From an uncultured Gemmatimonadales bacterium (lineage in GTDB: Bacteria; Gemmatimonadota; Gemmatimonadetes; Gemmatimonadales; Gemmatimonadaceae), in the NCBI GenBank assembly GCA_963851265.1, contig CAWKNZ010000006.1, forward strand, positions 64,001-128,000: DNA of 64,000 nucleotides, written 5' to 3'. Position numbers and translations under genes: made by a program. Of the stretch, positions 1 to 64,000 are shown one piece after another. The notes beneath the pieces were generated by a model that saw only the letters and a list, made by a program, of their open reading frames with translations, was not told the origin of the DNA and did no database searches. How positions within the stretch are numbered: position 1 is the first letter of the stretch; each line of letters opens with the position of its first letter.

Positions 1-1
1 C

Positions 2-2203
2 GAGCCCCGGGCCGTTGTCCGCGACCGACAGCTCCACCCACGACCCCGCCGCGCGCCAGCCCACGCGCACCACAGGATCGGGACGCGAGGCGGCCGTGAA
101 CTTCACGGCGTTCCCGACGAGGTTGAGGAGCACCTGTTGCAGCGGCACCCGTTCGGCGATGACCGTGGGCATGTCGCCGGCGACCTCGATGCGCGTGCCC
201 GGCGGGGGACTCAGCAGCTCGGCCACGTCGCGCGCGAGTGCGCCCAGATCGACGCGCTCCGGCGCGACCTGTACGCGCCCCGCACGCGAGTACGCCAGGA
301 TGCCGTCGATGAGCGCCTCCATCCGGTGCACGCGCCCCTTCAGCAGCCGCATGTGGTCGCGCGACTCGCCCGTGATGCGGTCGCCGAGGTCCTCCTCGAT
401 CCACTGCGTGAGGTTGGCGATGCCGCGCAGCGGCGCCTTGAGGTCGTGCGACGCGACGTACGCGAACTGATCGAGCTCGCGGTTGCTCCGCTCCAGCGCT
501 TCGGTCAGCGCACTCAGCTCCGCGGCCTTGCGCTCCAGCTCCTGCCGCGCGCGCACCTGGTCCGTCACCTCCACCGCGTGCGCGAGCACTCCGTCGAGTT
601 TCCCGTCCGCCCCGCGGATCGGCTGGTAGACGATGTTGAACGATCCCTCCGCCTCGGTCCGCCCGTCCCCATCGCGGTCCCACCGGAGCAACATCTCGTT
701 CACCACGGCGGCCTGTCCCGTCGCGTACACCTCGTCGATGAGCGCGAAGGCGCCCTGCTCCTCCAGCTCGGGGAACACCTCACGGATCGGTCGCCCGACC
801 GTGCTCCGGCCCGCGATGGTGCGCGACAAGGCGTTCTGCATCACCCCGACGTGATCGGGCCCACGCGACATCGAGATCGCCGCGGGCGCCTGCTCCAGCA
901 GCTCAGCCAATCGTGCCCGCTCGCGATCGAGCTCCGCCGCGAGCCGCTCGATCCGCTGGCGCGCGCGCACCTGTTCGGTGACTTCGACCGCGTGGATCAG
1001 CACGCCGGTCACCCGACCCGCAACATCGCGCAGGGGTTGGTACGAGAAGTTGAACAGGTACTCCTCAGGCACGCCGTCCCCGTCGCGGTCCAGCCCCGCG
1101 GGCATCTCGCTGCCGACGAACGGATCGCCCGTCGCGTAGACGCGGTCGAGCAGGTCGAAGAACTGCTGCCCTTCGAGGTCCGGAAACACCTCGCGGACCG
1201 TCCGGCCGAGCAGCGGCCGTCCGCCGGTAATCTCGACGAACGTCCGGTTCGCGACGGTGATGCAGTGCTCTGCCCCTTCGGTCACGGCGATCGCGGACGG
1301 CGCCTGCGTGAAGACTTCCTGAAGCCGCGCACGCTCGTGCCGCGTCTCGGCGAGGGCCCGGTCGCGCGCCTCCTCGAGCGCACGCCGCTCGCTGATGTCG
1401 GTGTGGATCCCGACCCACTCGCGGGTCGCGCCGTTCGCGTCGCCGATCGGCACCGCGCGCACCCAGAACTGGCGCCACACCCCGTCGTGTCGGCGGACCC
1501 GGTGCTCGACCTCGAACCGGCTCCGGTTGGTGACGGCCCGTCGCCAGGCGACGAGGGTGGGTGCGCGGTCGTCGGGGTGTACCGCGTCCGACCACCCGTA
1601 CCCGGCGTACTCGGCCGGCGTCTGTCCGGTGAGCCGCGCCCACCCGGGCTCGTCGCCGGTCATCCGCCCCTCGGGGTCGTTGGTCCAGATGTACTGGTCG
1701 GTGGCGTCGACCAGTGCCCGGAAGCGCTCCTCGCTCACCAGCAGCTGCTGCTCAGCGCGCTTCGTCGCGGTGACATCGACGGTCATGCCGTCGAACCGGA
1801 TCGGCTGTCCGTCGTCGCCGTACGCGGTGTACCCGATCGCACGCACCCAGCGCACCTCGCCGTCCCGCTCGTGCCCGTCGGGCGCGACCGTGCGGTACTC
1901 GATGTCGTAGGCCGAGTGGTCGGCGATAGAGCGCGCGATCGCGGCACGCGTGGTCTCGCGGTCGTCCGGATGGATGCGCTCGTAGAACGTCTCGATCGTC
2001 ACCCGTGCCTCGGGCGGGAGCCAGAAGTGCTCCTTGACCTTCCCGTCCCATGCCAGCTCGTCGAACGGAAGGTCGCAATACCAGAGCCCCACGTCGACGG
2101 CGGCGAGCATCTCGTCCTGCCGCGCGCGCGCACGGGAGGCACTGACGCGGTCGAGGATCGTGGACGGACCGGCCTCGGACGCGAGGTCTGTGGTGTCGGA
2201 CAT
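2..2203 (-). CDS. Multi-PAS sensor histidine kinase, 3' end runs off the window
   Basis: Not in the ORF track because it is open to the edge. Manual translation from ATG 2203 gives about four PAS/PAC repeats (IHPDD, VHPDD), H-box FAYVASHDLKAPLRGI, N-box NLVGNAVKF and DNGPGL at the window edge. Confidence 0.9.
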   Translation of the reverse strand, partial: MSDTTDLASEAGPSTILDRVSASRARARQDEMLAAVDVGLWYCDLPFDELAWDGKVKEHFWLPPEARVTIETFYERIHPDDRETTRAAIARSIADHSAYDIEYRTVAPDGHERDGEVRWVRAIGYTAYGDDGQPIRFDGMTVDVTATKRAEQQLLVSEERFRALVDATDQYIWTNDPEGRMTGDEPGWARLTGQTPAEYAGYGWSDAVHPDDRAPTLVAWRRAVTNRSRFEVEHRVRRHDGVWRQFWVRAVPIGDANGATREWVGIHTDISERRALEEARDRALAETRHERARLQEVFTQAPSAIAVTEGAEHCITVANRTFVEITGGRPLLGRTVREVFPDLEGQQFFDLLDRVYATGDPFVGSEMPAGLDRDGDGVPEEYLFNFSYQPLRDVAGRVTGVLIHAVEVTEQVRARQRIERLAAELDRERARLAELLEQAPAAISMSRGPDHVGVMQNALSRTIAGRSTVGRPIREVFPELEEQGAFALIDEVYATGQAAVVNEMLLRWDRDGDGRTEAEGSFNIVYQPIRGADGKLDGVLAHAVEVTDQVRARQELERKAAELSALTEALERSNRELDQFAYVASHDLKAPLRGIANLTQWIEEDLGDRITGESRDHMRLLKGRVHRMEALIDGILAYSRAGRVQVAPERVDLGALARDVAELLSPPPGTRIEVAGDMPTVIAERVPLQQVLLNLVGNAVKFTAASRPDPVVRVGWRAAGSWVELSVADNGPGL

Positions 2204-2391
2204 GTGGCGGGATGATGAACGACCAGAACGGGACGACTCGGGCTCCCGCGGGGAGCGCAAAAAGCGGACTTCCGCCGACCGCGCGGGTCCGCGTCACGCC
2301 ACCGGCCGAGGCGCGAACCGGCCGTACTGGCGTGCGGGCGCGCCGTGTCGGGCGCGCCCACGACGCACGCGCGGTGTGCGCGCGCAGGCCG

Positions 2392-4527
2392 TCAGGCGGT
2401 GGGCAACGTGAGCGTGAACGTCGATCCCACGCCCGGGGTGCTCTCGACCGCCAGTTCGCCACCCATGCCGCGCGCGAGGTCGCGGCTGATGGCCAGCCCA
2501 AGCCCCGTGCCCTCCGCGGTGCGCGTCAGCTCCGCGCGCACCTGCACGAACGGGTCGAAGATGCGCTCGCGCTGGTCTGCCGCGATGCCGATCCCGGTGT
2601 CCTGCACCGCGATGTGCACGCGCGCTCCGGCGTCGACGCACGAGAGGTCGATCCGCCCGCCGGGCTCCGTGAACTTCACGGCGTTGGAGAGCAGGTTCAC
2701 CAGCACCTGTCGCAGCTTCTCGGCGTCGGCCCGCACGACCAGATCGGCGTGACACTCGGGCGAAGCGAGGGTGAGTCGCTTCGCGTGCGCCTGGGGCGCC
2801 ACCAACGCTTCCGCGCCGGCAAGCGCGTCGCGCACCCGCACCGCGGTCACGTCGAATTGCACCACGCCGGTCTCGAGCTTCGCGTAGTTGAGCACCTCGT
2901 TGATCAGCCCGAGCAGGTGGCGCTGGCTCGCCTGGAGGCGCCGCAGGTCGTCGAGCTGCTGCGTGGTGACCGGGCCGCGGATGCCCATCTCCATCAGGGA
3001 GGCATAGCCGCCGATCGCGTTCAGCGGCGTGCGCAACTCGTGCGACATCACGGCGAGGAACTCGCTCTTCGCGCGGTTCGCCGCCTCCGCCTCGCGACGG
3101 GCCGCTTCCGCGTCCGCGAGGAGCCGCTCGCGCTCGGCCTCCGCCGCCTTGCGCGCGCCGACGTCGCGGAAGTGCACCATCAGCCCGCCCGCCCACGGGT
3201 ACGTCCGGACGTCGAACCATGTCCCGAGCGGCGGGAAGTACGCCTCCGCGGACGTCACCCGCCCCTCGGACATCGCCGCCCGGTACGGCTCTTCGAACGC
3301 GGACCCGGCGACGTCCGGGAATGCGTCCCAGAGCGTGCGTCCGAGCAGCCGCTCGCGCGTCGTCTGGAGCATTGGCTCGGCCGCGGCGTTCACGTACGTG
3401 AAGCGCCACTCGCGGTCGAGCAGGTAGAACGCGTCGGCGATACTCGCGAGCACCGCCTCGGCGCGCGCCGCCGTCGCCGCGGCATCGGCGCGCGCTCGCT
3501 CGCTCTCCGCCAGCAGGCGCTCGACCTCGCGGCGTGCGCGGACCTGCTCGGTCACGTCGACGGCGAAGTTGAGGATCGCGCTCACCCGCCCCTGGCCGTC
3601 GCGCACCGGCTCGAAGCGCAGGTTGAACCACGTGTCCTGCACGCCCGTGCCGTCGCGGTCGTAGCGCACGAGCGTCTCGGGCCCGTCCCACGCCGTGCCG
3701 GTCGTGTACACCTGATCGAACAGCTCGTAGATGCCGCTCCCGGCGAGTTCGGGGAACGCCTCGGGCGGCGTCAGACCCGTGACGTCGCGCCCGCCGCCGC
3801 TGACGCGCTTGTAGGCGTCGTTGACGAGCACGAAGCGGTGCTCCGGGCCGACGAGCAGCGACAGCGGCGCCGGCATGTTCAGGACGATGGCGCGCAACGT
3901 GGCCCGCTCGGCGTCGAGTGCCGCGAGCAGGGCAAGCCGATCCGCCTCGGCGCGCACGCGGGCCGTGGTCTCGGCCACGGTGACGAGCACGCCGGCGACG
4001 GCGCCCGCGTCGTCGCGCACCGGAGCGTACGAGAACGTGAACGCCGCGTCCTCGCGCACCCCGGGGCCGAGCACGCCATCGTGCGTGATCGGGAAACGCG
4101 CGTTCTCGACCACCACCGTCTCGCCCGCCCACACCCGGTCGTAGATCGGCGCGTTGAGGTCCCACACCTCGGGCCAGCACGCGCGGGTCGGCTGGCCGAG
4201 GCCGGCCGGGTGCCGGTCTAGCATCAGCGCGTCGTAGCCGTCGTTGTAGAGTTGCACGAGCGCCGGGCCCCAGAGCAACAACGTCGGGAACCCTGCCGCG
4301 AGCGCGAGCCCCGCCGCCGTCCGCAAAGTCGCGGACCATTCCGCGACCGGGCCGAGCGGCGTCGCCGACCAGTCGAGTGTGCGGCACCGGCGGGCCATCT
4401 CGCCGTCGCCCGGGAAGACCGCCGCTGCCGCGTCGGGCACCTCGCGGTCGGACGCGCGCGCTGGGGGGAGCGCCCCGCCATCATGGGCGACACCATCGGC
4501 GAGCGAGAGCGAGCGTGGATCCGACAT
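2392..4527 (-). CDS. PAS-domain sensor histidine kinase
   Basis: DWSATPLG N-terminus, PAS repeats, MSHELRTPLNAI H-box, NLLSNAVKF, DTGIGI, GTGLGL. Confidence 0.92.
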   Translation of the reverse strand: MSDPRSLSLADGVAHDGGALPPARASDREVPDAAAAVFPGDGEMARRCRTLDWSATPLGPVAEWSATLRTAAGLALAAGFPTLLLWGPALVQLYNDGYDALMLDRHPAGLGQPTRACWPEVWDLNAPIYDRVWAGETVVVENARFPITHDGVLGPGVREDAAFTFSYAPVRDDAGAVAGVLVTVAETTARVRAEADRLALLAALDAERATLRAIVLNMPAPLSLLVGPEHRFVLVNDAYKRVSGGGRDVTGLTPPEAFPELAGSGIYELFDQVYTTGTAWDGPETLVRYDRDGTGVQDTWFNLRFEPVRDGQGRVSAILNFAVDVTEQVRARREVERLLAESERARADAAATAARAEAVLASIADAFYLLDREWRFTYVNAAAEPMLQTTRERLLGRTLWDAFPDVAGSAFEEPYRAAMSEGRVTSAEAYFPPLGTWFDVRTYPWAGGLMVHFRDVGARKAAEAERERLLADAEAARREAEAANRAKSEFLAVMSHELRTPLNAIGGYASLMEMGIRGPVTTQQLDDLRRLQASQRHLLGLINEVLNYAKLETGVVQFDVTAVRVRDALAGAEALVAPQAHAKRLTLASPECHADLVVRADAEKLRQVLVNLLSNAVKFTEPGGRIDLSCVDAGARVHIAVQDTGIGIAADQRERIFDPFVQVRAELTRTAEGTGLGLAISRDLARGMGGELAVESTPGVGSTFTLTLPTA

Positions 4528-4656
4528 GCGCGCAAGTTCGGCCCACGACGTCGGCCAGGGAAGTCCAAGCCGGCGCGCGGAGCGCGCGCGGGGCGGCGGC
4601 GGGAGCGTGGATCGCGGGCGATCGCGCGGCGCGTGATGCCTAACGCGGCGCCGCGG

Positions 4657-6288
4657 TCACCGTCCCGCGATCCGGAGCGCCGGGGCCGGAGACCCGGCCG
4701 GCGCGCGTCGCGCCGGGCCCCGCGCCGTGTTCTCGAGGATGAGGACGGTCGGCGCATCGGGCCGGCGCCAGCCGGCCGACAGGCCGCGGCGGTCGCCCTG
4801 CCCGTCCATCGCCGCGAACGACCCGAGCACGAGGTCGTCGCGGCCGTCGCCGTTCACGTCGCCGACGTCCATCGTCAGCCAGCGCCCGCGGTTGGCGTCC
4901 GCGAACGTCCACGCCCGGAACTTCATTCCGCCGAGATTCTCCAGGTAGACGAACGAGAGCGGCGCGGCCGCGGTGTAGTCCGGGTAGAACGAGATCGCCG
5001 CGATGTCGACGCGCCCCGTGCCGCTGAAATCGCGCGCGACCGCCTTGTACGCGCCCGGCATCGGGAAGAAGTACCGCTCGGCGAAGCGGCCCCGGCCGTC
5101 GTTCGCGTAGACGTGGATGCCGTGGTACGGCTTCGCGGGACTCGGGTAGTCGCCGTTGTCGCCGTTGGTGTAGATGATGTCCGGGTGGCCGTCCCCGTTC
5201 ACGTCGCCGAGCGACATGCTCGTGGAGCCGTACGAGGGCGGGAAGCGGAGCAGCCACTCGCGGACGAAGCTGCCGTCGGGCCGGTTGTGGAACACCGATA
5301 TGCCCTCGTCCGCCTGCGCGTTGAGCGCGAGGATGTCGGGGCGCCCGTCGCCGTCGACGTCCTGGACGACGGTGTTCATCGCGCCCGGCTCGGCGTTCAG
5401 CACGTGGCGCCGGCTCCCGCCGCCGCGCAGCCGCTCGTACCACGCGAGGCGCCCGGTCAGGTTGCCGAACTCGCTCACCACCGCGTCCTCGACCCCGTCG
5501 CCGTTCAGGTCGGCGTACGACGCGAACACCGGCCGCTGCAGGGTGTCGACCTCCCACGCGATGTTCGGCCCACCGCCGGCCCCCCACGACGAGATGAGCG
5601 CGAGGGCGCCGCGCGGCACGTCCGACGGGTTGAGCTTGCCCATGAACACGAGCCCGAGCGTGTCGCCCGACACGTGCAGGTTGGACACCGGCGAGGGAAT
5701 CGGGTGCGTCGCGACCGCGTGGCCGCGCTGGTCCAGCACGGCGAGCACACTATGCCCGGGGTTCGCGTCGCCGACGTAGGTCCGGCCGTGCGCCGCGTCC
5801 ACCTGCACCAGCGTCACCATCGGGTTCGCGATGTGGAAGTCCGGCACGCGCACGCGGAACCCGGGCAGCCCGACGGTGACGGCCGGCGTGGCCGCCGCGG
5901 GCAGCACGGCGGGCGCGTTGCGCACGTAGTACGCGGCGAGCCGGTCCCACTCCGCGCGCGTCAGTAGCGCCGAGTCGGAGAAGACGTGCGCCGCGCGGAC
6001 GATCTGCCCCCCCACGCCCCCCTCGAGCACCTCGAGATTCTCGGGCTTGCCGACCCCCCGAAGTCCGAGCCGCCGCGCCATCCGCGGCAGCACGTACTGG
6101 TTCCAACTCGCCGTGTCGAGCAGGTCGGGCGTGGGGAGGATGTGACAGCCCTGGCAGTACTGCGTTGCGAGCTGCTCGCCCGAGCGAGTGGCGCGCGCCG
6201 CCGGCGCGTCGGGCCGGGCGCAGGCGAACGCCGCGAGCGCGACGAGGGTCGCGCCGAACGCGCGGACGAGATGTGTGCTGCGATACAC
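4657..6288 (-). CDS. FG-GAP/VCBS repeat lipoprotein with N-terminal cytochrome c motif
   Basis: Lipoprotein-like signal (AAFAC), CQGCH heme-attachment motif, repeated DxNGDG/DxDGDG loops. Confidence 0.8.
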   Translation of the reverse strand: MYRSTHLVRAFGATLVALAAFACARPDAPAARATRSGEQLATQYCQGCHILPTPDLLDTASWNQYVLPRMARRLGLRGVGKPENLEVLEGGVGGQIVRAAHVFSDSALLTRAEWDRLAAYYVRNAPAVLPAAATPAVTVGLPGFRVRVPDFHIANPMVTLVQVDAAHGRTYVGDANPGHSVLAVLDQRGHAVATHPIPSPVSNLHVSGDTLGLVFMGKLNPSDVPRGALALISSWGAGGGPNIAWEVDTLQRPVFASYADLNGDGVEDAVVSEFGNLTGRLAWYERLRGGGSRRHVLNAEPGAMNTVVQDVDGDGRPDILALNAQADEGISVFHNRPDGSFVREWLLRFPPSYGSTSMSLGDVNGDGHPDIIYTNGDNGDYPSPAKPYHGIHVYANDGRGRFAERYFFPMPGAYKAVARDFSGTGRVDIAAISFYPDYTAAAPLSFVYLENLGGMKFRAWTFADANRGRWLTMDVGDVNGDGRDDLVLGSFAAMDGQGDRRGLSAGWRRPDAPTVLILENTARGPARRAPAGSPAPALRIAGR

Positions 6289-6408
6289 CGATCGGAGATT
6301 CTGGGGAGGGTCGCCGCCGCGCGACGCGCGGCTACCGTCGAGGCCGGCCGCCGGAGCGTACGATAGAGCGCGGCGCGCACGCGCGCGAGCGGCCGGCGCC
6401 GCCGGCGT

Positions 6409-7314
6409 CTAACGCGTCGGCGGCGCCGCGTCGGGCGCGAGCAGCGCCTCGAACGCGACGGCGGGCACTCCGGGACGCCGCCCTTCGAGCCGCAGCCGCG
6501 TGAGCGGCCGCCGGATCACCAGCCCGGCCACGCGCACCGCGCCCACCCGCCCGAGCACGAGCTGGTCGGCCGCGGCCGCGCGCGACACGACCGCGAGGCC
6601 GAGCCCGGCGGCCACTGCCTCCTTCACGCCTTCCGTACTCCCCAGGGTGAGCGTGACGCGCGGCCGCACGCCGTGCGCGGCGAGTGCGGCCTCCGCCACG
6701 ACGCGCGTGCCGGAGCCGCGCTCGCGCGCGATGAACGCGTACTCGCCTAACGCCGCGGGCGCGACGGGCCGCGACGCCCCGAGCAGTGCGTGCCCCGGCG
6801 GCGCGAGCACCACCAACTCGTCCTCGCGCCACGCGTCCGCGAGCACCCGCGCGTCGGCCACGGGCCCCTCGACGAGCGCCACGTCGAGCCGGCGCTGCAG
6901 CAGCAGGCGCGCGATGGCGCGCGTGTTGGCGCTGGCTACCCGCACGGTGACGCCGGGGTGCGCGGCCCGGAACGCGCCGAGCAGCGGGGCGAGGTAGTAG
7001 GTCGCGACGGTGGTGCTCGCTCCCAGCCGGAGCACGCCCGCGTCGAGCCCGCGGCGCGCCCGGACCTCCTCCTCGGCCGTGCGTTCGACGGCGAACAGCT
7101 CGCGCGCACGCTGATACAGGGCCGCGCCGGCTTCGGTGAGGCGCACGCCACCTGCGCCGCGCTCGAGCAGCGGCAGTCCGACGTCGCGTTCGAGGCCGAG
7201 CACCGCCTTCGACACGGCGGGCTGGCTGAGCCGGAGCGCCGTCGCCGCGCGCGAGAAGCCGCCGCACTCGGCGACCGCCGCGAACGCGCGGAGTGCGTGC
7301 AGGTTGAGCGCCAT
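6409..7314 (-). CDS. LysR-family regulator (CysL/YeiE-like)
   Basis: FSRAA...LSQPAVS HTH and RERGSGTR motif; divergent from a YeiH-family transporter. Confidence 0.9.
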   Translation of the reverse strand: MALNLHALRAFAAVAECGGFSRAATALRLSQPAVSKAVLGLERDVGLPLLERGAGGVRLTEAGAALYQRARELFAVERTAEEEVRARRGLDAGVLRLGASTTVATYYLAPLLGAFRAAHPGVTVRVASANTRAIARLLLQRRLDVALVEGPVADARVLADAWREDELVVLAPPGHALLGASRPVAPAALGEYAFIARERGSGTRVVAEAALAAHGVRPRVTLTLGSTEGVKEAVAAGLGLAVVSRAAAADQLVLGRVGAVRVAGLVIRRPLTRLRLEGRRPGVPAVAFEALLAPDAAPPTR

Positions 7315-7382
7315 GCCCGAAAGTAATGGTGCTATGAAAAGAATGTCTTGGACTTATGGTGGTACGGGGCGCACCGTTCGGC
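7315..7382. promoter_or_regulatory. Divergent lysR/yeiH promoter region, probable LysR operator
   Basis: Short AT-rich gap between the divergent starts; exact operator not resolved. Confidence 0.5.
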
Positions 7383-8462
7383 ATGGCCCAACCCCTCGCT
7401 GCCCCGCACCCCGCTCCGATCGGCTCGCGCATCGCCGCGCTCCTGCCCGGCGGCGGGCTGACCGCGATCGTCGGCCTGGTGTCGTGGGGCGTCGCGCTCG
7501 CCGAGGAGCGCGCGTTCGGCCACCCGATCGTCGAGGCGCTGGTGGTCGCGATCCTGCTCGGGATGGTCGTGCGCACGCTCTGGACGCCGCCGCGCGCACT
7601 CGAGGCGGGGGTGCGCTTCGCCGCCAAGGAGGTGCTCGAACTGGCCGTCCTGCTCCTCGGCGTCTCGGTCGACCTTCCGCTGCTGCTGCGTGCGGGGCCC
7701 GCACTCGCGGCCGGCATCGTGCTGCTCGTCGTGCTCGGGATCACCTGCAGCTACGGCCTCGGGCGCGCGCTCGGCCTCGCTCCGAAGCTGGCCGTCCTGG
7801 TCGCGTGCGGGAACTCGATCTGCGGCAACTCGGCCATCGCCGCCGTCGCCCCCGTCATCGACGCCGAGCCGGAGCACGTCGCCTCGGCGATCGCGTTCAC
7901 CGCGATCCTCGGCGTCGCGGTCGTCCTCGGCCTGCCGCTGCTCGTCCGTCCGTTAGGCCTGAGCTTCTACCAGTACGGCGTGCTCGCCGGGCTCACCGTA
8001 TATGCGGTGCCGCAGGTGCTCGCCGCGGCGTTCCCGGTGAGCGTGCTGAGCGGCCAGGTGGGGACGCTCGTCAAGCTCGTGCGCGTGCTGATGCTCGGCC
8101 CCGTGGTCGTGTTCTTCGCGCTCCGCTACCAGCGCGCCGCGCGCGCGGGGGCCGGCGCGGGCGTGCCCGGCGGCGCGCCGCGCCCGCGCATCTCGGTGAC
8201 GCGGTTCGTGCCGTGGTTCATCGTCGGGTTCCTCGCGCTCGCCGGGCTGCGGTCGGCCGGCGTGCTGCCGCCGGCGGTGGCGACACCCGCGCGCACGCTC
8301 TCCGCCTGGCTCACGATCGCGGCGATGGCCGGACTCGGCCTCGGGGTGGACCTCAAGGTGATCGCGCGCGTGGGGCGGCCGGTGATCGCGACCGTCACCG
8401 GCTCGCTCGTGCTGCTGATCGTGCTCGGCGTGACGCTCATCCGCACACTCGGAATTCGCTGA
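7383..8462 (+). CDS. YeiH/UPF0324 putative sulfate exporter family membrane protein
   Basis: GNSICGNSAIAA motif, many TM helices, KLVRV and PWFI motifs. Confidence 0.88.
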   Translation: MAQPLAAPHPAPIGSRIAALLPGGGLTAIVGLVSWGVALAEERAFGHPIVEALVVAILLGMVVRTLWTPPRALEAGVRFAAKEVLELAVLLLGVSVDLPLLLRAGPALAAGIVLLVVLGITCSYGLGRALGLAPKLAVLVACGNSICGNSAIAAVAPVIDAEPEHVASAIAFTAILGVAVVLGLPLLVRPLGLSFYQYGVLAGLTVYAVPQVLAAAFPVSVLSGQVGTLVKLVRVLMLGPVVVFFALRYQRAARAGAGAGVPGGAPRPRISVTRFVPWFIVGFLALAGLRSAGVLPPAVATPARTLSAWLTIAAMAGLGLGVDLKVIARVGRPVIATVTGSLVLLIVLGVTLIRTLGIR

Positions 8463-8490
8463 GCGCCCGCGGCAGGCCGGCCGCGCGCGG

Positions 8491-8955
8491 TCACCCCGGC
8501 CCGAGCGCCAGCGTCATGAACACACTGTTGGGATCGGCGCGGTAATCGCCGAACGGCCCGCACTCGACGAAGCCGTGGCGCGCGTACAGGGCGCGCGCGG
8601 GCGCGAAGTACGCCCACGAGCCGGTCTCGAGGCTCAGGCGCGAGATCCCGCGGGCGCGGGCCTCCGCGATCACGTGCGCGAGCAGCGCGGCGCCGACGCC
8701 GCGCCGGCGCGCCGATTCCGCGGTGTGCATCGACTTCACCTCACCGTGGTCGGCGGTGAGCCGCCGGAGCGCGGCGACGCCGAGCAGCGCGTCGCCATCC
8801 CACGCCGACCAGAATGCCACGTCGGGCGACCGCAGGCCCGTGAGGTCGAGGGCGTGCGCGCTGCCGCGCGCCGTTTCGGCCCGCGCCCGCGCGAGGTGCA
8901 CGCCCAGGAGTTCGACCACGCGCGGATCGTCGAGCCCGCCGTCCACGATTTGCAC
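8491..8955 (-). CDS. GNAT N-acetyltransferase
   Basis: EVKSMHT, RRRGVG acetyl-CoA loop, LETGS, LYARHGF. Confidence 0.88.
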   Translation of the reverse strand: MQIVDGGLDDPRVVELLGVHLARARAETARGSAHALDLTGLRSPDVAFWSAWDGDALLGVAALRRLTADHGEVKSMHTAESARRRGVGAALLAHVIAEARARGISRLSLETGSWAYFAPARALYARHGFVECGPFGDYRADPNSVFMTLALGPG

Positions 8956-8956
8956 G

Positions 8957-10069
8957 TCAGGCAGGCGCCTCCCACCGCCCCGTCTCCGCCGAGCGGAAGA
9001 GCGCGTCGATCACGGCCATGTTGCCGACCGCATCCTCGAGCGGGACCGGCACGGCGCCGACGCCGCGCACCGCCTCGGCGAAGCGGTCGGCCTGCAGCGT
9101 GTACTGGTCCACGGCCGGGAATTCGATGGGCGTTCCGGCGGCGCCGAGCTCCGCGCCGTCGTCCACGCGGACGCGCGCGGGGCGGTCCGCCGGCGCGTTG
9201 AAGGGGATCTCGACCTCGATGCGGCCCGCGGTTCCGAACACCTGCATGCGCTGGTGCGGGACCAGTTGCATGCTGCACGTGAAGGTGGCCTGTCCCGCGG
9301 CGAACTGCAGCATCCCGGACGCGAGCCGGTCGATGCCGAGCGTCGGGTCGCGCTCGATCATGCCGACGACGGCGAGCGGCTCCGCGCCGAACAGCCAGCG
9401 CGCGAGCATGATCGGGTAGCAGCCGACGTCCATCAGCCCCCCGCCGCCCCACTCGGGGCGGCTGCGCACGTCGGCCGGGTCGCGGCGGGAGTAGCTGAAG
9501 TGGCCCGCCACGACGCGGAGATCGCCGATGCGGCCGCCGCGCACGAGATCCCGGACGCCGAGCCACTGCGGGTGCGTGCGCACCATGAACGCTTCGGCGA
9601 TCTGCACGCCCGTGCGGTCGCGCACCGCGATGAGCGTGCGCGCTTCGTCGGCCGTCAGGGCGATCGGCTTCTCGCAGAGCACGTGCTTCCCCGCTTCCGC
9701 CGCGCGCACGGACCAGGGCACGTGCAGGTGGTTGGGCAGCGGATTGTAGACCGCGTCGACGTCGGGGTCGGCGAGCAGCTCCTCATATGAGCCGTACGCA
9801 CGCGGGATGGCCGCGGCGTCGGCGACCGCGCGCGCCTTGGCGAGGTCGCGTGAGGCGATCGCGACGACCTCCCCGTGCTGGCTCCGCTGCGTGGCCGGGA
9901 TCACGCGGCGCGTGGCGATCTTCGCCGCGCCGAGTACGCCCCAGCGGACGCGGGTGTTGGAGGGCGTGTTGGGCGGGGGGGATGCGGACAAGCCTGAGTC
10001 CTCGGACACGCCCGCGGGCGTGGCTGACGTGGGGCGCGGTGCGGAAGCGGCGTTGGGCACCGTTCGCAC
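8957..10069 (-). CDS. Gfo/Idh/MocA oxidoreductase (true start probably downstream of 10069)
   Basis: WGVLGAAKIA, AGKHVLCEKP, GGGGLMDVGCY. Confidence 0.9.
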   Translation of the reverse strand: MRTVPNAASAPRPTSATPAGVSEDSGLSASPPPNTPSNTRVRWGVLGAAKIATRRVIPATQRSQHGEVVAIASRDLAKARAVADAAAIPRAYGSYEELLADPDVDAVYNPLPNHLHVPWSVRAAEAGKHVLCEKPIALTADEARTLIAVRDRTGVQIAEAFMVRTHPQWLGVRDLVRGGRIGDLRVVAGHFSYSRRDPADVRSRPEWGGGGLMDVGCYPIMLARWLFGAEPLAVVGMIERDPTLGIDRLASGMLQFAAGQATFTCSMQLVPHQRMQVFGTAGRIEVEIPFNAPADRPARVRVDDGAELGAAGTPIEFPAVDQYTLQADRFAEAVRGVGAVPVPLEDAVGNMAVIDALFRSAETGRWEAPA

Positions 10070-10196
10070 GCGGGGGCGCTGCGCAAGTTGCGCGACCGCG
10101 GGCCCGGAGGGCTAGCGCGACCCGGTGCTTTGCGCCCGGCGGATGCGTGCCGTACTGTAGCGGCAAGGCCGTGGTCCTCTCCTCTTCGCTCCTGCC

Positions 10197-11549
10197 GTGT
10201 CGCCTCGCCATCCGCTCCGCGCTCTCGCCCGACACACGTTCGCCGCCGCAGTCGTGCTCAGCGCCGGCACCGCGGTCCGGCTCACGGCCCAACCGCCGCG
10301 GGCGCCCGGGGCCCCCGACACGAGCACGACGCTGCTCGTCCCCGCGCGCGTGTTCGACGCCCCCGCCGGCGTGTCGCGCCCGGGGTGGGTCGTGCTCGTG
10401 CGGGGCGGGCTCATCAGCGCCGTGGGCCCGCGGGCGAGCGTCCCGGTCCCGCCGGGAACGCGCGAGATCGACCTGCCCGAGTCGACGCTGCTCCCGGGAC
10501 TCATCGAGGGGCACTCGCACCTGCTGTTGCATCCGTACGCCGAAACGCCGTGGAACGACCAGGTACTGCACGAGTCGCTCGCGCTGCGCGTGGCGCGCGC
10601 GACCGTCGCCGCGCGGCGCACGCTCGCCGCGGGGTTCACGACGGTGCGCGACCTCGGCACCGAGGGGGCGGGCGACGCGGACGTCGGGATCAAGCAGGCG
10701 ATCGCGCAGGGCATCATCCCCGGGCCGCGCGTGCTCACCGTCACGCGGGCCATCGTCGCCACGGGCAGCTACGGCCCGACCGGCTTCGACCCCCGTTGGG
10801 ACGTGCCGCAGGGCGCGCAGGAGGCCAGCGGGGTCGAGGGCGTCACGCTCGCCGTGCGCGAGCAGATCAAGCACGGCGCGGACTGGATCAAGGTTTACGC
10901 AGACTATCGGTGGGGTCCGCACGGCGAGGCCGCGCCCACGTTCACCGAAGAAGAGCTGCGCGCCGCGGTGGCCGCCGCGCGCTCGTCCGGGCGCGACGTG
11001 GCCGCGCACGCCGCGACCACCGAGGGCGTGCGACGCGCGGTGCTCGCGGGCGTGACGACCATCGAGCACGCCGACTCGGTGACGCCGGAGGTGTTCCGGC
11101 TCATGGCCGCGCGCGGCGTGGCGCTCTGCCCGACGCTCTCGGTGAGCGAGCTCGGGTACCTGACGCACGGGTGGCGGAAGGGGATCGATCCGATGCCCGC
11201 GTCGGTCGCGCTCAAGCACCGGACGTTCGCGGCCGCGCGCGCCGCCGGTGTCACGATCTGCAACGGGAGCGACGTCGGCCCGTACCCGCACGGCGACAAC
11301 GCGCGCGAGCTGGAGTTGCTCGTCGAATACGGCATGACGCCCGCGCAGGCGCTGCAGGCGGCGACGGTGGTCGACGCGCGCGTGCTGCACCTGCCCGACC
11401 GCGGGGTGATCGCGCCCGGGCTGCTGGCAGACCTCGTCGCGGTGGCCGGCGACCCGACGCGCGACATCCACGCGGTCCGGCAGGTGCGTCTGGTGATGAA
11501 GGGCGGCGTGGCGGTGCCGCCGGACGAGGGCGCGGACGGCGCGCGGTAG
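10197..11549 (+). CDS. Secreted metal-dependent amidohydrolase (Xaa-Pro dipeptidase-like)
   Basis: [26 protein letters not shown] and GSD metal ligands; signal peptide. Confidence 0.88.
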
Positions 11550-11659
11550 GCGGCCCGCGTTAGGCGGCTCTCGTTAGGCCGCGCGCGTCAGGCAGTCCTC
11601 GACCGCCGCCTTCCGTCCCCGATCGGCCGCGGGACGGTCACCCCATCACCCGCCTGATC

Positions 11660-14161
11660 ATGCGCCTCACGCCCCGCCGCCCGGCAGCCGCGCGCCTCTC
11701 GCGCGCCCTCGCCCTGGGCGCCGCGGCCGTCACGCTCGCCGTCGCGCCCGGCGCGCGCGCGCAGGCGCCGCGCGGGTTCGGGGGCGCGCCGCGCGCGCGC
11801 TGGATCGCCCCCCCGGGCGTGCCGCCGGACAGCTTCGTCGTCTTCCACGCCCGGCGCACGCTCGACCTGCCGGAGCGGCCGGCGCACTTCGTCGTCCACG
11901 TGTCGGCCGACAACCGCTACCGCCTGTACGTCAACGGCGTGGACGTGGCCACGGGGCCGCAGCGGTCCGACGTGGCACACTGGCGCTACGAGACGGTGGA
12001 CCTCGCGCCGCGCCTGCGTGCCGGCCGAAACGTGATCGCCGCCGTGGTGTGGAGCCTCGGATACGCCCGCCCCGTGGCCCAGTTCAGCCACCGCGCCGGC
12101 TTCGTGCTGCAGGGGGACGGTCCCATCGAGGCCGCGCTGGTGAACACCGGACCCGGGTGGCGCCTGCTGCGCGACTCGGCGTACGCGCCGCTCGTGGTCA
12201 CGAGTGCGATGCTCCGCGGGTACTACGCGGCCGTGCCGGGCGAGGCCGTGGACGGCGCTCGCTACCCGTGGGGGTGGGAGTCGCCCGGCTACGACGACGC
12301 CCGATGGGCGGTCGTCGGCCCCGCGTCGGCGCCGGCCGGCGGCATCGCGGCGCCGCTCGCCGCGTTCGACGTCCCGCCGGGCAGCGCCGTGGTGGGCACC
12401 CTCGCCCTGCGCGGCGACGCGGGCGCCGGCGGCGAGGTGATCGGCTGGCAGCTCGCCCCGCGCGAGCTGCCGCCGATGGACGAGGTGCCGGAGCGCTTCG
12501 CGGCCGTTAGGCGCACCACCGGGCTGCCGCCTGAAGCGCGCGCCGACGCGCCGCTCCGCGGCGCGGGCGACCTCGTCATCCCGCCGCGCGCGCGGGTCAC
12601 GGTGCTCCTCGACGAGGGCCGCACCACGAACGCCTACCCCGTCGTGACGGTGAGCGGCGGGGCCGGGAGCGTGATGGGGCTGACGTACGCCGAGGCGCTT
12701 GTGGACGCGCGCGGACAGAAGGGACACCGCGACAGCGTGTCCGGGCGCGCCGTACGCGGCGTGCGCGACGAGTTCCGCCCCGACGGCGGCGCGCGCCGCA
12801 CCTTCCGTCCCCTGTGGTGGCGCTCGTACCGCTACGCGGAGCTCGAGGTGCGCACGGGCGACGCCGCGCTCGTCGTGCACGACGTACACGGCGTGTTCAC
12901 GGGCTACCCGCTGCGCGAGCGCGCTCGCTTCGCCGGCGACCTGCCGTGGCTGGCCGACGTCTGGCGCATGAACTGGAACGGCGTGCGGCTCGGGGCCTTC
13001 GAGACGTACATGGACACCCCCTACTGGGAGCAGCTGCAGTACGTGGGCGACACGCGGGTCCAGGCGCTCCTCTCGCTCTACCTGAGCGGCGACGACCGAC
13101 TCGTGCGGCAGGCGGTCGAGGCGTTCGATGCATCGCGTGCGCCCGACGGGCTGACCACCAGCCGGTACCCGTCGGTCATCCCGCAGCGGATCCCGCCGTT
13201 CTCGCTGATCTACGTGCTGATGGTGGACGACTACCTCCGGCACCGCGACGACCCGGCGTTCGTGCGCGCGCGCCTGGCCGGCGTGCGCGGGGTGCTCGAC
13301 TGGTACGCCGACCGCGTCGACACCACCGGGCTGCTCGGCCCGACGCCGCACTGGAACTACCTCGACTGGGCACGTGGATGGAACGCCGGCGTGCCGCCCG
13401 GCGCGGAAGACGGGCACTCCGTCCCGCTCACCCTGCTCTACGCCCACGCGCTGCGGCGCGCCGCGGCTGTGGAGGACGACGTCGGCATCCCGGGTGTGGC
13501 GGTGGCCTACCGCGCGCGCGCCGACGCGCTCGCGGCCGCGGCCCGCCGCCGCGCGTGGAACCCGGCGCGTGGGCTCTTCCGCGACGTGCCGGGCGGCGAG
13601 CGCGGGGACACGTCGTACAGCCAGCACGCCAACGCGCTCGCCGTGCTCGCCGGCGCGGTACCGGCGGCGGAGCGGCGGGCCGTGATGGGGCGCGTGCTCG
13701 ACGACACGACGCTCGTTCAGGCCACGTACTACTTCGGCTTCTACGTGTTCGAGGCGATGCGTGAGGCGGGGCTCGGCGACCGCTACGTCGAGCGCCTCGG
13801 GCCCTGGCGCGCGATGTTGGCGCGAGGCCTGACGTCCACCCCGGAGACCCCCGATCCGACGCGCTCCGATACGCACGCCTGGGCGGCGCACCCCAACTAC
13901 GGCCTGCTCGCCACGGTGCTGGGCGTTCGGCCGGCGAGTGCCGGATTCCGCACCGTCCGCATCGCGCCCGCGCTCGGCCCGCTGCGTCATGCCGAGGGTG
14001 TCGTGCCGCACCCACGCGGCGAGATCGTGGCGCGGCTGGACCGCGCGGGCGCGCGCGGACTGCACGCCGAGGTCACGCTTCCGCCCGGGGTCGCGGGAAC
14101 ACTAGAGTGGGACGGCCGACGCGTCCCCCTGCGCGCGGGTCGTCAGGTGGTCACGATGTGA
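11660..14161 (+). CDS. Secreted alpha-L-rhamnosidase, GH78-like
   Basis: SADNRYRLYVNG, MDTPYWEQLQYVGD, RSDTHAWAAHP; signal peptide. Confidence 0.85.
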   Translation: MRLTPRRPAAARLSRALALGAAAVTLAVAPGARAQAPRGFGGAPRARWIAPPGVPPDSFVVFHARRTLDLPERPAHFVVHVSADNRYRLYVNGVDVATGPQRSDVAHWRYETVDLAPRLRAGRNVIAAVVWSLGYARPVAQFSHRAGFVLQGDGPIEAALVNTGPGWRLLRDSAYAPLVVTSAMLRGYYAAVPGEAVDGARYPWGWESPGYDDARWAVVGPASAPAGGIAAPLAAFDVPPGSAVVGTLALRGDAGAGGEVIGWQLAPRELPPMDEVPERFAAVRRTTGLPPEARADAPLRGAGDLVIPPRARVTVLLDEGRTTNAYPVVTVSGGAGSVMGLTYAEALVDARGQKGHRDSVSGRAVRGVRDEFRPDGGARRTFRPLWWRSYRYAELEVRTGDAALVVHDVHGVFTGYPLRERARFAGDLPWLADVWRMNWNGVRLGAFETYMDTPYWEQLQYVGDTRVQALLSLYLSGDDRLVRQAVEAFDASRAPDGLTTSRYPSVIPQRIPPFSLIYVLMVDDYLRHRDDPAFVRARLAGVRGVLDWYADRVDTTGLLGPTPHWNYLDWARGWNAGVPPGAEDGHSVPLTLLYAHALRRAAAVEDDVGIPGVAVAYRARADALAAAARRRAWNPARGLFRDVPGGERGDTSYSQHANALAVLAGAVPAAERRAVMGRVLDDTTLVQATYYFGFYVFEAMREAGLGDRYVERLGPWRAMLARGLTSTPETPDPTRSDTHAWAAHPNYGLLATVLGVRPASAGFRTVRIAPALGPLRHAEGVVPHPRGEIVARLDRAGARGLHAEVTLPPGVAGTLEWDGRRVPLRAGRQVVTM

Positions 14162-14272
14162 CGTGTGGCAGCGTGAGGGCGCCGTCGTCATTCCTCCCCA
14201 CCGTCGCCCCGGTTCTTCGCCGCGCTTCGCCGCAATCCAGCCCGTGCCGCGGGCCCGTACGGCGGGCTCGCG

Positions 14273-15232
14273 TCAGAATCCGGAGCGCATCGTGAAGACG
14301 AACGGCTGTCGCACCGTGACGCCGACGGGATGTTCGGCGAGCTGCGCGGGGACGAAGTGGAGCCGCGGCAACACCGTTCGCACCGCGTCGGTGAAGAGCG
14401 TGTTCGTGCTCTCGACCACCTGAAGTGTGGCGAGGTCGACGACCCCCGTGCTGTCGATGCGGAATTCCACGATGACGCGCCCGCCGACGTGCGCGTGCGC
14501 GAGCGCCGTCGGGTAGCGCGGCGGCGGGTTGCCGACGATCGGGATCGGCAGGTCGTGCAGGTGCACGTCGGAACTGACGAGCGTCAGCGAACCGCCCGTG
14601 CGCGCGAGCACGTCGGACATCAGCCCCGACGTCGGCATCGGCACGAAGTCCTCCGGGCGCGTGACGCGCCGCGCGAGGTCGGGTGCGGCCGACACGACGC
14701 CGGCCACGAGCAGCGTCGCCGCCGGATCGGGCAGCAGCAGCTCGCGCAGTGCCGCCGTGCGCAGGTGCAGCGACGTCGCCGTCCGACGCACGCCCGCCTG
14801 GCGCAGCGCGCGGGAGGGCAGCGGGTCGGCCGTCTCGTCGATGGCCTTGGCGACGTCGCGCAGCCCGTTCGCCCCACTTCCCCGCGCGCGCGGCCCGATG
14901 GCGGCGCGCCCAGCGGGCCCGCGCTCCACGACCGGCAACCCTGTCGCGGGCGCGTCGGCGCGCCCGGGGACCACGTAGGCGAGCGGCGGGGGCGCACTCG
15001 GCCGGCGCGCGGATCGTACCACCCCCGTGCCCGAGCGGACGCCCACCCAGTGCAGGCGTTCGGTGCTCCCTGCCCCGAGTCCCCCAGCAGCCCGCCCGGG
15101 CATGTTGGTCCGCTCGGACCCACCACTGCCCACGGCGACGGCGAACAGGGCGGCGTGCGCCGTCAGACTGAGGCACGTGCCGGCGAAGGGCACGGGCTGC
15201 GGGCGCTGTGGCGCCAGAACGCGCATGATCAT
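14273..15232 (-). CDS. TonB-family protein (N-terminal anchor, TonB_C domain)
   Basis: SLTAH anchor helix; C-terminal PRYP..GRVIVEFRIDSTGVV..FVPA..V.QPFVF. Confidence 0.75.
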   Translation of the reverse strand: MIMRVLAPQRPQPVPFAGTCLSLTAHAALFAVAVGSGGSERTNMPGRAAGGLGAGSTERLHWVGVRSGTGVVRSARRPSAPPPLAYVVPGRADAPATGLPVVERGPAGRAAIGPRARGSGANGLRDVAKAIDETADPLPSRALRQAGVRRTATSLHLRTAALRELLLPDPAATLLVAGVVSAAPDLARRVTRPEDFVPMPTSGLMSDVLARTGGSLTLVSSDVHLHDLPIPIVGNPPPRYPTALAHAHVGGRVIVEFRIDSTGVVDLATLQVVESTNTLFTDAVRTVLPRLHFVPAQLAEHPVGVTVRQPFVFTMRSGF

Positions 15233-15270
15233 TGAGACTTCGCTCCAAAGCCGTTCCGAATTCCACGGAA

Positions 15271-15301
15271 GACACCTGACATATGACATGCGACGCGCGA
15301 C
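15271..15301. repeat. Five GAC-N4 heptads at exact 7-bp period
   Basis: GAC at 15271, 15278, 15285, 15292 and 15299, in an AT-richer patch upstream of the TonB gene. Confidence 0.45.
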
Positions 15302-15655
15302 CGCGCCAGCCCTGCCCCGTCGCCCGCGCCAACAACGCGACCAACGCGTGACGCCCGCTGCACGCTCGATGGGGGCCTGAGGCGGCGGCATCGTACGCCG
15401 CGCGCCCAACGTCCTCGCGGCTTCCTCGCGCGGCCACCGTTTCTACATTCCCCCCACCTCGTGGGCCCCACTCCCTCTCCTGTCCGAGCCAGCCATGTTC
15501 GCGATTTCGTGGCGCGTGGCCGTGTGCGCAGCCATGCCCGTGCTCCAAGCTCCTCATCCCGCTCGGGAGGGCCGACGAGTGGCAGCCCGACTCGCGGATG
15601 GCGCGCTCGGTCCGGACGCGCGAGGGCGTCGAACCGGCGTGGCATCGAGGCGCCC

Positions 15656-16591
15656 GTGACTCAGCGTCGGCCGACGCGCGCCGGCGCGCGGACGGCACCT
15701 GCGGCGGACGAGACGGCTGGTGCGGCTCCGGCCGGACCGCGTCTCGACGGCCGGCGCGCGCACGTGCTCGACCGCGCGGCGGAGTACGTGCGGCTCTCCG
15801 ACCAGGGTCTGACCGCGGCACAGATCGCACGGCGGCGGCGCAAGTCGCCCGCGCACGTCTCGATCCTGCTGCGCCTCGGACGCGCCCTCGTCGCGGTGCC
15901 CGAGGCGGAACGCGAGGCGCTCCGGTCGCCGCGCGTGACGTGGCGGTTGGTGCAACGCCTCGTCCGCATCGACGTCGACTCGGCGAGTCTGCGCAAGCAG
16001 TTGCGCGACGCGGTCGGCGGATTCAGCACGCACAACGTCGACGGTCGCCGCCGCCGGGCGCGGCGGACCGCGGGCGACGCGCCGCCCGCCACCACCGCTC
16101 CCGGCGTGGCCTGGGGATGGGACGCGACGTGGTTCGCCAACGACCCGACCGGCTACGCGGCGGCGCACCTGGCGCACCTGGCGCACGTGCACGCGGTGGT
16201 GGCCGGTCGCGCCGCCGACGCCGTGCGCCTGGCCGGCGGGACCGCCGCCGCGATCGACGCGGGCCAGAGCCTCCGCGGCCTGCAGCGGCGTCTGCGCCAG
16301 GCGACCGGACCGTCGGCGGGCGCGCCGAGCGCGGCCGAGCGGCAGGCGCTCGCGACGTTCGCGATCCTCGGACGCGCGCTGCGCGACGCCGAGTCGGCCG
16401 TCGCGGCGCTCGCTCCGACGGACGCCGTCCCGGCGGCGGGGGAGCCGGCGATTTCGCCCCCCGGCGACCCGAGCAACCCGTCCGCGGGCGACGCGTCGGG
16501 AGCCGAGCTGGCCCGCGCCGAGCTGGCCCGAGCCGAGCTGGCCCGAGCCGAGCTGGCGGCGGACCTCGCCGCCGATCTGGACGAGTCGTGA
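15656..16591 (+). CDS. ParB-like HTH protein lacking the N-terminal CTPase domain
   Basis: GTG start with GAGG upstream. GLTAAQIARRRRKSPAHVSILLRLG aligns by eye with the HTH of the adjacent ParB. Confidence 0.6.
   Translation: MTQRRPTRAGARTAPAADETAGAAPAGPRLDGRRAHVLDRAAEYVRLSDQGLTAAQIARRRRKSPAHVSILLRLGRALVAVPEAEREALRSPRVTWRLVQRLVRIDVDSASLRKQLRDAVGGFSTHNVDGRRRRARRTAGDAPPATTAPGVAWGWDATWFANDPTGYAAAHLAHLAHVHAVVAGRAADAVRLAGGTAAAIDAGQSLRGLQRRLRQATGPSAGAPSAAERQALATFAILGRALRDAESAVAALAPTDAVPAAGEPAISPPGDPSNPSAGDASGAELARAELARAELARAELAADLAADLDES
16502..16557 (+). repeat. 15-bp tandem repeat (AELAR, about 3.7 copies)
   Basis: GCCGAGCTGGCCCG(C/A) units at the 3' end of the ORF. Confidence 0.85.
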
Positions 16592-16666
16592 CCCTAGCGG
16601 GCGCGCCGTCGCCGGTCCGGCGCCCGCCCGCATGCGCAGACGGCCCCTGCCCCGCCCCGCGCGCGA

Positions 16667-17863
16667 TCAGCGTCGCGCGGTCCGCTCGAGGGCGCGGCGT
16701 GCGCGCGTGACCGCGTCGCGCTCGGCGCCTGTCCGTCCGTCCGTTTCGAGCCGGCGGAGCGCCTCGACCAGCCGCTCACGCTCGTGCTGGATGGCGCGCA
16801 CGAACCCGTCGACCACCGCGGCCGGGTCGGCACGCAGGTCCTGTTCGACCCAGCGCATGCGGAACGTGCGCCCGTTGCGGATCGCGCGTCCGTAGAACGG
16901 GGCCTGTTCGTCGGCGCGCGTGCGCGGGACCGGGGCGCGCGCCGGGCCGGCGCCGGTCCCGGACTCGTCGCGCGCACCGTTCACTGAGGCGTCGGCGTGC
17001 ACCGGGGCACGGGCCGCGCCGTCCGTCTCGCGCGTTTCAGCGCCCACCCCACTCGCGGCGGTGGCGAGCGCCTCTCGCAGGGCGGCCGTGCGCGCGGGCA
17101 CGTCGGGGAGCGCGCCTATGGTCTGGCACTGGCGCACCTGGAGTGCGCCGCGCCGCGCGAGGCGCGCCTGCTCGTCGGGGGCGAGGGCGTCGAACGCCTC
17201 GCCGACCTTCACCATGTAGCTGACATAGCCCTTGTCGCGGTGCAGCCGGCGTCCGATCTCGGAGATCGAGTCGCCGAACCCGTGCATGCGCCAGAGCGCG
17301 TGCGCGGTTTCGGCCGGGGTCATGTCCTCGCGGTTGAGGTTCTCCTCCACCTGGCGGGCGACGGCCTGTCGGTCGTCGAGGTCGCCGAGGTCGCGCACCG
17401 GGACCGTGGGAAGCGCGGCGCGCAGTGCGGCGCGCAGCCGGCCCTTGCCCGCGACGAGCACGAACTCGCGCTGCCCCGTGGGCCCGTGGCTGCGCACCCA
17501 GATCGGCGTGTCGATCTCGCCGCGCGCGCGCACGGCGGCGACGAGGCGTTCGAACTCCTCGCCCTGCTCGTCCCACTCGCGGATGTACGGGCCGCGCTCG
17601 ACGACGCGCCGCGGGTCGAGGTCGAACACGTCGCGGCGCGTGCGGCGGTCGCCTCGCTCGGCGGTGGCCGGGTGCTGCGCGAGTTGGCCGCCCGGAACAC
17701 GTCCGCCCTCCCCGCTGCCCTGCCCAGCCGCGCGGTCGCGCGCGGCGGGCGTCTCCGACGGCTCGCCCGCACGGGCGCCCTCGGGCGGACCCGGGCGCCG
17801 GAAGATCAACGCGCCGACCTCGGCGATGTCGGCGCTCCGCTCGCGCCGTCCCGCCTTAGCCAC
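16667..17863 (-). CDS. parB: ParB/RepB/Spo0J partition protein
   Basis: GEIDTPIWVR, LVAGKGRLRAA, EENLNREDM, then an HTH; overlaps the parA stop. Confidence 0.88.
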   Translation of the reverse strand: MAKAGRRERSADIAEVGALIFRRPGPPEGARAGEPSETPAARDRAAGQGSGEGGRVPGGQLAQHPATAERGDRRTRRDVFDLDPRRVVERGPYIREWDEQGEEFERLVAAVRARGEIDTPIWVRSHGPTGQREFVLVAGKGRLRAALRAALPTVPVRDLGDLDDRQAVARQVEENLNREDMTPAETAHALWRMHGFGDSISEIGRRLHRDKGYVSYMVKVGEAFDALAPDEQARLARRGALQVRQCQTIGALPDVPARTAALREALATAASGVGAETRETDGAARAPVHADASVNGARDESGTGAGPARAPVPRTRADEQAPFYGRAIRNGRTFRMRWVEQDLRADPAAVVDGFVRAIQHERERLVEALRRLETDGRTGAERDAVTRARRALERTARR

Positions 17864-18866
17864 GGCGCGTCACCCCGGCCGCGCGCTTCGGCGCCGGCGT
17901 GGATGGGGACTTCGAGGCCGGCGTTGCGGTCGGGGCCGGCGCGGGCGCCGGCGTCGGGGCCGCGTTGTGCGGCACAACGCGCGCGCCCGCTGATGACGCA
18001 TTCTGTGGTGCACCCGGCGGCGCGCTCGGTCGTGCGGCGGGGGAGCGGCCGGCGCTCGGGCGCGTGACGCTCGGCCGCGCGCGGCGGGGCACGCCGAGTT
18101 GGGCGAGCACGCGCGCGGCAATGTCGCGGTAGCTACGCCGGGCGTCGGGCGGTGCGCCGGCGAAGAACTCGATCGGCGTCGCGAGCCGCGCGGCCTCCTT
18201 GATCGCCGTGCGTTGCGGGATCACGGCGAGGATCTCGCCGCCGAACTGCTGCGTGTACATCGTGACGAACCCCTCGTCTTCGGCCGTCGGCCGCACGTTG
18301 TTGACGACCACGCCGAGCCGCCGCAGGTCCGGGTTGATGTGCTGGGCGACGCGGTCGGCGGTCTCGAGGAAGGCGCCCATCCCGCGCGCGGAGAGGATGC
18401 CCGGCTCGCCGAGCAGGACGTAGCCGTCGGCGGCGCTGAGCGCGCAGTGGAGCCAGAGACCGAGCGACGGCGGCGTGTCGATCACGACGAGGTCGATGTC
18501 CTTGGGCACGCCGCCGATGAGCGTGAGGCGGGCGTCCTGCGCGATCTCGTCCCACTGCGCGGGGCCGACGTGCTTCTCATCGTGCGCCAGCTCGCCCGAT
18601 CCGGGCACGACGAGCAGGTCGGGGTGGAACGGCGACGCGACCATGACCTCGGCGGCCGGCCGCGGCTCCCAGAGCACGTCGCGGATCGAGGCGCGTGGCT
18701 GTGCCGCGTGCCCGAGCAGCACCGCGGTCGCGTCGCACTGCGGGTCGAGGTCGAGCACGAGCGTGCGCAGCGCGTACTGGCCGGCCACGGCCGCGGCGAG
18801 GTTCGTGGCGGTCGTGGTCTTACCGACGCCGCCTTTCTGGGTGACGACGGCGAGGACGCGGGCCAT
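17856..18866 (-). CDS. parA: ParA/Soj ATPase with low-complexity C-terminal tail
   Basis: QKGGVGKTT deviant Walker A, DLDPQ, IDTPP; ATG at 18866. Confidence 0.93.
   Translation of the reverse strand: MARVLAVVTQKGGVGKTTTATNLAAAVAGQYALRTLVLDLDPQCDATAVLLGHAAQPRASIRDVLWEPRPAAEVMVASPFHPDLLVVPGSGELAHDEKHVGPAQWDEIAQDARLTLIGGVPKDIDLVVIDTPPSLGLWLHCALSAADGYVLLGEPGILSARGMGAFLETADRVAQHINPDLRRLGVVVNNVRPTAEDEGFVTMYTQQFGGEILAVIPQRTAIKEAARLATPIEFFAGAPPDARRSYRDIAARVLAQLGVPRRARPSVTRPSAGRSPAARPSAPPGAPQNASSAGARVVPHNAAPTPAPAPAPTATPASKSPSTPAPKRAAGVTRRG
17961..17981. promoter_or_regulatory. Palindrome CGCGTTGTGC-G-GCACAACGCG, candidate parS
   Basis: Perfect 10-bp arms inside the parA tail; same 17-bp core as 18899-18923. 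Confidence 0.65.
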
Positions 18867-18898
18867 CAGCGCGGGGGAGGGGCGAGAGGGGAACGGCC

Positions 18899-18923
18899 GG
18901 GCCGTTGTGCGGCACAACGGCCC
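18899..18923. promoter_or_regulatory. Palindrome GGGCCGTTGTGC-G-GCACAACGGCCC, candidate parS/operator
   Basis: Perfect 12-bp arms between the rep stop and the parA start. Confidence 0.68.
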
Positions 18924-18989
18924 CGCGCACGGCGGGTCGGCGGGAATCGCGCGGCGGCGCGGGTCGCGGGAACCGCGGGGATCGGGACG

Positions 18990-21053
18990 TTACTGCGGAA
19001 CGGGGGGTGGCGCCATCGGGCGCGCGTCGCGCGCCGCCCTGTGCACCCGGGTGCCCGACCCGTCGTGGACGACCGCGTCGCCGTCGCCGACCTCGGGCTT
19101 GACCGCGCTCCGCACCGCCGCGACGTCGGCCTCGCGCGCGCGCCACTGCTGCGGGCTCAGCACCAGCACCTCGCAGACCGCCCCGTCCGACGCGCGCGCG
19201 ATCGCGTCGGAGAGCAGGTGCGCCTCGCGGCCGAGGCGGACGCTCTCGCCGTCGGAGTGCGCGACGACCAGCAACGTGACCCCGGCGCGGCACGCCGGGC
19301 GCGCCCGCTCCAGGTAGGCACGGACGAGCGGGTGCCACGCCGGGAGCAACTCGCGCAACACCGCGGCCCACCACCCCGCCGCTTCCGGCGCGAGCGCCGC
19401 CGGATCGAGCGGCAGCACGTCTCCCAGGTCGCGCGGCCCATCGTGCGCCCCCCGCGGCGTCTCGGCACCTGCCGCGCCCGGCGCCACGGCCGCGGAGGCC
19501 GAACGGTGCCCCGCCCCGCCGGCCGCGCCCGCGCGCGTGTCGCGGCGCTCGGCCGCCGGCTCGCCGGACCGTTCACCGGTACGCTCCCCAGTTCGGTCGC
19601 CTGCGGTGAGCCGCGGCGCCGGCCGCGCGCTCGCGATCCGCTCGCGCAGCCACCGCTGGAAATCTTCGTTCCCGTCGTAGCTCCACCCCTTCGCCACGCC
19701 GTCGGTGACGTAGCGCCCGGGTGCGTGCACCGCCTGGCCACGCTCGCGCTGGTAGAACACGTACGCGAGCATCTGCCGCACCTGCCCCGCCGACTCCGCG
19801 ACGAGCTGCTCCGCAGCCCGCGGCGCGACGTCGAGCGAGGCGAGCAGCAGCCGCAACACCCGCTGCTCCGTGAAGTCCGGCGTGCCCACCCCGCGCAGCC
19901 AGCCCGCCACCCGCAGCCGCAGCCCCGGCTCGAAGTGGAACACGTACCGCCCCCGCGCGACCGACGTCACCTCGGCACCCGCGAGCACCTCGTGGGCGAT
20001 CAGCTCCTGCGCGGCCGCCAACACGTCGTCCCGCACGTGCGCCGACCGCACGTTCTTGGTCCCCCCCGCGATGCCGCACAGCTGCCGCAACGCCGCGAGC
20101 TCGAAGCGCAGCGGCGCCTGGCGGGCCTGCGCGTTCGCCGTGAGCTGGTACAACCGCTTCGCGATCGGACGCGTGAGCCGCGCGTGCGTCGGGCAGTCGA
20201 TCCACCCGACCCAGCCGCGCTCCCCCTGCGCCAGCAACGCGGGGTTGATCTGCAGCTTCTGGATCCAGTCCTCGCCGCGCGCCGTGCGGTGGTATTCGGT
20301 CCGCCACGCGTACGTGATGAGGAACTCGACCCCCTCGGCCTCGGGCACCCACTCCCCCCCGGGGAGCGCGGCGGCGACGTCGCGCGGCACGCGGTGCGGG
20401 CGCGGCCGCCGCCCACCACGCGCCGCGCCCGCGCTCGCGAGCAGCCCGCCGTCGTCGCGGCCCCCGTCGCGCGCGCCGTCACGCGTCACGTCGCGCATCC
20501 CGTGCTCGAGGAAGATCGGATGTGCGTTACCGGCGGGCAGCGTCACCGGGTCGCCGCGCCCGAGCACCTCGTCGAGCTGCCGCAGACGCGCCGCGCGGAT
20601 CCGCACCGCCGCCAGCCGGTCGAGCGCGCCCTTGATGCGGTCCGCGCGGTCCTTGGTCATGTCGAGATCGAGCACCCGCGCCAGCATGCGCAGGCTCGGC
20701 GCAACGAACTCGCCCGTCACCGGATGCACGTGCGGCCGGCCTTCCGCGTCGGTCCGGTCCGCGAGCGCGGCCATCGCGAGCAGCACGTCCGCGTCGCCGC
20801 CGTAGGGCAGCCCCAGCTTCGGGTCGCCGGTGATCTCGTAGTACGTGTAGCGGCCCGCCGGCTCCGCGACGACCACCTGTGCGCGACGCGCGGCCTCGGG
20901 CAACACCCCCTGCCCGTCCAGCTCGGTCTGCTTCACCGCCGCCCGGAAGATCGGGAGCGTGAGTAGCCCGGCCGGAATCGGCTGCGGTAACTCGCCGACC
21001 CCGACCACGGACAGCAGGGCACGCTGATCGGCGGCGAGCGGGGTCGAAGGCAC
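18990..21053 (-). CDS. Plasmid/chromid replication initiator (RepA-like, winged helix)
   Basis: GLPYGGDADVLLAM, SLRMLARVL..RIKGALDRL and IAKRLYQL resemble replication initiator protein A; directly upstream of parAB. GTG 21053 chosen because of the promoter at 21098-21126. Confidence 0.72.
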   Translation of the reverse strand: MPSTPLAADQRALLSVVGVGELPQPIPAGLLTLPIFRAAVKQTELDGQGVLPEAARRAQVVVAEPAGRYTYYEITGDPKLGLPYGGDADVLLAMAALADRTDAEGRPHVHPVTGEFVAPSLRMLARVLDLDMTKDRADRIKGALDRLAAVRIRAARLRQLDEVLGRGDPVTLPAGNAHPIFLEHGMRDVTRDGARDGGRDDGGLLASAGAARGGRRPRPHRVPRDVAAALPGGEWVPEAEGVEFLITYAWRTEYHRTARGEDWIQKLQINPALLAQGERGWVGWIDCPTHARLTRPIAKRLYQLTANAQARQAPLRFELAALRQLCGIAGGTKNVRSAHVRDDVLAAAQELIAHEVLAGAEVTSVARGRYVFHFEPGLRLRVAGWLRGVGTPDFTEQRVLRLLLASLDVAPRAAEQLVAESAGQVRQMLAYVFYQRERGQAVHAPGRYVTDGVAKGWSYDGNEDFQRWLRERIASARPAPRLTAGDRTGERTGERSGEPAAERRDTRAGAAGGAGHRSASAAVAPGAAGAETPRGAHDGPRDLGDVLPLDPAALAPEAAGWWAAVLRELLPAWHPLVRAYLERARPACRAGVTLLVVAHSDGESVRLGREAHLLSDAIARASDGAVCEVLVLSPQQWRAREADVAAVRSAVKPEVGDGDAVVHDGSGTRVHRAARDARPMAPPPVPQ

Positions 21054-21097
21054 GAAGCGCGGTGGGGGGAGGGAGCCGGCGGGGAGCCGGGGTGGGC

Positions 21098-21126
21098 AGT
21101 ATGGAACAGCGTGCGGTCGCGGACAA
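21098..21126 (-). promoter_or_regulatory. Sigma70-like promoter of rep
   Basis: Minus strand reads TTGTCC-N17-CATACT. Confidence 0.55.
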
Positions 21127-21199
21127 GCCGGGTGCAACCGTCGCGCCCGCAGCACCTAGCGTCGGCCCGGCGTTGCGCGGGGTGAGCAGAGCGCGCACC

Positions 21200-21800
21200 G
21201 GCCGAGTGCGCGCGGCGGTGCAATGCGTGATGGTCGTGGTCGTTCTTCAGAGATCTAGAGAACATCACAACCAACAGTGCCCGGCCGCCCACGCCGGCGC
21301 GCCGCCCGCGTGCGCGGCACGCGTCCTGGTACGACGCTGTAAGCCATTGCGATCGTATGACTTACCGGATCGTGCCGGGACGTCCCAGGTCGACGACGAC
21401 GTGATGTCCCGGCCGGGCACGGTCGCCCGTACCGCACGCGCTCGTGACCTCACCGTACACGGAGGCGAGCGGTGGCGATGCACGGCATGGCACGCCGCTC
21501 GTATGTGACCCCAGCATACACACCGCACGCATAACGCATGCGGGAGCAGGTCCGTGCAGATTGACTGATGGTACCCTAGCGAGCGTAGTCGGCCAGCGCA
21601 GCCGTCGCATGCGCAGGCTCACCCGACCCAGGGCCGACCTCCCGCCGACCTCCCGCCGACCCCTAGCCGGCCCCTCCGCCACGCGTGTATGCTGAGGTCA
21701 CATCGCGCGATGGACCGCCATCGGGCGGAGTCCGTGCGGGATGGGCGCCATCGTCCGTGTACCCTGAGGTCACATCAACGTGTCTCCTGAGTCCGAGGTC
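21200..21800. other. Putative replication origin (oriV)
   Basis: Non-coding, lower-GC region next to rep with an AT-richer imperfect inverted repeat (21231-21273) and four to five 19-bp repeats. Confidence 0.6.
21442..21798. repeat. Iteron-like 19-bp repeats, consensus GTGTAYVSTGAGGTCACAT
   Basis: Minus-strand copies at 21442-21460 and 21503-21521, plus-strand copies at 21685-21703 and 21757-21775, degenerate copy at 21780-21798. Confidence 0.75.
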
Positions 21801-21886
21801 GCCGAGCCGGTGACGTGCACGCACGGCGCGCACGTCCGGCCATCGGCGCGCTTCGGTGCGTTGGTGGCACGAGGCGGCCGCGCGGG

Positions 21887-22846
21887 GTGAGCGCGCGGCG
21901 CGTGCGCTCGCCCGGCGTGGTCCGGTCGGTGGGAGTGGTCGCCGAGCGGAGGATCGCGCCCGCAGAGCATGGCGCCGCGCGCTACGTCGCGCTGGAGCGA
22001 CTGCGCGACCACGTCGATCGGGTCGAGTGGGCGCCTCTCCGGATGACGGGCGAGCGGCGGACACGGCCGGCCAGCCCGCGCCTGCCACACGCGCTCGTGC
22101 TGCACCTCGCGCAGCTGGCGCGCGGCGCGTCGGCCCGCGACGCCGCACTCGACGCCGTGGTCGTGCCGGTCGACGTCGACGCGCTCGCGCCACTGCTCGG
22201 GACGGACACGGACGGTGTGGCGGGCGCGCTCGCGGCACTGCAACGCGCCGGCGTGGTGCACGCGCGCGACGCGGCGATCGCTACGGCCGTCGCGCTCGAT
22301 GCGTCGCTGCTCGGACCCGACCCGCGCTGTGCGGCGCTCGACTGGGCGCGGCTCGCGTTCGTCACGGCCGGCTCGCCGAGTGCGTGGGTGGCGGCGCACG
22401 TGTTGGCCGAGCGGCTCGCGCCCGACGAGTGGACGCCGATGCCGCGGAGCGCGCTCGAGCGCGCGCTCGGCTGCGGCGTCTCGGGCGTGCGCGGCGCGCT
22501 CGACCGACTCACGGCGGCGACCGTCATCGAGCGGCGCGAGCAGCGGGGCGGGGTGAGCGCGTACCGCTTCGCGGCGGCACTGCAGGGGCGGGCGGCCGCC
22601 GAGGTTCGGAGCGTCGCCGTGGCGGGCGCACCGACGGGACCCGTCGGTCGGGGCAGGGAAGCGCCGCCCGCCGCGCCCGCGGTCCCGGCCGGCGCGCGCC
22701 CCACCGCGGCCGCCGCGACCGGCGTGCGACTCACCGTAGGCGGCGTCGAGCTCGAGGTGCCCGCAGGCCTTCGGGTGCGCGTCGAACTCGGACCCGACGG
22801 TACGCCGCAGATCTCTCTCGTACCGGTCGCCCCGGCGGCCGGATGA
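21887..22846 (+). CDS. Hypothetical protein with two winged-helix-like segments (start uncertain: 21815, 21887 or 22043)
   Basis: VDVDALAPLLGTDTDGVAGALAALQRAGVV and MPRSALERALGCGVSGVRGALDRLTAATVIERRE..YRF. Confidence 0.55.
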   Translation: MSARRVRSPGVVRSVGVVAERRIAPAEHGAARYVALERLRDHVDRVEWAPLRMTGERRTRPASPRLPHALVLHLAQLARGASARDAALDAVVVPVDVDALAPLLGTDTDGVAGALAALQRAGVVHARDAAIATAVALDASLLGPDPRCAALDWARLAFVTAGSPSAWVAAHVLAERLAPDEWTPMPRSALERALGCGVSGVRGALDRLTAATVIERREQRGGVSAYRFAAALQGRAAAEVRSVAVAGAPTGPVGRGREAPPAAPAVPAGARPTAAAATGVRLTVGGVELEVPAGLRVRVELGPDGTPQISLVPVAPAAG

Positions 22847-22859
22847 CCCGTACGCGTCC

Positions 22860-23714
22860 ATGCGAGCACTGAACATTCGCGGCCCCCGGGCGGCGCTGAT
22901 CGCCGCCGCCGTCGCGTGTGGCCCCGCGGCGTCGGCCGCCGCGCAGACCACGCCGGCGGCTCCGCCTGCCACCCCGCAGCCGACCACCACCACGCGGGCA
23001 CGCGCCGACCGCGCGACCGCGAGCCGCGCGACCGCCACGCACTTGACCGGCGACTCCGCCGCCGCCGCGCAGGCGCGCGCGGACAGTGCGCGGTATCCCT
23101 ACACGGCCGCGGACATCCGGTTCATGACCGCGATGATGGGGCACCACGCGCAGGCGATCACGATGTCGCGCATGGCGCCCACGCACGGCGCGAGTCCCGA
23201 GGTGCGCACGCTCGCCTCGCGGATCATCAACGCGCAGCAGGACGAGATCGCGACGATGGGCCGCTGGCTCCGCGACCGGCACCAGCCGGTGCCAGACGTT
23301 CTCGGTGCGGGCGCCGCGCACGCCGCTGGCCACGACACGAGCGCCCATGACATGAGCGCCCATGACATGAGCGCCCATGACATGAGCGGGCACGACATGT
23401 CGATGCCCGGCATGGCGATGGGGCGGTCCGACGCGGCGCCCGACATGGCGGGAATGCTCATGCCCGGGATGCTCACCGCGGCGCAGATGGCGCAGCTCGA
23501 CCGCGCGCGCGGGGCCGAGTTCGACCGCCTGTTCCTGACGTTCATGATCCAGCACCACCGCGGCGCCGTCGGCATGGTGGACGGGCTGTTCGGGACGTAC
23601 GGCGCGGGGCAGGACGAGACCGTGTTCAAGTTCGCCTCGGACGTGCACGTCGATCAGACGACGGAGATCGCCCGCATGCAGCGGATGCTGGTGGCGCTGC
23701 TCAGCGATCCCTGA
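22860..23714 (+). CDS. DUF305 (ferritin-like) secreted protein with His/Met-rich insert
   Basis: ADIRFMTAMMGHHAQA, FDRLFLTFMIQHHRGA, QxxEI motifs. Confidence 0.88.
   Translation: MRALNIRGPRAALIAAAVACGPAASAAAQTTPAAPPATPQPTTTTRARADRATASRATATHLTGDSAAAAQARADSARYPYTAADIRFMTAMMGHHAQAITMSRMAPTHGASPEVRTLASRIINAQQDEIATMGRWLRDRHQPVPDVLGAGAAHAAGHDTSAHDMSAHDMSAHDMSGHDMSMPGMAMGRSDAAPDMAGMLMPGMLTAAQMAQLDRARGAEFDRLFLTFMIQHHRGAVGMVDGLFGTYGAGQDETVFKFASDVHVDQTTEIARMQRMLVALLSDP
23330..23402 (+). repeat. 15-bp tandem repeat encoding HD(T/M)S(A/G), about 5 units
   Basis: CATGACATGAGCGCC units. Confidence 0.85.
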
Positions 23715-23772
23715 GCGCGCGCGTAATGCTGTTCGGACGCTCCGTGTCCGCCACCCCCGTCGACCCTCCCGC

Positions 23773-25767
23773 ATGACATCGCCAGCCTCCGTCCGTCGCA
23801 CCCCGCGCCGTCCCGCCCCGGCCGTCGCCGCGCTCACGCTCGCGGCGGCGTGCGCCGCGCTCCACCCACACGCGGCGCACGCGCAGCGCACCGCCGGCCC
23901 GTCGGCGGGTTCGATGTCGGCCCCGAACCCCGACCCGCGCGTCGGGTTGCGCGGCGGGCTGATGGACGCCGCCGAAGCCGCGTGGAACCTCCGCGTGGTC
24001 TCGAAGACGCCGCCGTCCGAGAAGTTCCTCGGGAGCACCAACTCGGACCTCGCCTTCACCGGCCCGTACGCGATCCAGGGGAGCTACAACGGCTTCCAGG
24101 TGTGGAACATCTCCGCGCCCGCGCACCCGGTGCTCACGACGGCGTACTTCTGCCCGGCGTCGCAGAGCGACGTGTCGGTGTTCCACAACCTCCTGTTCGT
24201 CTCGAGCGAGAGCGGCACGGGGCGCCTCGACTGCGGCGCGCAGGGCGTGCAGGACACGGTGAGCAAGGACCGCCTGCGCGGTCTGCGCATCTTCGACATC
24301 AGCGACGTCCAGCACCCGCGCAACGTGGGCAACGTGCAGACGTGCCGCGGGTCGCACACGCACACGCTGCTGGTCGACCCGCGCGACACGTCGAACGTCT
24401 ACATCTACATCTCGGGGTCGGCGGGCGTGCGGTCGCCCAACGAGCTGCCGGGGTGCGTGTCGGAGGCGCCCAACCAGAACCCCAACTCGGCGCTCTTCCG
24501 CATCGAGGTCATCAAGGTGCCGGTCGCGCACCCCGAGCAGGCCGCGATCGTCAGCTCGCCGCGCATCTTCAACGACTTGGCGCAGGCACCGCGGCACGGC
24601 GAGACGCCGGAGGACGCCGCCGCCGCGGCGGCCGCGATCCAGGCCGCGCGCGCGCGTGGCGCGTTCATCGCCAACGTGGGCGGCGCCGAGCGCGTCATCC
24701 GCCCCGCCCTCATCACCCCGCTGCTCGACAGCATGGTGAAGGCACGCCACGGCGCGGGCGCGCCGACGGGGTCCGACAGCGCGGCGCTTCGCGCGGCGCT
24801 GCCGACCATCGCCGCCCACCTGTTCGGGGGACCGCGGCAGAACACGACGCAGTGCCACGACATCACCGTCTACCCCGCGGTGGGGCTGGCCGGCGGCGCG
24901 TGCGAGGGCTACGGGCTGCTGCTCGACATCCACGACCCGGCCCACCCGACGCGCATCGGCGCGGTGTCCGATTCCAACTTCTCGTACTGGCACTCGGCCA
25001 CGTTCAACAACACCGGCACCAAGGTCCTCTTCACGGACGAGTGGGGCGGCGGGGCGCAGCCGAAGTGTCGCGCGAGCGACCCGAAGGCGTGGGGGGCGGA
25101 CGCGATCTTCACCCTGGCCAACGGGCGTCCGCAGTTCCAGAGCTATTACAAGCTGCCGGCGCCGCAGACCTCGAGCGAGAACTGCGTGGCGCACAACGGG
25201 TCGCTCGTGCCGATTCCGGGGCGCGACGTGATGGTGCAGGCGTGGTACCAGGGCGGCATCTCGGTGTTCGACTGGACCGACCCGCGCAACGTGCGCGAGA
25301 TCGCGTTCTTCGACCGCGGCCCGGTCGACTCGACGCGCCTGGTCCTCGCCGGCTCGTGGTCCGCCTACTGGTACAACGGCGTGATCGTCAGCTCCGAGAT
25401 CGCGCGCGGGCTCGACATCTTCGAGCTGACGCCGAGCGCGATGCTCACGCAGAACGAGATCGACGCCGCGAAGACGGTGCACTACGAGTACCTGAACGTG
25501 CAGGACCAGCCGAAGCTCACCTGGCCGGCGAGCTTCGCGCTGGCGCGCGCGTACGTGGACCAGCTGGAGCGCGATCGGGGGCTGCCGGCCGCGCGGCTCG
25601 CCGCGACGCGTCAGGCGCTCGCGGGGGCGGAAGGCGGCGCGGGTGCCGGGCGGCGCGACGCGCTCACGAAGCTCGCGGCGCGGCTCGACGCAGACGCGTC
25701 CGGCGCGTCGAACGCCGCCAAGGTGAAGATGCTGGCCGGCGCGGTGCGGGAGCTGGCCGCGCGGTAG
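23773..25767 (+). CDS. Secreted LVIVD-repeat (beta-propeller) protein
   Basis: NSDLAF, GLRIFDISD, CRGSHTH, CHDITV, ENCVAHNG, WYQGG; follows the DUF305 gene. Confidence 0.82.
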   Translation: MTSPASVRRTPRRPAPAVAALTLAAACAALHPHAAHAQRTAGPSAGSMSAPNPDPRVGLRGGLMDAAEAAWNLRVVSKTPPSEKFLGSTNSDLAFTGPYAIQGSYNGFQVWNISAPAHPVLTTAYFCPASQSDVSVFHNLLFVSSESGTGRLDCGAQGVQDTVSKDRLRGLRIFDISDVQHPRNVGNVQTCRGSHTHTLLVDPRDTSNVYIYISGSAGVRSPNELPGCVSEAPNQNPNSALFRIEVIKVPVAHPEQAAIVSSPRIFNDLAQAPRHGETPEDAAAAAAAIQAARARGAFIANVGGAERVIRPALITPLLDSMVKARHGAGAPTGSDSAALRAALPTIAAHLFGGPRQNTTQCHDITVYPAVGLAGGACEGYGLLLDIHDPAHPTRIGAVSDSNFSYWHSATFNNTGTKVLFTDEWGGGAQPKCRASDPKAWGADAIFTLANGRPQFQSYYKLPAPQTSSENCVAHNGSLVPIPGRDVMVQAWYQGGISVFDWTDPRNVREIAFFDRGPVDSTRLVLAGSWSAYWYNGVIVSSEIARGLDIFELTPSAMLTQNEIDAAKTVHYEYLNVQDQPKLTWPASFALARAYVDQLERDRGLPAARLAATRQALAGAEGGAGAGRRDALTKLAARLDADASGASNAAKVKMLAGAVRELAAR

Positions 25768-25914
25768 CGGCGCGGTAGCGGCGCGGCTGCCGTGGTGCGG
25801 TCGGGGTCCTGCCCGTCGGCGACGATTCACATGGCACGAGAGTCGCTTTTCTCCGACACGTCGCCGGTCGGGCGCACGCCCGACCGGACTGGACCTCTAC
25901 CGGAGACGAACACC

Positions 25915-26151
25915 ATGCGCGACTTCACGAACACGGCACGGGCGGCGGTCCTCACCGCGATGATCGGTGCAATCGGCGTGGCGCCACTCGCCGCGGGCGC
26001 GCAGATGGCGCAGCCGGCGCCGAAGCACCACAGCAAGATCAAGGGCGCGCTCGTCGGCGGCGCGGCTGGTGCGGTCGTGGGCCACCCGAAGCTCGGTGCG
26101 GCGGCTGGCGTCATGCACCAGCATCACAAGAACAAGAAGGCGGGTCTCTGA
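25915..26151 (+). CDS. Small secreted glycine-zipper-like protein (78 aa)
   Basis: GGAG RBS, signal peptide, KGALVGGAAGAVVG..GAAAG, His/Lys tail. Confidence 0.65.
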   Translation: MRDFTNTARAAVLTAMIGAIGVAPLAAGAQMAQPAPKHHSKIKGALVGGAAGAVVGHPKLGAAAGVMHQHHKNKKAGL

Positions 26152-26179
26152 CCTGAGATCTGCGCGGGCGGCGGGCGGG

Positions 26180-28645
26180 TCACGCGGTCGACGTTCCACG
26201 ACCGCTGCCGCCCGTGCCGCGCGTGAGCCGGCGCAGCACGAAGCCGAGTACAACCGCCGCGACCACGAGCCCGGCCTGCGCCGTGGTCACGCCCGTGAGC
26301 ACCGCCGCGACCAGCAGCAGCCCGCCGCCCCAGGCCACGGGCGCGGCGGGGATGTGGACCGTCGCCGGCGGCGCACCGGCGCGCCGGCGTAGGGCGGGCA
26401 GGGCGGCGCACGTCACCCCGTAAACCAGCAACCGCGCTGCGGTACTCACCGTGAGCGCGCCGCGAAACGTGCTCACGGCGGCGAGCACGAAGAACGACAG
26501 GGCGACGGCGCCGAGCGCGACCGAGGGCGTGCGAAAGCGGGGGTGGATGCGCCCCAGGACCGCGGGCAGCTCGCCGGCGTCGGCCATCGCGAGCGTGAGG
26601 CGCGACGCGGCGAGCAGCGCGGTGTGGAGCGTCCCCGCGATGGCGATCACGGCGCCGGCGACGACCACCGGCACCGCGGCGGCCCCGGCGATCTGCCGCG
26701 CCGCCGCGGCCAGCGGGCGCTCGGTGGTCGCCAGCTCCGGCACGGCGCCCACGCACACCGCCTGAACCGCGACGTAGAGCAGTGCGACCGCTACCAGCCC
26801 GGCGCCCAGCGCGACCGGGAGGTCGCGCCGCGGATCGCGGCTCTCCCCCGCGGCGATCACGGCCGTCTCGAAACCGGAGAACGCGAAGCAGAGCAGGAGC
26901 ACCGCCGTGCCGAACGCGGGCGCCGGCGGCGGAGCGCGTAACGCGAGGCGCGACGGCGCGACCGCGAACGCCCCCGCGACGACGAGCGCGACGATGGGCA
27001 GGAGCTTGGCCGCGGTCACGGCCGTACTCACCGCCGCGGCCACCCGGATGCCGCGCGCGTGGACGGCCGTGAGCGCGGCGAGGGCGACGACGATCACGAG
27101 CAGGCGTCCGCGCCCCGCGCCCGCGCCGGGCACGACCTGCGCGAGGTATTGCGCGAGCAGTCCGCAGAGCGCCGCGCCGCCCGCCAGACGCGCGACGAGG
27201 AGGAGCCACCCCGTGACGAAGCCGACGCGCACCCCGAACGCCTCGCGGGCATACAGATAAGGGCCACCGGTCGCGTCGAAGCGGCTTGCGACCTCGGCGA
27301 AGCACAGCACCACGAGCCCGATCACGATCGCGCTCGCGACCACCGCCGGCACGCTGTAGGCGCCCACGAGCCCGGCCACCGTCGACGGCAGCCCGTACAC
27401 CGCAGCGCCGACGACGCTGTTGATGGTCAGAGCGAGCAGTCCGCCGCGCCCGATCCCGCGCGCGAGGCCGCCGCCGGCGGCGCTCGTCAGGTGACCGGCG
27501 CCGCGCGCCCGCTCCCGTCGCGGCCCGCTCCGTCGTGGCGCCGCTCCGTCGTCGGCCGCCGCGCCGGGGTGCGCCGCCGGCGGCGCGACGCCACCGCGCA
27601 GCCTCGGCATCACGAGCTCGCCGAAGCGGCGGCACTCCTCGAGGTGCGGGTACCCCGACAGGATGAACGTCGAGATGCCTAACGCCTGGTAGGCGCGCAG
27701 CTTCGCCTCGACCTGCCCCGGGTCGCCGACGATCGCGACGCCCACGCCGGTGCGCGCCAGGCCCACGCCCGCCCAGAGGTTCTCCTCGACGACGAGCGAC
27801 GGCCCCCCGCTCAGCGCGGCCTGCCGCCGCTGCCCCTCGGAATCGACGCCGGACGCGGACGCGACGAAGCGGCGGCGGACCTCGGGGTCGATCCGGCTGA
27901 TGAGCCGTTCGGCCGCCTCCCACGCCTCGGACTCGGACTCGCGCACGACGACGTGGCAGCGCAGTCCGTAGCGCACGCGGCGTCCCACCCGCGCCTCCGC
28001 CGCTCGCATCGTCGACAGCCGCCGGTCGAGCATCGGGAGCGTGTCGCCCCACAGCAGGTACACGTCGGCGTGTCGCGCGGCCGTTTCCTGCGCCGCGTCG
28101 CTGTGCCCGCCGAGGTAGATCGGGATCGCCGGGCGCGGCTGCGGCGCGACGACCGCGCCGTGCAGCCGGTACCGGTCGGACTCGTGGTCCACCACCGGCT
28201 CGCTCCACAGGCGGCGCAGCAGCGCGCAGAACTCGTCGGTGCGCGCGTAGCGGGCCGCGTGGTCCTCGAAGTCGCCGTACATCGCGAGCTCGTCGGCGTT
28301 GGAACCGGTGACGACGTTCACGCGCACCCGGCCCGGGAAGAGGGTGGCAGCGGTCGCCGCCATCTTCGCGAACACGGCGGGGTGGAACATCCCGGGCCGC
28401 ACCGCGACGAGCAGCCCGGCGCCCTGCGTGCGCGCGAGCGTCGCCACCGACGCCGTCCACGCGTCGTGCTCCGCGTGGAAGTTGGTCGCCGTCAGCAGGC
28501 TCTCGAACCCCATCTCGGCCGCCGTCTCGACGAGCGCGGCCAGGTACGGGAGCGTCGGGCGGCGGGTCGGCGCGGTGCCGAGGAACTCGGCGTCGGGCGC
28601 GAGCTGGCAGAACCAGAGCAGCTCGAGCCCGTCGGGCGTGGGCAT
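26180..28645 (-). CDS. SsuD-like LLM flavin monooxygenase (28645-27491) in frame with an APC amino-acid permease (27490-26180)
   Basis: AVRPG, NVVTG, YLGGHS, ENLWAGVG, FILSGYPHLEE; then INSVVGAAVY, TGGPYLY, FSGFE and RFRTP permease motifs. No stop between them. Confidence 0.8.
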   Translation of the reverse strand: MPTPDGLELLWFCQLAPDAEFLGTAPTRRPTLPYLAALVETAAEMGFESLLTATNFHAEHDAWTASVATLARTQGAGLLVAVRPGMFHPAVFAKMAATAATLFPGRVRVNVVTGSNADELAMYGDFEDHAARYARTDEFCALLRRLWSEPVVDHESDRYRLHGAVVAPQPRPAIPIYLGGHSDAAQETAARHADVYLLWGDTLPMLDRRLSTMRAAEARVGRRVRYGLRCHVVVRESESEAWEAAERLISRIDPEVRRRFVASASGVDSEGQRRQAALSGGPSLVVEENLWAGVGLARTGVGVAIVGDPGQVEAKLRAYQALGISTFILSGYPHLEECRRFGELVMPRLRGGVAPPAAHPGAAADDGAAPRRSGPRRERARGAGHLTSAAGGGLARGIGRGGLLALTINSVVGAAVYGLPSTVAGLVGAYSVPAVVASAIVIGLVVLCFAEVASRFDATGGPYLYAREAFGVRVGFVTGWLLLVARLAGGAALCGLLAQYLAQVVPGAGAGRGRLLVIVVALAALTAVHARGIRVAAAVSTAVTAAKLLPIVALVVAGAFAVAPSRLALRAPPPAPAFGTAVLLLCFAFSGFETAVIAAGESRDPRRDLPVALGAGLVAVALLYVAVQAVCVGAVPELATTERPLAAAARQIAGAAAVPVVVAGAVIAIAGTLHTALLAASRLTLAMADAGELPAVLGRIHPRFRTPSVALGAVALSFFVLAAVSTFRGALTVSTAARLLVYGVTCAALPALRRRAGAPPATVHIPAAPVAWGGGLLLVAAVLTGVTTAQAGLVVAAVVLGFVLRRLTRGTGGSGRGTSTA

Positions 28646-28663
28646 CGATGACCGTGAATTCGG

Positions 28664-30547
28664 TTACGCGGGCGGCAGCGCCCGGCGTCCCGCCAGTGCC
28701 GTCAGCTGCAGCGCGACGGCCGGCGCGGACGGCTGCTCGCGCCCCGTCAGCTGCTGACGGCGCTCCGTCCGCCCGAGCACGCGCTGGTAGAAGTCGCCGA
28801 GCGGCTCGCCGGGTGTGCCGTCGGCGCCCCAGGCTTCGAGGAGCGGGCGCACCGTGTCGAGAATCGCGTCGAGCTTGACGTCGCTCGCGTACAGGTCGGC
28901 CATGCGGTCGCCCCGCATCGAGCCGCCGACGTACACGTTGTACAGCCCGAGCGAGCGCCCGACGAACGCCAGGTCGGCCGTGTACGGCCGCGCGCAGCCG
29001 TTGGGGCACCCGGTGGAGCGCACGGTGAGCGGCGCGTCGCCGAGCCCGAGGCGCGCGAGCTCGGGCTGCAGCCGGTCGAGGATCCCGGGCAGCGCGCGCT
29101 CCGACTCGGCCACCGCGAGGCCGCACGTGGGCAGGGCGGGGCACGCCATCGAGAAGCGCCGCACGGCCGGCAGCGACTCCGCGGGCGCGACGCCGTGGGC
29201 CTCGAGGATCGCCTCGACGCGCGCGACCGCCGCGTCGGGCAGGTCCGTGAGCAGCAGGTTCTGCTGCGGGGTGAGCACCACGCCCGGGCGCAACTCCTCG
29301 ACGATCGTGCGGAGCGCCGTGCGCAGCCGCGCCGTCTCGCGATCCGAGATGCGCCCGCTCTGCACGAACACCCCGTAATGCGAGCGGCCGCCGCCCGCCG
29401 GGCGGCGGCCGAGGTGGTCGTCGGGCACGCCGGCCGCGACGGGGGCCGTGGGGTGGAGCGGGAACGCCGCACGCCGCGCGAACTCCTCGCGGAAGCGCTC
29501 GATTCCCCAGGCGGCCAGCAGGTACTTGAGGCGCGAGTGGCGGCGGTCGGCGCGGTTGCCGTGGTCGCGGAAGATGGCGGCGACGATCTGCGCGGCCGCC
29601 ACCGCGTCCCCGACCGCGACCATGCCTAACGGCTGGCCGAGCTGGGCGATGGTGTCGGGCTTGTTGGCCGTCATCCCGAGGCCGCCCCCGACGAGCACGT
29701 TGAACCCGGCGACCGTGCCGTCGTCGGCCACGACGCCGATCAACCCGACGTCCTGCGCGTAGACGTCGGTGGTGTTGTCGGTCGAGAGGGCGACGCCGAC
29801 CTTGAACTTGCGCGGCAGGTACTGCGTCCCGTAGAACGGCTCCTCCGGCGAGGGCGACGAGGCCGCCCCGGCCACGGGCGCGGCGCCGGCCGGCAGCGGC
29901 GTGCTCGCGCTCGTCTCGCGTACCACGAGCGTGTCCGGGTCGACCTGCAGGCCGTCGATCCACAGCTCGAAGTAGGCGCGACTCGCGGGACGCAGCGCGG
30001 TGGCGATCTCGCGCGCGACGCGCCGCGCGGTCGCGTGCGCGGCGTCCTCGTAGGGCGCGGCCGGCGCCATCACGTTGCGCGACACGTCGCCGCACGCGGA
30101 GATCGTCGTCGCCACGTTCTCGTTGATGGCCGCGATCGCGGGACGCAGGTCGCCCTTGAGCACGCCGTGAAACTGGAAGCCCTGGCGCGTCGTGATGCGC
30201 AGCGTGCCGTTCGCGCGCTCCTCGGCCAACCGGTCGAAGTCGAGGTACTGCTCGGCGGTCATCGCGCCGCCCGGGAGCACCACGCGCACCATGTAGCTCC
30301 AGGCGCGGTCCTGTCCGGCGGCGGCGCGGGCGCGACGCACATCGCGGTCGTCCTGCTGGTACGAGCCGTGGAACTTGAGCAGCACCACGTCGTCGTCGCC
30401 GAAGCGCGGTGCGTCCGACGCGAGCGTTTCGGCGAGCGTGCCGCGGAGGGCGCGGCTCAACCGCTTCGCGCGTTCGACCTTCGATTCGCCGGCCGGCGCG
30501 CCGTCCTCGCCCGCCGACCCCGCCGCGTCGTCCTGTGGATCCGCCAT
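28664..30547 (-). CDS. Assimilatory sulfite reductase hemoprotein (siroheme/4Fe-4S; CysI/Sir family)
   Basis: KFHGSYQQDDRD, RITTRQ, ACGDVSRN, YLPRKFK, ACPALPTC, TGCPNGC. Confidence 0.9.
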   Translation of the reverse strand: MADPQDDAAGSAGEDGAPAGESKVERAKRLSRALRGTLAETLASDAPRFGDDDVVLLKFHGSYQQDDRDVRRARAAAGQDRAWSYMVRVVLPGGAMTAEQYLDFDRLAEERANGTLRITTRQGFQFHGVLKGDLRPAIAAINENVATTISACGDVSRNVMAPAAPYEDAAHATARRVAREIATALRPASRAYFELWIDGLQVDPDTLVVRETSASTPLPAGAAPVAGAASSPSPEEPFYGTQYLPRKFKVGVALSTDNTTDVYAQDVGLIGVVADDGTVAGFNVLVGGGLGMTANKPDTIAQLGQPLGMVAVGDAVAAAQIVAAIFRDHGNRADRRHSRLKYLLAAWGIERFREEFARRAAFPLHPTAPVAAGVPDDHLGRRPAGGGRSHYGVFVQSGRISDRETARLRTALRTIVEELRPGVVLTPQQNLLLTDLPDAAVARVEAILEAHGVAPAESLPAVRRFSMACPALPTCGLAVAESERALPGILDRLQPELARLGLGDAPLTVRSTGCPNGCARPYTADLAFVGRSLGLYNVYVGGSMRGDRMADLYASDVKLDAILDTVRPLLEAWGADGTPGEPLGDFYQRVLGRTERRQQLTGREQPSAPAVALQLTALAGRRALPPA

Positions 30548-30633
30548 CTCGCCGTTCCTCCCCGCCACGTGCTGCCGTGGACGCCGGTGCGTGCGGACCC
30601 GGGTGGCCCGCCGTTCTCCCCTCACGACATCTC

Positions 30634-30665
30634 AGCCCTAACATAATCAGCACTGTAGGGGTTTG
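30634..30665. promoter_or_regulatory. AT-rich dyad CCCTA-N15-TAGGG between the divergent sulfite reductase and cysG genes
   Basis: CCCTA at 30636-30640 and TAGGG at 30656-30660; the only AT-rich patch in this gap. Confidence 0.45.
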
Positions 30666-30741
30666 ATTGCGGCTCGGTCGCGGCGGTGTGCACGCCGCCG
30701 CGAGCCATCGACAGGGCCGGTCGGCGTGGGGAGGTGCAGGC

Positions 30742-32364
30742 GTGGCAGCGTACTATCCGGTGTCGCTCGATCTCGCGGGGCGGCGGTGCGTGGTCGTCGG
30801 CGGTGGGGCGATCGCGGAAGGGAAGGTGGACGGGCTCCTCGCGGCGTGCGCGCGCGTGGCCGTCGTCGCCCCGGCGCTCTCGCCGAGCCTCGCGGCGCAT
30901 CACGAGGCCGGGCGGCTGGCGTGGGTCGCGCGCGAGTACCGCGCGGGCGATCTCGCGGGGGCGTGGCTCACCATCGCGGCGACCGACGACGGGGCCGTGA
31001 ACGACGCGGTGTGGCGCGACGCCGAGGCCGCGGGGGTGCTCGCGCAGGTGGTCGACGACCCGCCGCGGTGCCACTTCATCCTGCCGTCGATCGTCGCACG
31101 CGGCGACCTCACGGTCGCGGTGTCGACGTCGGGCAGCGCGCCGGCGCTCGCCGTGCGTCTGCGCGAGCGCATCGGCGCGATGCTCGGCGACGAGCACGCG
31201 CGCTTCCTCGCGATGGCGCGGCGCGTGCGGGCGCCGCTCGCGCGACGCACGCCCGACTTCGCGACGCGCAAGCGCGCCTGGTATGGCCTGGTCGACTCGG
31301 ACGTGCTCGAGCGGCTGCGCGCGGGCGACGAGGCCGGCGCGCGCGCGCGCTTCGTCGAGTGGCTCGGCGTCGCGCCGCCGGCGGAGGAGGAGCCGCCGGC
31401 CGCGGGCGCCGGCGGCTACGTGTGTCCGGCCGGCCGGCCGTGCGTGCCCGGCTGCACGGGGGCCGGCGCGCGCCGGGCGGCCGCGGTGCGTTCGTTAGGC
31501 ATGGAGGACGGACCGTCGGAGAATGGACCGGCGGGCGCCGCCGCGGCGGAGCGGAGCCCCGGCACCGTGTGGCTCGTCGGCGCCGGGCCGGGCGACCCGG
31601 AGCTCATCACCCTGGCCGGCGTGCGCGCGCTCCGGGGCGCGGACGTGGTGCTGTTCGACCGCCTCGCGCACCCCGACCTGCTCGAGGAGGCGCCGCCGCA
31701 CGCGCTGCGCATCGACGTCGGCAAGAGCGCGGGTGACGCGGCCGCGGGGCGGGGCATGACGCAGCGCGAGATCGACGCGCTCATCGTCGCCCACGCGTGC
31801 GCGGGGCGCGCGGTGGTGCGGCTCAAGGGTGGCGACCCGTTCGTCTTCGGCCGCGGGTCGGAGGAGGCGGCCGCGTGCGCGCGGCACGGCATCCCGTGTC
31901 GCGTCGTCCCCGGCGTGTCGAGCGCGATCGCGGCGCCGGCGTCGGCGGGGATCCCGGTCACCGCGCGCGGCACCGCCGCGTCGTTCGCCGTGGTCACCGC
32001 GCACCGCGCGGATGGCGCCGACGACGACCCGCTCGCGGGCGTCGCGCACGCCGACACGGTGGTCGTGCTCATGGGTGCAGCGCGGCTCGCCGCGGTCGCG
32101 GACGCGCTGGTCGCGCACGGACGCGACGCGAGCACGCCGGCCGCGGTCGTCGAGCGGGGCACCCTCCCGGGGCAGCGCACCGTGCGCGGCACGCTCGGCA
32201 CGATCGCCGTGCGGGCGGCGGCCGAGGACGTGCGCGCACCGGCCACGCTCGTCGTCGGCGACGTCGTCGCGCTCCCGGTCGTTCCGGTCGCGGCGGCGCC
32301 GGGCAACGCGGTGGCGCGTTACGAAACGGGTGGCCTTCCGCGATCGCGGGAGGCCACCCGTTGA
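30742..32364 (+). CDS. cysG: Siroheme synthase (precorrin-2 dehydrogenase/ferrochelatase plus uroporphyrinogen-III C-methyltransferase)
   Basis: GGAGG RBS and GTG; VVGGGAIA, STSGSAP, LVGAGPGDPELIT, RLKGGDPFVFGRG. Confidence 0.9.
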   Translation: MAAYYPVSLDLAGRRCVVVGGGAIAEGKVDGLLAACARVAVVAPALSPSLAAHHEAGRLAWVAREYRAGDLAGAWLTIAATDDGAVNDAVWRDAEAAGVLAQVVDDPPRCHFILPSIVARGDLTVAVSTSGSAPALAVRLRERIGAMLGDEHARFLAMARRVRAPLARRTPDFATRKRAWYGLVDSDVLERLRAGDEAGARARFVEWLGVAPPAEEEPPAAGAGGYVCPAGRPCVPGCTGAGARRAAAVRSLGMEDGPSENGPAGAAAAERSPGTVWLVGAGPGDPELITLAGVRALRGADVVLFDRLAHPDLLEEAPPHALRIDVGKSAGDAAAGRGMTQREIDALIVAHACAGRAVVRLKGGDPFVFGRGSEEAAACARHGIPCRVVPGVSSAIAAPASAGIPVTARGTAASFAVVTAHRADGADDDPLAGVAHADTVVVLMGAARLAAVADALVAHGRDASTPAAVVERGTLPGQRTVRGTLGTIAVRAAAEDVRAPATLVVGDVVALPVVPVAAAPGNAVARYETGGLPRSREATR

Positions 32365-32400
32365 CCGAGCCCGTGGGGGCCGGCTACCGCGCGCCCTGCC

Positions 32401-35400
32401 TCACGGGTCGTCGCGGTTCTCGTCCTCTCCGATCGCCGGCCCCGCGTCATCGCCCCCGCTCAGTCGCTCCACGCGCAGCAGCTGACGGTAGCGCTGCCCG
32501 TTGACGGTGAGCGTGACCAGGTAGTCGCCGCTCGCGACCGCCGGCGCGGCCCCGCGCCCGCGCCCGCCGCCGAACAGCCCGAACCCGCCGCGCTCGACCG
32601 GGCGTCCCGGAACGCGGAGCAGCTCGGTGATCGCTTCGGTGCCGCCCGGGAACGCGTTGATCGCGTCGAGTGGGCTCTCCTCAACACCGCCCGCGGCCGC
32701 ACCCTCGCCGCCGGCGGCAGCGCCGGGACGCGCCGCGCCGGCGCCGACGAACGCGCCCTCACCCGGGCGGGCGACGAACGCGCTCCCCGTGCCGCCCCGC
32801 TGGCTCGCGCGGAAGAAAGTCGCCGCATCGACCGCCCCCGAGGTGATCTGTCGGAGCGTCGCGACGATCTGGCGTGACGTGCCCGCCTTCTCGAGCGAGT
32901 CGATCACGAACGTCGCGCGCTGCGCGCGCTCCACGCTGTCGCGCCGCTGCGAGGGCGAGAGGGGCGGGCGCGGTGCCGGGCGGCCGCGGAAGTCCCACAC
33001 GACGCGGTGCAGCCCGGCCGTGGCCGGGCCCGTGAGCGTGCGGACCGTGTCGCCGCGCGCGTTCGTGATGAGGATGCTCGCCTGCGGCCCGCGCGGGCCG
33101 CGCCGCCCGCCGCCGGGTCCGGCGGCTGCGTTGCCCGCCGCGCCTGGCGCGCCCGCGCCCTGCGTCGCCGCCACGGCGGTCGCGCTCGGCGGCGGCGGCG
33201 TGCCGGCGCGGGCGGCCGTCGGGCTCTCGTCCTGCGCCGTCGCGCCCGCGGCGGCCGCGGTGTTGTTCCCGACCACCGTCGTCGCCCCGCCGCCGTTGGG
33301 CGCGTCGCCGGGGCCGATGCGCGCCACCGCGGCGCCGGCCGCCGCACCCGCCACGCGGTACACGATCTCCGCGCCGTATCCCGGGCTCGGCGCCGCGAAC
33401 ACCTTCTGCCCCGAGCCGTTGGACGACTCACCCGTCGCCGGCCCCTGGCCGTACTCGTAGCCCGTCTTCGGCTCGAAGAGGTACGTCGGAGCGGCGGCGA
33501 CCGTCGCCATGCGGCTTCCCGCCATCTGCTGCAGCGGCGTCACGTCGACGATCCACAGCCCGCGGCCGTGCGTGGCCGCGATCAGCTCGCGGTCGCGCGG
33601 GTGCACCTTGAGGTCGAACACCGGCACGGTCGGCAGTCCGGCCATGAAGCGCTGCCACGACGCGCCGCGGTCGAGCGAGACGTACGCGCCTAACGACGTG
33701 CCGACGTAGAGCAGGTCGCGGTTGACCGGGTCCTCGCGGATCACGTGCACCTGGTCCGCGCTCCCCGTCGGCAGCCCCGCGGCGATCGAGCGGAACGTGC
33801 GCCCGCCGTCGGTCGTCGCGTAGACGTACGGCGTGAAGTCGTTCCAGCGGTGGTTGTCGAAGGTGACGTAGAAGGTGAGCGAGTCGAAGTGCGACGGCTC
33901 GATGCGGCTCACGTAGACGTCGCCGCGGGCCAGCCCCGGGAAGCGCGCCGCGGAGATCTGCTCCCACGACGCGCCGTCGGTGCGCGTCGTCCACACGTTG
34001 CCGTCGTCGGTGCCGGCGTACAGGAATCCGGGCCGCAGGTACGACTCCGCCAGCGAGACGATCGTGCCGTACGTCTCCGCGCCGGTGGCGTCGAGCGTGA
34101 TGCCGCCCGTCTTGTTGATGCTCGTGTCGATCTTGGCGCGCTGCTGCTTCGAAAGGTCGGGCGAGATGAAATAGAGGCTGTCGCCGCGCCGCGTGGACTT
34201 GAGCACGCGGTTGCCACCCACGTACACCACGTCGGGGTTGTGCGGCGAGAGGAAGAACGGCGTCTCCCAGTTGAAGCGCACGTCGAACGCGGCGGAGTCG
34301 GCGCGCTGGCGCTCGCGAATCGCGGTGACGCGCTCGCGAACGTCGCGCGTTTCCGGCCGCGTGGTGTCGCCCCGCGCGACGAGCACGGAATCCTCGAACT
34401 GCTGGTAGCGCGGCCGGAACGCGGGTTTGACCAGCGCGTTCCGCTCGCCGGTGCGCAGGTTGAGGCGCGAGATGTTGCCGCCCTGCGACTCGCCGAACAC
34501 CACCCACGATTCCTGGGGGTGCTGCGCCGTGTAGAACCCGTCGCCGCCGGCGATGGTGAACCAGTAGGCGTTGGTCACGGGCCCGCTCTTGCGCCGGCTC
34601 GGCCCGCACCACGAGCCGTTGTCCTGGGCGCCCGCGCACACGTTGTACGGCGTCTCGAAGTCGTAGCTGACGTCGTAGAACTGGGCGATCGGCAGGACGG
34701 CGCTGAAGTCGTAGTTGCCGCCGCCGTCCCACGTGATCGAGATGCCGCCGTCGTCGCCGACGACCATGTGCTCGGGGTCGCCCGGGTCGATCCACATCGC
34801 GTGGTGGTCGACGTGGATGCCCTGCGTGGCCGTGCGCGCGGTCCTGCCGCCGTCGCTGGACACGAGCACCGGCGTCGACGAGAACCAGACGCGGTCGGGA
34901 TTGCGCGGGTGCACGCGCACCTGCGAGTAGTAGAACGGGCGCGTGTCGGCGTCGTTCATCTTCTCCCACGTGCGGCCGCCGTCCTTCGTGCGGTACAGTC
35001 CGTTCCCGAGCTTCTGCTTCGGCGTCCCCTTCGGCACGGTGCGCCCGCGGACCGAGTCGGCCTCGACCAGCGCGTAGACGATGTTCGGGTCCTGCGGGTA
35101 GATCGAGAAGTTGATGCGTCCCTTCTGCGTCTCGGGGAAGCCGCCGCCGCGGATCTCGGTCCACGTGGCGCCGGCGTCGGTGCTCTTCCACAGCCCGGAG
35201 CCCGGCCCGCCGCTCGTCAGGAAGTAGGGGCCGCGGACGCGCTCGTAGCTCGACGCCCACACCGTGTTGGGGTCCTTGGGGTCGATCGCCACGTCCACGA
35301 AGCCGGCGCGCGGACTCACGAACTTGACGAGCTTCCACGTCGCCCCGCCGTCCTCGGTCTTGTAGAGCCCGCGCTCGGGGTTCGCCGCCCACGCCGCGCC

Positions 35401-35907
35401 CAACGCCGCGACGTAGACGACGTTGGGGTTGGTCGGGTGCACCGCGATGCGCCCGATGTGTTGCGTCTTCTCGAGCCCCATCGGCTTCCACGTCAGGCCG
35501 CCGTCCGTGCTCTTGTAGATGCCGTGGCCGGGCTCGATGGTGTTGCGCGAGTTCTGCTCGCCGGTGCCGGCCCACACCTGCTGCGTGTCGGAGGGCGCGA
35601 CGGCGAGCGCGCCCATTGCGATCACACGCTGGTCGTCGAAGACGGGGCGGAAGGTGGTCCCGCCGTTCGTGGTCTTCCAGATGCCGCCCGCGACCGACGA
35701 GACGAAAAACGTCTTCGACGGCGACGGGATGCCGGCGATGTCGGAGACGCGTCCCTCGAAGTTCGCCGGTCCGACGGTACGCCAGCGGAAGCCGGCGAGG
35801 GTGGCGGAGTCGAGGGCGGGGTGGGGGGCGGCCGCGGGCTGCTGGGCAGCGAGGGTGCCGCTCCAGCATGCGGCGAGGATCGCCAGAGAGGGGCGCGGTC
35901 GGGGCAT
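32401..35907 (-). CDS. VPS10/BNR-repeat secreted glycosyl-hydrolase-like protein (A)
   Basis: WRTVGP..GR start and many SxDGGxTW Asp-boxes; AATHGRG. Confidence 0.85.
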   Translation of the reverse strand: MPRPRPSLAILAACWSGTLAAQQPAAAPHPALDSATLAGFRWRTVGPANFEGRVSDIAGIPSPSKTFFVSSVAGGIWKTTNGGTTFRPVFDDQRVIAMGALAVAPSDTQQVWAGTGEQNSRNTIEPGHGIYKSTDGGLTWKPMGLEKTQHIGRIAVHPTNPNVVYVAALGAAWAANPERGLYKTEDGGATWKLVKFVSPRAGFVDVAIDPKDPNTVWASSYERVRGPYFLTSGGPGSGLWKSTDAGATWTEIRGGGFPETQKGRINFSIYPQDPNIVYALVEADSVRGRTVPKGTPKQKLGNGLYRTKDGGRTWEKMNDADTRPFYYSQVRVHPRNPDRVWFSSTPVLVSSDGGRTARTATQGIHVDHHAMWIDPGDPEHMVVGDDGGISITWDGGGNYDFSAVLPIAQFYDVSYDFETPYNVCAGAQDNGSWCGPSRRKSGPVTNAYWFTIAGGDGFYTAQHPQESWVVFGESQGGNISRLNLRTGERNALVKPAFRPRYQQFEDSVLVARGDTTRPETRDVRERVTAIRERQRADSAAFDVRFNWETPFFLSPHNPDVVYVGGNRVLKSTRRGDSLYFISPDLSKQQRAKIDTSINKTGGITLDATGAETYGTIVSLAESYLRPGFLYAGTDDGNVWTTRTDGASWEQISAARFPGLARGDVYVSRIEPSHFDSLTFYVTFDNHRWNDFTPYVYATTDGGRTFRSIAAGLPTGSADQVHVIREDPVNRDLLYVGTSLGAYVSLDRGASWQRFMAGLPTVPVFDLKVHPRDRELIAATHGRGLWIVDVTPLQQMAGSRMATVAAAPTYLFEPKTGYEYGQGPATGESSNGSGQKVFAAPSPGYGAEIVYRVAGAAAGAAVARIGPGDAPNGGGATTVVGNNTAAAAGATAQDESPTAARAGTPPPPSATAVAATQGAGAPGAAGNAAAGPGGGRRGPRGPQASILITNARGDTVRTLTGPATAGLHRVVWDFRGRPAPRPPLSPSQRRDSVERAQRATFVIDSLEKAGTSRQIVATLRQITSGAVDAATFFRASQRGGTGSAFVARPGEGAFVGAGAARPGAAAGGEGAAAGGVEESPLDAINAFPGGTEAITELLRVPGRPVERGGFGLFGGGRGRGAAPAVASGDYLVTLTVNGQRYRQLLRVERLSGGDDAGPAIGEDENRDDP

Positions 35908-35980
35908 GGGCGGTGGAGCGTGGGCTGGGGCCGTGGCACCACCGGGCCGGATCGCCGCACGTGGTGACGACGGCGCTACG

Positions 35981-36024
35981 CAGCGCGCCCGCGGAGCGCT
36001 GTGAGACGCTCCGCGGGCGCGCTG
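35981..36024 (-). terminator. Perfect 18-bp inverted repeat downstream of PEP-CTERM gene 1
   Basis: CAGCGCGCCCGCGGAGCG-N8-CGCTCCGCGGGCGCGCTG; no clear U tract. Confidence 0.6.
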
Positions 36025-36049
36025 GGTACCGCCCGGGGGTGATCCCGCG

Positions 36050-36763
36050 TCAGGCCGTCGGTGCCGAGCGCCGGCGGCGCGCCGCGGCGGCCACGACGCT
36101 CAGGCCGGCGCCGAGCAGCGCCCACGTGGCCGGCTCCGGCGTCGAGACAACGCCCGGGATGGGGCTTCCGAACGTCACGTCGTCGAACACGATCTGGTTG
36201 GCGACGCCGGCGAACGTCACCGACTGCGCGACGCCCGCGAACGACACGCCGGCCGCCGCGAACGGGCAGAACCCCGCGCCGTAGCACGGCTCCGGGCCGG
36301 TCGGCGTCTGCGCGAGCGCGAGTGTGGCGAGCAGCGTTCCCGTACCGTTGAGGCCGCTCCAGACGTTGAACGAGCCTGCGTTATTGGGTGCGGCGTAGAA
36401 GAACGAGAAGCCGTTCGTGAAGCCGCTCATGCTGTTCATGTACGTGCTCGCGCCGGTGAGGAAGAACAGCCCGGTGTTCTGCGAGGCCGGGTCGCCACGC
36501 CCGCCGCGCGACGTGTTCGAGCAGCTCTGCGTCGGCGTGTTGAGGCAGAGCGCGAGCGCGTTCGGCGAGAAGTCGATTCCGTAGTTGGGACCGGCGCCGC
36601 CGTTGTAGAAGTTCCCGATCGGGGGTTCGGGATTCGTCGGGCTCGCGCCGATGCCCTCAAAGTTGAGCACCTGCGCGCCGGCGGGTGTAGCGACGAAGGC
36701 GGCGCCGACCAGCGCGGTCACGAGCGCGGTGGTGCGGGCTGCAGCGGTACGACGTGAGTGCAT
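36050..36763 (-). CDS. PEP-CTERM sorting-domain protein 1
   Basis: Signal peptide; TPEPATWALLGAGL..ARRRR C-terminus. Confidence 0.9.
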   Translation of the reverse strand: MHSRRTAAARTTALVTALVGAAFVATPAGAQVLNFEGIGASPTNPEPPIGNFYNGGAGPNYGIDFSPNALALCLNTPTQSCSNTSRGGRGDPASQNTGLFFLTGASTYMNSMSGFTNGFSFFYAAPNNAGSFNVWSGLNGTGTLLATLALAQTPTGPEPCYGAGFCPFAAAGVSFAGVAQSVTFAGVANQIVFDDVTFGSPIPGVVSTPEPATWALLGAGLSVVAAAARRRRSAPTA

Positions 36764-37306
36764 CGAGATCTCCGGCAACATTGAGTTCAGCATCCGAGCG
36801 CCAAACGGCGCGCCGCCGCGCGGGCTGACCGCCCACGCGTACGTGACGCGGACGTCACTGTGTCGCTAAACGGATGACTACGCCAGCATCTCGCGGCAAC
36901 GTTGCGAAATCTTTGCGAATAATTACGGTCGGGGAGCGGGATTGCTACTGTCGCTCGTCGGGGACGTCGTACTCTAAGTTCGGATTCCTCTCGCACGGTC
37001 GGCGGGCCATGTCGTTGCCTACCGCATGGTGCGCGGGGCCGGGCCGGGTCGGGATCGTCCGCATGCTGCCTTCGCAGGCACCGCCCCGCGCCCGGGCGAT
37101 CAAGGACCGAGTCCGCGGCCCCGCGCGCCGCGTCGGCGGCAGCCACGTCACGTTAGGCATCCCCTCCGACGCCGCGCGGCCCGCCCGACGTCGCGGCGCG
37201 CCGTCCCGATTGCGCGGTCGCCGGTCGACGACCCGCGAAACGTGCACGAGTGGCCCGACACGTCCCGCTTCGGGTCGCGCCGGGCGGCGATTGTTGTCGC
37301 TCGCCC

Positions 37307-37998
37307 CTACCGTTCGGGCGTCGGAGCAGCCCTGGGCCCCTCACCCACGCCGTCGCCACATGCGCGCGTCCATCGCCCGCCTCACGCTCGCCGCGCTCGT
37401 TGCCCCGTCGTCGCCCGCGCGCAGGCGCCCGGCCCCCCTCGCGACCTCGCCGTGTCCGACGCCGCGGCCGCCATGCACTGGCGCGAGATCGGCCCCACGC
37501 GCGGGCGGGCCGGTGCCGCCGCGACCGGCAGTGCCGCCGGCACCGCGGCGCACGATTCCTGGGGGTGCTGCGCCGTGTAGAACCCGTCGCCGCCGGCGAT
37601 GGTGAACCAGTAGGCGTTGGTCACCGGCCCGCTCTTGCGCCGGCTCGGCCCGCACCACGAGCCGTTGTCCTGGGCGCCCGCGCACACGTTGTACGGCGTC
37701 TCGAAGTCGTAGCTGACGTCGTAGAACTGGGCGATCGGCAGGACGGCGCTGAAGTCGTAGTTGCCGCCGCCGTCCCACGTGATCGAGATGCCGCCGTCGT
37801 CGCCGACGACCATGTGCTCGGGGTCGCCCGGGTCGATCCACATCGCGTGGTGGTCGACGTGGATGCCCTGCGTGGCCGTGCGCGCGGTCCTGCCGCCGTC
37901 GCTGGACACGAGCACCGGCGTCGACGAGAACCAGACGCGGTCGGGATTGCGCGGGTGCACGCGCACCGTGGGCTGGGGCCGAGGCACCACCGGACCGG
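37307..37998. pseudogene. Chimeric remnant built from pieces of both flanking VPS10 genes
   Basis: 37360-37503 resembles 39279-39435; 37504-37550 matches 40282-40328; 37551-37967 matches 34505-34921; 37967-37998 matches 35919-35950. Confidence 0.85.
37551..37967 (+). repeat. 417-bp direct repeat of 34505-34921
   Basis: One mismatch seen (TCACG vs TCACC, synonymous Pro codon). Confidence 0.92.
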
Positions 37999-38000
37999 CT

Positions 38001-38038
38001 GCGCAAACGGGGGCCCCGCTCGGAGCCCCCGTTCGCGC
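38001..38038 (-). terminator. Hairpin downstream of PEP-CTERM gene 2
   Basis: Both DNA mismatches in the stem become G-U pairs on the minus-strand RNA. Confidence 0.65.
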
Positions 38039-38089
38039 CCCCGGCTCGATGGCCGGCTCGGGCGGCGCCCGCGATTATCCGGCGTGCGG

Positions 38090-38767
38090 TCAGCCCGTGG
38101 TCACCGCGCGACGGCGTCGGCGCGCGAGTCCCGCGAGAGTCACCAGGCCGCCGCCGAGCATGGCGTAGGTGGACGGCTCGGGCACGGTGGATCCGGCGTA
38201 GAGCGTGTAAGCGTGCTCGTTCCCGTTCGGCGAGAACCCGTCACCGAACGGCGCGACGTCCTCCTGATCATTCGCGGTCGTGTTGGCCGCCGTCGTTTCC
38301 CAGTAGAACTCTGCGCGGCCCGTGTTGCTCAGCGGTCCGTTGTGCAGGCCGAACCAGTACGTCCCCGCGCCGAGTCCGACGTTCGGCAGCGCGAAGTCGT
38401 ACCGCATCGTGGGGGTGGTACCCCCGTAGGGCGGGCCGTCCACGATCGCGGTGGGGACGACGTTGCCCGAGAAGAGCATGCTCCCGGGCGAGCCTGCCGC
38501 GTTCGAGTAGATCTGCCAGGTCACATTCCCGGCGTACGCGTTCGTGGCGAGACTGAATGCCCAGAAGCGCGCCGCCGTGAGCGTCGTCGCGGATCCGAGG
38601 GTGAAGTCGCTCGCCTGGATCCACTGGGTCATCTCGTTGCCGCTGACTCCGTTCGGGGCACCGTTGCTGTACACCGGGGACTGCGCCGACGCGGGCACGC
38701 TGGCGGCGAGGCAGAGCGTGGCGGCAAAGAGAGCGGATGCGGCGCTGCGGACGGCGGTGCCGAGCAT
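38090..38767 (-). CDS. PEP-CTERM sorting-domain protein 2
   Basis: AGGAG RBS, signal peptide, VPEPSTYAMLGGGL..RRRRR. Confidence 0.9.
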   Translation of the reverse strand: MLGTAVRSAASALFAATLCLAASVPASAQSPVYSNGAPNGVSGNEMTQWIQASDFTLGSATTLTAARFWAFSLATNAYAGNVTWQIYSNAAGSPGSMLFSGNVVPTAIVDGPPYGGTTPTMRYDFALPNVGLGAGTYWFGLHNGPLSNTGRAEFYWETTAANTTANDQEDVAPFGDGFSPNGNEHAYTLYAGSTVPEPSTYAMLGGGLVTLAGLARRRRRAVTTG

Positions 38768-39278
38768 TAGAGCTCCTGTAAACAGATGTGGCGGCTCGGG
38801 GCGAGGTCGGTCGCGTGCTCCCTGGATTGGGCTGCCGACCGGACGAGGTGCTGCTCCGCTACGAGACCGTGGGTTCGTGACGGCGCAATCATTATCACGA
38901 AGGCCGAAAAGCGCAAGGCGAAGTCGTGTTGGTACGGCAGCAGGGTCGCTGCCGTCACGTTGCGCCCCGCAGTGCGCGATGGCGTGATTGCAGAACGTCT
39001 CCTGCGCGCGGAACGTCTCGTGCGCGCGGATGCTCGCGGACGGCGCGGCCACGACGCGGTGCGTCCGGCGACGTACTTCCGGCGGCGTGCTTCCGCCGGG
39101 GCAACGACCAGATCGAGAGGCAGGTGAGCCGGCCCAGACTGGTGAAGCGGAGCATGGACGGGCGCGCGAATGTGTGCACCCCGTGTGCTGGATGCGGTCA
39201 TGGGCCGCGCTCGCGACGGGCGGACGCTACCGTTCGGGCTCACGTCGTCACCCCAGGATTTCCACGTTGCGGGTACTC

Positions 39279-42200
39279 ATGCGCGCGTCTCTCCCTCGCC
39301 TCACGCTTGCCGCCGCGGTCGCGGTGGCCGCTCCGACGACCGGTCGCACGCAGGCGCCGGCCGTCGCCTCACCGCCGGGCGCCGCAGGTGATCCCGCCGC
39401 GGCCATGCACTGGCGCGAGATCGGCCCCACGCGCGCCGGCCGCGCGCGCGCCCTCGCCGGCGTGCCGAGCCGGCCGAACGTGTTCTACGTCGGCTTCGAC
39501 AACGGCGGCGTGTGGCGCTCGACCGACTACGGCTCCACGTGGCAGCCGATCTTCGACGCCGAAGGCACCGGCTCGATCGGCGCGATCGCCGTCTCGCCCA
39601 GCAACCCCGACGTGATCTACGTGGGCACCGGCGCGGGCATCATCCGCCCCGACCTCGCCATCGGCGACGGCGTCTACAAGTCGACCGACGGCGGCAAGAC
39701 GTGGACGCACCTCGGCCTGCGCGACTCGCAGATGATCGCGATGATCGACATCGACCCGCGCGACCCCGACCGGATCTTCGTCGCCGCGTTGGGCCACCCG
39801 TACGGGCCCAACGCCGAACGCGGCATCTTCCGCTCGACCGACGGCGGGCGCACGTTCGCGAAGGTGCTCTACAAGGACGAGTACACGAGCGGCAACGACG
39901 TGCGCATGGACCCGCGCGATCCGAACACGGTGTACGCGACGCTCTGGCAGCAGCAGCAGAGCTTCATCGAGGGGCAGGGGTTCAGCGGGGCGGGGAACGG
40001 CATCTACAAGTCGACCGACGGCGGGACGACCTGGCGGCAGCTGACGAACGGGCTGCCGTCCGTCATCCAGGCGAACCTCGCGATCGCGCCGAGCGACCCG
40101 CGGACGCTCTACGCGGCGGTCGCGGGCGCGGGGCCCGACGGCGGCGTCGGGCGCGGGGGCACGGGCGTCGTCGGCTTCTACACGTCGGGCGACGCGGGTG
40201 AGCACTGGCGCCTGGCCGTGCAGAACGTGACGAGCGGCAGCGGGCAGGGCACCGACGCGCACGATGCGCACGGCCCCGACCGGCGGGCCGGCGCCGCCGC
40301 GACCGGCGGTGCGGCCGGCACCGCGGCGGGGGCCGCCGGTGCGCCCGACGCCGCTCCGCGCGGAAGCGGCGGGGCGGGCGGCACGCGCGCCGACTCGGCC
40401 GGCGCGGCCGCGCGGGGCGACGCGCCGACGTTAGGCGATCCGCGCCCGATGATCCGCATCGGCGGCGGCGACCTGCCGACGCTCGCCGTCGACTCCCGGA
40501 ACCCGCGCGCGGTCTACAGCTCGTCCACCGTGCTCTGGCGCACCGAGGACGCGGGCCTCACGTGGACCGCGGTGCGCGGCGCGCCGGGCGGCGACGACTA
40601 CCAGAAGACCTGGATCAACCCGAACGACCCCAACGTCCTCCTCGTCGTCTCGGACCAGGGCGCGGTGGTCTCCGCCAACCGCGGCGCGTCGTGGAGCAAC
40701 TGGTACACGCAGCCCACGGCCGCGATGTACCACGTGTCGACCGATTTCGCCTTCCCCTACCGCGTGTGCGGCGGCCAGCAGGACTCGGGCTCGGCGTGCG
40801 TGGAGAGCCGCTCGATGGACGGCGAGATCACCTTCCACGACTGGCACCCCGTGAACATCCAGGAGTACGGGATCGCCGCGCCGGACCCCAGGAACCCCGA
40901 CGCGGTCTACGGGTCGATGCGGACCAACGTCTCGCTCTACGACCGCAAGACCGGGCAGACGACCTTCGTCGGCCCCGACGCGACGGCGCGCGGGACGGAG
41001 TTCGGGCGCAACGTGCGGACGATGCCGATCAACTGGTCGCCGCTGGACCCGAACACGCTTTACTACACGTCCAACGCGGTGTGGAAGAGCACGGACCACG
41101 CACACAGCTGGACGCGCATCAGCCCCGACCTCGCCCGGCCGACGTGGGCCGTGCCGGCGAGCGCGGGCAAGTACGCGGCGACCGTGACCCCCGCGCCGGC
41201 CGGCGCGATCACCGCGTTCGCGCCTTCGCCGCGCGACGCGCAGGTGCTGTGGGCCGGCACCGACGACGGCAACGTGCAGCGCACGAGCGACGGCGGCGCG
41301 CACTGGACTAACGTCACCCCCGCGGCCATCAAGCCCTGGACGCGCATCTTCAACCTCGACGCCGGGCACTTCGACGCGCGCACCGCGTACGCGGCGGCCA
41401 ACACGTTGCGAATCGACGACCGCGACCCGCACTTCTGGCGCACGCACGACGGCGGGCAGACGTGGACCGAGATCGACCGCGGGATCGCCCCCGGCGCGGT
41501 CGCCAACTCCATCCGCGAGGACCCGCGCACCCCGGGGCTGTTGTACGGCGCCACCGACACCCAGGTGTGGGTCTCGTTCGACGACGGCGACCACTGGCAG
41601 TCGCTCCGCCGCGACATGCCCGCGATCTCGGTGCGCGACCTCCAGGTCAAGGACGACACCACGTGCCTGTGCGCCGACCTCGTCGCCGCCACGCACGGGC
41701 GCGGCTTCTGGATCCTCGACGACCTCACGCCGCTGCGCCAGGCCGCGGCCCTGCGCGCGGCCGCCGCGTCGCGGTCGGCCTACCTCGTGAAGCCCGCGAC
41801 GGCCGTGCGCGTGCGCTTCGCGACCAACGACCCCACCCCCTGGCCGCCCGAACTTCCCGCCGGCGAGAACCCGCCGCCGGGCGCGATCCTCGACTACGCG
41901 CTCGCCGCCGACGCGGCGGGGCCGGTCTCGCTCGAAATTCTCGACGCGGCGGGCAAGGTGGTGCGCACCTACTCGAGCGGCGACCGCACGTCCGACCCCG
42001 ACCCCGCGCTCGACCCCGCGGCGTACGACCGCCTGTGCCAGCGCACGCCGTCCGCCCCGCACTGCGACGTGCCCCTGTACTGGCCCGCGCCGGCGATGCG
42101 CATCTCGACCGCGGCCGGGATGCACCGCGTGAGCTGGGACCTGCACTACCAGCCGATCGCGGGCGGCGCGGACGCCGGCGCTGGTGACGACGAGGGCGGC

Positions 42201-42806
42201 CAGGGGCCCGTTCCGCACCGCACCCAGCCGGACGTCAAGGCGCCGTGGGCGCCGCCGGGCGACTACACCGTGCGCCTCACGGTCGACGGCCGCCGCTACA
42301 CGCAGCCGCTCACCCTCCGCCTCGACCCGCGCGTCACCACGCCCCCGGCCGGCCTCGCGCAACTCGCCGCGGCGTCCACGTCCGCGTACGATGCGGCGCG
42401 CGCCGCGCACGCGGCGTACGTGCAGGCGCGCGCCCTCTCCGCGCGGCTGGCCGCACTCCGCGGCGACGACGCGGCCGCGTTCCGGGCGCAGGTCGACTCG
42501 CTCGCGCCCGCGGCCGGCGCGCGGGCGGGCGGTCGCGCCGCGCGCCGCGGCGGGGGCGCGGAGGGCGCGACCACCCTCGACGGCGCGAGCACGGCGCTCG
42601 TCGCCGCCGTGATGGCGATGCAGGGCGCCGACGTCGCGCCGACGGCGGGTCAGCTCGCGGCGTGCGAGCGCGCCCGCGCGCAGGCGACCGCGGCGATCGC
42701 CCGCTGGGACGCGCTCCGCACGGGCGCGCTCACTGGATTCAACGCCCGGCGCCGCGCGGCGGGTCAGGCGACGGTCGCGGCCGTCGAACCCGGCGCGGCG
42801 CCCTGA
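39279..42806 (+). CDS. VPS10/BNR-repeat secreted glycosyl-hydrolase-like protein (B)
   Basis: WREIGPTRAGR, STDGGKTW Asp-boxes, ATHGRGFWILDD. Confidence 0.85.
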   Translation: MRASLPRLTLAAAVAVAAPTTGRTQAPAVASPPGAAGDPAAAMHWREIGPTRAGRARALAGVPSRPNVFYVGFDNGGVWRSTDYGSTWQPIFDAEGTGSIGAIAVSPSNPDVIYVGTGAGIIRPDLAIGDGVYKSTDGGKTWTHLGLRDSQMIAMIDIDPRDPDRIFVAALGHPYGPNAERGIFRSTDGGRTFAKVLYKDEYTSGNDVRMDPRDPNTVYATLWQQQQSFIEGQGFSGAGNGIYKSTDGGTTWRQLTNGLPSVIQANLAIAPSDPRTLYAAVAGAGPDGGVGRGGTGVVGFYTSGDAGEHWRLAVQNVTSGSGQGTDAHDAHGPDRRAGAAATGGAAGTAAGAAGAPDAAPRGSGGAGGTRADSAGAAARGDAPTLGDPRPMIRIGGGDLPTLAVDSRNPRAVYSSSTVLWRTEDAGLTWTAVRGAPGGDDYQKTWINPNDPNVLLVVSDQGAVVSANRGASWSNWYTQPTAAMYHVSTDFAFPYRVCGGQQDSGSACVESRSMDGEITFHDWHPVNIQEYGIAAPDPRNPDAVYGSMRTNVSLYDRKTGQTTFVGPDATARGTEFGRNVRTMPINWSPLDPNTLYYTSNAVWKSTDHAHSWTRISPDLARPTWAVPASAGKYAATVTPAPAGAITAFAPSPRDAQVLWAGTDDGNVQRTSDGGAHWTNVTPAAIKPWTRIFNLDAGHFDARTAYAAANTLRIDDRDPHFWRTHDGGQTWTEIDRGIAPGAVANSIREDPRTPGLLYGATDTQVWVSFDDGDHWQSLRRDMPAISVRDLQVKDDTTCLCADLVAATHGRGFWILDDLTPLRQAAALRAAAASRSAYLVKPATAVRVRFATNDPTPWPPELPAGENPPPGAILDYALAADAAGPVSLEILDAAGKVVRTYSSGDRTSDPDPALDPAAYDRLCQRTPSAPHCDVPLYWPAPAMRISTAAGMHRVSWDLHYQPIAGGADAGAGDDEGGQGPVPHRTQPDVKAPWAPPGDYTVRLTVDGRRYTQPLTLRLDPRVTTPPAGLAQLAAASTSAYDAARAAHAAYVQARALSARLAALRGDDAAAFRAQVDSLAPAAGARAGGRAARRGGGAEGATTLDGASTALVAAVMAMQGADVAPTAGQLAACERARAQATAAIARWDALRTGALTGFNARRRAAGQATVAAVEPGAAP

Positions 42807-42867
42807 TAGGCACGTCGATCACTCGCGCACGGTATCCCGCAGGGCCGCCGAGTTGCTCGGCGGCCGG

Positions 42868-43455
42868 CTACCGCACCCGGCGCCAGACCTCGGTCGTCTC
42901 CGGGGGCCGGCCGTTGGCCGTGGCCGGGTCGTCGGGCCAGCTGTAGGTGTGGTACCAGCGGTCTCCCTCGGTCCGGCAAGTGGCCAACAGCGACTGCCGC
43001 TCCCGCCGGGGATCGAAAAAGTACTCCAGGTGCTCGGTGTAGACGTTGCCGGCGAGCGAGTACGTCCCCGAGCCGCCGGTGATCGGGGTCGTGCGCGTCG
43101 AGTCGGTGGAAGTGCCGGCGCCGGTCGCCCGCACCGGGACCATGGTCGACCGTCCGGATTCACTGATCCACATGAAGTGCCCACGGTCGACGAACTTCCG
43201 CTCCCGCCGCCCCTGGAGCGGCTGGTCCTTGCCGTTCACGGCGACCGAGGTGAGATCCCAGATCCCCTCGACGTGGCAGGCGCCGGCGGTCGATCTGGCG
43301 CCGGCGCGGGGGGCCGCGGCTTTGGGCGCCGCCGGAACCTGCGCCCGCGCGGCAGGCGGACCGCAGAGAACGGCAGCCGCGGCGATGGCGGCTAGCCGGC
43401 GGGCAACACGAGCTGAACTACCGAGTACCGCACAACGCGCAACACGTCGAGACAT
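42868..43455 (-). CDS. Secreted hypothetical protein, lipocalin-like beta-barrel
   Basis: Own GGAGG RBS and ATG 43455, signal peptide, EGIWDL (GxW), GTYSLAGNVYTEH. Confidence 0.6.
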   Translation of the reverse strand: MSRRVARCAVLGSSARVARRLAAIAAAAVLCGPPAARAQVPAAPKAAAPRAGARSTAGACHVEGIWDLTSVAVNGKDQPLQGRRERKFVDRGHFMWISESGRSTMVPVRATGAGTSTDSTRTTPITGGSGTYSLAGNVYTEHLEYFFDPRRERQSLLATCRTEGDRWYHTYSWPDDPATANGRPPETTEVWRRVR

Positions 43456-43672
43456 TCTGGCCTCCCACGTGCTTGATCGGAACGGCCGGGGCGCCAGCCG
43501 CCCGCGATGACAGGACTGCTCGCCCGGCGCAAACATACGACCGGGTCCGATCCCCGCCAGAGTGGCGCGCCGGGCAATCGCGGTCCGACCGGGACGGTCG
43601 CTGGCCGTACCACATCGCCGTGGCGAGTACCTCGTCGGCGCTCGTGGCCCAGACGAACGGCCTCGGCGCGGA

Positions 43673-44397
43673 CTACCCGGGCGGCTGCCCGGGCGGCTGC
43701 ACGGCGGCTGCACGGGCGGCTGCACGGGCGGCACCGAGCGCGCCACGAACAGCGTGTGGCGCGGGCCGCCCGCGGCGTGCGCACGCACCCGTTCGACCTC
43801 GACCGCGAGCCCCGCACGCCGGAGCGCGGCCTCGAACGCGGGGTCCGCGCCCGCCGACCAGTAGGCGAGGCGACCGTTCGGACGCAGGGCCGCGACCGCG
43901 GCCCGGATGCCCGCGCCGCCGTACAACGCGGCGTTGGCGGCCGTAGTGAGCGACTCGGCGCCGTTGTCGACGTCGAGTAGGACCGCGTCGAACGCGGCGC
44001 GCGATTCCCTCAGCACGTCGGCGACGTCGGCGTGGCGCACGGTCACGCGCGCGTCGGCCAGGGCGTCGGCCGCGAGCCCGTACTCCGCGTTGCGGTTCCA
44101 GTCGATCACCGCCGCGACCAGCTCCGCGACGACGACCTCCGCGTCCGGCGCGAGCACCGCAAGTGCGGCCCGTAGCGTGAACCCGAGTCCGAGGCCGCCG
44201 ATGAGCACGCGCGCCCCCGCGACGTTGGCGAGCGGCGCGCACGCGACTTCGCCGAAGCGCTCCTCCGACCGGTGGCGCCGCGTCGACATCAGCTCGACGC
44301 CGCCCGCCTGGATGCGGTACGCGCCGTCGTGCCGCGTGAGCGTGAGCACCGTGCCGTCGGGCGCGGTGGCGGACGCGAGGCGCTCCGTGCGCTTCAC
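43673..44397 (-). CDS. Spermidine-synthase-like SAM-dependent protein; 1-bp deletion in a C-terminal repeat skips the TAG at 43673
   Basis: LMSTR, LIGGLGLGFT, FDAVLLDVDNG; 12-bp VQPP repeat with one 11-bp unit near 43703. Confidence 0.8.
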
Positions 44398-44421
44398 GGG
44401 TCCGCCCTCACGGATCCGCCG

Positions 44422-45432
44422 TCACGACGGGCCGCCTTCGCGCTCGCCGCCTAACGGGACGCGCGTCCCCGCGCCCGCGGCGACGGCCTTCGCGTGGACG
44501 TGCACTGCCGCCGCGACGTCCTCCACCGCGAGGCCGAGCGACTTGAACAGCGTGACCTCCTCGGCCGAGCGGCGGCCCGCGATGCGGCCGAGCAGCAGCT
44601 CGCCGAGCTCACCCACGATGTGCGCGTCGTCGACGGCGGCTTCGGCCCTCGCCATCAGGAAGTCGCCCGCCTCGGCCAGCGCCGACTCGCGGCGGTCGAC
44701 GTAGAGCCGCGCGCGGCGCACGGCCTCGGCGTCCAGCTCGCGCGCGCTCGCGACGCTCGCGCCGACGGCGTTCACGTGCGCGCCGGGCGCGAGCCACCTG
44801 CCGCGCAGCACGGGCTCGCGTGACGCGGTCGTGGTGCACACCACCGCCGCGCCGTCCACCGCCGCCTCCGCGCCCGCCACGGCCACGACCGGGATCGCGT
44901 GCCGCTCGGCGGCCCGCCGTGCGAACGCCTCCGCGCGCGCGTACGTCCGACTCCACACCCGCACGCGCGCGATCGGCCGGACGTGGCACATCGCGTCGAG
45001 GTGCGTCGCGGCCTGCACGCCGGCACCGAGGATGGCGAGGTCGGTCGCGTCGGCGCGCGCCAGCGCCCGCGTCGCGATTCCCGAGACGGCGGCCGTGCGG
45101 ATCGCCGTGATCGCGCTCGCGTCCATCACGGCCAGCAGGCGTCCCCGTTCCGACTCGAAGAGCAGCACGGCTCCCTGGTGCGAGTCGAGCCGAGTGCCCT
45201 CGTTGCCCGGAAACACCGTGATCACCTTGACGCCGAGGGACGCCGGACGGGCGAGCGCGGCGGGCATCGTGGCGAAGGCGCCGTGGCCGTCGGCGAGCCG
45301 CAGGACGGTGCGCAGCGGGAGCGACGCCTCACCGGCGGCGAGCGCGCGCAACGCGTCGTCCATGACCTCGATGCACTCGCCCATCGGGAGCAGCGCCCCG
45401 ACCTCGGCCTGATTGACGACGAGGATGTCCAT
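44422..45432 (-). CDS. Ornithine cyclodeaminase/mu-crystallin family protein
   Basis: ITAIRTAAVS, GAGVQA, HVNAVGA, FKSLGLAVED. Confidence 0.9.
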   Translation of the reverse strand: MDILVVNQAEVGALLPMGECIEVMDDALRALAAGEASLPLRTVLRLADGHGAFATMPAALARPASLGVKVITVFPGNEGTRLDSHQGAVLLFESERGRLLAVMDASAITAIRTAAVSGIATRALARADATDLAILGAGVQAATHLDAMCHVRPIARVRVWSRTYARAEAFARRAAERHAIPVVAVAGAEAAVDGAAVVCTTTASREPVLRGRWLAPGAHVNAVGASVASARELDAEAVRRARLYVDRRESALAEAGDFLMARAEAAVDDAHIVGELGELLLGRIAGRRSAEEVTLFKSLGLAVEDVAAAVHVHAKAVAAGAGTRVPLGGEREGGPS

Positions 45433-45468
45433 CCCGCAGGATAGCGGGGCTCGCGAAGCGCTCCCGCC

Positions 45469-46149
45469 TCAGCGTGCCGCGACGATCTGCGCGCGGAGCA
45501 GCCGATCGAGCCGCGGGAACGCGCGGTCCAGGTACGCGTTGCCGAGCACGAACACCGAGTCCTGCTGACCTCCGCGCATGCCCCCGCCCGACCGCTCGCC
45601 GTAGCCGGCGTACAGACGATCGACGATCTCCATCCCGTCGACCACGCGGCCCAGCGGCGCGAATCCCTGGGCGTCGAGCCGCGCGTTGTCGACGAGGTTG
45701 ATGAACAGCTGCGTGGTGCGCGTGTCGGGGCCGGTCATGGCGTAGCTGATCGTGCCGCGCGCGTTCGTCTGCCGGACCGGATCGTCGGGGATCGCCGCCG
45801 CGCGCCACGCGGTGGCGACGGCCGGGTCGCCCGCGATGCCGAACTGCGCGACGAACGCACTCCGAACGCGGAAGAACCGCGAGTCGTCGAAGAAGCCCGC
45901 GCGCACGAGCTGGTACAACCGGTCGGCGCCGTGCGGCGCCCACGCGCGCCACACCTCGACGACGAAGGCGCCGCGCGTCGTCTCGACCCGCACCCGAAAC
46001 ACCGCGGGTGCCAGCGTGCGCCACCATGCAGCTGACGTGTCGGCGAGCGCGGCCCTGGCTTCCGCTGGCGCCGGCCCCGGGGCGGGGGCGCGCGCGCCCA
46101 CACAGCCCGCCGGCGCGAGCGAGACGGCCAGCGCCGTGACCGAAGCCAC
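45469..46149 (-). CDS. Cyclophilin-type peptidyl-prolyl isomerase (start uncertain)
   Basis: WAPHGADR, FFRV..FVAQFG, RTTQLFINL, LDAQGFAP. Confidence 0.85.
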   Translation of the reverse strand: MASVTALAVSLAPAGCVGARAPAPGPAPAEARAALADTSAAWWRTLAPAVFRVRVETTRGAFVVEVWRAWAPHGADRLYQLVRAGFFDDSRFFRVRSAFVAQFGIAGDPAVATAWRAAAIPDDPVRQTNARGTISYAMTGPDTRTTQLFINLVDNARLDAQGFAPLGRVVDGMEIVDRLYAGYGERSGGGMRGGQQDSVFVLGNAYLDRAFPRLDRLLRAQIVAAR

Positions 46150-46234
46150 CGCGCGTACCGTCAGCGCCAGCCGCGCCCCGGCCGTAGACTGGGGAGCGGC
46201 CCTGCCGCCCCCCTCCCGCCCCGAGGAGTTCCGC

Positions 46235-48352
46235 ATGCGCACTCGTCGTCTCGCCTCGCTCGCGTTCCCGCTGTTCGTCATCGCCGCGTCGGCCGCCGCG
46301 CCCGCCGCCGCGCGCGCTCAGGTGCCGACGGCAATCTCGGCGCCGGCCGCCGCGCCGGCCACCGCCGCGCGCCCGAGCCGTCACCTCGCGCTCGAGCAGT
46401 ACCTCGACTGGACCGAGGTGCAGAACCCGCAGATCTCCCCCGACGGCACGCGGATCCTGTTCACGCGGCGCTGGGTCGACAAGATGAACGACAAGTGGGA
46501 GACCGCGCTCTGGATGACGAGCGCCGACGGCTCCCACGCCCGAGCGCTCGCGCAGGGCGGCGACGCCCGGTGGTCGCCCGACGGGCGGCGCGTCGCGTAC
46601 ACCGCCAAGGGCGAGCCCGGCGGCACCCCGCAGATCTTCGTGCGCTGGATGGACGCCGAGGGAGCGACCACCCAGATCTCGCACCTGACCGAGACGCCGT
46701 CCGCGCTCACCTGGTCGCCCGACGGGCGTACGATCGCCTTCACGATGAACGTGCCGGTGAAGGACGACTGGAAGATCGCCATGCCGGCGCCGCCCAAAGG
46801 CGCGAAGTGGACCGAACCGCCGAAAGTCGTCACGCGCCTCAACTACCGCGCCGACCGCGTCGGCTATACGGACGACTCGTACCGCCACGTGTTCGTGATC
46901 TCGGCCGACGGCGGCACGGCGCGGCAGATCACGACCGGCGACTACAACTATTCGCCGCCGAGCTTCTCGGGCGACGGCGAGTGGGTCGCGTTCTCGGCCA
47001 ACCGCGTGCCCGACTGGGAGCGCGCGTTCCGCCGCTCGCAGGTCTACGCGGCCAACATCCACACGGGCGAGCTGCGGCAGCTGACGACCGGCTCGGGCTC
47101 CAACGCCAACCCGCTCTTCTCGCCCGACGGCCGCTACATCGCGTACTCGGGCGCCGACTCGTCCGACCACTCCGCCTCGCCCGACACCAAGCTGCGGGTG
47201 ATGAACGCGGACGGCAGCAACCCGCACGTCGTCTCGGGCGCGCTCGACCGGCCGATCACCAACGCGTTCTGGGCGCTCGACGGCGACCGCCTGTACTTCG
47301 ACGTCGAGAGCGAAGGCTCGCGCAACCTGTACGTGACCACGCCCGCCGGGCAGCCGCGCGCGCTCACGGGCGGCGCGCACGTGCTCACCGTGGGCGGCGT
47401 CTCGCGCAACGGGACCGCCGTCGGCGTCCGCTCCACGCCCTCCAAGCCCAACGACCTGGTCGCCTTCGAGCTCCCCCGCGCGGGGACCGCGACCGCGTTC
47501 ACGCAGCTCACCCATGTGAACGACGACGTGCTCGCGGGCAAGCAGCTCGCGACCACCGAGGAGGTGTGGTACACCTCCAAGGACGGGCTCCGCATCCAGG
47601 GCTGGATCGTCAAGCCGCCGGATTTCGATCCGTCGCGCAAATATCCGCTGATCCTCGACATCCACGGCGGGCCGCAGGCGATGTACAACGTCGGCTTCAG
47701 CTTCGCGCGGCAGGACCACGCGGCCAACGGCTACGTCGTGCTCTACACCAACCCGCGCGGCAGCACCGGTTACGGTATGGCCTTCACCAACGCCATCAAG
47801 AACGCCTACCCTGGCAGCGACTTCGACGACCTCATGGCCGGAGTCGACACGGTGCTCGGCCGCGGCTACGTCGACCCCAAGTCGCTCTACGTGTACGGCT
47901 GTTCGGGCGGCGGCGTCCTCACGGCGTGGATCGTCGGACACACGCAGCGGTTCGCGGCGGCGGCATCGCTCTGCCCGGTCATCAACTGGATCAGCTTCGT
48001 CGGCCAGACCGACGGCGCGGTCTGGTACGACAACTTCGAGAAGCCGTTCTGGGAAGACCCGAGCGAGTACCTCCGCCGCTCGCCGATCATGTACGTCGGC
48101 CACGTCACGACGCCCACGATGCTGATGACCGGCGTGCTCGACCTCCGCACGCCGATTCCGCAGAGCGAGGAGTTCTACCGCGCGCTCAAGATGCGTGGCG
48201 TGCCCACGGCGATGATCCGGATGAACAACGAGTACCACGGCACGTCGAGCACGCCGTCCAACTTCCTCCGCACGCAGCTGTACGTGCGGAGCTGGTTCGC
48301 GCGCTGGGGCGACCGGGCGCGCGCGACGACGACCACCGCCGCCGCGCCATGA
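46235..48352 (+). CDS. Secreted S9-family (acylaminoacyl/prolyl oligo)peptidase
   Basis: GAGGAG RBS, WSPDG repeats, HGGP, GCSGGG nucleophile, DLRT, EYHG. Confidence 0.92.
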   Translation: MRTRRLASLAFPLFVIAASAAAPAAARAQVPTAISAPAAAPATAARPSRHLALEQYLDWTEVQNPQISPDGTRILFTRRWVDKMNDKWETALWMTSADGSHARALAQGGDARWSPDGRRVAYTAKGEPGGTPQIFVRWMDAEGATTQISHLTETPSALTWSPDGRTIAFTMNVPVKDDWKIAMPAPPKGAKWTEPPKVVTRLNYRADRVGYTDDSYRHVFVISADGGTARQITTGDYNYSPPSFSGDGEWVAFSANRVPDWERAFRRSQVYAANIHTGELRQLTTGSGSNANPLFSPDGRYIAYSGADSSDHSASPDTKLRVMNADGSNPHVVSGALDRPITNAFWALDGDRLYFDVESEGSRNLYVTTPAGQPRALTGGAHVLTVGGVSRNGTAVGVRSTPSKPNDLVAFELPRAGTATAFTQLTHVNDDVLAGKQLATTEEVWYTSKDGLRIQGWIVKPPDFDPSRKYPLILDIHGGPQAMYNVGFSFARQDHAANGYVVLYTNPRGSTGYGMAFTNAIKNAYPGSDFDDLMAGVDTVLGRGYVDPKSLYVYGCSGGGVLTAWIVGHTQRFAAAASLCPVINWISFVGQTDGAVWYDNFEKPFWEDPSEYLRRSPIMYVGHVTTPTMLMTGVLDLRTPIPQSEEFYRALKMRGVPTAMIRMNNEYHGTSSTPSNFLRTQLYVRSWFARWGDRARATTTTAAAP

Positions 48353-48368
48353 TCATCCTCCCGCCGGC

Positions 48369-48408
48369 ACCCTCGCGAAAGCGGGGGTCCACCCGTCACG
48401 GGTGACGG
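48369..48408. terminator. GAAA-tetraloop hairpin plus second hairpin between convergent genes (terminator or REP-like)
   Basis: ACCCTCGC-GAAA-GCGGGGGT followed by CCGTCAC-GG-GTGACGG. Confidence 0.5.
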
Positions 48409-48433
48409 ACGCCGGCCGACCCGCGCCAGCCCT

Positions 48434-49303
48434 TCACCGCTCGAAGCGCCACACCACCCCCCCCGCCTCCGCGTCCGGCACCGCACGCGCCCGGACGCGG
48501 AACACCCGCTCGAGCAGCGCGGGCGGCACCGCCGTCGCGTCCGCGCCGCGGTACGCGACGCGCCCCGCGTCCATCACGAGCACGTCGTCCGCGTAACGCA
48601 TCGCCACGTTGAGGTCGTGCAGCACCGCGACCACCGCGCCGCCGCGCGCCGCAAACTCGCGCGCGAGGTCGAGCACCGCGAGCTGGTAGTGCACGTCCAG
48701 ACTGGCGGTCGGCTCGTCGAGGAACAGCACGCGGGGCGTGCCAGCCGCGCCGCCAGCCGCGCCGCCAGCCGCCACGCCCGACGCTCCGCTCGCCGCGGTA
48801 CCGGGCGTCTCGTGCGGCGCGTCGGCCCACAGCTGGGCCAGCACCCGCGCGAGATGCACCTTCTGCCGCTCCCCGCCCGAGAGCGTCGGGTACGGCTGAC
48901 CGCGCTGCCCCGACATCCCCACGAGCGCGAGGGCGGCGTCCACCACCGCCCGGTCGCGTGCCGACGGCACCCGTGCGTAGTGCGGCGCGCGCCCCATGAG
49001 CACGACCTCGGCCGCGGTGAGCGCGAACGCGAGCTCCACGTGCTGCGACAGCACGGCGCGCGTGCGCGCGAGCTCGAGCGGCGCATAGGCCGCGAGCGGG
49101 CGCCCGCCGTAGGCGACCGCGCCCGCGCTCGGGCGCGCGAGCCCGGTCGCCACGCGCAGCAGCGTCGACTTGCCGGCCCCGTTCGGGCCGACGATCACGG
49201 AGAAGCGGCCGGCCGCGAACTCCGCGCTCACGCCGTCGAGCAGACGCCGGGCGCGCACGTCGTACACGACGTCGCGCAGGGAGACGGCGCCCGCGGCCGT
49301 CAC
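48434..49303 (-). CDS. hmuV: Heme ABC transporter ATPase
   Basis: GPNGAGKS, LSGGERQKVHLARVLAQL, LDEPT, LHDLN; GTGA overlap with the permease stop. Confidence 0.85.
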   Translation of the reverse strand: MTAAGAVSLRDVVYDVRARRLLDGVSAEFAAGRFSVIVGPNGAGKSTLLRVATGLARPSAGAVAYGGRPLAAYAPLELARTRAVLSQHVELAFALTAAEVVLMGRAPHYARVPSARDRAVVDAALALVGMSGQRGQPYPTLSGGERQKVHLARVLAQLWADAPHETPGTAASGASGVAAGGAAGGAAGTPRVLFLDEPTASLDVHYQLAVLDLAREFAARGGAVVAVLHDLNVAMRYADDVLVMDAGRVAYRGADATAVPPALLERVFRVRARAVPDAEAGGVVWRFER

Positions 49304-50379
49304 GCGTCCGCCCCCGCCCGCCGCTGCCGCACGAGCAACGTCAGGAAGAGCGGCGCCCCCACGACCGCCGTGACGATCCCCACCGGCAGCTCCGCCGGCG
49401 CGACGATCACGCGCGCCGCCACGTCGACCACCTCCATGAGCGCCGCGCCTAACAGCGCGGCCGCCGGCAGCAGGAACGCGTGGTCCGCCGACCGCAACAG
49501 CCGAACCAGATGGGGCACCACGAGTCCCACGAACGCGATCACCCCGACCACCGACGTCGCCGCCGCGACGAGGCACGTGTTCACGACGAGCAGCCGCACG
49601 GTGAGTCTCGCCGGGTCGAGCCCCAGGAGCGCGGCCTCGTCCTCGCCGAGCATGAGCGCGTTGAGCGCCTTCGCGTCGCCGATCGCGAGCGGCAGCCCCA
49701 CCGCCGCCACCGCCGCGACCAGCAGCACCCCCGGCCAGCTCGCCGCGGTGAACGTGCCCAGGCTCCAGAAGGTGATGCTCCGCGCCTGCGGGTCGCGCGC
49801 CACGTACGCCAGCAGCCCGGTGAGCGCCGAGCACACCGCGTTCACCGCCACGCCGCCCAGCAGCAGCGTGAACACGTCCACCCGGCCGTACATCGACGCC
49901 AGCCGGTACACCACCCACGTCGCGGCGAACGCGCCGGCCGCGGCGACCAGCGGCGTCGCGGCCAGCCCGAGCAGCCCGCCCGCGGCGCCGGCCGCGCGGC
50001 CGGCGCCTAACACGAGCACCGCCGCGGCGCCGAGCGCCGCGCCGGCGGACGTCCCCGTCAGCCCGGGCTCGACGATCGGGTTCCGGAAGAGCCCCTGCAT
50101 GAGCGTCCCCGACACGCCGAGCACCGCGCCCGTGAGGCCGGCGAGCAGCACGCGGGGCAGCCGGAGCGTGACCAGTACGCCCCGCCGCAGCGCGTCCGGA
50201 TCGCCCGCCCCGGCGGCCCCGGCGCCCGCCCCGCCGCGCCCCACGATCGCGCCCGCCGCGAAGCGCACCACCTCGCCCGGCGTGAACGCGAACGCCCCCG
50301 CGCACGCCGACAGTAGCAGCGCCCCCGCGAGGAGCAGCGCGAGCGCGGCGTACGCCTCGCCCGCCGTGAGCCGCCGCAT
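49300..50379 (-). CDS. hmuU: Heme/iron ABC permease (FecCD family)
   Basis: LRLPRV, QGLFRNP, LGEDEAALLG, FVGLVVPH, ELPVG. Confidence 0.85.
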   Translation of the reverse strand: MRRLTAGEAYAALALLLAGALLLSACAGAFAFTPGEVVRFAAGAIVGRGGAGAGAAGAGDPDALRRGVLVTLRLPRVLLAGLTGAVLGVSGTLMQGLFRNPIVEPGLTGTSAGAALGAAAVLVLGAGRAAGAAGGLLGLAATPLVAAAGAFAATWVVYRLASMYGRVDVFTLLLGGVAVNAVCSALTGLLAYVARDPQARSITFWSLGTFTAASWPGVLLVAAVAAVGLPLAIGDAKALNALMLGEDEAALLGLDPARLTVRLLVVNTCLVAAATSVVGVIAFVGLVVPHLVRLLRSADHAFLLPAAALLGAALMEVVDVAARVIVAPAELPVGIVTAVVGAPLFLTLLVRQRRAGADA

Positions 50380-50399
50380 CCGCCGCGCGCCGGCCGCGC

Positions 50400-51407
50400 C
50401 TAACGCGCGCCGGGGTGCAGCAGCGCCGCGAGGCGCCCCACCGCGGCCGGCGTGCGCGGCCCGAAGTACATCACCTCGCTCTCGTCCGCGCGCACCACCC
50501 GCCCCGAGCGCCCGGCCGGCGTGAGTCGCACCCCAGGCAGCCCCGCGAACGCCGCCGCGTTCCCCACGCGGTCGAACCCGACGTCGGTCGCGACGATCAC
50601 GTCGGGCGCGGCCCGCGCGATCAGCTCCGGCGTGAGCCGCGTCATCCCACCCGTCGAGTCGGCCGCGTTCACCCCGCCGGCGAGCGCGACCACGTGGTCG
50701 GTCGGTCCGCCCCGGTTGACCGCGAGGTAGTCGTTCACGAGCTGCCCGAAGTGCATCACCAGCACCCGCGGCCGCGGGCCCACCGCCCACCGCGCGCTGT
50801 CGCGCGCGGCCGCCGCCATCCCGGCCGCCCACGAGCCGCGCACGCTGTCGGCCGCGCGCTCCCGGTGAAAGCGGCGCCCCAGCACGACCAGCGCCGATTC
50901 GGCCCCGGCGACCGTCGCCCCCGGCCGCACGTCCACCACCGGCACGCCCACCGCCTTCACCTGCGCGAGCACCGCCTCGGGCCCGACGTTGCCGTCCGTC
51001 AGCACCAACGTCGGCCGCATCGAGAGAATGCCCTCCGCGCTCAGCGCGCGGTGGTATCCCACGCTCGGCAGCGCGCGGATGGCCGGCGGGTACACCGACG
51101 TGAGGTCGCGCGCGACGAGCACCCCCTCGGCACCGATCGCGTACAGAAACTCGTTGAGCTGCTTCGACACTCCCACCACCCGCTCGCGCCGCGCGTCGTC
51201 CGCGCGCCCGCCGCACCCGGCCAGGACTCCGAGCACCGCGAGCGTGGCGGCCGCCGGAACCGTGCGTCGCAGCGAGTCACGCCGTCGGGCGCCATGACCA
51301 CGCGCGCGATCGGCTCGCGCGCCGTCGGGCGGCGTGCGTGTCGCGCCCAGCACGGCCGCAGCTGTCGGACACGATGAGAAACGGCGGGCGGCAGGACGAC
51401 GACGCAT
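50400..51407 (-). CDS. hmuT: Heme ABC substrate-binding lipoprotein (start uncertain)
   Basis: LAGC lipobox; D.TSVYP and VGYHRALSAEGILS with the heme-ligand-position Tyr. Confidence 0.8.
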   Translation of the reverse strand: MRRRPAARRFSSCPTAAAVLGATRTPPDGARADRARGHGARRRDSLRRTVPAAATLAVLGVLAGCGGRADDARRERVVGVSKQLNEFLYAIGAEGVLVARDLTSVYPPAIRALPSVGYHRALSAEGILSMRPTLVLTDGNVGPEAVLAQVKAVGVPVVDVRPGATVAGAESALVVLGRRFHRERAADSVRGSWAAGMAAAARDSARWAVGPRPRVLVMHFGQLVNDYLAVNRGGPTDHVVALAGGVNAADSTGGMTRLTPELIARAAPDVIVATDVGFDRVGNAAAFAGLPGVRLTPAGRSGRVVRADESEVMYFGPRTPAAVGRLAALLHPGAR

Positions 51408-51713
51408 CGGCGCGGGCTGGCGGTGGTCGAGGCGGACGCGGCGCACCCGCCGCGGGCGAGCACGCCCCGCGGCGGGTGCGACGGCAGCGGAGGACGCACG
51501 CGTCCTTCCGCGCAGTCTACGCAGCACGGAACGCCGACGCTGCCGGCACGAACGCGCGGGCGGACCTGAACGACGCCGCACGTAGCGACGCCGCTCTTTC
51601 GGAATGTGTGCCCCCCCACATATTTGCGCATGTTCCGCCGCATCGACGCGCGCGCCCGTGCGCATACCCGCGCGTCCCCTCCTTCGTCCGGCGCGTCGCC
51701 GCCCCCGCCTGCC

Positions 51714-53027
51714 ATGTCGAGCGACGCCGAGCGCGCCTCCGGCGAGCCGCCGGGCGACGAGTTGCCGCGCGAGGAGTTGCCGCGCGACGAGCGGGCCGTC
51801 ACGGGCACGTACCCGACCGTGCCCGACCCGGATCTCGTCCCCGATCCGACGCGCCGCGACCGCCGCGCGAGCGACGGCGCGCTCCGGCGTGCGGCCGAAC
51901 GCCGCCTCGCGGCCGTCGTCGAGGGCATGTCCGAAGCGTTCCTCTCGCTCGACACCAACTGGCGGGTCACGTATGCCAACCGCGCGGCGTGCCTTCTGAA
52001 CGGGACCACGCGCGCCGCCCTCCTCGGCCGCGACCACTGGGAGCTGTGGCCCGAAACCCTCGGCAGCCAGGTCGAGCGCGAGTACCGCCGCGTCGCCGTC
52101 GAACACGTGCCCGCACGCTTCGACCACTTCTACCCGCGCGCCGCGGTGTGGCACGCCATCCAGGTCTACCCCGCCGAAGGCGGCGGCCTGGCCGTGTTCT
52201 ACCGCGACATCACCGCCGAGCGCGCCTCGATCATCGAACGAGAGCGCCTGCTCGCCGAGAGCGAGCGCGCACGCGCCGACGCGGAGGCGGCGCGCGCCGA
52301 GGCCGAAGCCGCGAACCGGGCCAAGGCGCAGTTCCTGGCGACCATGAGTCACGAACTTCGCACCCCGCTCAACGCGATCGGCGGTTACGCGGAGTTGATG
52401 GAGATAGGCATCCGCGGACCCGTGAGCGACGAGCAGCGCCACGACCTCGCCCGCATCCAGGCGAGCCAGCGGCACCTCCTCGGCCTCATCCGCGAGGTGC
52501 TCGACTACGCGAAGATCGAGACGGGATCGGTGCGCTACGAGATCGCCGAAGTCGGCGTGCGCGATGCGCTCACGGCCGCCGAAGCGCTCGTCGTCCCGCA
52601 GGTCCGGGCGAAGGCGCTCGCGCTCGCCGTCCGCGCGTGCACGCCCGACGTCGCGGTGCGCGCCGACGCCGAGAAGCTGCGCCAGATCCTCGTCAACCTG
52701 CTCTCCAACGCCGTGAAATTCACGGACGCCGGCGGGCGCATCGAGCTGACCTGTGCGCGCGACGCCGGCCGCGTGCGCCTCACCGTGCGTGACACTGGCA
52801 TCGGCATCCCGGCCGACAAGCTCGAAGCCGTGTTCGAGCCGTTCGTACAGGTGCGCACCGACCTCACCCGCGCCGCGGACGGCACCGGACTCGGCCTCGC
52901 CATCAGCCGCGACCTCGCGCGCGGCATGGGCGGCGACCTCGCCGTCGAGAGCACGCTCGGCGTCGGGTCGGCGTTCACCCTCTCGCTTCGAGCCGTCGCG
53001 GGACCGGCGTGCGACGCGCCGGAGTGA
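51714..53027 (+). CDS. PAS sensor histidine kinase
   Basis: One PAS domain, MSHELRTPLNAI, NLLSNAVKF, GTGLGL. Confidence 0.9.
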   Translation: MSSDAERASGEPPGDELPREELPRDERAVTGTYPTVPDPDLVPDPTRRDRRASDGALRRAAERRLAAVVEGMSEAFLSLDTNWRVTYANRAACLLNGTTRAALLGRDHWELWPETLGSQVEREYRRVAVEHVPARFDHFYPRAAVWHAIQVYPAEGGGLAVFYRDITAERASIIERERLLAESERARADAEAARAEAEAANRAKAQFLATMSHELRTPLNAIGGYAELMEIGIRGPVSDEQRHDLARIQASQRHLLGLIREVLDYAKIETGSVRYEIAEVGVRDALTAAEALVVPQVRAKALALAVRACTPDVAVRADAEKLRQILVNLLSNAVKFTDAGGRIELTCARDAGRVRLTVRDTGIGIPADKLEAVFEPFVQVRTDLTRAADGTGLGLAISRDLARGMGGDLAVESTLGVGSAFTLSLRAVAGPACDAPE

Positions 53028-53056
53028 CCGCCCGGCGTTCGCCGGTCCTCCTAACG

Positions 53057-54207
53057 ATGCCCCCCAACTCGCGTCGCGACTTCCTGCAGCATCTCGCCAT
53101 CGGCGTCGGGTGTACCGCAGCCGGCCTCATCGCCCCCGGACGTCGCGCGGCGTCCGAGCCGCGCCAGCCGCGCGAACCGGGGGGATCGGCGAGCCGCGCG
53201 ATCCGCGCGGCGCGACCATCGCGGGCCGGACGTACACCAACCCCGTCTACGCCGGCTCGATGCCCGACCCCGGCGTGCTGCGGCACGACGGCGTCTACTA
53301 CGCGTTCGGCACCACCGGCGCCGAACGCACGCCCGACGGCCGCGTCTTCACCGTGCTCCGCTCGCCCGACCTCGTGACGTGGGAGCCCCTGGGTGGTGCG
53401 CTGCTCCCGCCCAGCGCGGACGCGCGATACGAGTATTGGGCGCCGGAGGCGGCCGCACACGACGGGCGCTTTTACCTCTACTACGCGATGGGCGGCGTCG
53501 AAGAATTGCACTTCGAGCTGCGCGTCGCGACGAGCGAACGCCCCGAGGGCCCGTACACCGACACGGGCACGCCGCTGCTCGACTGCGACCGCAATCGCTT
53601 CACCATCGACCCGCACCCGTTTCGCGACGTCGACGGGCAGTGGTACCTGTTCTACGCCCGCGACTACCCCAACACCGACGGCGGCGCGCTGCCCGGCACC
53701 GGGCTGGCCGTCGACCGACTCGTCGGCATGACGCGCCTCGCGGGCGAGTGCCGCACCGTGTTGCGCGCGCACTATCCGTGGACGCTGTACGAGGCCAACC
53801 GCCGCATGAACGTGTACGGCCGGACGTTCGACTGGCACACCATCGAGGGTCCGTGGGTGCAGCGGCACCGCGGCCGGTACTACTGCTTCTACAGCGGCTC
53901 CAACTATCAGACGGCGCGCTACGGGGTCGACTACGCCGTCGCCGAACACGTGACGGGGCCGTACACGGGGCAGGGGCGTGGAGCGCGAGTGCTCCACGCG
54001 GTGCCCGGCCACGTGCGCGGGCCCGGCCACCACTCGATCGTCGAGGGTCCCGACGGGCGCGACTACATCGTGTACCACGCGTGGAATGAGGCGATGACGG
54101 TGCGCCAGCTCTGCGTCGACCCGCTGGACTGGACCCCGGACGGACCGCGTTGCGCGGGACCGACCTACACGCCGCAGCCCGCGCCGGCCGCACGACGACG
54201 CGCGTGA
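53057..54207 (+). CDS. Tat-exported GH43 glycoside hydrolase, frameshifted at the G6 run 53179-53184
   Basis: SRRDFL Tat signal in one frame; NPV..PDP, WAPE, IDP, EGP and GPGH GH43 motifs in another. Confidence 0.78.
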
Positions 54208-54242
54208 CGGTGGGCCTGGGTCGGGGTCGCTAGACTACGGGG

Positions 54243-54917
54243 GTGCCGCCGGCGGGTGCCGGCCGGCCGATCGCCTCCTCGCCCATCCCGGTGTCCTCCG
54301 ACGCGTCCGCGCTCCGCTCCGTGCTCCGAACCGGCACGCGCGAACTCCACGAGCGCACCGAGACCGCCTTCGTCCTCGGCGCTGCGGATCTGACGCGCGC
54401 CGAGTACGAGGCGGTCATCGGACACCTCGCCATCCGGTACGCGGCGGCCGAAGCCGCGCTCGCGCCGTGGACCGACGCGCTCGCCGCGTACGGCCTCGAT
54501 CTCGGTGTGCGGCGGAAGGCGCCGCTCCTCCGACGCGACGTGGCGGCGCTCGGCGCCGACCTGCCGCCTGCGGAAATCGCGGCGCAGAGCGTCCCAACCC
54601 TCGCGCACGCGTTCGGCACACTCTACGTGCTCGAAGGCGCGACGCTCGGCGGCCAGCTTCTGCGCCGCCGCGTCGAGTCGACGCTCGGGCTCACGCCCGC
54701 GACGGGGCTCGCGTTCCTCACCGCGTACGGTCCGAAGGTGGGCGCCATGTGGCGTGCGTTCGTCGACTCGCTCGACCGGTTCGACGCCGCGCTCGGGGCG
54801 GGCAGCCGCGTAGCGGCGCACGCCGACGCGCTCGCGGGAGCGCAGGCGGCCTTTCTGGCGTTCGAGCAGGAGGTGGTCACGCCGACTGCCCGCCGCCCCG
54901 CCGGCGCCCTCGCCTGA
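54243..54917 (+). CDS. bphO: Biliverdin-producing heme oxygenase (start 54243 or 54291)
   Basis: LRTGTRELHE, GTLYVLEGATLGG, WRAF; immediately upstream of the phytochrome. Confidence 0.88.
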   Translation: MPPAGAGRPIASSPIPVSSDASALRSVLRTGTRELHERTETAFVLGAADLTRAEYEAVIGHLAIRYAAAEAALAPWTDALAAYGLDLGVRRKAPLLRRDVAALGADLPPAEIAAQSVPTLAHAFGTLYVLEGATLGGQLLRRRVESTLGLTPATGLAFLTAYGPKVGAMWRAFVDSLDRFDAALGAGSRVAAHADALAGAQAAFLAFEQEVVTPTARRPAGALA

Positions 54918-54930
54918 CCACCGCACGCGC

Positions 54931-57258
54931 ATGACGTTGACCGTCCCGCCCGCCACGACGCCCGAGCACCTTCCGCACCACACCCCGGTTGATCTCGCGG
55001 CATGCGACCGCGAGCCGCTCCACATCATCGGTGGGGTGCAGCCACACGGCGCGTTGCTCGTCGTGGACGAGGGCGACGGGTGCCGCGTCGTGCAGGCCAG
55101 CGCCAACGCCGCGGCCACGCTCGGCCGCGCGGGCGAGACCGCGGACGTCGTGCTCGGCGCGCCACTGGCCGAACTCGTCGGCCGCGAGCACGCCGCGGCG
55201 CTCGCCGCCGCGGGCGCGGACGCCGCGCGTGACGACGCCGGGCGGGTGTACCACCCGGTCGCCCTCGATGTCGCGGGGCGCGCGTTCGAGGTCGTCGTGC
55301 ACCAGGGCCCGGCCGGCCTCCTGCTCGAGCTGGAGCCGGCACCCGCCGCGGATGCCGTCCTCGGCGCGACCGCGTTCCACGCCACCATCCGCCGCACCAT
55401 GGCCGCGGTCTCGCGCGGGACGAGCGTGCGCGCCGCCGCCGCCGCCGTGGCCGACGAGATCCGCCGCGTCACCGGCTTCAACCGCGTCTGGGTCTATCGC
55501 TTCCACGACGACTGGCACGGCGAGATCATCGCCGAGTCGCGCGACGCGCACGTCGAGGAGTCGTGGCTCGACCTGCACTATCCGGCGAGCGACATCCCCG
55601 CGCAGGCCCGTGACCTCTTCGCCCGACACTGGCTGCGCCTCATCGTCGACGTGCACGCCGACCCCGCACCGCTGCTCCCGGCGCGCACGCCGGGTACCGG
55701 CGCGCCGCTCGACCTCAGCGACTGCGTGCTGCGCGCCGTGAGTCCCGTGCACCTGGAGTACCTGCGCAACATGGGCGTGCGCGCGTCGATGAGCGTGTCG
55801 CTCGTGCGCGACGGGCGCCTCTGGGGATTGGTGTCGTGCCATCACTACGACGGCCCGCGCCAGGTGCCCTACGACGTGCGCGCCGCCTGCGAGCTCCTGG
55901 GGCAGGCATTCTCGACGCAACTCGGTCTGCTCGAAGAGGCGGAGGACCGCGACCTCGCGCTCCGCCTCGCCGCGGTGCGCACGACGCTCCTCGAGCGCAT
56001 CGCCGCCGAGCGCGACGTCGTCGACGGGCTGCTCGCCAACCCCGCGCTCCTCCTCGAGCTCGCCGGGGCGGAAGGCGCGGCCGTGTGTTTCGCCGATGCG
56101 GAGTGCGCGACCGTCGGACGCACGCCGCCTGCAGCCTTCGTGGGCGCGCTCGCCGCCTGGCTCACCGCGCACGGCCACGACACGTTCGCCACCGACGCGC
56201 TGGGCGTCGCGTACCCGCCCGCCGTGGAGCACGCCGACGTGGCGAGCGGCGTGCTGGCGGTGGCGCTGAGCCGGGTGCGGCCGTATCACGTGCTCTGGTT
56301 CCGGCCGCAGACCGCGCAGACCGTGCGCTGGGGCGGCGACCCGGGCGAGAAGCCCGTCCGGGTCGGCGCGGACGGCGTCGCTCGCCTGACGCCGCGCGGC
56401 TCGTTCGCGGCGTGGGAGGAGGAGGTGCGCGGGCGGTCGCGTCCGTGGCGCCGTGCGGAGGTCGACGCGGCGCGCGCCCTGCGCGGCACCGTCGTCGACG
56501 CTCTCATCACGCGCGCCGACGAGCTGGCCGCGCTCAACCGCGCGCTCGAACAGAGCAACCGCGAACTCGACGATTTCGCCTACGTCGCGTCGCACGACCT
56601 CAAGGAGCCCCTCCGCGGCATCCACAACTACGCCGCGATGGTCAGCGAGGACTACGTCGGCGCGCCGCTCGACGCGAGCGGCGTGGCGCGGCTCGACACC
56701 ATCCGGCGCCTCACGAAGCGGCTCGACGGCCTCATCGACTCGCTCCTCGACCACTCGCGTGTCAACCGGCTCGCGCTCGAGGTCGTCGAGGTCGACGCCC
56801 AGGAAGCGCTCGAGGATGCGCTCGACCGGCTCTCGGCGTCCATCGCCGAGCGCAACGCCGTCGTGCGCGTGCCGCGCCGCCTCCCGACGGTGCGCGCCGA
56901 CCGCGAGCGGGTCGTCGAGGTGCTCGCCAACCTCGTCTCGAACGCCGTGAAGTACGGCGGCGAAACGCCCGAGGTCGAGGTCGGGTATCTCGACGCGCCG
57001 CCGGGCAGCGCGGTCGCGCCGCCGACGTTCTACGTGCGCGACCGCGGCATCGGTATCGAGCCGCGCCACCACGCGGCCGTGTTCCGCCTCTTCAAGCGAC
57101 TGCACCCGCGCGACGCGTACGGCGGCGGCTCGGGCGCAGGGCTCACGATCGTCCAGAAAGTGATCGAGCGGCATGGGGGCCGCATCTGGCTCGAGAGTAC
57201 GCCGGGGCAGGGGACCACGTTCTTCTTCACCCTCGGCGAGTCCGACTTGAGCGCCTGA
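54931..57258 (+). CDS. bphP: Bacteriophytochrome (PAS-GAF-PHY-HisKA-HATPase)
   Basis: CDREPLH..G.VQPHG with the N-terminal biliverdin Cys, SDIP, VSPVHLEYL, PRGSF, SHDLKEPLR. Confidence 0.95.
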   Translation: MTLTVPPATTPEHLPHHTPVDLAACDREPLHIIGGVQPHGALLVVDEGDGCRVVQASANAAATLGRAGETADVVLGAPLAELVGREHAAALAAAGADAARDDAGRVYHPVALDVAGRAFEVVVHQGPAGLLLELEPAPAADAVLGATAFHATIRRTMAAVSRGTSVRAAAAAVADEIRRVTGFNRVWVYRFHDDWHGEIIAESRDAHVEESWLDLHYPASDIPAQARDLFARHWLRLIVDVHADPAPLLPARTPGTGAPLDLSDCVLRAVSPVHLEYLRNMGVRASMSVSLVRDGRLWGLVSCHHYDGPRQVPYDVRAACELLGQAFSTQLGLLEEAEDRDLALRLAAVRTTLLERIAAERDVVDGLLANPALLLELAGAEGAAVCFADAECATVGRTPPAAFVGALAAWLTAHGHDTFATDALGVAYPPAVEHADVASGVLAVALSRVRPYHVLWFRPQTAQTVRWGGDPGEKPVRVGADGVARLTPRGSFAAWEEEVRGRSRPWRRAEVDAARALRGTVVDALITRADELAALNRALEQSNRELDDFAYVASHDLKEPLRGIHNYAAMVSEDYVGAPLDASGVARLDTIRRLTKRLDGLIDSLLDHSRVNRLALEVVEVDAQEALEDALDRLSASIAERNAVVRVPRRLPTVRADRERVVEVLANLVSNAVKYGGETPEVEVGYLDAPPGSAVAPPTFYVRDRGIGIEPRHHAAVFRLFKRLHPRDAYGGGSGAGLTIVQKVIERHGGRIWLESTPGQGTTFFFTLGESDLSA

Positions 57259-57260
57259 CC

Positions 57261-57731
57261 GTGTCCCCAACAATCGCCAACGACGCCCCGCCGCTCCTCG
57301 TCGTCGAGGACAGCGAGGAGGACTACACCGCGCTCCGCTGGGCGCTACGCAAGGTCGGGATCGACCGCCGGGTGCTGCGCTGCGCGAGTGGCGTCGAGGT
57401 GCTCGATTACCTGCGCCATACTGGCGCATACGCCGGCGAACGTGCGGCGTACGCGCCTGTCCCCGCCCTCATCCTCCTCGACCTGAACCTCGGCGCCGAC
57501 AACGGGCGTGACGTGCTCGCCGCCCTCAAGGCCGACGCGGCGCTGCGCCGCATCCCGGTGGTCGTGTGGACCACGTCCGCGCACCCCGACGACGTCGCCC
57601 AGTGCTACGAACGCGGCGCGAGCGGCTACGCGACCAAGCCGGTCGACGTCGACCAGCTCGTCGAATCGCTGCGGAACGTCACGCGCTACTGGTTCGGGTG
57701 CGTGATCCTGCCCTCGCACGCGCACCCGTGA
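57261..57731 (+). CDS. Single-domain phytochrome response regulator (Rcp1/BphR-like)
   Basis: VEDSEED, LLDLNL, TTS, KP, YWF C-terminus. Confidence 0.88.
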   Translation: MSPTIANDAPPLLVVEDSEEDYTALRWALRKVGIDRRVLRCASGVEVLDYLRHTGAYAGERAAYAPVPALILLDLNLGADNGRDVLAALKADAALRRIPVVVWTTSAHPDDVAQCYERGASGYATKPVDVDQLVESLRNVTRYWFGCVILPSHAHP

Positions 57732-59515
57732 CCAGGTCCGACGCGTCACGCACCGTGCTCGTCGTCGACGACTCGCCGGAGGACGCCGAGATCGTCCGCC
57801 GCCATCTCCGTCGGGCCACCGATCGCGCGTACGTCGTCCGGCACGTGCAACTCGCCGCGGACGCGCTCGCCGCCATCCGTGACACCGCCACCCGGCCGGA
57901 CGTCGTCCTGCTCGACCACAGCCTGCCCGACATGACGGGGCTCGAGCTGCTCGACCTGCTCGCGGGCGAACCGGGGGGTACGCCGGTACCGGTCGTCATG
58001 CTCACGGGCACCCACGCCCAGGTCGACACCGCCGTGTCGGCCATGCAGCGTGGGGCGCTCGACTACCTGGCGAAGGACGCGCTCAACGCCGACGCGCTGC
58101 GGCGCGCGATCGACGGCGCGCTCGACCGCTTTGCGAGTTCCCGCCTCGTGGCGTCGCAGCGCGACGAACTCGAGCGCCGCCACCGCGCGCTCGACGCGGC
58201 CACGGCGCGCACCTCGCGCCTGCTCGCCATCGTCACCGCCCTCGGCGGTGCCCTCACGCCCGACGACGTCGCACAGACGATCCTCGACGAGGTGATGCCG
58301 GCCGTGGGTGCCATGATGGGGATGATGGTCCTCGTCCGCGCCCCTGCCGACCCCGCAGGGGACGGCGAACGCGCGTCGTCGCCGACGCTGGAACTCGTGC
58401 GGAGCGTGGGCCTGCCCGCTGACGCGCGGGACCTCTGGCGCCGCATCGCGCGCGACGCCGACCTGCCGCTGACACACGCCGTCCGGACCGGCGAGCCCGT
58501 CTGGGTGGCTTCGGTCGCCGACGCCGTCCCGGGCTCCGACGCGGTCGCCGGCCTCCGCGCGGCGGTCGGCTACCGTGCCGCGGCCGTGCTGCCGCTCCTC
58601 GTCGAGGACCGGGCCGTGGGCGCGGTCGCGCTCGGCTTCCCCGAGGTGCGCGCGTTCGGCGCACAGGAGCAGGCGTTCCTGCTCACCGTCGCGCGGCAGT
58701 GCGCGCAGGCGCTGGAGCGCGCGCGCCTCTACGCGGCCGAACACGCCGCGCGCGCGGAAGCAGAGGCCGCACGCGCCGACGCCGAGCGCGCCAACCGCGC
58801 CAAGGCGCAGTTCCTCGCCGCGATGAGCCACGAGCTGCGCACACCGCTCAACGCGATCGCCGGCTACGCGGAGCTCATGGAGATGGGCATCCGCGGCCCG
58901 GTCACGGCCGAGCAGCGCGAGGACCTCGCGCGGGTGCGGCGCGCGGGGCAACACCTCCAGTCGCTCATCAACGACATCCTCAACCACGCCCGACTCGAAG
59001 CCGGCACCGTGCGCTACGACCTGCAGACCGTGCTGCTCGACGAGGTCGTCGCAGACGTCGAGGCGCTCGTGTCACCGCAGCTCCGCGCGCGAGCCCTCAC
59101 CTTCTCGCACGACGGCTGCGCCACCGACACGCCCGAACGCCCGCACGCCGTGCGCGCCGACGGCGAGAAGGTCCGGCAGGTGCTGCTCAACCTGATGACC
59201 AACGCGATCAAGTTCACCGCGCCCGGCGGCCGCATCGAACTCGCGTGCGCGATCGATCGCGGGGCGGACGGGCGCCCGACGGTCGTCCGCCTGCGGGTGA
59301 GCGACACCGGGCGCGGCATCGCGTCGGGCGCGCTCACCCAGATCTTCGAGCCCTTCGTGCAGGTGGACCGACACCGCACGCACGAGAGTCAGCAGGGCGT
59401 GGGGCTCGGCCTCGCCATCAGCCGCGACCTGGCGCGCGGCATGGGCGGCGACCTCACGGCCGAGAGCACGCCCGGCGTGGGGTCCGCGTTCACGCTCACC
59501 CTGCCCTCCGCCTAA
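57728..59515 (+). CDS. Hybrid kinase REC-GAF-HisKA-HATPase
   Basis: GTGA overlap; VVDD, LLDHSLPD, DYLAK, a GAF region, MSHELRTPLNAI. Confidence 0.88.
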   Translation: MTRSDASRTVLVVDDSPEDAEIVRRHLRRATDRAYVVRHVQLAADALAAIRDTATRPDVVLLDHSLPDMTGLELLDLLAGEPGGTPVPVVMLTGTHAQVDTAVSAMQRGALDYLAKDALNADALRRAIDGALDRFASSRLVASQRDELERRHRALDAATARTSRLLAIVTALGGALTPDDVAQTILDEVMPAVGAMMGMMVLVRAPADPAGDGERASSPTLELVRSVGLPADARDLWRRIARDADLPLTHAVRTGEPVWVASVADAVPGSDAVAGLRAAVGYRAAAVLPLLVEDRAVGAVALGFPEVRAFGAQEQAFLLTVARQCAQALERARLYAAEHAARAEAEAARADAERANRAKAQFLAAMSHELRTPLNAIAGYAELMEMGIRGPVTAEQREDLARVRRAGQHLQSLINDILNHARLEAGTVRYDLQTVLLDEVVADVEALVSPQLRARALTFSHDGCATDTPERPHAVRADGEKVRQVLLNLMTNAIKFTAPGGRIELACAIDRGADGRPTVVRLRVSDTGRGIASGALTQIFEPFVQVDRHRTHESQQGVGLGLAISRDLARGMGGDLTAESTPGVGSAFTLTLPSA

Positions 59516-59542
59516 CGATCGGCGGCGTCGGGCCGGGCCGCG

Positions 59543-59797
59543 TCACGCCGGCGACGCGGCCGCCCCCGGGGCGCGCTTGCCGCGGCTGAACAGGTCCGCC
59601 AGGATGAAGAACGTCGGCGCCCACAGCCCGATGAAGATCCCGAACCGCTCGGCGTGCGCGCGTTCGACTTCGGTGTCGCCGCGCGCGGCCGCCCACGTCG
59701 CGACGGAGCCGACGATCGACGCCGCGCCGAACACGACGCACGCGGTGCTGAGCTGTTCGAGGGGGGTGCGGGCCGGGACCAGGGACGACGAGGTCAT
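59543..59797 (-). CDS. Small two-TM hypothetical protein
   Basis: Two hydrophobic segments, the second AERFGIFIGLWAPTFFIL. Confidence 0.6.
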   Translation of the reverse strand: MTSSSLVPARTPLEQLSTACVVFGAASIVGSVATWAAARGDTEVERAHAERFGIFIGLWAPTFFILADLFSRGKRAPGAAASPA

Positions 59798-59927
59798 GCG
59801 GACTTCCGGGTTCGAGGATGGCGGCGCGCCGGACGTCCGCGCGCACGCCGGCAAAGCGTGCCCGGACCGCGTTCGTTCCCGACCGCCGCCCGCCCCGGGC
59901 GTGCGCGCCGCCGCCCCGCGCCGGACG

Positions 59928-62192
59928 TTAGGCGGTCGGGCGCGGGGCGGCGAGGAGCTCCGCGAACGCGGCGGCCGGGAGCGGACGCGCGAAGTGGTAT
60001 CCCTGTCCGTACCCGCAGCCGAGCGCGCGGAGCACGTCGGCCTGCGCGGCGCGCTCGACCCCCTCGGCCACCACGCGGAGCCCGAGCGCCGCGCCGAGCG
60101 CGACGATCGCGCGCGTGAGCACCGGGTCGTGCCCGTCGGTCGCGACCCCGTCCACGAAGCTCTTGTCGATCTTGAGCACGTCCACCGGGAAACGCTGCAG
60201 GTAGCTGAGCGAACTGTACCCCGTCCCGAAGTCGTCGACCGCGAGCGTGACGCCCAGCGTCTTCAGCTCGGTGAGGCGCGCGACCGCCGCGTCCGTGTCG
60301 GCGAGCATCGCGGTCTCGGTGATCTCGAGCGTGAGCGCGCCGGCCGGGAGCCCCGCCGCCGCGAGCGCGTCGCGCACCTCGGCGACGATGGACGCGTGGT
60401 GAATCTGCAGCGCGGCGAGGTTGACGCTCACCGACGGCCGCCGCCCGCCGGCCGCCGACTGCCACCGTGCCGCCTCGCGACACGCTTCCTCCAGCACCCA
60501 GCGCCCGATCGAGACGACGAGCCCCGTCTGTTCGGCCACCGGAATGAACTCGATGGGCGGGATCATCCCGCGCACGGGGTGCTGCCAGCGGACGAGTGCT
60601 TCCGCCCCGACGACGTGCCCCGTGTCGAGGTCGACGAGCGGCTGATAGTGCAGCACCAGCTCGCCGCGTTCGGCCGCGCCGCGCAGATCGTTCTCGAGCG
60701 CGCGGCGTTCCTGCGCGCGGTGGTGCATCGCCGGCACGAACAGCTCGTGGCGCCCCTTGCCACCGTGTTTGGCGGCGTACATCGCCACGTCGGCGAAGCG
60801 CAGCAGGTCCTCCGCTGCGAGGTTCGCGTTGGCGTCCTCGGGCGAGGCACCGCCGGCCGCGGCGGCGTCGGAGCCGAGTGCGATCCCGATGCTCGCGACC
60901 GGGCGCAGCTCGGCGCCCTGCACGCACACCGGGGCCGCGAGCGTCGAGGCGACGCGCTCGGCGGCGACCACGGCCTCGCCCGCGTCGTGCACGCCGCGCA
61001 GCAGGATCGCGAACTCGTCGCCGCCGAGGCGCGCGACGGTGTCGGAGCCGCGCGTGGCCCGGAGCAGGCGACTCGCGACTTCGATCAGGAGGACGTCGCC
61101 GGCCGCGTGCCCCAGCGCATCGTTCACCCCCTTGAAGTCGTCGAGGTCGACGTAGAGCACCGCCAGCGACGCCCGGCCGCCCGGGTCGGCCGCGGCGCGC
61201 GCGAGTCGCTCGCGGAAGCGCGTCCGGTTCGGCAGCCCCGTGAGGGCGTCGTGCCGCGCGTCGTGGACGAGTTGCTCCTCCGCCCGCTTGCGGTCCGAGA
61301 TGTCGGTCTGCGACCCCGCCATGCGGACGACCGCGCCCAACGCATCGACGACGCGGACACCGCGCAGGTGCACCCAGCGGTACGCGCCGTCGCGGTGCGC
61401 GATCCGGTACTCGAGTTCGAAGAGGCTGTCCGGCGCCGCTTGCGGCAGCAGCAGCTCGGCGCGTACGCCGGCGGCGTCTTCCGGGTGGATGCGCGCGAGC
61501 CACTCCGACGGCGTCGCGCCGACCTCGTGCTCGGCGTAGCCGATGATGTCCTTCCAGCGCGGCGAGAAGTAGACCGTGTTGGCCGACACGTTCCAGTCCC
61601 ACAGCCCGTCGTGCGCGCCGCGCGCGGTGAGCGCATACCGCGCCTCGCTCGCGGCGAGGTTCCCGGCGACCGTCCGTTCGCGTCGCGCCGTCATGTAGAA
61701 CACGAGCAGGACGGTGCTCAGGTTGCTGATGAAGAGCGCGGGGCTCAGTCGCGGGGCCGGAATCACGGCCGCGACCGCGACGACGCCCGCGACGGTGGCG
61801 ATCCCGTACGCCGCCAGCACGCGCGGGTCCTGGATCACCGCGCCGATCAGCGCGGCGATCATCATCAGCCCGATGTCGTACTCGCCGGCGAACGCGTTGA
61901 GCCGCAGCAGGTTGATCACCCAGACCGTGATCAGGATCAGGACCGCGTACAGCGCGCGACGGAAGCGGCGCCGGTTGGGAAGCTGCCCGAGCGCGACGAG
62001 CATCAGGCAGGCGCCGACGATGCACCACCGGTGCAGCCACGGGTCCACGGCGTTCGGCATGACGCGCGCGTAGACGAACCGGAACGCCACCACCGCGAGG
62101 GCGGCGAGCGCCGCGTAGCGCTGGAGCACCCGCACGTCGTCGGCGGCGGCGTCCGGCGTCGAGGCGCGTTTCGAGACCACGGCCGTCCTCAT
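59928..62192 (-). CDS. Membrane-anchored PAS-GGDEF-EAL protein
   Basis: About five TM helices, GLWDW..IHPED PAS, intact GGDEF, EAL and DDFGTGYSS motifs. Confidence 0.92.
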   Translation of the reverse strand: MRTAVVSKRASTPDAAADDVRVLQRYAALAALAVVAFRFVYARVMPNAVDPWLHRWCIVGACLMLVALGQLPNRRRFRRALYAVLILITVWVINLLRLNAFAGEYDIGLMMIAALIGAVIQDPRVLAAYGIATVAGVVAVAAVIPAPRLSPALFISNLSTVLLVFYMTARRERTVAGNLAASEARYALTARGAHDGLWDWNVSANTVYFSPRWKDIIGYAEHEVGATPSEWLARIHPEDAAGVRAELLLPQAAPDSLFELEYRIAHRDGAYRWVHLRGVRVVDALGAVVRMAGSQTDISDRKRAEEQLVHDARHDALTGLPNRTRFRERLARAAADPGGRASLAVLYVDLDDFKGVNDALGHAAGDVLLIEVASRLLRATRGSDTVARLGGDEFAILLRGVHDAGEAVVAAERVASTLAAPVCVQGAELRPVASIGIALGSDAAAAGGASPEDANANLAAEDLLRFADVAMYAAKHGGKGRHELFVPAMHHRAQERRALENDLRGAAERGELVLHYQPLVDLDTGHVVGAEALVRWQHPVRGMIPPIEFIPVAEQTGLVVSIGRWVLEEACREAARWQSAAGGRRPSVSVNLAALQIHHASIVAEVRDALAAAGLPAGALTLEITETAMLADTDAAVARLTELKTLGVTLAVDDFGTGYSSLSYLQRFPVDVLKIDKSFVDGVATDGHDPVLTRAIVALGAALGLRVVAEGVERAAQADVLRALGCGYGQGYHFARPLPAAAFAELLAAPRPTA

Positions 62193-62434
62193 GTGCGCGC
62201 CGTCCGGCTGCGCGCGGCCGCTCGCAGGCGAACGCACGTCGCGGCGGACCGCTCGGCGCGGCGCACCTCGCGGAACGACGTCACGGACAGCATGGCGAGG
62301 AGACGAGTGGACGGGAGGGGCGCGGGGATCGCGCGGGGGTAGTGCCGTGTGGACGATCGAATGACGTGAATGCCACACGCCCGCGCGCCTGGGCGCCCCC
62401 GCCGCGCGCCCAGCCGGCGCGCCGCTTGGGTGCG

Positions 62435-64000
62435 TTACGCCGGCGCGCCCGCCGTGGGGGCCTCCTCCGAACCCTCGCCCGCGGCCCGGCCGGCAGCAGC
62501 GTGCGACCCGGGCCCGGGCGTCCCCGTCGTCACCCCCCACCGCCAGTCGCGGATCTCGGGCATGTCCTCGCCGCGCTCGGTCACGTACGCGCGGTGTGCG
62601 GCGAGCCGGTCGTGGCAGTATGCGGCGAGCGCCTCGCCCTCGGGCGACGTCGCCAGGTCCGGCACCCGCGCGATTACGTCGAGCGTGAGGTGAAAGCGGT
62701 CGATGTCGTTCAGCACGGTCATGTCGAACGGCGTGGTCGTCGTGCCCTCCTCCTTGTAGCCGCGGACGTGCAGGTTGGCGTGGTTGGTGCGCCGGTACGC
62801 GAGCCGGTGGATGAGGTACGGGTAGCCGTGGAACGCGAAGACGACGGGCCGGTCGGTCGTGAACAGCGCGTCGAACACCTCGTCCGTGACTCCGTGCGGG
62901 TGCTCCGTGTGTGGCTGCAGCGTCATCAGGTCGACGACGTTGACGACGCGCGTGCGGAGCCGCGGCAACCGCTCGCGGAGGAGCTGCGCGCAGGCGAGCA
63001 TCTCGAGCGTCGGCACGTCGCCGGCGCACGCGAGCACGACGTCGGGGTCGAGGTCTCCCGTCGTCCCGGCCCACTCCCACGACCCCAGCCCGGCGCGGCA
63101 GTGCTCGACCGCGGCGTCCATCGCGAGCCACTGCGGCGCGGGCTGCTTGCCCGCGACCACCACGTTGACGTAGCTGCGGCTCCGCAGGCAGTGGTCGGCC
63201 ACCGAGAGGAGCGTGTTCGCGTCGGGCGGCAGGTAGATGCGCACCACGTCGGCCTTCTTGTTCGCGATGTGGTCCAGAAAGCCCGGGTCCTGGTGGCTGA
63301 ACCCGTTGTGGTCCTGCCGCCAGACGTGCGACGTGAGCAGGTAGGTGAGCGACGGGACGGGCGCGCGCCACGGAATCCCGCGCGTCGTCTTGAGCCACTT
63401 GGCGTGCTGGTTGACCATCGAGTCGACGATGTGCACGAACGCCTCGTAGCACGAGAACAGGCCGTGGCGCCCGGTGAGCAGGTAGCCTTCGAGCCAGCCC
63501 TGGCACAGGTGCTCGCTCAGCACCTCCAGCACGCGACCGCCGTGGCCGACGTGCTCGTCGGTCGGCAGCGACGCGGCCTCGAGCTCGCGCCCGGTCACCT
63601 CGAACACCGCGTCCAAACGGTTGGAACTCGTCTCGTCGGGGCCGAAGAGGCGGAACGTTTCGGGGTTGGCGCGCATCACGTCGCGCAGCCAGGTGCCTAA
63701 CACGCGCGTCGCCTCGCCGTCTCGCGCGCCCGGGGCCGGCACGTCCACTCCGTAGTCGCGGAAGTTCGGGAGCGCGAGGTCGCGCGTGAGCAGCCCGCCG
63801 TTGGCGTGCGGGTTCGCGCCCATCCGGCGCGTCCCCTCCGGCGCGAGCGCGGCCAGCTCGGGGACGAGCGCGCCGTTCGCGTCGAACAGCGTCTCGGGCC
63901 GGTAGCTCCGCATCCAAGCCTCGAGCTGCCGCAGGTGCTCGGGTTCGTGCGCGAGGTTCGCGAGCGGTACCTGGTGCGCCCGCCACGTGCCCTCGACCGG
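62435..64000 (-). CDS. xfp: Xylulose-5-phosphate/fructose-6-phosphate phosphoketolase, 5' part outside the window
   Basis: [61 protein letters not shown]. Confidence 0.95.

Follow-up and report, generated by a model that had tools for sequence, protein, structure and literature searches.

Uptake sequences (DUS and USS) are self tags that, to our knowledge, are known from only two proteobacterial families. The DUS of Neisseria has a dedicated receptor, a ComP-type pilin, DUS dialects run through the whole of the Neisseriaceae, and the origin of such words is still argued. Other words are repeated for other reasons: the abundance of HIP1 has been linked to methylases, and a word of the HIP1 or very-short-patch (VSP) type leads one to expect a cognate methylase and a Vsr-type mismatch endonuclease in the genomes that carry it, whereas Chi, the target of RecBCD or AddAB, has an orientation that follows replication, and the strong skew of KOPS switches at origin and terminus. 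Integron attC sites are imperfect palindromes of the form R''-L''...L'-R' that fold as single strands and lie in arrays next to intI. A paper on uptake sequences describes an 82- to 92-fold fall in abundance from perfect to singly mismatched forms, even spacing, 35–65% of copies in open reading frames, and an orientation that is unbiased round the chromosome (PMC1939737). Chromosomal integrons are reported to take cassettes from single-stranded DNA entering by natural transformation (PMC12614218).

We analyzed a 64-kb window of DNA from an uncultured member of the Gemmatimonadales together with the 12 contigs of its source genome (hereafter G000) and genomes of its relatives, among them G001, G004, G012, G042, G051 and G168. 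By exact count on either strand the window holds 19 copies of the octamer YGTTAGGC, 16 of them CGTTAGGC and three TGTTAGGC (Table 1), whereas 100 dinucleotide-preserving shuffles yielded a mean of 1.04 copies (sd 1.02, maximum 4) and none reached 19. The recount bears out the preliminary description of this DNA, which had listed at least 19 copies with the same split and at the same places; sites on the + strand start one base before the numbers given there, which marked the G of GTTAGGC. Genome-wide, G000 contains 1,762 copies of GTTAGGC, including 1,396 of CGTTAGGC and 243 of TGTTAGGC, at a spacing of about one copy per 2.6 kb, and every one of the 12 contigs carries between 2.7 and 4.1 copies of CGTTAGGC per 10 kb.

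Table 1 Copies of YGTTAGGC in the window, and the motif-free zone with its replication and partition genes
Feature	Position	Strand	Context
CGTTAGGC	4638..4645	-	Intergenic, 12 nt beyond a gene end
CGTTAGGC	6745..6752	-	Sense xxG-TTA-GGC, LysR-type regulator gene
CGTTAGGC	7951..7958	+	Sense xxG-TTA-GGC
CGTTAGGC	11558..11565	+	Intergenic; forms a direct pair with the next copy, 14 bp on
CGTTAGGC	11572..11579	+	Intergenic; second of the direct pair with 11558..11565
CGTTAGGC	12505..12512	+	GTT-AGG-C, rare sense frame; last before the motif-free zone
Motif-free zone, 15.2 kb (gap 15,171 bp)	12513..27676		Surrounds the replicon's partition and replication genes
ParB-like gene in the motif-free zone	16667..17863	-	ParB_N, E 1.5e-6; homologue on contig C8
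ParA-type ATPase gene in the motif-free zone	17856..18866	-	AAA_31 2e-30, CbiA
RepA-like initiator candidate in the motif-free zone	18990..21053	-	RPA 6.1e-6, 26.4 bits vs cut-off 27 (weak)
CGTTAGGC	27677..27684	-	Sense xxG-TTA-GGC; first after the motif-free zone
CGTTAGGC	29624..29631	-	Sense xxG-TTA-GGC, sulfite/nitrite reductase gene
CGTTAGGC	31493..31500	+	Sense xxG-TTA-GGC, sirohaem synthase gene
CGTTAGGC	33688..33695	-	Sense xxG-TTA-GGC, BNR/sortilin-type protein gene
CGTTAGGC	37151..37158	+	Intergenic
CGTTAGGC	40429..40436	+	Sense xxG-TTA-GGC, second BNR/sortilin-type gene
CGTTAGGC	44449..44456	-	Sense xxG-TTA-GGC, ornithine cyclodeaminase-family gene
TGTTAGGC	49447..49454	-	Sense xxG-TTA-GGC, FecCD permease gene
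TGTTAGGC	50005..50012	-	Sense xxG-TTA-GGC, same FecCD gene as the 49447 copy, 558 bp away
CGTTAGGC	50398..50405	-	Supplies a TAG stop, xGT-TAG-GC
CGTTAGGC	59510..59517	-	Complement GCC-TAA-C is the stop of the + strand gene 57755-59515
CGTTAGGC	59926..59933	+	Complement GCC-TAA-C is the stop of the - strand gene 59928-62180
TGTTAGGC	63695..63702	-	Sense xxG-TTA-GGC

As a codon-aware null we used within-gene shuffles of synonymous codons (n = 20) that kept every TTA codon. Against it, CGTTAGGC was found 804 times on the sense strand of G000 genes where 20.4 copies were expected (38-fold, the top z-score among all 8-mers) and 231 times on the antisense strand where 18 were expected, and all 8-mers other than YGTTAGGC stayed at or below about threefold. 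Recognition of the word appears sharp, as its one-letter variants are not enriched (0.11- to 1.4-fold) with the exception of the transition neighbour GTTGGGC (2.5-fold). Of 1,293 TTA codons in the genome, 995 (77%) fall in G-TTA-GGC. The counts thus do not match a codon-aware expectation, and TTA is not equally common outside the word, two checks that the preliminary description had proposed for its view of the octamer as a selected or driven DNA signal; that view is backed by the shuffle of synonymous codons and by how often possible sites are filled, which together rule out a codon or peptide artefact.

Genes were called with a codon-score caller made for this analysis (3,759 genes, 88% coverage), which may leave an error of a few percent in the counts of frames. 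With these calls, 11 of the 19 copies in the window read xxG-TTA-GGC in the sense direction, one (12506) reads GTT-AGG-C, three supply stop codons (50398 as TAG; 59510 and 59927 as GCC-TAA-C), and four are intergenic (4638, 11559, 11573 and 37152), in agreement with the usual frame, the single GTT-AGG and the three stops described before. An earlier statement that copies inside genes lie on the sense strand is not supported in the genome, where 272 in-gene copies are antisense. Across G000, copies occur in four coding frames, in two readings of a stop codon and in spacers: 1,291 of the 1,762 copies are within reading frames, 191 overlap stop codons (114 TAA and 77 TAG), and 280 are intergenic. 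Occupancy of possible sites was 9.1% for sense xxG-TTA-GGC (990 of 10,825) and 13.7% for antisense xxG-CCT-AAC (196 of 1,432), and the excess of sense copies arises because x-Leu-Gly is common. Gene ends encoding Ala-stop read GCC-TAA-C in 124 of 864 cases. Since occupancy is no lower in the antisense than in the sense frame and is flat along genes (0.072–0.120 by decile), a sense-strand or RNA-level signal is ruled out, and the pressure acts on DNA, independent of frame, rather than on the sense strand. Occupancy climbs with the codon typicality of genes, from 4.9% in the lowest quintile to 13.1% in the highest, a trend we read as an effect of residence time, and the word is depleted in atypical DNA.

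Among 201 genomes of the family, 60 are rich in the word, 12 intermediate and 129 poor. The distribution is patchy across genera, yet the same word, never another, is the abundant one in these 60 genomes and in a single genus of another family, and all the rich genera sampled share it. Members of one genus can differ in word load by as much as 7-fold, and within one genus (g45) a genome with 66 copies stands against others with 3,244–4,141. In four of four poor genomes sampled (60–100 kb each), no other hyper-abundant 7- or 8-mer takes its place, which rejects dialects in these genomes; the search used an order-2 Markov null, which worked, after an order-4 null had missed the positive control. 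None of the candidate readers and linked genes that we surveyed (Vsr, C5 methylase, RecC/AddAB, PilQ, IntI and an MmeI-like methylase) tracks richness in the word.

Copies of the word in G000 are not placed independently of one another. We compared their spacing with 300 simulations in which the same possible sites were filled at random, with codon typicality matched. Gaps of at most 100 bp occurred twice against 39.4 expected (sd 6), gaps of at most 200 bp 10 times against 74.8 (sd 8.6), and gaps of at most 500 bp 80 times against 170 (sd 12); no simulation of the 300 was as low. Copies therefore repel each other at short range, a new observation that argues against site-by-site mutational drive. 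By a crude exponential test, the deficit of short gaps recurs in three of five other rich genomes (G012, G001 and, mildly, G051) and was not seen in G042 or G168. A second new observation is that sites are maintained between species above controls. In 336 kb aligned between G000 and G001 (81% identity), 83 of 136 G000 sites (61%) are also the word in G001, compared with 34.6% kept for all 7-mers and 38% for the synonymous control GCTCGGC. The flanks of the shared sites are no more alike than those of control words (0.846 vs 0.84–0.855) and hence give no sign of recent exchange between the two genomes.

These observations bear on a proposal already raised for this DNA, a site-autonomous mutational or repair drive of the HIP1 or very-short-patch type, in which a methylase and a mismatch enzyme would convert near-matches singly. 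Like HIP1 of cyanobacteria, the word is a hyper-abundant exact octamer running through coding DNA, and the function of HIP1 is likewise unsettled. The very sharp, exact recognition would suit such a drive, as would the one DNA methylase that Pfam confirmed among 34 candidates from a regex screen of G000, a large enzyme of the MmeI/Eco57I type; methylases of this type read asymmetric words of 6–7 bp. We nevertheless regard the proposal as distinctly improbable. HIP1 is palindromic and tied to methylases, whereas the word studied here is asymmetric and its copies repel, and non-independence this strong at short range is not what a per-site drive predicts. Conversion of CTC or CTG to the word takes two changes. 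Homologues of the MmeI-like methylase, sought with a stricter first pass, are present in 194 of the 201 genomes whatever their load. Searches of G000 and of G042, a rich genome that is complete, yielded neither Vsr (PF03852) nor C5 methylase (PF00145), and across the family Vsr occurs in 10 of 60 rich and 30 of 129 poor genomes, to which an inverse link of Vsr and C5 methylase in a first look at five genomes (none of two rich, three of three poor) had shrunk.

Polar signals for recombination or segregation, such as Chi and KOPS, were also among the earlier candidates, along with a check of strand skew. They too are over-represented, oriented octamers, and the density of Chi in Escherichia coli is similar to that of the word. 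In the gene-strand-biased parts of contig C2, where the majority gene strand served as a proxy of replication direction, about 70% of copies follow that strand. The bias, however, tracks the orientation of genes: those on the minority strand in these parts still have 18 sense and 10 antisense copies, and spacer copies are divided 9 vs 13. CGTTAGGC is equally frequent on the two strands of G000 (708 and 688), and none of the 60 rich genomes shows a strand bias (|z| at most 2.6), so that we find no replication polarity of the word beyond gene orientation. RecC was found in neither of the rich genomes tested, G000 and G042, and an AddAB-like pair, present in G000, was not found in G042; neither is linked to richness, and the known readers are thus missing from G042. 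Half of the family, moreover, lacks the word, with no substitute in the four poor genomes sampled. A signal of this kind is very improbable.

The spelling of the word leads elsewhere. GTTAGGC fits the R box, or core site, of integrons, whose consensus we take to be GTTRRRY. In two motif-poor genomes from the same order (L018 and L019), the attC sites of the cassette arrays begin with GCCTAACA and end with YCGTTAGGC, and attC-like sites in G000 carry the word at both ends. Such sites account for few of its copies. Judged by eye, G000 has about 8–10 attC-like pairs, and hairpin pairs in spacers number about 6–8 among 46 close pairs; the remaining copies, about 1,740, are lone and without the imperfect-palindrome layout of attC. 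At least 99% of genomic copies thus differ from attC in lying alone in ordinary genes, with no partner box or hairpin. Richness is also independent of the integrase: 137 of the 201 genomes yielded an IntI (47 of the 60 rich ones, 7 of the 12 intermediate ones and 83 of the 129 poor ones), and the sole IntI of G000 is interrupted by about 2.1 kb encoding a serine recombinase, which sets IntI aside as the reader. The intI region of G000 had no Rfam match.

That the word has the spelling of a DNA recombinase site invites an intracellular reading, in which it would be the cis-acting binding site of a protein such as an IntI- or Xer-like tyrosine recombinase or a nucleoid-associated factor. Roughly one site per kb on every replicon would then serve compaction, loading or DNA marking and be kept by selection within the cell. 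We consider this a serious though unlikely alternative. Exact identity with the integron R box in a family in which most genomes have IntI speaks for it, as does the use of this one word in both families, and a spaced binding array would fit both short-range repulsion and site maintenance. On the other side, richness does not follow IntI, which is split in G000, and the load differences within genera, most of all in g45, would be odd for a housekeeping array.

The copies might instead be landing pads or by-products of integrons, that is, secondary cassette sites that were selected for gene capture, above all at stop codons and in spacers, or left by the integrase. Judging by how cassettes end, an insertion at G|TTAGGC would be expected to recreate the word on both sides, and a promoterless cassette could land at the 191 stop-overlapping and 280 intergenic copies without breaking a gene. 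We know of no way, however, for an integrase to turn near-matches into the word, insertion at the 1,291 in-frame copies would break a gene, and attC-like pairs are few. Cassette integration at genomic attG sites is mentioned in the integron paper (PMC12614218). With IntI broken in G000 and its presence elsewhere no guide to richness, we think this explanation improbable.

Among the kinds of signal suggested at the outset, an uptake-sequence-like tag fits best. Our preferred reading, held tentatively and at somewhat less than an even chance, is that YGTTAGGC is a strand-symmetric, DNA-level self tag of the DUS/USS kind whose advantage acts on DNA segments rather than single sites. The likeness lies in a single short, asymmetric word that recurs every 1–3 kb or so, equal on both strands, mostly in genes where the protein allows it, with a sharp fall to one-mismatch forms, spacing more even than chance, and depletion in atypical DNA. 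Under this reading, a component of a DNA-uptake or transformation pathway would prefer fragments that bear the word, presumably through a protein that reads it. Homologous replacement by such fragments would drive the word into resident DNA where protein sequence permits, mostly at synonymous Leu-Gly, Pro-Asn, Ala-stop and spacer positions, and would hold it at its density on every replicon. Traffic in the tag and in cassettes might be linked by the shared spelling, however that link arose, because cassettes carry two copies each of a word spelled like the R box at the end of every attC site of this order.

A competence channel (ComEC) and a secretin would be available for this: ComEC is present in five of five genomes tested and a PilQ-like secretin, at scores below the family's cut-off, in 196 of 201, although being near universal they are not informative on richness. 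Against the self-tag reading stand several observations: the uptake genes we tested fail to distinguish rich genomes from poor ones, the candidates surveyed yielded no reader, the word is abundant in only 60 of 201 genomes and has no substitute in the four poor ones sampled, hairpin pairs in spacers are few, the flanks of sites shared by G000 and G001 show no recent exchange, and two of five other rich genomes lack the deficit of short gaps. The word also departs from DUS and USS in being shorter (7–8 bp), in belonging to another phylum, in being a candidate tag with a putative receptor, in being confined within the family to the 60 rich genomes of 201 with no dialects, in forming few terminator-type inverted pairs in spacers, and in coinciding with a recombinase site. 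A stronger version, which we consider doubtful, would make it a true uptake tag, the first outside Proteobacteria. With two tags on every cassette and about one on every resident kilobase, cells would preferentially re-import their own DNA along with the shared cassette pool of the order, the R-box spelling would stem from a coupling of uptake and cassettes, and lineages that gained the specificity would have written the integron core genome-wide. Our literature search, outside of which lay most subscription journals, found no description of the word, alone or with an integron, and nothing linking Gemmatimonad* to an uptake sequence; titles and the beginnings of abstracts put no bacterial competence on record for Gemmatimonas.

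The word is a sharp, self-tag-like signal in a mostly uncultured soil phylum, apart from the two proteobacterial families, it shares its spelling with the site cut by integron integrases, and it offers natural on/off contrasts between and within genera. If uptake reads it, natural transformation and the spread of gene cassettes would be tied together, whereas an intracellular protein as the reader would make the copies a new kind of genome-wide binding array. Under either reading, the reader of the word should be findable.

The interval without the word in the window, already reported as spanning the rep/par region between 12.5 and 27.7 kb, was confirmed, and we located a ParB-like gene, a ParA-type ATPase gene and a RepA-like candidate in it (Table 1), the last with homologues on contigs C9, C8 and C12. 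The gap ranks 11th longest among the 1,750 between copies in the genome. Long gaps as such are not in excess in G000 (27 vs 27.6 after modelling possible sites and codon typicality). Within 5 kb on either side of six preselected replication and partition loci of G000, the word is depleted, with 6 copies vs 23 expected (permutation P = 5 × 10−5). Were the word an intracellular binding site, a bound protein that interferes with ParB or initiation could cause this depletion. It is absent, however, at the chromosomal parB of four of four other rich genera (G042, G168, G012 and G051), and motif-free zones thus fail as a general mark of origins; the rep/par gap is a real tendency in G000 but not a general one among the other rich genera that were sampled. 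In two congeners it is partial: the gaps at chromosomal parB are weak (8.7 kb in G001 and 7.8 kb in G004), and a plasmid locus of G004 likewise lies in a motif-free gap, of 17.8 kb.

The word YGTTAGGC occurs 19 times in the window, against 1.04 copies expected from dinucleotide-preserving shuffles, and a recount reproduced what the preliminary description had recorded there: the coordinates, the 16:3 split between C and T at the first position, the three copies that supply stop codons, the one copy read as GTT-AGG, and the lack of any copy between 12.5 and 27.7 kb. The word is not local to the window but genome-wide. Across the genome under study (G000; 4.60 Mb, 12 contigs, G+C 72–74%) we counted 1,762 copies of GTTAGGC and 1,396 of CGTTAGGC (708 + 688), and every contig carries 2.7–4.1 copies per 10 kb. 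Next to the core, base preferences are weak (79% C and 14% T at −1; 53% G and 22% A at +1); farther out, the only conservation is the three-base periodicity of coding sequence. The Y at the first position is justified, because G stands at −1 in only 4% of copies, though it is common at third codon positions in this genome, and because TGTTAGGC alone reaches 15 times its null. One-letter variants of the word lie at or below expectation (0.11–1.4-fold), save GTTGGGC, the transition neighbour through TTG (2.5-fold); some of the shortfall seen for variants that contain TTA is an artefact, since the shuffle disperses TTA codons.

Using our own gene calls (3,759 genes, covering 88% of the genome), we built 20 synonymous-codon shuffles, gene by gene, as a null that is conservative because all TTA codons are kept. 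On the sense strand there are 804 copies of CGTTAGGC, where the null gives 20.4, and 231 of its complement, where it gives 18; the remaining top 8-mers under the same null either overlapped the word or stayed below about threefold. The genome has 1,293 TTA codons, compared with 287 ATA and 253 AGA, and 995 of them lie in G-TTA-GGC. A tRNA-Leu with anticodon UAA is present. This codon-aware excess and this concentration of TTA codons exclude both outcomes that the preliminary description would have taken as refuting: counts that match a codon-aware expectation, and TTA codons equally common outside the word.

The pressure acts on DNA, not on the message. Copies had been described as lying on the sense strand inside genes, a view that fails when copies are counted per possible site, meaning a position that could be turned into the word by synonymous codon choice: the antisense CCT-AAC frame is filled at 13.7% and the sense TTA frame at 9.1%. 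The window looks sense-stranded because x-Leu-Gly is common. GCC-TAA-C closes 124 of the 864 genes that end in Ala-stop. Occupancy, the fraction of possible sites filled, is flat from the start to the end of genes and increases with codon typicality, from 4.9% in the lowest fifth of genes to 13.1% in the highest.

Reading frames and contexts of the word in G000, with occupancy of possible sites.
Context	Copies	Occupancy
xxG-TTA-GGC (sense)	995	9.1% (990/10,825)
xxG-CCT-AAC (antisense)	200	13.7% (196/1,432)
xGC-CTA-ACx (antisense)	72	3.8% (72/1,886)
GTT-AGG-C	24	0.7% (24/3,422)
GCC-TAA-C (stop)	114 of 439 TAA stops	
xGT-TAG-GC (stop)	77 of 756 TAG stops	
Spacers	280	

Strand was compared in two stretches of contig C2 with one dominant gene strand, whose majority direction we took as a proxy for replication. 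Of the copies in majority-strand genes, 149 are sense and 45 antisense; minority-strand genes have 18 and 10, and spacer copies split 9:13. Copies thus track genes rather than the majority direction, and a replication-polar signal was rejected on the minority-gene and spacer counts. A Chi- or KOPS-like signal, which we rank last, is very improbable on this evidence, and RecC was found neither in G000 nor in G042, a complete genome rich in the word.

The most discriminating result of the analysis is that copies avoid each other at short range, over roughly 0.5–1 kb. When the observed number of copies was placed at random on the 12,257 sites available in the two main frames, with codon typicality matched (300 simulations), 39.4 gaps of ≤100 bp were expected and 2 were seen; the counts were 10 against 74.8 for gaps of ≤200 bp and 80 against 170 for gaps of ≤500 bp. 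No simulation gave short-gap counts as low as those observed, and from 2 kb upward gap counts did not differ from this null. Site-by-site conversion should leave copies independent, which the observed spacing does not fit, while a per-stretch advantage with little gain from a nearby second copy would give exactly this spacing. A per-site repair drive, our fourth-ranked reading, is accordingly hard to credit; moreover, neither Vsr nor a C5 methylase was found in G000 or G042.

Copies are also retained between G000 and its relative G001: over 336 kb of alignment (81.4% identity), 83 copies are common to both, representing 61% of the 136 in G000 and 39% of the 214 in G001. Control sharing was 34.6% for all 7-mers, 38% for GCTCGGC and 14–17% for GCTGGGC. 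Opposite unshared copies stand mostly GCTCGGC, GTTGGGC or GCTGGGC, and the flanks of common copies are no more alike than those of shared control words.

Counts of CGTTAGGC in the 201 genomes of family f1 (the unpublished G011 and G038, both at baseline, included) are bimodal, with a median of 33 and a maximum of 7,821: 129 genomes have fewer than 80 copies (poor), 12 have 80–399 (intermediate) and 60 have 400 or more (rich). Richness is mostly a genus-level trait, yet it changes fast. Counts range from 1,100 to 7,821 within genus g58 and from 173 to 1,991 within g18, and in g45 one genome, G099, has 66 copies against 3,244–4,141 in five others (G051, G133, G161, G184 and G205). Among the 162 genomes from the other eleven families of the phylum, which take in the unpublished G250, G277 and G346 (each at baseline level), g96 of family f2 was the only enriched genus (181–1,061 copies in 5/5 genomes). 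Five rich genomes, one sampled from each of five genera, have the same extended word, and four poor genomes (60–100 kb each) held no alternative hyper-abundant 7- or 8-mer; as a positive control, the same k-mer test recovers the word from 60–100 kb of G000. Because the poor genomes sampled have no substitute and the rich ones share one word, the trait is present or absent, not dialectal. The natural comparisons best suited to identifying the reader of the word are G099 against its rich congeners, and genus g96.

Presence or absence of the candidate readers leaves richness unexplained, whether for Vsr (10/60 rich and 30/129 poor genomes of f1), C5 methylase, RecC, an AddAB-like pair (in G000 and the poor genome G176, not in G042 or G163), ComEC (5/5 genomes), a PilQ-like secretin (196/201) or an MmeI-like methylase. 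The last, a 1,141-residue MmeI/Eco57I-type enzyme, is the one confirmed DNA methylase of G000; homologues at about 50% identity occur in 194/201 family genomes, which is unusually strong conservation for an enzyme of restriction type. One in-frame TGA near the end is present in many of the homologue matches. A difference between alleles of a pilin, of ComEA or of the recognition part of the methylase may be the determinant.

Genomes of the order that are poor in the word have their few copies clustered on one strand at intervals of about 550 bp; these clusters are cassette arrays, whose attC consists of GCCTAACA, inner repeats and then YCGTTAGGC. In G000, candidate attC-like sites that have a copy of the word at each end, judged by eye, occur on C10 and C6. 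Such sites occur in series in one region of C10 (GCCTAACG, 90–114 bp, CGTTAGGC), together with closely spaced copies; the region looks like a cassette array without a nearby integrase. We judge the spelling match between the word and the integron core too exact, and the family too integron-rich, to be put down to chance. The only integron integrase of G000 lies on the window's replicon, about 58 kb upstream of the window, and its gene is split by 2.1 kb containing a large serine recombinase (Resolvase, Recombinase and Zn_ribbon_recom) on the other strand. IntI occurs in 137/201 genomes of f1 and was rejected as the determinant of richness, since its presence does not track load (47/60 rich, 7/12 intermediate and 83/129 poor). 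Given the split gene and this distribution, the integrase is not what maintains the copies in G000 today, and the third-ranked reading, that they are integron landing pads, appears improbable.

The anatomy of the word matches, point by point, traits that have been reported for DUS/USS uptake sequences: copies lie mostly inside reading frames, are not biased in orientation and are evenly spaced, and their number drops sharply for mismatched forms (PMC1939737). Chromosomal integrons are also reported to draw cassettes from DNA entering by transformation (PMC12614218). Because of these two points we tentatively rank first the possibility that the word is a DUS/USS-like, segment-level tag; arguing against it are a distribution that is patchy and has no dialects, the failure of every candidate tested to qualify as the reader, and the absence of known competence. 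Second, and rather unlikely, is an intracellular binding array. A literature search found no published description of the word.

The window's empty stretch contains ParB, ParA and RepA-like genes, which makes C6 a replicon of its own; a paralogous set (rep, parB, parA) on C8 and rep homologues on C9 and C12 point to several secondary replicons. Further long empty stretches of G000 likewise coincide with replication or partition loci: the longest of all (45 kb) with the chromosomal parA and parB, mnmG and mnmE, the third longest (21 kb) with the rep/par genes of C8, and others with dnaA and with the C9 rep gene. Within ±5 kb of six loci fixed beforehand, 6 copies were found against 23 expected (permutation P = 5e-5), and the longest empty stretch would be expected to hold about 11 copies when matched for codon typicality. 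The C12 rep homologue is not spared. At the chromosomal parB region, density was near normal in 4/4 other rich genera, and two congeners show chromosomal gaps of 7.8 and 8.7 kb and plasmid-locus gaps of 17.8 and 3.7 kb. The rep/par gap first noticed in the window is thus a real feature of G000, partial in congeners and not general. The second longest gap covers infC, rpmI, rplT, pheST and neighbouring genes, which are probably highly expressed and so avoid rare codons.

Coordinates of features discussed in the text (W, window; C, contig of G000).
Feature	Location	Content
Empty stretch, 15.2 kb	W:12513-27676	ParB, ParA, RepA-like gene
Gene row	W:14273-25767	ParB-like, ParA, RepA-like
Longest empty stretch, 45 kb	C1:182876-227962	mnmG, chromosomal parA and parB, mnmE
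Third longest empty stretch, 21 kb	C8:248137-269544	rep/par genes of C8
Empty stretch	C1:2107-17073	dnaA
Empty stretch	C9:116596-131158	rep gene of C9
Integron integrase (L066)	C6:3005-6044	split gene
IntI residues 2-265	C6:5244-6044	
IntI residues 260-313	C6:3005-3166	
Candidate attC-like site	C6:1591-1701	word at both ends
Array-like region (L067, L068)	C10:186000-215000	attC-like sites
DNA methylase (L109)	C7:582086-585511	MmeI/Eco57I type
Light-sensing cluster	W:54243-59515	
Repeat-protein pair	W:32401-35907, W:39405-42806	

The window also contains a light-sensing two-component cluster, in which a haem oxygenase gene is followed by those for a bacteriophytochrome histidine kinase, a response regulator and a hybrid GAF kinase. 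Elsewhere in the window, a paralogous pair of BNR/sortilin-Vps10-type repeat proteins of about 1,150 residues is encoded on opposite strands with two small PEP-CTERM protein genes in between; orthologues of the pair occur in the relatives G001, G003 and G004 at 82–88% identity.
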